Made by a program: the position numbers and the translations under genes. Below are positions 1 through 53,176 of a DNA stretch of 53,176 nucleotides, piece by piece. Below the pieces are notes generated by a model. It made no database searches. It was not told the origin of the DNA and was given only the letters and a program-made list of their open reading frames with translations. The stretch covers positions 124,001-177,176 of the forward strand of contig NOWV01000165.1 of assembly GCA_003344405.1 (NCBI GenBank), written 5' to 3'. The stretch is from Trichoplax sp. H2 (lineage: Eukaryota). Each line of letters opens with the position of its first letter. The stretch's first letter is position 1.

Positions 1-259
1 ATTACTACCATTGTTCCGTGATCAATACAGATTTTCTTTCAGAGTATAACTAAAATCCAAGATTCTTCAGCCAATGCATTCATAGTTTTTTTAGATTGCA
101 GTAATCAGTAAAAAACGATAGATTTAAATTAGACTATGGTTGCTCAGAATTGAAAAGTTTTAATTGACAGACTATATCAACTATTTACACGTAGATGTAA
201 TAACGTACATAATTTCGTAATAATTGTTAAATATTTTATAATTACGGTATTGTCTATAG

Positions 260-3200
260 CAATCATGATATGTTACTTAAAGTTGGAGATGATAGAATAA
301 CAACAATGCAATCTATTGTGAAATGGAATTCCAAAGTTGCCTGGGTTAGTAAAATTTATATTTTTCATAAGCATATGATACAGTTAATCAAAGAGTAAAT
401 AATACCATTTCGGCCGGTAACGAACTGAATTCAATAAACTCGAGGACCTCTACCATAAATAAATGCTTCCTTTATTAATCTATCACCGTAAGAATACTTA
501 AAATTCAGACTTTCGATTAATAGTCTTGCACAATTATTTGTCATAGGCGATTATGGATAGCTATATAACGAAAACTACATTGATAGGGAATCATAATATG
601 AATATGGTAAGCTATTTATTATTGTATCGATACAAGTAGACATTCAGTACATTATCTCATGATTTAGCGCTCTTACAAATTACTAGTAAATAACAAGAAC
701 CATTTGAGCTTAGAATTATGAAATAACAGTCAATTAACAATTATTGCTATAGGTCAAATACGATTTCTCAATAATAGATCCGGGCATTGAGTTTGAAAAA
801 AATCATAACCCTGACAATGGGATTGGTAGTTTCAATGCCGTAAAGGTAAAAATTAGAACATGCTAGCATTCTATGCTATTATCTGAAATATTTCGCCCTT
901 AAATCCTTATTGAAGGTATTATAACGCATAAATATCGATACCTGTATCAATAAAGATATTCAGAATAAGATCTGGCTAACGATACAGTATCATATCTAAA
1001 CATTTAAACTATATTTAACTTTATTGCTAATACAGGTATAAGTATCCAGCTTCATTTTTTTTCTTCACTAGACAATTGCATCATCAAAAGATATTAGCTT
1101 ACTTGAGCATCCATTGACGGCTAAATTTTTGGATACAAAATGGTAAGCTTACATTATTACGTGCGAATCAATGAAACATGGACCTCTTGCTCTTCAACTT
1201 CAATCCTTATAGACAATCTTTCCCTCATTCAGGTCAAAGTATGGCCGCTATATTTATACTGCTAACCTGGCTGTCTACACGATTTTTATTCTCATTCTAA
1301 TCATTTATATCCTCGAAGTAGAAAGGCTTTATCAACATTTAACAAGTAATATAGTCTTTCTAGGGTTTACACGCCCAACAGATCAACCAGCATCTTCTTC
1401 ACTTCTTTTCTCAAATCAGACTGACAATGACCATCATAAGGTAAATTGTGACTTTAAATTTCCAGCTAATTACATAAATCTTAGAAATCATCCTTAAACA
1501 TTATCAAGCAGATAATTTGGGGATATTTAATATATTTAATCATGATGAATCCTACAATTGTATCATGAATTAAAGTATTTATCTCCAATATATCAAAGCC
1601 TGGCTTAAATTTTAGAAACATCTACAATTCGCTAAGCGTCATACGAGTGTTTATTGCAATTTTTTCCGCAATCAATATCTGTCGTGAACTTTTCCAATTA
1701 TATCATGAGGTAATTCGCCAAAATCATTTCATAATGTTAAGTAATAATGCTTGAGTTGCCTTACGGCTCATACCTACGGGAGGCAACTTAATATGTAATA
1801 ATAAATGATTAGAGCTACCAGTCTAGAGATTCTTGTAAGTATTTTCCTTTCAAAATTACTTATAGAGAATTCGGTACCTTTTATCGTGTGAAAACTATCT
1901 AGAGCTGATATTACATAGCGCCGTTTTAGCAATTATTAGCAACTCCAATCATTCAGATGGAACAGCTCTTTGGGCCCTAGGAGCCTTAACTATTCAGATA
2001 TCGTTTATAGATTTAATAATGTTCTTACGAAAGTAAGTCAGCCAACAAACAAGTTTTTTTCATATCAATCATTAGGAATAATTATTTCATCTGAACAGAT
2101 GAAAGAGTAATTATTACAATATCAATTAACCAAACACTCATTCCCTAGGTTACCAGTTGTAGGAAAATATGTGTTAATGATACGGCTTGTGACTTGGACA
2201 GCAATGAAGGTTCATTAGCCAATGCAGTGAACGATATTTTTAAATTATTAATGACACCATACATGTAAAATTTATAAACTAATAAATACTATAATATCTA
2301 GATCTTATCCTTCATATTGAAAAATTGTACTCCTTCTTGGATAACCCCATATTTTTAGGTCCTTCTAGTTATTTCTATTTTACTTTTGGGATTTGCAATC
2401 AGCTTCAATATGCTATGCCATCGCCAGGTTTGATAACTATAAATGATCAAAGTCAAAAAGTATGATGATAACTCCATCATAGTCATTAGCCGCTAATAAA
2501 AGATAAGCAATATACCATAATTCGCGTATTGGCCAACTTCGGGTTTTGGCCGTAACCTATTGTTATGTTATATATACCAATAAGCGATTATAAGAGGAGT
2601 AATATAAAGATACTTACGCCTATATCAAATTCTAGATGTCTTTCTATACTATTTTCCTATCACTTTTCAAAGTCATTGATATGACTGTTGGAGAACTGAA
2701 CTATAGCGATCTTCTGGATGCTATCCGCAAAGGCAGAATCACTTATCCTGATGCTTATATGTTGGTTCTTCTTATAATTCTATTCATTTTCTTCATGCCA
2801 ATCCTCATGATGAATCTTCTGGTAACACCTGCTTATGCCAATAGAAATTATGAAATAGCATAACAACAACCCTAGATATACATTTATTTTAGATATTACA
2901 CTAAGAATAAGTATTCGAGTTTAATAGTAGGATCTAGAATGCTCATTCGCCAGTCAATACTATAATCTAATTTAACTTTATAAATCGTTAATCACTGTAT
3001 ACTGCATAGTCTCTTGTATCAAATAAAAATTAGTATCAGCATGAAATCTGTATCATTAGTTTTAATGCAAACATTAATATTAAAAAATATTTTATTTTCT
3101 TTACATAAGTAGAACAAACACTAGTTCGAAAACGTTTATTATCATTACTGAGAGATCGCAATTTGAGATGAAATAAATAATGATGGTCTTTTCATTCGAA

Positions 3201-3798
3201 AAATTTAGATTGGTTTAGCTGTTGGTGATATAAATGAAATGGAAAAACAAGCTAGTTTACGACGTCTGGCTGATTTAGCTGCCTTCTTTCATAATATAGA
3301 GAGAGGTGTTCCAACCTATTTTCGCCAATATTGTGCTTTAGATAAGATAGAGTGCATAGAATCAAAAAACTATGTGAGTTATAAATATTATCTTAGGAAT
3401 AACCTTTAAAAAAATGACAAATACCAGTCTTTAGTCATTAATAAATATTTGATTGCTTATTATTTCCATATTTGTTAGTTATAAAGAATAATTCAACACT
3501 CTAAACGGTATCTCATTTTTACCAGTATACCGTGAAAAATAGTACAAATAGAAACGAAGATCCTGATAATGTGCTTCAAATTAATCTCGAAATGCAGTCA
3601 CAGGCTTTACGGTAATCTTATAAACACGCATCATAGCAATAGTTGTTTATGTTCAATTAGATGAAAGTTTGATCCGATGATTTTTACGTGAACCTCTTTT
3701 TTAGGCTCGACGCTTTGCAAGACAGATTAAAGCTTGTTCATCATACTCTAGAGAAGGTTCTATATCAATCATCCGAGAAATTTCTTTCAAGTGACTAA
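260..3798 (+). CDS. TRPA1: TRPA1-like cation channel, paralog 1 (3' half only; the ankyrin region lies upstream of the window)
   Basis: Manually spliced GT-AG exons ~260-344, 547-606, 753-845, 1072-1142, 1233-1440, 1599-1709, 1866-2032, 2149-2209, 2359-2427, 2636-2821, 3209-3373, 3526-3611, 3705-3798 (TAA), all in phase. They encode pre-S1 'LLEHPLTAKFLDTKW', six TM segments, pore 'DMTVGELNYSD', S6 'FMPILMMNLLIGLAVGDI' (human TRPA1 has 'FVPIVLMNLLIGLAVGDI'), a TRP-like helix and a C-terminal coiled coil. Confidence 0.93.
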
Positions 3799-4813
3799 TT
3801 TGGAATTCTAGGAGTTAAACATAAATGCTATTAGACTTGAATCTGAAACAAGGCATTCAAAACTAAGCAAAGTCGAGAATGAATAAAATTACCAAGACTA
3901 GGTATCAAACATGCTGGCCATTCATCATTCATTTCGAGGAAAATATTGCCTGTTCCTTGGTACCGGTAGCTCATCGATTACTAAACCTTGTACCACTCAA
4001 CAAAATAAACAAACTATTCCATTTCGCTGTAGTGATTGCCATTCTTGAGATATTTTTTAACTCACATTGCAATCAGAGCAATGATTAATTCTGAAGTGGT
4101 ATTTCTCCATTCCGATACCAAAGAGATTTACATACTTTTGCTGTACGATTGTTACTGACTGATGATGATTTTTACCCTTAACAAGTTGAAGTATTGCCTC
4201 TTGAGGAAGTTTGCGCACTAAAGTCTAAATTCACTAACTTTCCTTTAGAAAGTCATTCGTTCTAATTACCCGGGTACTTAGCCTTTACTTTATATCTGCG
4301 GTTAGCAAATAGTCAGATCAAACATTACTGCAGCATACTTTTAAAATTAGTACAAACTTAATCAAGCCGTCAAAATCTGCCCAATTTTGTGTGGATAACT
4401 AAACTTAATGATAGTATAATATGCATAGAGATCAGCGATACCTCCATTAACCACATCGACTGTTATGAGTAATTACGCATGCTAGCGTAGAAAATTTTAT
4501 ACTAGCATGTACCGAAATATCCTACCTAAATTGATAACCGCAACGATTATATTGAATAACTGTAGAGATCACAAGATTAATTAATTATTTATGTCTCACT
4601 TATTATAATAGACAGCAATAAGTAAGGACATTAGTAGCCGTTTCCTTTTAATATGTTGTGGATGCCTATGAAAATATATTTATGCCATTGATAAGTTTAT
4701 TTGATGGACAGATAGTTTACTAATATATATATATTAGATTATCTTAATTCATTATTATCTTTTAAATTTAAGCTCCAAAATAACCTGTAATAAAATAACA
4801 GTTATAGCTTGCA

Positions 4814-5631
4814 AAAAAAGTTTAATTAGATTTGCATTATAGAATCTACTTCTTTGTAATATTTCTAATAGTGCTTATTCTTTAGATATGACCAAGGTAT
4901 TTTTCTGAAATGTTAGAAATATCTGTCGACTCTTAGTACACATTTTGCATGCTTAACTATCTGTAATGAAATGAAATATGTAGAGATCAAGCTACGAAAC
5001 TTTAACAAACTTTGATTCTACTTTCGTTGCACTCCGGTCGACTTAACGCTAATACTTTGACACCAAATAAAATTTGGGGAAATAACCGAACAACAATTTA
5101 TTTCAAAACAAAAATGGAGAGAAGTATAAACCGAACAACCTTACAAATACTTAGCTTTAAGTATTATTAAAATAAATGACAGACTTAAAAACTGTCAACG
5201 ACCAAACAACCTTTNNNNNNNNNNNNNNNNNNNNGACGATCAAACGCCCTTTCTTTAGATTAGGCATTTGCTCTATAGGGCTACTTCTATAGTAATCTAT
5301 ATAATACCTTGTAAAACAATGAAGAAGAAAAGATGGCGACATGATGATTTGGCAGGGTAAAACTTAAAGACACTATCACTTTCTAGGTATTTTGTATAGT
5401 AAAATAATACTAATTACATACTAAAAACTGCAAAGGACTCTACTTTTAGTCCTTTTACTACANNNNNNNNNNNNNNNNNNNNAAAAAAGTTTAATTAGAT
5501 TTGCATTATAGAATCTACTTCTTTGTAATATTTCTAATAGTGCTTATTCTTTAGATATGACCAAGGTATTTTTCTGAAATGTTAGAAATATCTGTCCACT
5601 CTTAGTACACATTTTGCATGCTTAACTATCT
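4814..5631. other. Two 20-N assembly gaps (5215-5234, 5463-5482) with a ~149-bp near-perfect direct duplication (4814-4962 and 5483-5631)
   Basis: The N runs are directly visible. 'aaaaaagtttaattagatttgcattatagaatc...gcttaactatct' occurs twice with one difference seen (gtcgac vs gtccac). Confidence 0.9.
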
Positions 5632-6827
5632 AAAATGTTTGAATTGAATAGTGTCTCATAATTCCATCATTATTCCATTTCTATCAAATTGGATTAAATT
5701 TCTCTAAGTATAAAGGCATCGTTCTCTGGAAATGAATTATTGATACAATTAGACCACGAATTGTCATCTGGTTTTATTTTTTTAATAGCATCACCGTAAT
5801 ACCGCCATCATAGAAGACACTATCTATCTTCATGGTAAACACAAAATAGTTGCAATTCTCTAAAATAATGCATCAGCTTTAAGCTAGAATGATCAATGAT
5901 TCTATTTTTGCATTCATTACGGTATCTGTAAATGCATAAAAGCCTCTCTAGTCGGATAATCACTTCATATATTGCAGTTACAATTTATCGATCCAAATTA
6001 AACACCATAGCTAGAAATGCACGTATGTCGTAGGTAGATAATTTAATTAAAGTGGAAGATTGCATTATCATTACCGTGTGATCCTATTTTTATCTTATTT
6101 CGCTATGTTGGTTCCTAGATAGAGTAATTCACTTGTGATTAGAGATTCTATTCTGTTTCTGATATTTAATAGTTGGTCTCAATTTCATGAAAATCCTATA
6201 TAATTAATTTTTTACGAAGAATAAACTAAAAATTATATGGCTGGATATACTGTATTCCGCTTGTAGTAGGCGAAACTTTAGTGATATAGTTACTTCAAAT
6301 AATAAATTTGTCTTTCACGTTTTGAAATAAGATTGAAGACGAAATTATTCGCATTAAGTCAATAATTCAATTAAAATAAAAGATACCCTTGGATTAACGA
6401 TTACAATCTAGCCTTGATCCGATGTTTATCGTTACGATTAATTTCTACAAAGAACTATTTACTGTATTACGTAAAGGAATAAGTGATCTCCCGTAATCAT
6501 ATTAAGAATAACTTATTCAATGTCAACGAAGAAGTTTCCAACAGAAACAATCACTATTCTTTTTTCTACCATCTGCTACCTGATGTGTCATTACAAAAAC
6601 ATTATTACAAGAAATTAAGTTCTAATATAATGTACACCTCAAATGGTATTAGACACAGCTTTAGTAGTAAAATTGCACATTTGCTATTATAACTACAAGG
6701 AAGAGATATACCTGCAAGTATACGGGTGTAACCAAAAGCGTATGCTTCGCATTATTCAGATTAAACGATTAATTATTATAGACATCCAAACGTACAGTAA
6801 CACTTAGATACTCACAGAATTACCAAA

Positions 6828-9800
6828 ATGGAGTTAGAATCGATGCAGTTGACTTCTCCAATAATTATAACCAAACCTAGTAAATCGAAAATTTCTATGA
6901 TCAACCCAGGTTACAAGGTAAGCTTCAGATATGGCATATCTTCAATATCTTGCAATTTACATTTCCAGAACAATCGTCAAAAATGCGCTTACGCTGTAAC
7001 TTACTAATCTAACAGCTATTACAGTACCGTGGTGTCCAGTAGTCTCCCCTATATCGTACAGCATATTGAAGAGATGTATACAGTATCCTAACTTTATTTT
7101 TACAGTTAAATTTTCTTGATAGGCTAGCAAGACAGGAAATAGCTCACCTTCTGTTAAAATTGTGTATTGTTGTATAAAGCTAATTCTAACCTCTAATGAT
7201 GCTTGGCTACCCTAATATCTTTACCATAGTCTTTACTCATATAGCTACTGTAGTTGAAACTAATCTCATATTACCACTTTAGGATGACGATGAAAATAAC
7301 TCACTATCCTCACAACCATGCATATCTGACCAAGCAATAACTTATCTTATCAGTCGATTGGCTAAAAATCAGTTATCCCCTCTTCACCGTGCAGCTAAAG
7401 AGAATAATGTAGAAATTATAATGTCTTTAATTATTCATGGAGTAGGCAAGTTTGTAATGGACTAAATTTTTTATATTTCACTTTTACTGTATTTTAAAAA
7501 ATTAATTCTGTGTGTCGGAAATACGTGTAAAATAATATGGTATTGACTGATCTAGTGTTTGTACTTTCAGATGTTAATATTGCTGGAGAACACAATGTAA
7601 CACCACTGCATATTGCAGCAAAATATAACCAGTTGGCAGCTGTACGAGCTTTAATAGCTTGTAATGCAGATGTCCAATCTGGTGATATTAATTTAAATAC
7701 ACCGCTACATTATGCTGCCAAAGCTGGCCATCAGGATATCTGTAAGGTTAGTAGACTAGCAGTAGCACTATATTGCATAAGAATACTTCATCACTTGGCC
7801 TATGCTTATTTTTTAATCACAAACATTAGAAATATTGAGTAAAGTGGAAGCTTTAATATCTTAAAATTTTAAATTAATTGAGTATAAGCTAAATTTTAAT
7901 AGCTGATAAACTACGTATCTGAAAATTAACTTTGACTTAGTGTAAGAGGCAATTAAACTCAGAGTAGACTCCTGCAATACTTAATAATATATGGAGAATA
8001 TTTATCTCATTCAATTTTATACAACATAAGAAATCACGAATTATCAACAGGATATTTTTTTGTACATTGACAGGAGTTATTATATGGTAATTAAAACTGA
8101 TTAGTAACAGTACAAGCTCGTGCGATTGTAGTTAAAGCTGATACTAGATTACATTCAATACAACAAATTATTCTGTAAATAAACATTAAGTAGCACAAGT
8201 ATCAAAAAATTACTTATCAAATGTCTATGTTTATGACTACTACTGTTTTATTAATTAGATATCCAACCACTAATTTTATACTTTATTTACAATAGGCAGA
8301 GACTAGTCATACTTACCAAAATTTCGTAAACCCGGAGATTTCTTTTGCATTATTACTTTGATGCAAAGTTAGCTTTGAACAATACAGTAATACCTCACTA
8401 TTTTTTACTACAGGAACTGTTAAATAACCAGCCGTTTATGATCGACAATAAGAATAAGAAAGAAATGACAGCGTTGCATCTTGCCTGTATTCACAACAGA
8501 AATTTCGTTTGCTCCTATCTGGTATTCACGCCATTCTAAATACTTGTAGATTAATTGGCTAGTAAACCTATTTCCAACAGTTATAAAACTATAGCTAATG
8601 TATTGTTACTGCAGGTTGAAAAAGGTACTGATGTAACCACTAAAACTGAAGATGGTAGCATACCAATCCACATAGCCGCTAGTAGAGGCAATACAGAGCT
8701 AATGGAAATATTTCTTGACGCCGGAATGAAAAACTTGATAGCGCGCATTGATCACCTTAGCAGACGTAACTACGATGGGGCATCTATTCTTCATCGAGCA
8801 GTTCAATGCGGACAGGAACAGGTTATGTCTAGCCCATGTAAAAATGATATCATAGCTAATATTTACCAAAATAAAATCAAGCGAACTAAATCTTTACAAG
8901 TAGATTTCTAAATAACACTCCAGCTAATCCTAATTAAATAAACTCTGATCAAATTTTACAACGGCTAATTTATTTTTTAGGTAGTCATGTTCTGCTTGAA
9001 TGAAGGTGTCGAAACTAATGTTTGTGATGTAAGTAGCGCAGAATATACAAAGTATCACTAAGTTTAATATTGTACAATATCGTAGTTTTATTCTATCAAA
9101 TTCTTACATTGCGAATAATTTTGAGTGGAACGTATAATTTTAATTCCATATAACGCTATTAATGTCGTGAAGTTATTGCTGTCAATATTACTATCTACTT
9201 ATAATTTAAACTTTGAAGATCTTCGACGACCACTAACTCATCGGCTGATAATTAATTATTATTGATGAAAAAAATCGCTATTCATGTATTACTACAACTA
9301 CGTATTTATACTAATAGCAAACATTATACGTTGTAATAATGCCTAGAAAAAAGGTCTGACTCCTTTACATATAGCAGCAATCAATGGAAATGATTCTATT
9401 AGTAGAATCTTACTGACGAAAAGATCTACAATCGATGCACGCGATAATTATGATCGCACACCGTTGCATCATGCCGCTTCCCTAAATCGATTGAATATTG
9501 CAGAAGTTCTTATTAATGCAGTATGTATATTATAAAACTATCCTATCAATAAAAAATATGTGCCTAAATTGCCAGAAATTCATCGAGCTTTACTACTTCT
9601 CTAAGTCTCTGCTAGGGTATAAGCGATACTCATAATTCGATAGAAAATAGCTAATATTACCAAAATTAGAACTAATTTTATATACCTGAATCGTATAAAT
9701 TTATTATTAAAATACATCGAAATTGATAAAATATTTCATAAACAAGCATCACTTAATAGTACGATAATTCTTCTTGTATTTTGTTAGGGCGCCGGCATTA

Positions 9801-12800
9801 ATATTTCAGATAGCAAGCAAACAACTCCCTTACTTTATGCAATTGCAAATAACCATTTACAATCTGCTCAGCTCCTAATCAATCACAACTGCAGTATCAA
9901 GGCTGTCGATCAATTCGGTCGAAATTGCCTTCACATAGCAGCTATTGGAAGTGATGATGACTTAAACTTACTAGAATATTTACTCTCGGTAGGTAACCGA
10001 ATTATACTTAGCGCTCATTAAATACCGAATATTTTATTGTGTTCGATAGCATAAAGAAACAGGATATTAGGAGAACTGAAATTTCTTTTTCTTCATACTG
10101 ATACTAAATTCTACTTGACATTTTAAATATATACTATAGTACCGTTTTCTATTCTACTGCAATTGTCAGTTCATAATCATTAGCCTATTCTTAGAATGAA
10201 AGTGATCAATTTGATCAAACAATACCTTATAACCTATCTGTTATTTTGGAGGTTTTGAATTATTTCACAATTAAGTTAGCTATTGGCTATCGATAAAGAT
10301 AAAGTTCACTTTTATAGATAGATGGAGCTCCAGATATTAATTCTAGGGATAATTATGAACGAACGCCAATGCATTACTTTTGTAACAGAGGGAATATAAA
10401 GGTTACAATTGCTATAACTTCCTTTCGAGGCGTAGACATTTACCAATTATCTTGCTAAGCTTATACTAAAAATTTATTCCTATCAGGGAGTGGAAGTTTT
10501 ATTAAATTATGAGCCAGATTTAAGAATATTAGATGAAGATGGTAATAACTGTTTGCATGTAGCTTGCAAGTAAGTCAGCTTAGAAATTAGCTATAAAAGA
10601 TCCATGAGTCATAATATTTCTTTCGTGTCTGTTACGTCTGTAGTTGTAAAATGTGTGGAGTAATGTGCAATACTGTTGTGGTACTGGTACACCTTGTAAT
10701 ATCACTTCATGATATTCATAGATAAAGTCGGGTACAACTTAAATAAAATCACTTCTTGTCTTCACACGAGAGTTGAAGAGTCTATGCGTTAAGGCATATT
10801 ACTCGTCACAGAGCAGTTCTTAACAGTGTCAATTATTTGTTTCCTTGATCAGAGTTACAGACACAGGTGAATGGGTAGATATTACTATTAGCTAGTAGAT
10901 ATATCATTCAGTACCTTTCTAATTGCTTACAATATATAAAAAATGCTATAAATTCTCCAGAACTTACAGATTCGGGTTTCAATTACTATCGATATTAGAA
11001 ATATTCTAAGGTAGTTTATCATCATTCGTAACTTTGCACGCACGTACCTCAAGAGAGTATTGTACTCAGATAGATGGCGCTGTAAATATATTTTAATAAT
11101 ACAGATACCTTTTCTTTAATTTTTTTCATTTTGCGCAATTTAAAGTATCGGTAATCATTTCCTGTTTAATTTACTTCCGAATTACTGTACACCTGTATTT
11201 AATCTTGCAAATGGTTATACTATTAACCTTGTTCTAGGCTAGGAGCCTTGGATATCGTTAAAGTCTTATTGAACGACTTTCCTCGTCTAATGTGTAGTGA
11301 AGGAGAAGGCAGCAGTAGTTCATTGCATATCGCTGTTTTAAATAACAACTTGCATGTCGCTAAGTTTCTAATAGAACGAGGAGCCGACATTAATCGAAGG
11401 TAAATTTAAAACTTCTATTATCTATGTTACTTACAGTTATTGGCAGCATTTATGTACACTAGGATTCAAAGATATCTTACTTTGTGTAAAATAATATGAA
11501 ACTATAAACGTATCATTACCTGTATAACCTATTTTGAATATAAGGGATGGCAGCTATCGTACTCCATTAGATATCGCCTGCAGTAATGGTTATATACAAA
11601 TTGTTAAAATGTTACTTAAATGCGATGCTTCCATTAATGGTACCACCAATCAATGGGAGGTAAATATATTGCATGCATTATCCTTTGGCCTATTAGATAG
11701 CTATATGGGTTATTATTATTTTCCATAATTATCAACTGGATTAACGCATTCTATGGCTTTATCTATAATCAGGAATCAGCGTTGCATATAGCAGCACGAT
11801 ATGGCCAAGCTGATATTGCAAAGTTATTATTAGATCATGGAGCAGATGCGATGATAGAAAATAGTGATGCCAAGAATTGCTTAGAGATTGCAATTCAGCA
11901 GTGCCAAAAGGATGTAGCAATCGAAATTGCAACAAGTTCATAGTAAATCATAGTCTATTTCAATGCTTCAATTTTTTCGATATATTCACTTTAAAGTTAT
12001 GTTGTATCATTACAGAATAGCCAATGCTATAGAATAATACAAGCCTATAGTGAATATTTTTCGAGTGGTATTTGTATTAATTACTGGAATTTTAAACTAT
12101 TTATAGTAGCCGAGAAATTTTGACCAAAGTAGGATCCGACAAAATAACAACAATGCAAAGCATAATTCAGTGGAACCCAGACGTTGCAGCTGTTAGTTGA
12201 CTCGTATAATTGTACTTCTTCATTTTGGGAGGCAGTTTAAAAAATTAAATTGTAATGTATGGACTATATAAGGCTAGCAGGATATAGTGATTTTTTCCTA
12301 TGTGTGGAGATAAGTTGCATTGAGTTAGTTTATAATATTAAATTGCGATTTATAGATTAAATACGGCTAGCAGAGTACATTGATTTTTCCATTATTTGGA
12401 GATACGTAGCATTCTACGCTAAATTTTGCTTTGCAACTCTGGTGCTATTGCCTGAAATCATACAATACGATCACATTCACTCTTGTAAAATTATACCACC
12501 TTTATTATTACATCATGTATTAAAGATATCTACTTCATTGATGTTATCTAGATCATCATGGATAAGTATATTACCAAGATTCCAATAAGTACCAGCGATT
12601 CTAAAAGTGTCATCTCAGTATGTTCTAAAATTTAATTGCAACATATAATCTGATATTATCAATAAGTGCTAAAGAAATAGAATTTTTAAAGCTTATTCTA
12701 AAATTAACGCTAAATTTTGGTAATGCTGAAGATAGACTAACACTAGCGACGTGTACTTTGAATAACTTTTTAGTGTCAACTTAGTACTAGGGACAGCTAA

Positions 12801-15800
12801 AAGTTAGTTAGGCCCGATAGAGTTTTAGTGATAGTATACAAAACTGCTGCGTCTTAGCAAAATAGTTTAAAATAAGAAATCATTTAATAAAATCATGTAA
12901 TTTTATGAAGGTAGAATACGATTTTACAATACTAGACCCAGGAATCGAGTTTGAGGATACTCACAACTTCCCGAATGGAACAGGTAGTTTCAACGCTCTT
13001 AAGGTACAGGAATAGCCTATCACCCTTTTATCATTGTTCGAAGCTATTTCTAGTTAATTTTAACTCCATAAAGCTTATATTATACAAAAAATATCAACTT
13101 TTATCATTGTTCAACTAAATTTTATTTCATAGACAATTGTATCTTCCAAACATAACCGTCTGCTAGAGCACCCACTACCTGCTAAACTTCTCGATACAAA
13201 ATGGTAGATCACTACTTCTTTCACAAATAATTATCAAAATACTTATTCAGAATTCAGTCATTCTTAAAAATGTCAAGTATCATTTTAACGTTTCCTAATT
13301 ACAATATAGGTCCAGATTTGGTCGTCATGTTTATTGGAGCAACTTAGCCGTTTATATTTCCTTTGTCTTTGCATTTAGCGCCTATGTTATAGAAGTAACA
13401 AGATACAAGCAAAGCTTATTTCCAGAGGTTAAATTCATAGGCTTTGAAAGAAATAGTTCAGTAAGCACAGTTAAGCCATCTACAATTCCATCCACTGTTA
13501 ATCATACTACTCATAATCCAATCAACACCACAACGATTGATGTGGTAAGTTTAGTTCTAAGTCCTTTGTCGATTTGGCAGGCTTTGTAGCGTTTCTAAAT
13601 CTACTGTAGAGTGATAAATTCTATTAATCGACAGCTTTTCGGAGTATCTTCCATTGAATAATATTTACATTAATCCAGGTAAATAATTAATATTATAATT
13701 TTTTAACTCAGGTCTTACAAGAAAAGATACCATTGCTAATTTTCCTTCGAATGTGGATCGGTATATTTTCGGGAATCAACGTATTACGAGAGATCTTTCA
13801 ACTTTACCAAGAGGTAAAAGCTATATGATTGGAATTGTTTATGATTAAACTATTCAATTCTTAGAAGTATCAATTGAATTAATAAATAATTTTTAATTAT
13901 AAGAGATAGAAGATGGAATTTAGAAAATATCAAATCTTATTTGTTTCACTTTACAGCGTCTTAATTATTATTTAAACCGAGAAAATTACGTGGAACTCGC
14001 ATTGCACATCATAGTCCTCCTATTTATTACCAATTCTAACCTTAATGGATATTTTTGGTGTATCGGAAGCTTAGCTATTCAACTCTCTTTCATGGATTTA
14101 GTTTTATTTTTAAGAAAGTAAGGATAAGAATAGAACGCTTACGAGTATGGTTAAACCAGCAGCTCTGTTAATCCGTTAGTCCTTCTCTTACAGAAATTAT
14201 TTTTAAACCAGTACGATATTCTTCTAGTAATTGTTGTAAATATTCATGATTATCATCTCTAGGCTTCCGTATATTGGGAAATATGTAGTTATGATGCGAT
14301 CTGTAGCTATTACTGCTTTAAAGGTATATGTATATATTGGTAGACATAAGTAAATGTTGATAAGCTACTGCAATATAAAATCTTTACTAGTTGCTCCACT
14401 CGGTTGTTCAAGATTTTTATTTACTCCGTTATTGCAGCTTTACTATTACAGTAAATTTAATACGCAATAGTAAATTTGGATTTTTTTGATCATTTCGATT
14501 AAAATTATCGATAATCGATTTTTGATTTAGGTTACTATCATTGCTGTCATTCTGATGGTAGGGTTCGCTATTAGCTTTGGTATGCTTTGTAATCAACAGG
14601 TTAGTAAATATTCTATTGACTGATATTTGGCATTAGCTTTACATACATGATGTACAGCACTATATTTGCTAAGGTTAATATGTAAAAATACTAAGATCAG
14701 AACTTTACTCAAGACCAATTAGAACATCAAACAGATACAAGTATACCCTAGTGCCGTAATTCCTTATTGGAGATCAATCTGTTCATAGCGTTTGCTTTTT
14801 TAAACTTTTACAAGTAGTCTTATATACTTTTCCAGCTATAACGATGATAACGAGAATTAATAATTAAGCCAACTCACCATATATTTGAAAATAACCGCCA
14901 AAATACAATATAGCATTCTTACTGATTAATCAATTTGCCTTATAAAACTAGGATTGCATAAAAAATACCTAATGTTCTGTTATCGCGTTATTTCGAAATA
15001 AAAGCGACAGTAGTAGGAAGATAATTATTTATTCATCAGTTATGATTGCATAGACTTTGCATTCTGATGACAAGATTTGTACTTTCTATGCAGATAATTT
15101 CAGACAATCACAGATTGTCAGTTTATTCAATTTCTATTCGTATGTAACAGAGCTTGCATAAGTAAAATAGAAATACAATTAAAGAAGCCCATAAGCGAAT
15201 TTCTAATATTCACTTTATGTAGGCGGCTTTCCACACTTTCGGATTATCATTTACTAAAGTTGTCGATATGACGGTTGGAGAAATCGACTACGATACGTTA
15301 TTATCCGGTATAAGTACTGGTGTCATAACTTATCCGAACAGCTACGTGCTAATTCTCGTTCTAATGGTCTTCATTTTCTTAATGCCTATCCTAATTATAA
15401 ATTTAATGGTGAGTTATCAACTCGAGCATAATTCTAAGATAAAAATAACGTTACTGTGTTATCGCAACATTCTTAGTTTCACTTATCAGAGTTATACAAA
15501 TGCTACCTTTACATAGCGTGTACCACTCTGCGCGCATATACTTACGTGTAATTTACTATGTATTGCACATTATTCAATGACATTTTGGCCGTTAGCGTAC
15601 GTCAGGAATAATATGATTTGAGTTAGTTACAAGTAGAAATCTTCATTATCCGATTTCATAGGTCGAAACTAGCCTATTATGGTCACTTAAATTATTGCAA
15701 GTAATTAGTTACTAGCCATTCGAAATCTGTTATGGTATTGTACTCTTTGAATCCGCGATTTTGCCTTGTATAGATTGGCTTAGCCGTTGACGACATTGCT

Positions 15801-16345
15801 GAAATAGAGAAGGCGGCTGCTCTTCAACGGTTAGCCGATTTAACCGAATTCTTCTATAATATCGAAAGAGCAGTACCTACCTACTTTCGGCGATTTTTTG
15901 CCTTAGATAAAATCACTTGTATGGAAACTAAAAGAAACGGTGTAAGCAACACTGTCTCATAGTAAAATGATAGATTTAACATACTTAAATATCTATTACA
16001 ACTACTCTTTAACCATAAAGTACCACTTTTACTGGTAATATATCAATCAGTGATGATCAGATTATGTATTGAATTTCTAGAATATGATTAAAGAGGATAA
16101 GAAGGATTTGATACAAGATCGCATTAATTTCATTCGAGACATAAATGACAAGCTGGAATCACAAGATTTAAAGTAATACTGTAGTACAACATAATAAATA
16201 TTTTTATTAAATACCTATCTTGAAAACCATAATTCGTTCATACCTATATTTATGCTATTTCAGGTTAGAAAATCTGGATTTACAGTTTGATATCATTCAA
16301 CAAAATCTTGAAAAATTACTTCATCAATCATCACGAAATGATTGA
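6828..16345 (+). CDS. TRPA1: TRPA1-like cation channel, paralog 2 (complete, ~26 coding exons, ~16 ankyrin repeats plus 6 TM)
   Basis: Exons ~6828-6917 (MELESMQLTSPIIITKPSKSKISMINPGYK), 7283-7445, 7571-7746, 8414-8521, 8615-8821, 8981-9028, 9347-9520, 9788-9988, 10318-10401, 10487-10569, 11239-11399, 11545-11659, 11773-11942, 12107-12191, 12552-12617, 12911-13003, 13133-13203, 13310-13544, 13712-13813, 13957-14117, 14263-14323, 14531-14599, 15223-15408, 15774-15941, 16081-16172, 16264-16345 (TGA). Repeated TPLH-type ankyrin motifs, pore 'DMTVGEIDYD', S6 'MPILIINLMIGLAVDDI'. The start codon is inferred. Confidence 0.92.
12265..12415. repeat. Degenerate two-copy intronic duplication (~95-bp period)
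   Basis: 'ggctagcag...tgattttt(t)cc.t....tggagata.gt.gcatt' occurs at ~12272 and ~12366. Confidence 0.6.
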
Positions 16346-17699
16346 AGGCCACTAGTTGATTGATTTTTTCTAAGATTATTGTTTAATATATTAATAATAT
16401 GCACTTTAACATCACAAATTGGTTCTAAATGGATTATCTGTTTTCAGTAATTCCTGTGTCTTTATTTTTTCTTATTTCCTAACAATAACGAACAAAAATT
16501 ACATTATTTATCACTATTACTTGCAATTATACGTATTATTATTATAATAAATGGCTTCATCATACGAATATACTTGATAGACTTGATATAATATTATTTA
16601 TTACCTATTTATTTATGCCATTCTGACATGTTACGAAATTATAAAACCATTCCATCAAGTGAATATATTCAAATAATTTAATTTATAGTTTTATTTAAAT
16701 CTTTAATTCTTTGCACGTTTTCCTTAAATGATACCCGATATGAATAATTCCATCATGTGAATATCTAATATTACGCGATGCTATACCTGCGTATAGCTCA
16801 TGACTGATTTCTAACTACGGTTATGGTACGGTATATTACTGAAGATGTAATTACTGCTGTATAAAACATAAACATATATAGCTGTATGTTATAATGTTAT
16901 ATATGTTTATACCGCAGATGCGCTGATATGTGTTTTGTAAGATATTTTTCTGATATGAATACAAAGCATCAGTTGCGCTGACACTGTTAGTCTGCTACTG
17001 ATAAAGATAGTTTTAGTTTAGTAGCAGCCTACTTGCTCAGCTCTTATATACTGCACAGTAAGCTAGACCACATACGATACTGTATGCTACATAAATCAGT
17101 TAACTTAATTATGAAAGAGAGAAAAGTACGCACTATGCGCCTCTTGATATTGCACATTCACGTTACTACAGTTTCATTTATTGCTAGTAGACCCTCGCTC
17201 GTTACACTGCGCGTACTATACTTAATAGAAGATCATAAAATTAATTGAAAATTTACAGCGCTACGTAGACTGTAGTGCTGTACTGCATCTTTTAACTTAC
17301 TGTAAGATTTCAAGAAATCAAGATTGAAATTTAATTTGATATATTTTTTTATGTCGTTATAAGTTATAATGATCGGAATACTGTACTCTAATAAATAAAA
17401 ATAGTACGCGTATATGCAGTATCTTTATTATAATCAGATAGATTTGTATGTCCATACATATAATGTGCTCAGTCATCAACAGTATCCTACCATATTCTGT
17501 GCGAAATATATCAAGCGAGCTTACTAGTGCCCAATCTAAATGATACGAACAGTACTAAAGGGATTGAAAGTTTTGAAACTAAATTAAAAGGTAATTCATG
17601 GCCCAAGTATACAGGTATAGCATTGTTTAGAAACAGTGTCGTGTTAAGCAGTATGTTGTACCTATAGTATCTTGTAATATATAGACTTCCTCTGGTAGT

Positions 17700-18380
17700 A
17701 ATACGTATTGTAGTGTTCGATGGCAATGTCTTTCTTGGCTTGAATTAGTAGACAAGAGACGCTTTTCAATTAGCTAGTACTGTACTGTGCCATATACTGA
17801 GCAAATCACATGCACAGTGAGCCATCATATTACACCATATATATTATGCAGTAACCGAGAACAGGTATAGTAGTATCGAGTAGTCGATGGTAAGGTCTTC
17901 CTTGGCTTAAATTAGTAGACAAGAGACGCTTATGGACCGTATACCGATCAAATGACATGCACAATTCTAATTAGCGATCATACTACACCATATATATTAT
18001 GCTGTAAGCGAAAACAGGTGTAGTAATATCGAGTAGTCGATAGTAAGGTCTCCCTTGGCTTAAATTAGTAGACAAGAGACGCTTATGGACCGTATACCGA
18101 TGAAATGACATGCACAATTCTAATTAGCGATCATACTACACCATATATATTATGCAGTAACCGAGAACAGGTGTAGTAATATCGAGTAGTCGATAGTAAG
18201 GTCTTCCTTGGCTTAAATTAGTAGACAAGAGACGCTTATGGACCGTATACCGATGAAATGACATGCACAATTCTAATTAGCGATCATACTACACCATATA
18301 CATTATGCAGTAACCGAGAACAGGTAAAGTAGTATCGAGTAGTCGATAGTAAGGCCTTCGTTAGCTTGAATCAATTAGAA
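17700..18380. repeat. Tandem repeat, 153-bp unit, ~4.3 copies (three highly similar, outer copies degenerate)
   Basis: The motif 'taaggtcttccttggcttaaattagtagacaagagacgcttatggaccgtatacc' starts at 17891, 18044 and 18197, with a partial copy at 18350 (exact 153-bp spacing). A diverged copy lies at ~17724. Confidence 0.95.
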
Positions 18381-18424
18381 ATAGTAGGAGTTTAAGCTTT
18401 AGCAAGTGTGTGAAAAGTGAACGT

Positions 18425-18477
18425 CCAATCGTCCATGACCAAATCAATTCAACATAAATTTCAACGAATGACGTCAT
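18425..18477. promoter_or_regulatory. Candidate promoter elements upstream of paralog 3: CCAAT (18425) and perfect CRE/ATF palindrome ATGACGTCAT (18468-18477)
   Basis: The motifs are seen directly in a locally CpG-richer patch. Function is inferred only. Confidence 0.35.
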
Positions 18478-19189
18478 ATGCTCCTATTGATTGACATTCA
18501 GTCCGTCATTCGTCTATACGGGTTATGGCTATTCTCTTCCTCTTCTAGCCTTCGGTACTATAGTGCCGCTACTATACAGTAAACTTAGATGGATTAACCT
18601 AGACTCTTATAAGACTAACATCTGTATTGATATACGAGTTGATTATTGACTTGTTTGTTTTGTTTTCTAGCCTCAGTTGGCTTGGCTTCAGCCGCGTAAT
18701 AATACAACAATACAATCCGCCAACTGCTTGATTTTCAAATGATTCACTCTACAGTGTTCGTGTACACTGGCTTCAGCTACAGGAAGATCGTGCTCATTTT
18801 AGTTGACTTGAACCATTCTAGGAATGGGCTTGTTCGATCATTGCTACCTGTAGTATAGAGTCAGGAAGAAGATTGGCGAGAAAAATTGATGGTCTTGGAA
18901 AATAAATCTTTCATGTAAGTCATTAATAACGACATGTACACTTGTACAATGTACTTTAAATCAATTTTTCTTATGTTAGGTCCATGATTTAAATGAATTA
19001 TCGCAATAGTAATATTTACTGAACCTTCATCTACCAGCACATACAATATTAAGTCATTTTAATTGCAATAAAGGAAGTTGATTTTTTACATCGAAATTGG
19101 AAAACGAAGGTAAATAAGCTGCTTTACAGTACTTCTGGCAGATATTTTACGAATATAGATCATTCAATAAAAGTGTTTATCAATCCTAT

Positions 19190-19555
19190 CGTGTAGATGC
19201 ACTAGTGTTGATCATTAATAATATAGATTACAATACAGTAACTGTACAGTTTATATAAGTTATGGCATCAGAAGGAATATCTTTTAGTAGTGCCTGGTAA
19301 GAAGTTACTTCTTGGCATGGCATTGAATGTCATACTTAAACATCAACTGGTGTTGATCCTAATTGACTACAGTACACTACTGTACAAATAATTGCAAGTT
19401 GTTAACCAGTATAAATTATCGTATAGTAAAACGAGCATCTTCTTAAGTAGCCTGTGGTAAGCAGTTACATCATGGCATATCGTTCAATAGAGTATTTTAT
19501 TGAACTCCAATTTCATACTTAGCATGAACTGGTGTTGGTATTAATTGACTACCGT
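19190..19555. repeat. Degenerate local duplication (~160-180-bp period)
   Basis: 'tggtaag.agttac.tc.tggcat' and 'cat.aactggtgttg...taattgactac' each occur twice (~19295/19455 and ~19341/19523). Confidence 0.55.
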
Positions 19556-20775
19556 CAAAATAAAGCCGAGTTGTTGATCCATTATGGCATAGTAAGGAGT
19601 TCATCTTGGTATATACGATATGCCATAAAATCAACTTTGATACTTTCGTTGAATGTATGGTTACTTGACTAGATGAAATAGACTTCAAGTCAATCTTAAC
19701 TGACATAATTACAAGAAATGAGCGATATGAGCATTCTTCTTTTTATAGTCCTATCTTAACTCCCTTGTTGTTTATTAGATTGACGGTATATTTTGGCTTA
19801 TTATGCTTAAGTTTAGGTTGATTAAGGAAAAGTGTCAATTGACTACCAAATTAAGTAGGAGACATTCTTTTGTACAACCCAATTGGATTTAACTGACAAA
19901 ATGCGAGAAAATAGAAAATCAAGAATAACATCAGCGCGATTACCCAGTGTCCATGATATATTTTGGGTGCGTATCTATGTTTCATTTCGATTTTTAAAAA
20001 CTCCCTTGAGATAGAACTCATGATATCAGATAGCATTCTTCTTCATATCGAGTCTACATACTCTTCTTTCCACATCCTTGAAGCACCGGTAAGGCAGATA
20101 AATACAAGCAACTTTTATTCACCATCTAGATCCATTGCTTTTATTTCTGTATTGAAATCAAAATTATTTTGTGTGCGTTATGGTACAACTGTAATAGTTA
20201 TTCGCACGTAAATGATAAAGGACAATAATTCACTTGGTCGAAATTAGACGGTAGAAACGATAGTATCAAATACGCACACAGCAGTATAAACGTTCTTGAA
20301 AAACATCCAAGACTTGTTTACCACTAGCATAAATCTCTAGTAAACGATACTGTAATAAGGGACATGAACTAAATATTCTAAGTAACCTGATTTTGATTTG
20401 TCCAACGATCGTATGAATTCAACTCGATTCATGTAGCAATCTGATATCCATAGAATCGCTGATTTGTCACGAATTTTACAACGAGTATTGTAATACAGTA
20501 CTTTGCTCTTCATCAACATAATTCATATCGCCAGTTCAAAATTGCTTAGTGAACTCACCGAGAAAGAATCATAGGTAGTATTTATTAACGCATCTGGTAC
20601 ATCTTTATTGATAATCTTTATCCTGAACAACGTTATAATATCTTAATTAAAAGCATGTATCACAAATAGTACACGAAATTCAATTCAATAGACAATGTAT
20701 ATATATGAACTAGACATAAAATAATTGCTACAATGTTACAAGCTACTTTGATATTTTTCTGATTCAAAATTTTAG

Positions 20776-23700
20776 GCAGCCAAATCCGGAGATATTGAAC
20801 TTATAGAAAAATGTTACAAATCCTCCAATATCAGCGAAATACAAGCAAACGATCGATTTGACCGAAGGGGATTCGCACCATTACATTACGCAGCACAACA
20901 AAATGAAACCGATATGATTCATTACCTATTAAAAAATAAAGCAGGTATCCGTCATGACGGTTATTTCTACATTCTATCAATTCCAGCTATCAATATTATA
21001 CAGTATTCCATAAATTTCTTCAATCAGCTACCGTTCTTGATCCCGCCGTTTAAATTATATTTTTTTCTCTAAAATCAAGACATGCACTCTTCTAATTAAC
21101 CTCATGCAATGCCTGTATACGTATTTGCTCTAACACAGTGTTTATTCATTTTCATATTGTCTAGATGTCAATATTCGAGGTTATGATGATTTAACCCCTC
21201 TTCATGTTGCTGCTAAATATAATAGCCTAAGCGCTGTGCGCGTTTTGCTAGATAATGGTGCTGAAGCCGATGCAAGGGACATTGATGATAGCATACCATT
21301 ACATGAAGCGGTCAAAATGGGTAATTTAAAAGTGTGCAAGGTTAGTTAAACTGGTATTTTCAACTTACAGAAAAAATATGAATTTATCAATTTATATTCT
21401 TAGCAGTCTAAGTATCACCTACAATTATCTCTTATTATAATTATGAACAGGAATTTCTTAATCGCCAGCCATCTCTGATTAATGTAACCAATAAAGATTT
21501 ACAAACTCCTCTACATATTGCTTGTTTAAGGGGAAAAATTGGTGTATGCCAGTTATTAGTTAATAAAATTGTAAGTAAAATATTACTTAATTGCAAGAAT
21601 CTAACTGAGCTAGATACTACTGACAATACAATGCGATCTATAGTGCTTTGCTTGAATCATTAAGATTAAAATATTTTACAATAAAACTGTTGATCAATTA
21701 CGGTATTTATTCATTCATATATTGAAAACATAGTCGGTCGATCTAAGATATTAATGCAATTTTGATCAGGTCAGTACTTCCAGCGAGTTATTGAAAACAG
21801 CAATTGATGGTTGCATGCCGATACATTACGCCGCAGAGCAAGGTAACGTACAAATCATCGAGACTTTGCTCGATGCAGGTTCTGCACAGGGTATCAATTT
21901 CGATAAACAACTCCAAAGTACTGATAAAGAAGGTCGAACGGTCTTATATCGTGCAGTTCAAGGTGGTAAAAAATCAGTAAGTATTTTTGATATAATAGTC
22001 ATATCAATAAGAAACTAGCAAGTTAAGACTAAGTTTCTGGCATAAATACAGTACTTTATATTGATAATTCGTCAACCTTTCTCAAAATACCGAATTTTAG
22101 TCTGTATTAGCCTGCCTTGAACATGTGCAGGATATATCCGCTGTTAAGGTATGCATTTCATCGGTATTTTAAAACTGATCCATCTTTTGCTAATGAAATC
22201 TTCTACGTATAAACATCTTTTAACACCGATAAATAGATTTCTAAATTTGTAAAAACTTAAGTAATTCTTCCGTATTATCTTAACGCAACAAATTATCCAC
22301 AACATAGATGGATGGGATGACCGTTCTTCATGAGGCAGCATCTGGAGGCTTTGCTGATATTACAGATATCTTACTCAAGCATGGAGTATCTATCAATGCT
22401 CAGGATGAGCTTGGAAAAACAGCTCTCCATGCTGCTTGTGGTTATGGTCATATCAAAGTGATAAAAGCCTTACTTGATGGGGTAAGCATAATCTCTGGCA
22501 ATCAACTTACACTGAGTGCTCTTACAGCGGATAATTTTAGATACGCTTATATCGCAACTCTATCCTATCTAAAATGAATATACACTCTTAAATATAGTGT
22601 ATTGTTGTTACCCCTATTTAGAGGCTGAATTTGGAAGTTATATTGCTACAACTACTTTTACAATCTGCCTCATGCGTTAATTGACGTTTACAGTAAAGGA
22701 AAGCATTAAATAATTCCTCCTAGCCATTTTGTTGTTCTTAAGACAACAAACAACTGCATTCTTAAATTTTACTACTGTATGAACACATACACTTAAAAAA
22801 TTAGCAGTGCATTAAGCTTGTAGCAACATTGGCTATGCCTTGCTACTAATTTAATATTTTCACATTATAATTATACTCTAACTCAAGAGTTATACATTTC
22901 TAATTACGAAAGTTTGAATGCCATGATAGCCGCTACGCAAAATTTGAGTAAAGGCCATTTAATATACCATAAAAGGAACAGTTTTCACGATTGCGTGAAA
23001 TTAATTACTAATTTTATGGAATTGTTATGGATTAATAATTGTAGCCACCATATCTAAGGGCTGCGATGATACATTACTCTGATATTAGCGCTTAATAAGT
23101 ACGGTACAGTGTATACTATATAGACGCCAGTACTGGTAAGTTGAGCTCTGTTATCATATTTTAAATCCATTTAAACTTGTTTTACGCTTTTTTACTAACG
23201 TCCATTTCCATAAAGCAAATAAAAACATTTGCTTTTAGAATCAGTAAATCTCGTATGATTACTATATCTAGTGGTATGCTAACGGTCTCAGCGGTAAAAG
23301 AATACCCCAAAATATATACGTGTATATAATACGTATTATTTCAGCTATATCATTTTCGTTAAAATTAACCGTGTTAATGCCATCCTAATCGTGCTGATCT
23401 TTCGTTCATATTTTTAATCATAGGGTGCTGACATGCGGCTAGCTGATAGTAGACGCAGAACACCATTACTTTTTGCAATAGAAAACGGCCAACTTGATGT
23501 AATCAAATTTTTATTAAAGCAAATTCCAAAAGTTGACTGTGTCGATGTGCAAGATAAGAATGGCTTGCATATAGCTGCAAGTCATGGTTATATTAGAGTT
23601 TTAACATATTTGATCATGGTAAAGCGATTTATTTATAAAATACGATAGATAATACTCAAAGTGCAAGTTTATACGGACAATAATTAACCAAAATCAATTT

Positions 23701-26700
23701 ATGTAATATAGAAAGGAGCCAGATCTCATGTTAACAACAAGGATGTCTTTGGGAGAACACCAATACATTATGCTGCAGATGAAGGCTATACCCAAGTACC
23801 GCCATACGATACAATCTTTACATATATTTTAATTACAGTATTTGTAGGCATAGCCAATTTTAGTGAATCATTCCATTTTATCTTGAAATTTGACAGATTG
23901 TAGACATTCTCTTTAGTAATGGGGGAGACCTCAATTATTCCGACATTGATACCAACACACCTCTACACCTAGCTTGCAAGTAAGCCATATTTGACATTAA
24001 CCTAAATAGTTCGAACAGATATATACTCCTTTAGATGCTGTTAACACTATGATCCCTTAAATAGTATAATTTTTCTTTTGCGTTTTCTTAATTTACGAAT
24101 TCTAATTAAAGAAAAGGCGAATTTTCCTGCGTTAAATTGATATGCGATAAGTCTCTGGCTCAGTTGAATATGTATGGAGAGCGTTCTCGTACTCCATTGC
24201 ACTTGGCAACTATAAATAACCATGCAAATATCGTAGAATATCTTCTTCAACGTGGGGCTGATATTAATAAAAGGTTTAATTGTGTCGCTTAAAGCAATTA
24301 CGAAAATAAGAATTAGTAAATGTTAGCACATCACTAATTACATAATCGAAATTCAAAATATTTGTCAAATTTAACTAGATCCGCAAGATATTTTACGTTA
24401 TATTCGTAATATAAGTTACTGTGTTGTAATGAGATCGTAGAAATGTGCAGCTCTATGTCCACCGATCAATACTTTATTGAGTATTAATTGCGTAGCAATA
24501 GCTAGGTTATTGGGGAGGCCTACGTCCATTTTTAGCTTCTTACGTTGCAGAGTAACAGCCTGTAAAATGTATCTATTTATGATTATAAGTTTTATTTCTA
24601 CAGAGATGGTAGCTATTTTACCTCACTGGATATAGCCATCGATCGAGGATATATTGAAGTTGCCGAAGTTTTATTAAGTAACCGCGCTAATGTTAACTTA
24701 ACAAACAGCAACCAGGTATTACTTTCAAGGCGGGTGTTCCATCTTGCAATCTAAAGCTAACAGCCACTGCGGTCCATTGAATGTCTATTTTACAGGATAC
24801 GCCACTACACATTGCTGCTAGAAAAGGTGATATCAAAACCTTGGAATTACTGCTTCACAAAGGTGGAGAGATTTTCGCTCTCAATAAAGATAATATGACA
24901 TGCCTTGATCTTGCCATTGATAACGCCAATAAAGATGTTGCACTGTTACTTGTGAACCAGAAAGGGTACTAGTATAGCTTAAAAATATTAATTTGTTATT
25001 TATTTTTAGTAAAGACTGTCTAAAAATTCAATTTCTAGATATGAACTATCATTATGAAGCTAAAACGCATTTAGTTTTAGCTAAACCTTTTAAATATTTA
25101 TGATTTTAAGATCTTGCTAGCATAAGTTAATTTCTTTCTTGTTGTCTTTATGTTGAATTTTTGATTATAGAGCTAGAAGCATTTTGATGAGAACGGACTC
25201 TAAGGGATGGACTGTCATGCAACGTTTAGTTCAAAAGTTACCAGAAGTAGCAAAGGTAAATTGGATAATTTATGACAGTATATTTTAGCACAATTCAATT
25301 TATACAGATTCTTTTCCGTTAGGCCATCATGGATCAGTGCGTAGAATATTCTGGTCGAGACCGAATTGCATACGAATACAAAGTAAATATTTATTTTTTA
25401 CTTGTTAAATTTTAGCTATCTATGAAAAAAACTTTCTTAACTATAGTTCACTAATTATATATCTTAAAATCTTTACAATAATTATAAGATGAAATGCGAT
25501 TTTACATTTATTGATCCTGGACCAGACTTTGAGGAAAATCATACTATTGAAATTAGAAACAAAATGGTTATTCCAAATCATAACGCACTACAAGTTTGTA
25601 TTTTGATATTTATTCTAGACGCTAATGATTGTATTATTCATTATGATTATCACACTTTATGTATTCTAACATTTCCTACAACAGACAATGAAAAGATTCA
25701 AACGGGGTGAATTATTAAATCATCAACTATCTAAGGTTCTCTTGGACAGTAAATGGTAATAGAAATAACTTCTTAAATTGACCAGAAAAACTAGACGCTA
25801 CACGTTTTACCAAAATTAAAGATATTATAAAATATCTATTTTTCCTACTCCTCAAGTCATTCCCTAATACAAGGAATATTAATATATGCTATTCATTAAC
25901 ATGCCTAACAGCTAATACGCTAGGCGATTAAGATTGTACTCAAGCTAACATTTATTAAGTAAAAGAATATAAACTTTCTTCTTATTAAGCTTATCAAAAT
26001 CTCAAAGTCTGCCATTATATTAAAATATATCAAATAAATAAGTAACTAGGCATTTACTCCAAACCTAAGCTTTCCTGCAATCCTATACTATTTTGTCATT
26101 ATCGAATTATTTTATAATATTTTTCAAATACCACAGCTTTTTGAGCATACTTTTACTAATTTAAGTTGACAAATTTATAGTAGCTTATCTTTATTAACCT
26201 AAGATAATTTTTATTTTCCGACTAGGAGATCATTTGGGTCCTATTTTTATTATGCTAATTTGGCAATTTATATGATATTCCTTGCCTTATTATCGTACTT
26301 TGTTGTGGATGTTAGAAGTTCATCTTACAATAGTACCCTTGTACGTGCTTTTTACCCTAAAGTGGCACCCACTACCGATCCTCCAGTGCATGTAACTGAA
26401 TGGAGTAATCCAATCACTACTATAAATACAACATGGCCCTCTATATTCACTACAGAAGTGACAGAAGATACGATCGACGAAGATGATATTATTGTAATCC
26501 CAATTAAATTTTATCTGTACAAATCAATTATAATATTGGTATGAAACCGATATTATTTGCCACATTAATTGCTTAATGTATCAATTTTTAATCTTCAATA
26601 ACAGAAAAAAAAGCCTATCAACTATGCTATTCAAATTTTAGTTATTATATTCGTCAGCGTTAATCTTAGTAAAGAAGCATATCAAGTTTTTCATAAGGTA

Positions 26701-29700
26701 AGCTAAATTTTATACCTGGAAAGATCTCTAAAAGGTGATGATGGTCTGCTACTCGTGCGATCCTTATCTCAACATTCTGTTATATCATCTTTAAAATGCA
26801 GAGTATTTTTAATACTGTATATTAATTCGTGATTATGCAGCCAAAACTGGTTACCTTACCTTTAACAGCAAGATATTTAGCATATCATAGTGATAAGCCA
26901 GGTGTTACTTTATGATTTATTCGTCAATTTACTCCATCATTGAAGATAGGATTTACTATTTAACGATTATTTTTGACTAATTACAGGTCTTGCTAATTAA
27001 GATTTGAAATATCACATATATCACGATACTATCCCAGTTTCTAATATATCATTTTCAACAAGCTAGCAGTCGATATGATTTCTAATACACGAATGGTAAA
27101 TTCGTCCAACTAGCTCACTAATGATATTAAGGCTTACACTTTTCTATCTTATGGTAATAACAGCAACATATTATTAAAGCACCGATGCTGTTAGCCTATG
27201 AGTTCTTATCTTACAAGACTTGTCACGTGTTTACTCTTTGCATGCTAGAATATTTATAGTAATTATCTTGACATACGATGCATAATCAATTACTGTTAGG
27301 ATCAAACCCCTTAGAGCTTAGTTTCCCCTTAAAAATTTGGAATGAAATAAAGTGTATTAAACCAGCTCATGAGCTCTAGAGGAAGCATATATACAGCAGT
27401 AAGAAATATCTGGCTGTGAATTTTCTTTCAATGTCTTGCTTTGTGTAGAATATATATACCCGTCTATTTGAATGGGAACTTACTAGGATGGAGCAATAAT
27501 GCCGGCTTTTGAGCAGTTGTGATACTTAATTAATATGCTACAGTACTATAGTACTATCTGAATCAGCCAGATACTGAAAAAGAATTATTAACGTTAGTGA
27601 CTCACTAAATTTTTTTTGTAATCAGTTACAATTTTTAAAGTACCAAGCATATTTCCCTTCTCATAAGGCTTCCTAAATAAGAATTTGATAATTTTGGAAT
27701 CTCAACTATATATTAACAGATAATTATGATTATCATATAGTGTTAGCTTAGTGCTCTTTTTTCAAATCAGTTATAAAGATGTGATTGTTATTGATTTAAA
27801 AATGTAATGACTCTTTCAGTTATCATTCAACTTTTTCGAAAACTATTTGTAGGGTCTTAGATATTTTCGATCAGGAACAAATTACATTGAGCTCTGCATG
27901 TACGGATTTTCCTTGTTTCTGATGATCCGGCCGGGCCGTTCACCGGATGCGATGCAATGGATTTGTGGCAGTTTAGCTATTTGGCTGGCTTGGGTTAATA
28001 TCTTGCTATTCTTCGAAAGGTAACAAAACTAATCTATTTAATGACTGACTTACGTTAGATCGATTCTAAATGCTATCTCAGAGTACAATTTAATCATTAC
28101 AATTATTAACAGTTAAATATTTTCAACTTAGGATATCATCTCTTGGCATTTATGTAATCATGTTGAAGACAGTACTATACACCTTTCTTAAGGTTAGAAT
28201 TTTCACATAGTATTACTACACTTTTAGCGAAAGAATATCACGTGAGCTAATCAGAATGTACCAATTTATAGGTGATGTTCATCGTTATAATTTTCATCGT
28301 TGCGTTTGCCTTTGTATTTATTATATTAGCAGAGAATGAGGTAAGCACTAGAGAGTATCCAATTAAATTAGCTACCCATTTTCACTTCTTTTAACATTCA
28401 TATCTTGATGAAAATGGCTGAACGCCAGCATATACTTCATTCGTATAAGGATTAAATTAATTAATTGATCTTGATGAAACAGCTGAACGCCAGCATATAC
28501 TTCATTCGTATAAGGATTAAATTAATTAATTGATCTTGCTAGAAAGTATCAGTTTTTTAGCTACCTTTTATTATCATCGTATGGTCTAGTATACGCGGAC
28601 ATCAACAGCTGTGTAAATTAGAAGCTTTCAATGTACTATAACATCATAAATAAGCAAAATTACCAATTCCTATCGGTCATAATTACTCTTAATCTAAAAG
28701 AATCTTACAGTTCTCTTTTTCGGTAGCTTTTGAATATGGTTCCAATATGCGTGGATCTAAAAGAAATTTATCTTATTAATCTAACTAGCGATTAACATCT
28801 ACACTAGATCAGACTAAGTCTTTCAGTATCGCTAAAATTGCAGGTTACAGTAATTGATTATTTTACTCAAAATTTTATCATTTATTTAGTCTTAAGAATA
28901 TCTCCAATCGCAATAATAGTGTTGCAGTATATGTATTAATATGCATCTCTGACTAATGTACAAGTTTTAGTTCTGCTTAGTGCTATTCGGAAATACATTA
29001 GATGTCATATTTAGCATTACATCACTACGAAATATATATTCTTACTACCGTTAAAAGGAAAGTAAATTGTTTCTTTTCGCTGCTTTTTCAATCATAGGAC
29101 GTCTACGGTAGTTTTTCTCTATCTTGCATTAAAGTCCTCAATATGATGGTCGGCGAAATCGATTACAACGATATTTTTGTTCCTGCGATCACTAACAAAA
29201 CTATACCCTATCCTTACAATTATATGACAATGATTACTTTGATTGTCTTCATGTTTCTTATGCCTATCCTGCTAACTAATTTAATGGTAAGTAAATAAAA
29301 ACTGAATTATTTGAGCCGGACGTGATGTTCGTAGTATATTTCTAAAAACGTCCTTTTTCTATATTAGAGAAATCAATTTACCTTTCATGTAATAAATAAT
29401 ATGCTGTTTGCTATATGTACTTACTAGATCGGTTTAGCCATTGGAGACATTGATCAAATTCAAAAATCTGCGAATTTAAGACGGTTAGCTAATCAAGTAG
29501 ACTTCCTTGATGATCTTGAACGATCAATACCAGCATATTTAAGAAAGAAATTTCATAAATCCATGGCCATTAGATACATCAATTCTTTGCCATACAAGGT
29601 TTGTAGTAAGGATATCTTGCACTATATTCAATGATAAATAGCATCTTGTAAGGGAAGTAACTAGAATTTTAGAAGTAAAAGATGAATAGCAATATGGTCC

Positions 29701-30835
29701 TCAGCTAAGGTTTATTTACTAATGATTTACTATTTAATATATTAATTTCTTGTTCTAGTTGTACTCTTTAATTTATGGTGATGTTACCGACAACAACGAA
29801 AGTAGTCTAGAACCAAACGACGAACAATTTAGAAAAGTTTTTACAGAGTTGGATTCCCATCAGCATCAGTAAGCCAATATAAGCTGTATATTGTAACAAT
29901 ATGTAACTTAAAGATTTTCCTATCAGTTATAATTAGGTTTAAAATCATTTCAAAAGTAAAACAATTTGACTGATTACTATTGATTGATATAAAGACATTC
30001 GAATCTTATGATGAGTTGGATGTTTAATTTTTAACATTTGGTAATCATAATCTAGAAAAATCGAGTAGCTTACTGCTACAAAAGTTAAGGCTTCTGAGCA
30101 TTTCTCAAAATGTATGATAAATGAATCAACTTCGAACCTGAATACTTCACAGTTAAACCACAACAATATTAACCTGTATTAACTTCTTATCAATTCTATT
30201 TTTAGATTTTGATAGATTAATCATAATTATCGCTGTATACCTCATGTACTACAGTATTTTGATTTTACTTATTAGATAGAAGAGAAATTTCCATTTTATC
30301 AATTCTTTGCAAGCTATGATTAGCATTAGGATTATCGTATTGTTAATATACTTATTCTATAGTACTTTAGCAACAATCCCATCAATTTCATCAGATAGAA
30401 GAGAAATTTCAATCTTCAATTTTTTCCTCTATTCATATTTTTGTAGACAAGCTACGCAGAAGTTAAGGACACGATTGATTAATCATAACAGATATTATCA
30501 CTGTATTCGATATAGACTATTTCAACAAACCATTTTAACAATTTTATCAGATAGTATTAGGCTTTTAATAATTTATTTTGCTCTAATTTACCGCTAGTTC
30601 GCGGAGCATAGTTATAAATAAGATGTAGAACAGCATACAACCGACTATAAAGGATGTACTATTTACATCATGCCATAACGTAACATCCTCAATTTATAAC
30701 CTTAAAGATATTTTTTCTGATTGCAGGATGAAAAATCTCTCGCTACAAGTAGATAAAGTGCTCAAACTATTATCCGATAGAAAATGTGATAAAGAACATG
30801 ATTCACTACTTGAGAGCTTGCAAACACCGATTTGA
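20776..30835 (+). CDS. TRPA1: TRPA1-like cation channel, paralog 3 (first coding exon(s) uncertain, possibly from ATG 18889)
   Basis: Exons ~20776-20944 (AAKSGDIELIEK...), 21165-21340, 21451-21558/21570, 21770-21976, 22101-22148, 22308-22481, 23424-23618, 23712-23795, 23897-23979, 24112-24272, 24604-24715, 24796-24965, 25171-25255, 25323-25382, 25489-25593, 25685-25755, 26226-26493, 26605-26697, 27853-28019, 28132-28192, 28272-28340, 29098-29286, 29428-29598, 29759-29868, 30727-30835 (TGA). About 17 ankyrin repeats, pore 'NMMVGEIDYND', S6 'MPILLTNLMIGLAIGDI'. A possible upstream path is 18889-18914 plus 20341-20410 (phase-compatible, unverified). Confidence 0.92.
28402..28538. repeat. Near-perfect 66-bp tandem duplication in an intron of paralog 3
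   Basis: 'atcttgatgaaa..gctgaacgccagcatatacttcattcgtataaggattaaattaattaattg' occurs at 28402 and 28468. Confidence 0.92.
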
Positions 30836-32948
30836 GTACCCCAATGTGTGAATGTTGAATTTTAACGAACTTTTATTTTAGCAACTGTTACTAAACAGGA
30901 AGTTATATTCTGCCCATTTTAAATAATTTAATACTAATCAGCGGTAATTAAAATTTGCTATACGTTTGGTATGATATTAGCTGAATATTATTAATCAACA
31001 GGTAAACATTTTCCTACTAATTCTAGTGTATAACTTATTTTAATCACCTAGCGTGTAGACGTTGGCGTAGGATGCGCTACTATCACTAGATATTCGTCAA
31101 GGTTTATATTAATAAGCTAAGAAGTAATTCGTAAAATTTAAAATATTATCTATAATACGTTAAAATTGTAGGCGTAGCCGTAAATTGTACTTTGATTATT
31201 CAGATAAAATTTTCTCTGCATAGATCCGAAAGTTATAATCGCTATCTTATTATCTATCTCAAATAATCAGTTAATAAAAATACTGGCCATAAGTTAATTT
31301 ACGACTGCATCACAAAAATAAAAGTCTGTAATGATGTCATCTAATTACAGTAGTTACCGGGTATGTGTTAGAGTAAAAACCCACACACTACAAACTCCTT
31401 CTATGTCTTCTTGCTGTAGTACTGGAGGATACAGTTAAGTTGTTTAGGTGAAATGGACCTGCTATAGAGCTATTTTAGGCATTCCTGCTATCCGATATAG
31501 TAAGTTTGGTGCAATTAAACATAATTAATTATTAGAAGCAGAATTCCAGCATCGCTGTAGTTTTAAATTTTATTGAACAACGGTGGAAATCTAAGTCTAG
31601 ACTTAATCAGAGATTTGAGCTGGACCTGTAATGATAGCAGTCAATGCCGAGCCTATAAATATTCTAGTTGTACTGTATCTTAAAGACTTCGTTCCATAGC
31701 TTCTCCAAGTTATAGCAAGTGTGCTTGATTATAGCCAACAGTCTAGTACTGAAGATCTCGATCCTTTTCTATGCAGTGAAGACTTAGGCTACATTTTTAA
31801 AATAAGCACCTTATAAACTATAAATAATAAGTTACAGAATTAGTTTTGATATTTTCCACTACAGACCTCATAACTGAATCCATCTATGAGGAATTGTTTA
31901 GCCTGTCGGTATATAATATCTACAGCAGAGAATACTTAGTGCAAACAATTCTAGGCAATCTTTGAACAAATATCTGATCTTACTTGCCTAATTTTAAGAG
32001 AGGTAATGACTGATTCATGCGTATAAAATAAAACTCACAGCTAAAAAGATCTATCACAGGGAATACCTGCTGTATATCACCTAACTACAATATTAGGTAG
32101 TCCTTAATTAAGGAAATAATACTCGTTTTCGGACTTTAGTCACACTTGTCTAATTTTATAGATGGCTTCGACAAAGATTAGTGCATCAAAATTTAATCTT
32201 GCGGCTGAATAGGTTAACTACTGCAGAGTATAGCATAGCTACGTATAAGCTAAAATAGCTTTTCGCCAGTTTTATTACACATTTAAATCCATACTTACAG
32301 AGTTACTACAGTAACAGTTATATCCAATTATAATTTCAAGGCTATCTTTCGTCAGACATAAACGAAGCGGATAGAATATTAGATCCTCCATTTTAAAATT
32401 AATGAGTTATAAGCAATGAAGTAAAGTATTTCAGATATTAATTTTTTTATTATAAAAGTAGAGTCATCTATCAAAATTGCACCAAATATAAGATTAATAA
32501 CAGATTGATTCTTAAAGCTATTGGGACTTTATCAGGTAAGCTATCTTTCTGAAGATCGTTTCTATGCCAATTAAATGCTCCAGAATTGTTCAATCTGGTT
32601 ATTATCCTTGCAGAATAATATTTTATGCTATAAGATCGTATAAAAAATATTCAGTAATATTAAATCACTCGACTATAAAATCAATGACTAATTAATCTGT
32701 TCTCCTGACTAATTGAATTTTATTGTGTACGGCACATTCTTTACCTCAATATCATTTTCATCTCAATCTGATGTTATAAAAGTTATTGCAGCAAAACACT
32801 GTTACTATCCATATTCAAGTCGAAGACTATATTAATTTTATCGCCTGCTATCTTAATATTATAACAGCGGTTATAGTAGTTAATACTTAATTATTTTGGA
32901 TCAGGTAATCCAATATTTTTATACATGCAACTAATGTATTCAATCGCT

Positions 32949-32957
32949 ATGACGTCA
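32949..32957. promoter_or_regulatory. Perfect CRE/ATF site (ATGACGTCA) ~460 bp upstream of the paralog 4 start
   Basis: TGACGTCA is at 32950-32957. Function is inferred only. Confidence 0.3.
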
Positions 32958-33410
32958 GTCATAAAATTTGTTCCATATGCTTCCAGTTTTTAACTATTTG
33001 ATTATACTTTATGATATCAATGCTCCTGATCTTGATCTAGTATTCAGCTGATGCTTATATAGGAAGAAAAATAATAATTAATTCAATGAAACCATATTGT
33101 CAACCATTAAAATGTTTATGCGAATTGAAGAACAATTTATATCAAATACTTGTACCAATACCTACTATGGCATGTAAACTTCTCATAGAAATTGACTGAT
33201 TTTAATCACTGACCTATGCTAACAACTTAAAGCAGGTCGTCAGAAAACCTTATAATTTAGTTTTTCCTTCGTAAGCATTGCTAATTTTATGAAAACAGGT
33301 GAAAGATTTTCATCTATCACCTGCTCTTAATATTAACTTCAAAAATGTTTACAACTACCACAGTTCCCAAAACTAAATTTTTTGTGTCCGGTAAGAAATT
33401 AAAATTTAGT

Positions 33411-36400
33411 ATGAACGATGTCTTTCGAGTAAGTAAAGAGTGTTTGCTGTTTGAGAATTAGATGGTAAAAATAAAAAATTTACTAATACTAATATTATGC
33501 TATTGATTCTACAAATATTTTCATGCACAGGCAGCTAAAGTTGGTGATTTGACACTTGCTGAACAAGCATTGATAAATTCCTATTCAGTATCATTTGTTA
33601 ACAGACTAGATGAAAATAGCTTATCGCCAGTTCACTATGCAAGCCAATTTAATCGAGCGGAATTGATTGAAATCTTAACTAAGCATAATGCAGGTTGGAT
33701 CCTCACCTATCATCCTGCAATCTGTATACATACACGTTTAAATTAAATTTAAACAGTATTTGTCAGCGCTTTCTATTCGTCGGATAGTCTTGGATTATAG
33801 TGATCACCAGGCCGTTTGCCTACAAGTACAGAATGATGTAGGGATATTTTTGCTTATTCTAATCTTTATTATTGATTCTACATTAGATGTTAACGTAAAA
33901 GGTCTAGATGGTATAACGCCATTACATGTAGCCGCCAAATACAATAGTTTAGATGCTTTACAAATTCTGCTAACACTCGGTGCGAAATTAGACGCCCAAG
34001 ATGATGATAATCAGACACCTTTGCATATAGCTGCAAAGCAAGGCAACGTCGATATATGTATGGTAAGCTAATTGATGAACAGAGTTATTAGTATCAAAGA
34101 AATTCACAATAAGCGCTAGAACCAGACTCTACTAAGTACTATAAAATTTACAGCTAATCTTGGTACCTCATCGAAAGCATGAATTCCATTTACATCATTC
34201 ATAATAAAGAAGAATTAATCTTCAAATTACTGTAGTAACTAGTCATTTAGGTTTATGAATTTCATCGAAAAATATGTTTGCCAAGTATTGCTTATTTTCT
34301 AAATTTTGCATGATATTTGATATAACTTCAACAATGCTAACATATCAGCCAAATGATTCAAATTAGATTATACTGAACCAGAACAGATCCTTAATTGCTG
34401 CCGTGGATAAAGATTTGCTAACGCCATTACACCTAGCTTGTAGTCGCGGCAAGCTACTGGTGTGTCAATTACTGGTAAGAATTATAAGGAAATAGCACGT
34501 GAAGTGTTTAAGATTTTTAATCACGACTCTACCAGAAGTCGATTAGGACTTTAATAGCCACCTATATCTAATCGCAAGTAGTAAAGAGATTCCTATCAAA
34601 TATAGATTAAAATTAAGCACACTAATAAGTGCAGTAATAGTCATCCATCAGACATGAAATAATGAGAAATCCTTAATCATAAGTTTAGCTTTCAGATCTT
34701 AGGCATGGGATGGATTTTACGTTGCAGAACATTACTACAAGATTATGATATGCTCACCAATTTTATAATAGTGGTAGAATTTAGTATTAAATACATATCA
34801 TTGATTAATTGCACACTACTTAGCAGTGTAGCTATATGATATCTATGTGTAAATAAGTAGTTTACTCGAATAGAAAGTACAGTAACAGCTAGTGAGTTTT
34901 AGTGTTAGATATATAGCATTGATTAATTGCAATCACCACTAAACAGCGTAGCTATGTATATAACGTCTATACGGTAATAAAGTAGTTTACTTAAATAGGA
35001 GATACAGCTAGTGAGTTTTTAGTGTCAGATGTCTAGTATTGATTAATTATACAATTTAACTGTAGAGTATTAAATTCACTAATAACAGAGCAATATTATC
35101 CTTTATTCAGTATAGTTGCAAATATAATCCGAAGTAGAGCATTGTACTGTCCTGTAAACTTCCTTCTGCATAGTAATCTAGCACCTATACTTCTTCGTCT
35201 ACATATGGAAGCGCGCAAAATGGAGATGTTAAATTTGAACATACCATTTTTAAATAAAGCTATCATCCCGTACATACAGTAGAGTAATTATAGAATCGAC
35301 AATATATACTGTAGCTATGTGCTAAATTATTAATTCTGACATAATCAATTTCTGTGCTAAACCTTTAATCCTATTTCTCTCCAATATCATTAGCTTTCAT
35401 ATTAATTTACACAGTAAATCTTGAACGTAGATTAGAAATGGAGCTAATATTAATGCACAAGCCATCGATGGTAGTATTCCAATACATTTCGCTGCAATTC
35501 GAGGAAGTGTTGAAGTTATGCAACTCTTGTTAGATACAGTCCAAGCACGAAATCTTAAGTTAAGCCAACATTTACTTGAAAGTGATTATGACGGCAGAAC
35601 AGTCATTCATAAAGCAGTTCAAGGAGGCAATATGGAGGTGAAAGATAGATTATTTCATAGTTAGTTTGTTCACCCTCTACCTTATACTAAAATTTTGTCC
35701 TTATTTGTATTGTATTAGGCAGTTTTATTATGTCTAAGGAATTCCGCTGACATCGCTGCGTACCAAGTAAGAACATATGATGACACAGAGCATCTAAATT
35801 TTAAATACCATCAAGATAATTTATACCACAATCTCAAAGTTGCTTCCAAACCTAATCATATCGAAACTTCCATCACAAAAACTTTTTGATTCGTTATAAG
35901 CAAAGTCTATTCTTATTTCAATCTGTAGAGAGATGGGACTACAGCTTTGCATATTGCGGCAGCTGGTGGATTAACAGATATTGCCGATGCTTTAATTCAG
36001 AGTTTTGCTCCAATTGAAGCTAAAGATAATCAAGGTAGAACAAGTCTCCATTTAGCATCCATGTATGGCCATTTAAAAGTAGTGAAAGTCTTGGTAGAAA
36101 ATGTAAGTTTACGCTTTTGAGCCGAGTACTACTAGAAGAAATATCCGTTGTTTAAATGTAAAATCGAAACCAAAATCGTAAATGAAATGGTCGATTTGCT
36201 AGAGCTATTGAATTGATTGAATTCTCTCTCTCAATCTTATTCATCTAGAGAGCTAGGATTGATTTGGTGGACGACAAATTAAGAACTGCATTATCCTATG
36301 CTATAGAACAAGGCCAATTAGCTGTCAGTAAATACTTAATCCGAGAAAAAGCCAATCTGCATGTCGCTGACTATCAGGGTAGAAACTATATGCATATCGC

Positions 36401-39400
36401 TGCCTGGCAAAATAACACGGAAATCATGGCTTATCTTCTAACGGTAAATAATCGCAACTTATTTATATTCGATGCAGAATTGACAGAAATAAGAAAGAAC
36501 TAGTATCAATTTAAATTCCATATCAGAATTCGATCTGTGATCAAAAATAGGCTATAAATGAATTTAAAGAATTTTTTTCTAATCATTCAGAGAGGTGCTG
36601 ATGGATTTATTAACGAAATCGATAAATTTGAAAGAACTCCTTTACATTACGCTGCTGAAGAAGGCAGTTATTCGGTATCTACGGCAAAAACTTAATACTA
36701 ATGAAATTACATAAACCTAGCATACACTTCATCCAGCTAGAATTCCTCCCTTGCTTTAATTTTAATAGCGTTCAAATTTAGCAATTATTCCTTCTTTTAA
36801 GGTTATAAGTCAAAGAATTTTCTTTAAACCTACTATTAGATGCTACTTCATTCTCATCTAAATTAATTAATTACACAGTGGACATCCAAATCTTATTGCA
36901 AATTATATGACAAACAGCGCTCTAAACCAACAAAGCTAGAATTTACAAGTGCATGCAATGTTGTGAGGATAAATTCTATTAAGCTTGCTGGCTATTAAAG
37001 AAGCACTTTGATTAATATCATTAGCAAGCTTTAAACATTGTTACCGATTAATATTTACATTTAATCCATTAACAAAGAGTTAAACCATTATCTGGTTTAT
37101 TATTAAACGCTACCCATTCGCATTTAGATTGCGTCAATTGCACAGTGTACATCCAAATCTTATTATATGACAAATAGAGCTCTATGTCAAATAGGCTAAA
37201 ATTTACAGCTGCAGACAATATCTTTAGGATAAATTCTTTTAAGTTTATTAGCTATTAAAGAAATACTTTCATTAATACCAGTAGCAAGCTTTAAACATTG
37301 TTATCGATTAATATATTCACTTAATTTATTAGAGAAGTGTTAAACTAATATCTATTTTAATCTACTAGTTTAGTTAAAATTTACGGTCATATCCAGGTTT
37401 AGATACCGTTTGATTTAAATATTTGTTGATATTTGACAAGTTGGCAATTAGTTATAGCGCAGTTACATCATGTGTCTCTCAAAATCATGTAATAGTTATT
37501 ACATGCATATTGATATTGTTATTTATATTTTCAACCTTAAAGCTAAAAGTAAATCAAGACAAAATTTAGCCTATCGTAACTTCATAATTTTACGAATATT
37601 ATACTAATATTCTTCTAATAGGCCATGGAAACATTATTGGCCAACAAAGCAGCGTTGGATATAACAGATGCAGACGATAATACTCCATTACATTTAGCTT
37701 GTAGGCAAGTTTCCTCGTCGATATCTTCCTTACTACTGCATATTAAATATCCATGTGTACTCAGTGATTATAGGATACAGTTATGCGGTAATCTCAACGA
37801 TTTACATCCAGCCTATTCTACTTATTTTATTTAGAAGAGGAGATTTTTACTGCGTTAAATTATTGTGTGATAAATCGCTAAATAAACTGAATAGCCCAGG
37901 GGAACGTTCTCGAACACCTTTACATATGGCCGTAATTTATGATCACCTCAAAGTTGTCCTACAGTTAATAAAGTATGGAGCTGATATTAACAGGAGGTGA
38001 GATAATTCCAATTTACAGTAGCTCAGATTCCATCTTTCCATCCAGCCTAGTATTAATATAAAAGTAAAACTTTCTCAGGTTTTATATTCTGTACAATACT
38101 ATAAAACATTATGCTTGATTTAGGACTAAAATCACTATTGATGCAAAACAGCTAATTGATACTAATTACCGCATTTGATTCTATCAAAAATATCATTATC
38201 CATTATGCTAGGGATGGAAGCTACTGTACACCTTTGAATTTAGCTGCATCAAAAGGTTATGAAGATATTATTACAGTATTACTTGATGCCGGTGCGAACA
38301 TCGATATTCAAAATAGTAAACGCGTAAGTTGCCATTTGAAGATTATTAGTATGAATTATATTTTGCTTTTCTAAGCCGTTAATTCTCCAGGATTACGAAT
38401 TTATACATCTCATTGGATTTATACTGTAATAACGGAGTTAATATATTTGTACCGTTAACCACCATGTTCTTCATCTTATCATTAATATATTCTGATCTTG
38501 ATTTAATTCTCAAGTCGAATACTAGTTTACAAAGTATCGATGTACTTTTCAACTAGTAGGCTATTAAGTTTAAATTATGGTTATAGCTATAATCAATAGG
38601 GATATAAGCAAACAGTTTCATTTTATATATATATATATAACTGAAACTAGTCTCATTTTCGCTTCGTATTAGTCTTAGGAGCGAACTGGACCGTTGAATA
38701 TATGTTGACCACAAATTTTTAGTTTACCATATTCCTTCCTTCCCTAAGTCTTAATTTTCACAGGAACTCAATACATATAGTCTAATCTCCTAGGTATCAT
38801 ACCTTTACAATCGATGATGCAGTAGTTCAATATTTAGTTGTATGCAATCCAATCATAGTAATAAATCAATCAATAAATAAACAATACCAAAGGCGGGCGT
38901 AGTATTTAATTTATAAATACTCTTTAATGGATTTTAGCAAACAGCGCTACATATTGCAGTATTTCATGGGCATACAGAAATAGCTAAAATACTTATTAAA
39001 CGAGGAAGTAGCTTACTGGGGCGAGATGAAGAGAATAAATCATGCCTTGATATTGCGATCGAGCGCAATCATGAAGAAATTGTATCCATTATAGTCAAGG
39101 AAAAAGAGTAAGATATCGGAATGGCCTAATGAGCTAAACTACATCAATCAATTCTAATTTATTTTAATGATTAATATAGGCAATCTCATATAATAAGGCT
39201 TTATTCATCGCGTTATTTTTGTTAGAGGACGCCAGATCATGCTTGAAGGTGGGCGATATTCCCAGACACCAATGCAGAAAATAATTGCAAAATTGCCTGA
39301 TGTCGCTCTGGTTAGCAGATAGACTTTTCTCCATATTCATCGATATCCTATCTTTACTTTAGTCTCCTGACAATTCAATTTGCTATAAATTTTTATAATT

Positions 39401-42400
39401 GGTTAATTCCTGTTTGATAATGTAGCAAGTAATGCAAAACTGCATTGAAAGATCTTGCAAGAATAAAAATCGCGAGGACTATAGCGTAAATATAATAAAC
39501 TGATATTGAATAACGATAATATGGTCTCTTGTTACTAAGATCGTGACAACATAGTTTATATCCTTGTTGAGGTCTTAACTCATTATAATTTATTAGATTG
39601 AATATGATTTTACCTTACTTGATCCCGGACCTCAATTTGAGCTAAATGCCAAGGAGCATGGTATGAAGAAACCTCAAGACTATAACTCCTTAAAGGTTAG
39701 TTTCACCAACCGGAACTTTTATAACTATACATGACCATATCTGCGGTTATTACTTATTAAGAATTTAATATTGTTGAGACTAGTAGAGACTAATGTAGAC
39801 CATTTTGAAAGTTTATAATATACCCTCGATGTTCTAACCTTTAACTCCATAATTCGATGATATATTCTAATCTCTGATTAATGATTCAAATTTAATTGAT
39901 ATTCAAGCATTCTTGAAAATATCTTAAAATTGACTTTTTATAATCTGTCCCTTCGAATGCTTACCGTTTACTAGTAGATTTACAATTATTGCTCAAATAT
40001 TAATTTAACGATATCATTTAATATATGACAGTTAAAAAGGTTAATCTTAACGTTGTGTTGCAATTTATAAGATCAACTCAAATTGTTCGGTTTGCAATCG
40101 TGATAGAGATAATACCATAATTTTAACAACTTGTATACTATCCAGAACATTTCTATATCTTATGTTGACGATAGACTATGCTACAACATCAACGACTTGA
40201 ATTAATTGGGCATGAATTATCAAGAGCTTTAATTGATTGCAAATGGTGAGATTCTATGTATAATTTAGACTTTGTGTTCATTACTGTCATCGTTTTTTTT
40301 AATTTTATGAAATGAGAACGGAAAATTAGTTATTGTTCATAGTAACACTGATAACACATTTAAAAATATGTTTGAGGAATTAATATAATAGCCTGACCAG
40401 TCTCAAGAAATTTTTCGTAAATAGTGTAAAGATCACGCCATCAAGTAATCTAGAAAAGCTATTTACAGTATACATGAGGCCAAAAATGCTATCTGTTACA
40501 ATTTTATTGAAATTCGGTATTTACATTGTTTTCCGCATATTTCATCTCATACATGCCAGAAAATTATCCTGCACTGTATAAAGTGCCTAATGTACTATCT
40601 GTTATGATTATTTGGATTATAGGCGACGCTATGGATTATATGTATTTTATTTAAATCTGGCATTCTATATCGTTTTCTTAACATTTTTCACCATTTATGT
40701 TATGGAATTATCATACAATACGCCTAACAATAACTTTACTAACGCATTGGGAGGAAATAAACAAAAAACAGCTGCAAGCACAGTTTATCCAACGACTCCA
40801 GAGCTATCTACTTCGGATAGTAATTTAACAATAGTAGTAACTGATAGTTCAATCGATTCAACCGCAACAGTAAGTGATTTATCGAACACTTTTAGCCTTG
40901 ACGATTAAATATGCTATTGAAATCATATGCTATAAGTCATACGCGTATGTAATATTCAGCGAAATTGCTTCAATATTCCGGTTTCAAATCAAAATGATAT
41001 TTATACTCCTACAATCAAGAAGTGGTATTTAGATTTCTTTAGGACTAGCTATCATATGTGCTATATTGATTAAATGCCACACATCATGTATAATAATCGT
41101 AATAGAAGCATTAGCTATGGTTCAAAGTGTAGTATTAACGAATTGATCATCTATACTGTTTTAGTAGTTCATCTTATTAGTCTAGCAATAACAATTACTG
41201 TGATATTTTTATAAATCAATAGTTTTGAAACTATAACTGCTATGTCATTTATTTCTTCTTCGCAAGCTTAATGGTACAATAACAGACTGACTATGATGGA
41301 GTGAGAAATATTCATATCTTTAATGCTACTGTACAGGATAGCAGTTTCTATTTTCTTCCGCTTCAGAACTCTGACAAAATTTGAAGGGTCTTAAGTGTTC
41401 AATAATAAGTGATACACTTAGCATTGTTACCAATTTAAATCTATATTCTCCTGCAGATTTCTAGTACAAGACTATCATCTGGTATGATAATGATACAATT
41501 AATCGTTATAATCTTTGGATTAATTAATTTCGCTAAGGAAATATCCGAAATGGCTCATAAGGTAAATTATGTTAAACCCTAGCTAGCTATTAAATGAGAA
41601 GGATATTCTGTTTTCACAATGTGGTTGGTTATATCCGTTACTAAGTGTGTAGAAACTGATAATACTTATATTCTATCCTTTTAATATCACCTGTTATAGG
41701 GATTCAGCTATTTCACATCGTTTTCAAATTACGTCGAGATGTCACTTTATACGACAGCTTTCATTTTCATGTTCCCTTTTGGTACTAAACCAGATCAAGA
41801 TCAATGGTTGATAGGCAGTATAGCCATATTTCTAGCTTGGATTAACCTCTTACTATTTAGCGAAAGGTAACGAATATTGATCTGGTGCCAACGTTTATAA
41901 AAGAAAATAGTACTATACTATTAAGCCTACTAGTGTTTCATGTTATCATATTCCTAATATAGATTGGCCCATTTTGGCATTTTCTCGTCAATTTAGTAAT
42001 TTTATGTACTAATCTTCTTTTGCGTCACTATACCGTATCAGAATCAACTTTTTTGGAATTTACGTGCTCATGTTGAAATCAGTAATAGGGACATTTCTGA
42101 TGGTAAGTCAAAATATAAAAAATAGTCTCTACCGGTCTGACTTTATGCAAGTATGAAATTACAATTATTAAGTGATGTCATAACATCATTATCGTACTTC
42201 TTTCTTTTGATTGGTGCTAGTATAACCAATGGCAATGTATTATCTAAATGCAACTACTAACAGTATATTTTTTTAATTAATGGACTTCTATCGTAGCTAG
42301 TACCCGTTATCATAATCTTTATTATTGCGTTTGGATTTGTATTTTATATTGCAGCAGGCACTGAGGTAAGATATAAAACATAACAGATTAGCATTCATAT

Positions 42401-44042
42401 GTACATAAAGATTGTGCTGATCCTTTTTGAAAACATTTCTCAACAATTACCTCCTATAAATATTATTATTTAAATAGGCCGCATTTAGTACAATCGGACT
42501 GTCATTTATAAAAGTTATCGATATGATGGTTGGAGAAATTGATTATATGGACGTATTTGTTACTCCAATCTCCAATCAGACGATTGCTTATCCCCATAAT
42601 ATACTAGTCCTGTCATTTACTATCTTATTCATATTCCTAATGCCAATCCTGCTAACAAATCTTATGGTAGGTTAACGCATCCATAGTCTGTTTTCTATAT
42701 AAATATAAATGATTAAACTTTTAATTATAGAGTTAAGTGCACAACTTAATTTAGTGATGAACGCAGCCATAGTCTGCCTTGAAGACAAATTTAGATTTAA
42801 AGCATCAAAGTAATTTATAACGTCGAATTATGTTAATTTAAGCATAAAGAGTTGTCGCTTACTCTATGGATAAATATTAAATTGAGGGTTCAGCCGCTTA
42901 CCTTATGTTAACTGAAGCGTTATCAGTCATAGTCGGAGTTACTAATAACTCTAATATTGGAAATTAAGTTATATACAGAGTTAAAATATTACTTTAGCCA
43001 TCAAAATAGGCGTAAAAAGTCCTATCAATCTATTTAGAAATTAAAAATAAAGCTGCTCAGATCATGGTTTCATTTGATAATTATTAAGACTAGCTCAGCT
43101 TCATTGCTTAAAGTTCGGTTATGATATAAATTTAAGCATGAACGTAATTGCAACTTATTTCGTAGGTAAATTTTAAATTAGTCAAAAAATCGAGTTGCAT
43201 ACGTCAACTTCAAGTATATTGCTGTTATAATTATGACACATCTGTTACCACTAAACAGTAAATTAGGCCAGGATCGGCGTTACATTTATAAAATTTCAAG
43301 AGTTTTTGTTATAATGTAATAATGCATTGGAGTCTACTTAACTAGTTTTATCACATTTTAAATTAGACTGGTTTAGCGATAGGAGATATCGAAGAAATAA
43401 AACAGAATGCAAGCTTACGAAGACTGCAAAATCAAGTTGAGTTTCTGGATGATTTAGAAAGATCCATGCCATTATACTTCAGGAGAAGACTGTACTCCTC
43501 CAATACTGTAATTTATCCAAATACAACTGCATATAAGGTAAAAAAACTTCCTTTAGTTTTTGCCTAAGTTGTTAATTAAGGTATTTCTATTAACATGGGT
43601 AAAAGTGGACTTAATATCTGACCCTAAAGATGATAATTTATACCTATACAGGTTCATTCATTTATAAATGGGCGCATAATAAAAGTTCGAACTAATGATA
43701 ATAGCCAAGACCATGAAAAATTTAAAAAGATTCATCATAAGTTAGAAGCCCAAAAGCAGCAGTAAGTTAATATTTATACTAATAATGTACTTATTGATGT
43801 AAATCTATTGCCCATATCTGGATTACTTGGACCACAGGTTAATGATAGATAAGTCCTTACTTAATACTGTTGTATCGGAACATATTGTTCGTTGTAGAAT
43901 AAGACATTTAAACTTTCAGCTGGAGGATATACTTAAACGCGTATCCGGTAATCAAATACCCCAGCAACGCCGAGAATCATTCGGTGATATTTATAGCACT
44001 ATCCTCCCTAACTATTCTAGTGGTGTTGCTGGTGAGGCATAA
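33411..44042 (+). CDS. TRPA1: TRPA1-like cation channel, paralog 4 (complete, ~26 coding exons)
   Basis: Exons ~33411-33428 (MNDVFR|gtaagt), 33531-33693, 33887-34062, 34367-34474, 35431-35637, 35719-35766, 35929-36102, 36249-36443, 36591-36674, 37622-37704, 37835-37995, 38212-38323, 38938-39107, 39226-39310, 39426-39485, 39597-39695, 40176-40246, 40623-40869, 41457-41561, 41700-41866, 42042-42102, 42298-42366, 42478-42666, 43367-43537, 43652-43761, 43899-44042 (TAA). About 17 ankyrin repeats, pore 'DMMVGEIDYMD', S6 'MPILLTNLMTGLAIGDI'. Confidence 0.92.
34798..35050. repeat. Degenerate ~120-bp tandem duplication in an intron of paralog 4
   Basis: 'attgattaatt' recurs at ~34800, 34918 and 35038. 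'agtagtttact..aatag' and 'acagctagtgagtttt(t)agtgt.agat' each occur twice. Confidence 0.75.
36874..37350. repeat. Diverged ~267-bp tandem duplication in an intron of paralog 4
   Basis: 'cacagtg.acatccaaatcttatt...tatatgacaaa.ag.gctcta...aatttaca.gtgca...aggataaattct.ttaag...gctattaaagaa...tagcaagctttaaacattgtta.cgattaatat' starts at 36874 and 37141. Confidence 0.88.
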
Positions 44043-45099
44043 CTAAATCACAAGTTAACGTAAGTTTGGCAAACGAATTTATATTATTGATTATTACAAT
44101 ATAGGTGACTAAGTTGAATAATTTTAATATGAAATTCAGTCTTATGTTTGAATTAAACGACGAAAACATAGATTATAGCCGGATATAACTTAATATAGAA
44201 TGAGATTCAACGTACAGTACAATAATTGTAGCCGGAGAGTAAAATGCACTTAAATTTATTAAATGCAATATTTATTTTTTACGTAGATTGGCAAAGGCCT
44301 CCTGGAAATCAATATACAAAACATTACATATTTAATGATACTCGTTTGCTTCGTTATTGCATCATACCTGCAAGTATTTATAAATTAAGATCAATATCAA
44401 TAAAATAACTATACGACCACGTATTATTATTGAGATGAAAAGTACAGGTATAGTAATAACAATACTTAATGTGCCTTGAACACGTATACAACTATGTTGT
44501 GTGAGTGAGTCATATATAAAGTACCGATTTAAAATTTCAATTAGCGCATAACAATTTGAACTAGAAAAATGTTCGTTTTGATACTCGTATTTATAAAAAT
44601 TATAATACAATTTTATATCCAGCCACATATAAATGGCTGTTTAAAAATTTTCAATATAGTTGTACGGATATTTCATATATGATTTTACAGAGTACGGTGG
44701 TATATCGAGATAATAAAATTTGTTGAGCATTGATATAGGTATTAGTCCAAGTAGTAACTTCGATAGTCTTTCAATACTGTAACAAGTGCCCCAGATATTT
44801 AAACGTTAATTACCATTGTACCATTGTAATTTGCAAGTACTGTAGTCAAAATAGCTTTAAATAACTTGAATATTTATAGTATAACAGTAATGTCCTTACG
44901 GCAATCATCTCTAATGCGACTACATGAACTAAGATTGACTAAAATGCAAATATAGAAATAAATATTTTACAATTAATACTATAGCAGAAATAGTAGCTCA
45001 TACCCAGTACTTATATTAGAAAGAGAAATTAAGCTATTTCCCTTGAAAGCCTCGTACAAGCAGAGTAAATAGCATCTCATTTCGCATGAATCGGTAGAT

Positions 45100-48000
45100 T
45101 TAATAATATTGCGCATGGTGTAACAGCTGCAATAATCTCTCTCCGTCAAGTTGTCTATAATGTGTACTCTCAGAGTCTCTGGTTATAACATCTTGAAGTT
45201 CTTCAATTTCACTTTTTAATTTACTTTTCAACTTTCTACGCATGTCATCTACAAGCTAAAGCAACACATGGCAAAGTTTCAATCATTAAATATCAAAGTA
45301 ATGATAATATCGTATTTTAAAAATAACCGATTCAATACTGAATATTTAAACTAAGACTTACTCTATTGTGCTCCTTCTCTTTGATTTTTAATTCATCCTT
45401 TTGGCGAGAAACTTTCTCTGATAGCATAGCAAATTGATCACGATAACTACGTAACATTAGAACAGAGGCATAATTTAATAATTACAGCAATGAAATGAAT
45501 ACTATCATGTAATCACAAGTATTACTAATTTTCGAGAGATTCCAATTCATTCCTTCGTTGCTTCGCATGAATTTCCCTTTGCTCTTTCGTATACTTTGTC
45601 ATATATTGAAGATATTCTTTCTGTATCTTCAAAGCTTCTTCAAATGTATCTTTAAATATCTGTGTGAAGCGAAAGTAATGTAGTAAAATATCCAATTTTT
45701 CAGTTAGTTCATAAGAGCTAGGATAATCATTTGAAAAGAGAATGACATTACAGGAACGCGAATTAGCATTGGCTACAGTAATGCATAGAATAATACCTTT
45801 TCTTCTTTTGTTCTTCTTTTTTGCATTTTTGCTCTATGATTTACAACATAGTCCTGGTAGTAACGACGAGCAAGAGCTGATGATATCCGATTGTTATGAA
45901 TTTGTGATTTCATTGCTTGTTCACTACGACACCTTTCCTTATAATCGCGCTAATTTTTAATCATAATTTCTAGATTAGATTTGCACAACCTATAGATATT
46001 TATTCAAAAGAAAAGATTACTTATGAACTATTTACCAGTCTACGATTAAGGCGGATGTCTTTCTTCATAATATTAACCATCGCTTGCTGTTTCTTCTGCG
46101 CTTCTATTATCTGAGCCTATGAATCACATGAGTGATAAATTATCATAAGTGTCGATTCGAGTGCACTCATCACAGAAACAAATAACTTAACATTTATTAA
46201 ATCACTAGCTTTGATATATCTCTCTTACTCTAGTTTCCGGATGCATATAGCCCCCTTTTAATTCACGCTCACTCTCTAATTGAAAGTTGTAATGGTGAAG
46301 TTGCTTCTCCCTCAATACCTTCTTAGTGTTCGAGGATACTGATGAATGAGGGAGTTCGCTTTCGACTCTTGACATTACTTTTTTATCAGGCAACGATACT
46401 AATCCCATACAGTCAAAGCAATTAAGAGATAAGAAAGCATAGCAGAGATCAGATACCAAGTTAAATAATTCATCCGTCATTATGGCTACAATATTAATCT
46501 ACTATAAATACCGTTTAATTTCTCCTTCCGGAATTTCCCTTGACGGCCGCCGAGTGAGCTTGGATAGACAGAAGCTTTGCTTGTATAAATAGTTTCAGTA
46601 CTTGGTGTCAGATTTTGACGAGAGACTAGAGTCCCTTTGCCTTAAGTAAAGATACAGAATATAGACATCAAATACATACAATTTGTATCCTCGTTAAATT
46701 TACTATCCTGTCCATGTTTCATTAAAAATCTGATTTATTAATGTCAAGTAAAATATTAATAATTATAACAGAAAGTTTTTAATGTTGCATTGTAATGATG
46801 TACTTTTTGGGTGATGTTTCTGCTTCTTCTTGTTCTTATCGTTTTTATTTTTAAATGCTACCTACAATTCATGATACAGAATAAAAATTTAAGAGAATTA
46901 ACAAGCAATTAAGTAACTCTTCAAAAAATATTGTAGTAATATACCTTCTTCGTTGCAGTAATTTCTTCTTTTCTTTCTAATGATAAATCTTCCAGCTCAT
47001 GCTGATAAGAAGACTTTAGCAGTTCAAGACATAATCTTTCTATCTGCTTTTCTCTCTCTAACTGCCGCTGGACTTCCTTAGTTTGTAACACATTCCTATT
47101 CCTTATTTTCTGTATCAAATCTTTTGCGGTCTCATCATTAATATCCCTTCTTTTACTTTGCTTACGAGTAGGACCACTCTTTACCTCATCATAACGATAG
47201 TTTCGATCAACAATTTTAGTGTTATTAGTGTTGGAGAAATATTTCTCTTCATTACTCAAGCTTCCATCGAATTCTTCCAAACTACGATCTCTTACGTAGT
47301 CAGCAAATCTTACAGATGGGTTTCTACTATAGGAATCTACTAAAGGCTCCTCTGTAGAAATAGGTTGACTAGGAAATGTAGATCTTTGCTCTCGTAAGTT
47401 TCTAAAACAAATAAAGCACATTAACGTCAATCTATATTTGGAAACCTAAATAGAGTACTAAAAGTACATTAAGAATAGCCGATACCTTAAAGTTTCCTTT
47501 AATTGAGCATATTTGTCTTGATTCAATTCTGCATTGTTGCCAACTTCATTTGGATTTGTCTAAAGAAATATAAAAAGGATAGAATGACTTAGCAATTAAG
47601 ATTGATTTGCTGAATTGATACTTTCAGCCTTGATATACCACATATCTAGAAAATAACACATTTTAGTAAATAACCTCTGAATAATCGTCACTACATGATG
47701 CTTTTTCAGAAATATTCGTTATATTATTCTTAAGATCTTTAATGTCGATTTCTAAATTTTGATATCTTTTCTTCGAGTCATTCTTTTCAATTAATGCATT
47801 ACGATAGTTTTCAGTTTTATAAAGCTTAGTGTCCGCTGTTGCCAATTTCTTATATCGATTGTTGTCAGTCGTATTTAAATGCGACGAGTCATGATTCTTA
47901 GAGCTTAATTCACTACTCGATTCGAAGATACTGTTACGTTGAACTTCGTCACCAGAATTAGCATTTTTGGACTGATAATCTTTTAACTCTTTCGTTTCTG

Positions 48001-50216
48001 GTGGCGGCTTAGTTTCTGTTAGTAGCATGTCGCTGTAGTCGTTCTTATTCTTGGCTAACTGGCTGTCAATCACAGTTTGCCGATACTCATGCTGCCTATC
48101 AGTTTTATCTCCAGTATGATGAGAAATCACTGAGGTATATGACGCTTTTTCTACTTTATTCCCGTCTGTATTGTCCAATCGTGTCAATCTTTCATCATCT
48201 CCAAAGGACTTATTATTACTTATACGATTACTGATAGAGCCCTTTTCACAAGATTTGTCACCATCCATTAACCCTCCTAATTTAGCACCCACTGGATTGG
48301 CATTGTCGTATTTATTTTCAATAGATTTACTCCAGTTTTCCCTTATAAAGAATATTATTAAGTAATAATTAAGGATTCAGAATAAATAAATAGGTAAATA
48401 AATTAAAAAGTGCTTTTAAGTAGATAAAATTAGTTACCCTACCTTTGAATATTTATAGCTGTTTCGATTTTTTCATCAAGAGAATTACTTTCAGAGCTTT
48501 CTGGAGTTAATGAATGACTGGATAAGCTTGATTGTAAAATTAAATCTGAATCATTCTGCGATGATAACAAGCTATAATATTCGTCAAGGACCTGAAAATC
48601 ATCCAATTTTCTGGCTTTATCATCGTAATCTCCTGATATTTTATTAATTTTCTTCCTATTTACTTTGTGATGTGCTATGTCTAGCTTAGGAGTTGTCACA
48701 TTATCAACCTCCTGTCTTAAATCATCATCATTTAAACTATCTGTAGATGAAATGGCATCGTTGGCTACAGCCACCTGGGTAATTAAATCGTATGTTGAGT
48801 CAGAATCGCTGGAGTCTTGATCGGATGTCACACTTTCGTGGAGATAATGTTTACGAAAGATTTTTGTGTGAAACTTACTGCTTGCTGCCTTTGATGTATC
48901 CAAACTATTAGACCGGACATTATCATTCATAAAATCTCTTGAAATAAGCTTCTGATTGATATTTTCTTTTTCAAAGTCACTACTGTCGTTTTCTAATTCC
49001 TGTTCTATAACGGTCTTAATGATCGATTTTCCAATATCATCCAAGCCATTAGAGTCTACACTTTCGGTATCACTATCAAAATCTATACCTATAAATTATC
49101 ATTTATTGATAACGGATTGTTATAATGTAGTAATAGGTTAAGGGTATAGATATTTTTATGTCTACAAGTACAAAATCTTAGCTTTACTCACTAATCAATT
49201 ATACAAGAGAAGAAATTTATTGATAGTATGGTATCTTTATAGTAATAACAGTGAAAAAATAGTTTCAACTTGCGCTAACCTTCGATATTGTGAGGTTTTT
49301 TCCAATCTAAGTAACATTCTTTAAGTCCAAAATATATTTCGAGAAGAAACTGTACGCGAGTTAGGCTACCTCTAGCGATTTCTTCACCGGAAATATGTGA
49401 TAAATCAGTTTTTAAGATATCTTTCGCCAATGAATCGATAAGCAATTGGCAGTTATGAATGCGATCCTGTAATCCTGAAGGGTACTGAATATAATCTATT
49501 GCAGAGATTATGAAGTGACGTTTAGATGTATTGAATGACACTACGTAATCTTATCCGCTGAATTCATATAGTTTAATAGGTTGTATTACACGTTAGTAAT
49601 ATTTTTCTCACATCTAATTTGTACTATCATGTATCACTGAGTATAAAGTGCTACAAGCATAGTAAAAATTAGTGTAAAATATCACGTGTAGTTCTATAGT
49701 TTATTTTAATACTCTGACTATATTGCATATGATATCCTTTTAACATATTGTCGTGTATGTATATTGGTTTTCCTAATAACTCAGGGCTAACCTGGCGGTA
49801 ATCTATGAAAAAGGCCACGATATATATCCGCAAAGACTTCCACTGTGCATTCAGCTAAATGTTGAATTCTTATTTTGGATCCACAACGTTTCAACAGTTG
49901 ATTAGTCACATCGATGTAATCTAAAATAGTTTATCATAATATGGCTAAGTTATGTGCATGCTATCGAATTATTTTAGGAATTATCTGAATTGCGACAATC
50001 CGTATCAACAGTTGTAAAATATTGAAATTAATTTCATTTTAAATAATATCATATTTTTTCCTTTTATCCTATTCAAGCAATATCAGTCGAGGATATCATA
50101 ATACCAACTGTATAATTACTGTGCAATTCATGTTGCTATTGTAATGCCCTTAAGTTTATCTATCTTATGAAGATTGAAATTGTTAGACACCTACCAAGAT
50201 TTGGTATGAGATCCAT
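45100..50216 (-). CDS. CEP95: Centrosomal protein of 95 kDa (CEP95/CCDC45) ortholog, multi-exon
   Basis: Minus-strand exons 50216-50195 (MDLIPNL), ~49920-49792 (DYIDVTNQLLKRCGSKIRIQHLAECTVEVFADIYRGLFHRLPP) and ~49495-49280 (..HNCQLLIDSLAKDILKTDLSHISGEEIARGSLTRVQFLLEIYFGLKE) match the CEP95 N-terminal domain as I recall it (human '[47 protein letters not shown]'). Large low-complexity exons follow at ~49088-48443, 48341-47675 and 47401-46945, then coiled-coil exons at 46.6-45.3 kb. The last exon ~45255-45100 (LVDDMRRKLKSKLKSEIEELQDVITRDSESTHYRQLDGERL...) matches the CEP95 C-terminus. Confidence 0.88.
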
Positions 50217-50530
50217 AAATTCTTATTACTACTGCAACCCTTCTTGTTTTAACCAATACACTTGTAGACCAACTTTTTATACAAATATCTATATTATAGC
50301 TGAGAAAATACAACCATTTACGTTTATTGCAAAGTAAATATGATCACGCGAGTGTATGACATCATTTAGAGTGTCAATAATTTTGAGAAGACATCGAAAT
50401 TTTGATCATTTGATAGAAATTGTATGACACTATTTACATATTAGTCTAAATGGTCAATTTTAAACCTTGAATTTTTAGCTCAAGTCTACCTTACGAACTA
50501 GATAGGTAACTCGTATAGATGGTGCAAAGG

Positions 50531-51190
50531 TATTCTATCTTATAGCCTGTGTCAACTTTACTTTTTTAATTTGATTTAGGCATTGCAGTCTGCAAATGAA
50601 AACAAAATACAAGTACAGTATAAACGCGTCTAAATTGTGCCAACTTTATAGTTTTAATTTGATTTAGGTACTGTAGTCAAGTCGTGCAAATGAAAAGAAA
50701 ATACAAGTGTATATGCGTATCTATTGTATCTTATAGCCTGTGCCAACTTTATTTTGAAATTGATTTAGGTACTGCAGTCTGCAAATGAAAACAAAATACA
50801 AGTACAGTATAAACGCGTCTAAATTGTGCCAACTTTATAGTTTTAATTAGATTTAAGTACTGTAGTCAAGTCGTGCAAATGAAAAGAAAATACAAGTGTA
50901 TATGCGTATCTATAGTATCTTAAAGCCTGTGTCAACTTTATTTTGAAATTGATTTAGGTACTGCAGTCTGCAAATGAAAACAAAATACAAGTACAGTATA
51001 AACGCGTCTAAATTGTGCCAACTTGATATTTTTAATTAGATTTAGGTACTGTAGTCAAGTCGTGCAAATGAAAAGAAAATACAAGTGTATATGCGTGTCT
51101 ATTCTATCTTACAGCCTGTGCCAACTTTATTTTGAAATTGATTTAGCTACTGCAGTCCAATCCTGCAAACGAAAACAAAATACAAGTATA
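50531..51190. repeat. 189-bp higher-order tandem repeat (~3.5 copies) made of two alternating related ~95-bp monomers
   Basis: 'aaacgcgtct' occurs at 50622, 50811 and 51000 (189-bp period). Both halves share 'tgtgccaacttta...tgatttaggtactg.agtc...tgcaaatgaaa..aaaatacaagt'. Confidence 0.95.
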
Positions 51191-51934
51191 CGTCGTCCAT
51201 GGTCATTAAATTATCTGATCAAGCTTGATGTAAATTGATAGTAATCCATTACTAATTTGCACCATAATCCAGTCGTACAGCACTGCATATCAGTTAATAG
51301 AATATTGTATAAGTTACCGGTTCTTGAAAATGAAAGTGATTGATTAATTTAGTATAACTGGATTCAGGTTGATTACTGTAAGGGTATACGTGTCAGGTAC
51401 ATAGCATAGGAACAGATTGGGCAGTTTATCTGTGAAAGGATGGATCTCAATCTACGTACAGTATAATGGAAAATGGAAAATGGAAATAGTATCATCATGA
51501 CGGTTATTGCACTACAAGGATTGAAATGGATAGTTTTAGACATTTTGTCCATGTTTCTATTTTACGATCGTCAAGCTATTGACATCTTCAAATAATAATT
51601 GATGAATTAATAGTATTATCAGAGCACCGGTAGCTTTGCAAACAATGTTTGCCCTTTGCTTGCATTGGCATGACACCGAATTGACTGAATAATACATCAT
51701 TTTCACCTATCCATCCTATTGCCTATATCAAGTGCTTACCCCAATAATGGGAAATGACTGTTAATTTTCGACAGCAGTGTTGAAGGTTAAGGCTGACAAG
51801 GGATCCACATAACCAGAGAGGTCAGTAAAGGGAAATCAGATTGGATCCTACGGTTAGGCTAACTTGACTTGGCTGGCCTTGCAAAAATTCAAAAGCGAAA
51901 GGCAACGTTCGTTTGCAGTCCAATTTTGAGTTGA

Positions 51935-53052
51935 GGTACAGTATACCGTACAGCACAACTTGAGTTCGGACTTGAGTATACTGAAGTCAGTACAGTACGC
52001 CGTAGCGTGACTACTGTACAGTGTACAGTACTGTAGTTTAAAAGTCCATTTTCTTCTTTACTGTACAGTACTTTACTTACAGTATACTGTACTGTACACT
52101 GTACTGTACACTGTATTGCGCTAGAGCAGAAGTCACATGACTTTGTCCTGTCATACAGTACTGTACAGTACAGTGTACAGTACAGAAGAGTGCTAACTTC
52201 CCAGTCCTGTACTGTACAGTACTGTAGATTTCTAGCAGTCCTGTCCTGGTCTTAAGTGTACATACAGTACAGTACTGTACTGTAATGTACTGTACATTGT
52301 GCTATCTTACCGTTGCATCTACTGTACAGTACAGTACAGTACAGTACCGTGACAGCTCCGTACTGTACTGTAATGTACAGTACTGTAGATTTCTAGCTGT
52401 CCTGTCCTGGTCTTCTAAATAAGTGTACTGTACAGTACTGTAATACAAATTTGCTACAGTACGGAAGAGTGCTAACTTCCAGGTACAGTACTGTACATTG
52501 TGGTATCTTACCGTTTCATCTACAGTACTGTAGCGATCTTCACCACCACGTCCGCCTTTGACTGTGATCTGATTTTTCATTTTTGGTGGGAAAGAAAGTA
52601 AAATGACAACGCTCTATTTCAGCGACTCCGTTCTGCTCAGTCCAAAACCTGGTGATTACTCATACCAGTCTTACTTACTAGACACGCCATGGATAACAAG
52701 TTTGTGTCATTTCAAACAGCAACATCGTTCTAGTACTGTACTGTACAGTACATTACTACTACACAGAAGCAGAGTAACGCTTGATTTGAGTCTCTTTTGA
52801 CACTGTAAGTCTGTAGCCAATTTCTCAGTGCTGTTAACTCTACTGTCTACTGTATATAAATCAATCAATCAATAAATGACTAACAAGACTGGATGGTCTG
52901 GTTCCGGTCTACTGTACTGTACAGTGTACAGTACAGTACTGTACAGTATTACAATTCACTGGAGACTGGAGTGGGCTGTCTACAGTAGTTTGTCTTAGCC
53001 TGTACAGTGTACAGTCTACAGTCTACAGTCTACAGTACACAGTGGACAGTAC
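51935..53052. repeat. Low-complexity field of TACAG/CTGTA (TACAGTACTGTA, TACTGTACAGTA) self-complementary motifs with interspersed duplicated blocks
   Basis: Many overlapping tactgtacagta and tacagtactgta palindromes. Duplicated blocks: 'aagagtgctaacttcc' (~52186, 52466), 'tactgtagatttctagc.gtcctgtcctggtc' (~52220, 52381) and 'tatcttaccgtt.catcta' (~52303, 52504). Confidence 0.85.
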
Positions 53053-53176
53053 CCACTTGGCTTGGCATCTCATCTTCTCAATAAACACCCTTCAGTTATC
53101 AATAACATAATCAGTGACCAATCGCACTTTACTCTTCCACTCAACCGTAGTTTAGCACTCACTTCTTGCTGTAGTA

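Follow-up and report, generated by a model that had tools for sequence, protein, structure and literature searches.

A tandem array of diverged TRPA-type channel genes in Trichoplax sp. H2, a candidate sensor repertoire of an animal without neurons

The array and its gene models

The window analysed here, a 53,176-nucleotide stretch of contig NOWV01000165.1 from Trichoplax sp. H2, carries the last four members of an array of ten intact, same-strand TRPA-type genes plus one pseudogene with six stops. The initial annotation had described at least four ankyrin plus six-transmembrane (6-TM) TRPA genes on one strand, had suspected that the array continued to the left, and had considered a placozoan as the possible host. 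The four genes, A to D, are indeed present on the + strand where it had placed them and the host is a placozoan; the array proved larger, with six further intact genes and the pseudogene left of the window on the same contig. Public databases already label these array genes TRPA1.

Gene A (260..3798, +; model C203_126) is represented by its 3′ half, namely exons 14–26, encoding the coupling domain, S1–S6 and the C-terminus; its 5′ half extends up to 5.9 kb to the left of the window. Gene B (6828..16345, +; model C203_139) is a complete TRPA gene with 26 exons and approximately 14 ankyrin repeats. Two NCBI proteins map exactly, P0002 (RDD38700.1, 1107 aa, 26 exons) to gene C (19901..30835, +; model C203_153) and P0001 to gene D (33345..44042, +; model C203_166), except that P0001 skips the exon encoding S1 and the S1–S2 loop (40623..40869, +). 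That exon is open, in frame, and bounded by introns that are conserved in the paralogs. The acceptor of gene D's last exon is uncertain: P0001 places it at 43838, the present model at 43898.

Each of the four genes was modelled with 26 exons, zero frameshifts and, as the initial annotation had it, zero stops, and the proteins that it called clearly divergent are 31–51% identical in pairwise comparisons. All introns are GT-AG, except for one consensus GC-AG intron apiece in A, B and D. The supposed match of intron positions and phases is exact for 21 of 25 introns, which are identical in column and phase throughout A–D; it does not extend to the other four, a mismatch that we ascribe to the variable N-terminus, S1–S2 loop and C-terminus. 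For the gene B region, the spliced aligner score was 3117, versus 50 on the reverse strand and 52–69 for three shuffles.

RNA data show that B and C are spliced as modelled. All of the GT-AG joints found for gene B in run X13 (at least eight) agree with the model, as do both joints listed for gene C (19966–20776 and 20944–21165; runs X4, X5 and X13). The gene D region has a word share of 0.31–0.33 in two RNA-labelled runs, approximately its exon share. Gene A is missing from the RNA joints listed for four runs, which consist of assembled contigs and are thus no proof of silence.

Family identity, ancestry and selection

All four proteins scanned contain Pfam Ank and Ion_trans domains above cut-off. 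In a search of solved structures, TRPA1 entries came out on top (380–390 bits, E ~1e-115), and NompC scored 295 bits through its ankyrins only; a TRPN identity is rejected on the basis of the approximately 14 repeats and the TRPA1-type pore. Our own rough profile counts 12–15 ankyrin repeats in 41 models and 14 in bird TRPA1. A full-length search of a 50%-identity library returned mostly ankyrin proteins, with a channel domain in about 17 of the best 150 listed.

Pore columns were read against the bird TRPA1 row in 42 near-full-length models, and the roles of the TRPA1 gating and calcium-site residues are those given in part of one source (PMC8036557). The filter glycine, an Asp or Glu in the filter, and K671 are found in 42 of 42 models, and the I957 lower-gate column holds Ile or Val in 41, the exception being a Thr in gene D. 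Both B and D have unusual S6 residues, with B carrying an Asp (codon 15789–15791) in place of the S6-end Gly seen in 40 of the 42. The reactive cysteines are far more variable: the C621 column contains Cys in 22 models, Ser in 17 and Tyr in 3, and a C665 equivalent occurs in just two, neither of them a window gene. No window gene therefore has the canonical C621 plus C665 pair; C621 is retained in C and D only, and Tyr stands there in A and B, for which classic irritant gating is thus doubtful. The calcium site (E788/Q791/Y799/N805/E808) is complete in A, B and C and has four of five residues in D; gene C thus combines C621, K671, the full site and a G-E filter. In the wider family, 19 of 23 clade I genes have all five calcium-site residues, and 15 of 16 clade II genes have at most two. 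Gating residues have been lost paralog by paralog, in patterns that differ among copies.

In the phylogeny, the window genes all belong to a clade (100/100) made up of placozoan rows alone and separate from canonical bilaterian TRPA1. A further 100/100 line, with a single change for the placozoan rows, merely sets these apart from canonical TRPA1 and is no evidence for placozoan monophyly. The canonical vertebrate/insect/mollusc clade (100/100) excludes 19 of 19 placozoan rows. An AU test did not reject a single origin of all 19 (p 0.31), nor does it thereby demonstrate one. The position of the placozoan clades, amid TRPA1-like rows from cnidarians, sponges and lophotrochozoans, is provisional, with a backbone support of 56/60. 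The tree is unrooted, includes three cnidarian and two sponge rows, is displayed with two long-branched crustacean rows as its drawing root, and was built without named painless, pyrexia or water witch members. According to a published orthology table (read through an inferred gene-ID match), Hoilungia has the array in the same order and all four placozoans have orthologs of its genes, which implies that the array is as old as the phylum; for C and D the orthology is one-to-one across four species of three genera. The lineage-specific clade that had been predicted thus exists at the level of the phylum and not of the species.

Across the genome, 12 contigs together carry at least 47 TRPA loci, a count that leaves out a weak match on contig C279. 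One Russian paper from 2022 reportedly counted 42 such genes. Our literature searches found no paper on a placozoan TRPA expansion, and "TRP" is absent from the main text of the placozoan genome papers checked. Of the near-full-length models, 40 of 42 are free of stops and frameshifts. All 37 pairs with unsaturated dS (<1.3) have dN/dS values of 0.17–0.34, in agreement with the purifying selection originally proposed, with none near 1; dS is saturated among the window genes themselves, and gene A against its left neighbour gives 0.24. By region, dN/dS is 0.22 for the ankyrins and highest, at 0.46, for the extracellular S1–S2 loop; no region exceeds 1, and region-wise values thus lend no support to adaptive divergence. 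Tandem lineage-specific paralogs accompanied by pseudogenes and by young duplicates (pairs 90–95% identical) are a signature of birth and death.

Cell-type modules and possible roles

Genes were assigned to single-cell co-expression modules (PMC10580291, Table S3) by an inferred gene-ID match. The 34 H2 rows named TRPA1 are distributed over 12 modules, with names that are best-hit labels and some rows that are ankyrin-only fragments; 9 of the 34 are in peptidergic modules. Adjacent array genes fall in different modules, among them lipophil, fibre and epithelial ones. D and its orthologs belong to the multi-species module gc002b in three species, and B and its orthologs, again in three species, to a module with sodium channels (Nav), nitric oxide synthase (NOS) and many GPCRs. 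One H2 module contains three array members, and in two other species the corresponding module contains the orthogroups of all three; C and D are elsewhere. The module of gene C depends on the species, being a fibre module (0.54) in H2 and a dorsal-epithelium module in Hoilungia, and gene A is missing from the H2 table. Seven array genes were found in that table, all of them outside the peptidergic (neuron-like) modules.

On balance we favor, as probable if not secure, a TRPA sensor repertoire that arose in an early placozoan expansion, evolves by birth and death, and is partitioned among non-neuronal cells. A TRPA1-like cation channel would have multiplied by tandem duplication early in placozoan evolution, and its paralogs would continue to turn over. 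Each may assemble as a tetrameric channel for Ca2+ and Na+ that opens to a trigger of its own, whether chemical, redox, thermal or mechanical. Different non-neuronal cell types would thereby be equipped with their own sensor, the opening of which would produce a local calcium rise or depolarization and then secretion, ciliary or contractile responses. The subclade of A and B, with its calcium site intact and C621 absent, could be the depolarizing input of the B-module cell program, which includes Nav-like channels, Kv, iGluRs and nitric oxide synthase; D might gate lipophil-cell activity in feeding. This explanation draws on the clean models, the conserved pore and K671, the low dN/dS, the residue losses, the pseudogenes beside young duplicates, and the modules. 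Counting against it are the lack of array genes in peptidergic modules, the inconsistent module of C, the absence of A from both modules and joints, the lack of any region with dN/dS above 1, and the scarcity of C665; in addition, the sole thermotaxis study, in the part cited here, points to a TRPM-type channel by way of a non-specific drug (PMC10498350).

A bolder version, which we offer tentatively, is that TRPA channels are the placozoans' main ionotropic chemosensory repertoire, with 40 or more differently tuned channels across cell types, and that the B subclade serves as the receptor in a conserved sensory cell program that is electrically excitable and releases NO. The program proposed (Nav, Kv, iGluR, ASIC, an opsin-like gene and NOS) is not among the annotated peptidergic modules, and the published module key gives it no name.

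The strongest competitor, though we think it rather improbable, regards the paralogs chiefly as channels for calcium entry or signal amplification in particular cell types, acting downstream of GPCRs, in secretion or in ion balance and not as primary environmental sensors; duplication would have split their expression rather than their stimulus. The spread over lipophil, fibre and epithelial modules fits this, as do the GPCR-rich B module and the retention of the clade I calcium site alongside loss of the reactive cysteine in A and B. However, had duplication split expression alone, there would be no need for whole clades to lose the calcium site or C621, or for protein identities to be as low as 22–35% with a hypervariable extracellular loop, and all TRPAs characterized to date are described, in the portion of a review cited here, as polymodal and sensory (PMC11526382). 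Less likely still is a combinatorial code in which co-expressed paralogs form mixed tetramers, some of them (e.g., B, with its odd S6 residue) modulatory: the three array members grouped in one module across species and the S6 residues of B and D speak for such a code, but genes can belong to one module without being co-expressed cell by cell, and C and D are in other modules. Largely neutral copy-number drift or an assembly artefact in a duplication-prone genome would account for the broken copies (two frameshifted, one with two stops, one fragment and one pseudogene) and for one pair 95% identical, but is very improbable, and the observed selection and retention across genera largely refute it: the window genes are highly diverged, with saturated dS; dN/dS is ~0.25; and C and D persist one-to-one across genera.

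Comparison with known systems

Without any neurons, Trichoplax is capable of chemotaxis, of coordinated feeding and of thermotaxis in gradients as shallow as 0.1 °C per cm. Among its TRPs, the thermotaxis paper, in the part cited, names TRPM, TRPML, TRPP and TRPV, with TRPA missing (PMC10498350). A nerveless animal with dozens of diverged TRPA copies in old tandem arrays, apparently active in different cell types, supplies concrete candidates for environment sensing without neurons; with some 40 intact, differently built TRPAs and their cell-type assignments, the sensor question becomes directly testable, gene by gene. The copies with and without C621, and with and without the calcium site, also form a natural variant panel for studying the evolution of TRPA gating.

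Like canonical TRPA1 (vertebrate TRPA1, Drosophila TrpA1), the placozoan channels have approximately 13–15 ankyrin repeats by our rough profile, a coupling domain, six TM segments, a G-D/E filter, a hydrophobic lower gate and K671, as well as the calcium site in placozoan clade I. Unlike them, they stand outside the canonical clade, with a variable C621, a near-absent C665 and a clade II that lacks the calcium site. In mammals, TRPA1 is single-copy. The tree, with its 56/60 backbone, provisionally places the placozoan clades among TRPA1-like channels from cnidarians, sponges, lophotrochozoans, echinoderms and hemichordates, and local TRPA duplicates are visible in database entries for Hydra and Ptychodera. 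The placozoan set differs in its size, 47 or more loci in 95 Mb of genome, with arrays of up to 10–11; the arthropod radiation of painless, pyrexia and water witch, similar in principle in that duplicated TRPAs respond to differing stimuli, also comprises far fewer genes. The abalone expansion is modest, at eight TRPA1-like genes, six of them in the TRPA1-like clade, in the part of that report cited (PMC12980990), and the TRPA1-like subfamily is functionally uncharacterized according to part of a 2024 review, which also suggests that tandem duplication may be rarer for large receptor genes, TRPs among them (PMC11526382). The placozoan arrays contradict the latter suggestion.

In their tandem clusters, young duplicates beside pseudogenes and apparent cell-type partitioning, the arrays resemble those of chemoreceptors (odorant receptors, insect GRs and IRs, cephalopod chemotactile receptors), although the placozoan units are 10-kb, 26-exon channel genes in which no region has a dN/dS above 1. 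For a placozoan chemosensory repertoire built from TRPAs, the insect IRs and GRs, and the derivation of octopus receptors from acetylcholine receptors, would provide the analogy.

The window genes and their array

The window DNA is AT-rich (GC about 31%), dense in introns and of animal type, and its host is indeed a placozoan, Trichoplax sp. H2, the case in which the initial annotation thought its TRPA genes especially notable. Gene models came from a purpose-written spliced profile-to-genome aligner that gave shared intron positions no bonus and reproduced four out of four public proteins exactly; the region of gene B scored 3117, versus 50-69 in controls (reverse strand and shuffles). On the + strand lie gene A (260-3798, 3′ half only), gene B (6828-16345), gene C (19901-30835) and gene D (33345-44042), each modeled with 26 exons and free of stops and frameshifts. 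Exact intron coincidence among them is 21 out of 25, and protein identity is 31-51%, so the four intact, diverged same-strand genes first noticed hold up. By architecture and pore they are TRPA family members; judged by tree or cysteines, they are not canonical TRPA1. The S1 exon of gene D (40623-40869) is skipped in the public model, which also uses a nearby GT in place of a GC donor. Consensus GC-AG donors occur at 7445 and 37704, at intron positions conserved in paralogs; there are seven such donors, spread over 5 of the 10 array genes.

The tandem array is real and bigger than first seen: "at least four" was right for the window, and the suspected leftward continuation yields ten intact genes on a single strand, spanning contig positions 29 kb to 168 kb, plus an eleventh unit between the first two genes, an ankyrin-only remnant with six in-frame stops (C203:43060-49656, on the window's contig). 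Exon searches of the genome, with one weak match excluded, gave at least 47 modeled TRPA loci on 12 contigs (11, 10, 8, 5, 3, 2, 2, 2, 1, 1, 1 and 1 per contig). Among the 42 models longer than 900 aa, 40 are free of stops and frameshifts, one carries a frameshift and another two stops. The five short models comprise three at contig starts, one fragment and a frameshifted 3′ copy of 378 aa. A false intron could in principle bypass a stop, but the conservation of intron positions across models argues against this. Two database proteins, P0013 (Hydra) and P0148 (Oratosquilla), carry two TRPA channels end to end and are probably fused models of tandem duplicates.

Right of gene D, a multi-exon - strand gene (44900-49900) encodes a DUF5745 domain and is, we presume from that domain, CEP95. 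Between A and B, beside two 20-N gaps, lies a dispersed repeat (4950-5470) that RNA runs cover at very high contig depth and that recurs, at 74-76% similarity, within another TRPA array. Tandem repeats occur at 17820-18371 (period 153), 28402-28538 (period 65), 34780-35048 (period 120) and 50531-51188 (period 189), and simple repeats rich in TACAG/TACTG fill the contig end (51900-53176).

Among 41 coding models (Nei-Gojobori), each of the 37 pairs whose dS stayed under 1.3 had a dN/dS of 0.17-0.34, and gene A and its left neighbor gave 0.24; the purifying selection anticipated earlier is borne out in these unsaturated pairs, none of which approaches 1, while dS is saturated among the window genes themselves. 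Pooling nine close pairs gave 0.22 for the ankyrins, 0.21 for the coupling domain, 0.25 for S6 and 0.46 for the S1-S2 loop, and no region above 1. RNA contigs over 1400-21399 show transcription of two of the genes: eight GT-AG joints in B (one run recorded as RNA) and two in C (from three runs, of which two count as RNA by guess only), all at modeled positions, with none in A among the joints listed. For D the evidence is indirect: 0.31-0.33 of the region's words are present in two RNA-labelled runs, and the exon share is about a third. Gene C also has alternative 5′ untranslated exons (18693-19966; RNA joints 18914-18980, 18914-19817 and 19107-19815).

Phylogeny and gating residues

FastTree, run on 42 placozoan models and 38 outgroup rows, placed 40 of the 42 in a single clade (0.98). 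IQ-TREE (LG+G4, without mixture) on 41 of these rows recovered a placozoan-only clade I holding every array gene (100/100), a clade II (100/99) and their union (89/98), while the canonical bilaterian TRPA1 clade (100/100) contained no placozoan row; the lineage-specific grouping proposed initially is thus recovered, in a sampling of three cnidarian and two sponge rows, without ctenophore, choanoflagellate, named painless-type row or true root. Within the array, A and B fall in one subclade and C and D in another. A separate placozoan pair sits on an unresolved backbone, and the AU test is compatible with a single placozoan origin (p 0.31). Two genes on another contig (C708:343960-379463) carry extra introns and branch apart from the other 40; they may represent a second ancient lineage. 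At the base of clade II stands a solitary copy on a short branch (C235:79904-96835), which retains C621 along with the complete calcium site and is a good candidate for an ancestral-type placozoan TRPA.

Gating positions (TRPA1 numbering) were read off alignments, with the role of K671 taken as general background. Other residue roles follow the part of PMC8036557 available. All 42 models have an intact selectivity filter. At the C621 position, 22 models have Cys, 17 have Ser and three, namely A, B and their neighbor, have Tyr; Cys occupies the C665 position in two. Of the 23 clade I genes, 19 have the entire five-residue calcium site; in clade II, 15 of 16 genes retain at most two of its residues. 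Gene B has Asp in place of a near-invariant S6 Gly, and the lower gate of gene D carries Thr; each of these may reflect an allele or an error of assembly.

Gene order and cell-type modules in other placozoans

Orthology and modules were taken from parts of supplements 3 and 4 of Najle et al. (2023; PMC10580291). Their orthology table names 199 rows TRPA1; our reading covers 30 of these, drawn from all four species, and the rows of six orthogroups. In the H2 numbering CEP95 is 008224, and the TRPA1-named genes 008211-008223 come just before it; counting back, we infer D to be 008223, C 008222, B 008220/21 and A 008218, by position rather than sequence match. On this ID match, Hoilungia carries the orthologs in unchanged order (g01625-g01631, followed by CEP95, g01632), and C and D are each represented by a single ortholog per species in four species, which argues that the array is older than the divergence of three genera. 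The orthogroups mirror the tree, with the 79% pair in one and A and its 69% neighbor in another. CEP95 bounds the array on the right in H2, Hoilungia and Cladtertia.

The module table (PMC10580291, same parts) has 104 TRPA1-named rows (6 T. adhaerens, 34 H2, 20 Hoilungia, 44 Cladtertia), leaving out three potassium-channel rows and one from another sheet. The H2 rows are spread over 12 modules, with 11 rows in epithelial, 6 in lipophil-associated, 9 in peptidergic and 3 in fibre modules, 1 in a cilia module and 4 in a module absent from the key. By the inferred IDs, D and its orthologs share module group gc002b across three species (its label is lipophil_2 in two of them and, in H2, "epithelia_dorsal_like", with peak activity in lipophil cells), C is weakly fibre in H2 and dorsal epithelium in Hoilungia, and A has no row in this table. 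The unkeyed module (TrH2.darkorange, Hhon.royalblue and HoiH23.tan in Table S3) holds B, two further array genes and B's orthologs. Its H2 version includes four Nav-like models, nitric oxide synthase, three iGluRs, an ASIC, a Kv, a TRPM, an opsin-like gene and the sole calpain-9 row; the Hoilungia and Cladtertia counterparts have Nav and NOS genes too. Calpain-9 marks "upper epithelia-like" cells, a type termed exclusive to H2, and therefore does not fix the identity of the module's cells elsewhere. This Nav/NOS/TRPA-rich module of three species looks like an excitable-cell program.

Interpretation and comparison with known systems

The reading we consider probable is a birth-and-death repertoire: TRPA1-like cation channels would have been multiplied and lost, with the paralogs gated differently and distributed over non-neuronal cell types, where each would respond to a local stimulus with calcium entry or depolarisation. 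The analysis establishes the channel anatomy, the selection, the transcription of B and C and the divergence of residues; the cell-type partition of the array genes rests on the inferred ID match, and stimulus tuning of the paralogs is what we infer. That the paralogs are instead downstream calcium-entry channels seems unlikely; a heteromer code is more doubtful still. Drift or artefact is very improbable.

In the literature searched, which took in few subscription journals, we found no paper on a placozoan TRPA expansion and no description of the arrays, cross-genus order, clades, selection, residue splits or cell-module partition. Fadeeva and colleagues reportedly counted 42 TRPA1 homologs in this species in a Russian journal in 2022, so a count may be in print; a literature search by that name gave no match. 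Automatic TRPA1 labels already stand on these genes in NCBI and in the available Najle tables, and the main text there, as far as available, names TrpA1 once, as a query (PMC10580291). The accessible part of Zhong et al. (PMC10498350) gives previously identified T. adhaerens TRPs without any TRPA, and two unnamed reciprocal matches there may be TRPAs. A review, in the portion available, suggests that tandem duplication affects TRP genes less readily (PMC11526382). Abalone has 8 TRPA1-like genes according to the part of PMC12980990 available, whereas Trichoplax sp. H2 has at least 47 TRPA loci.
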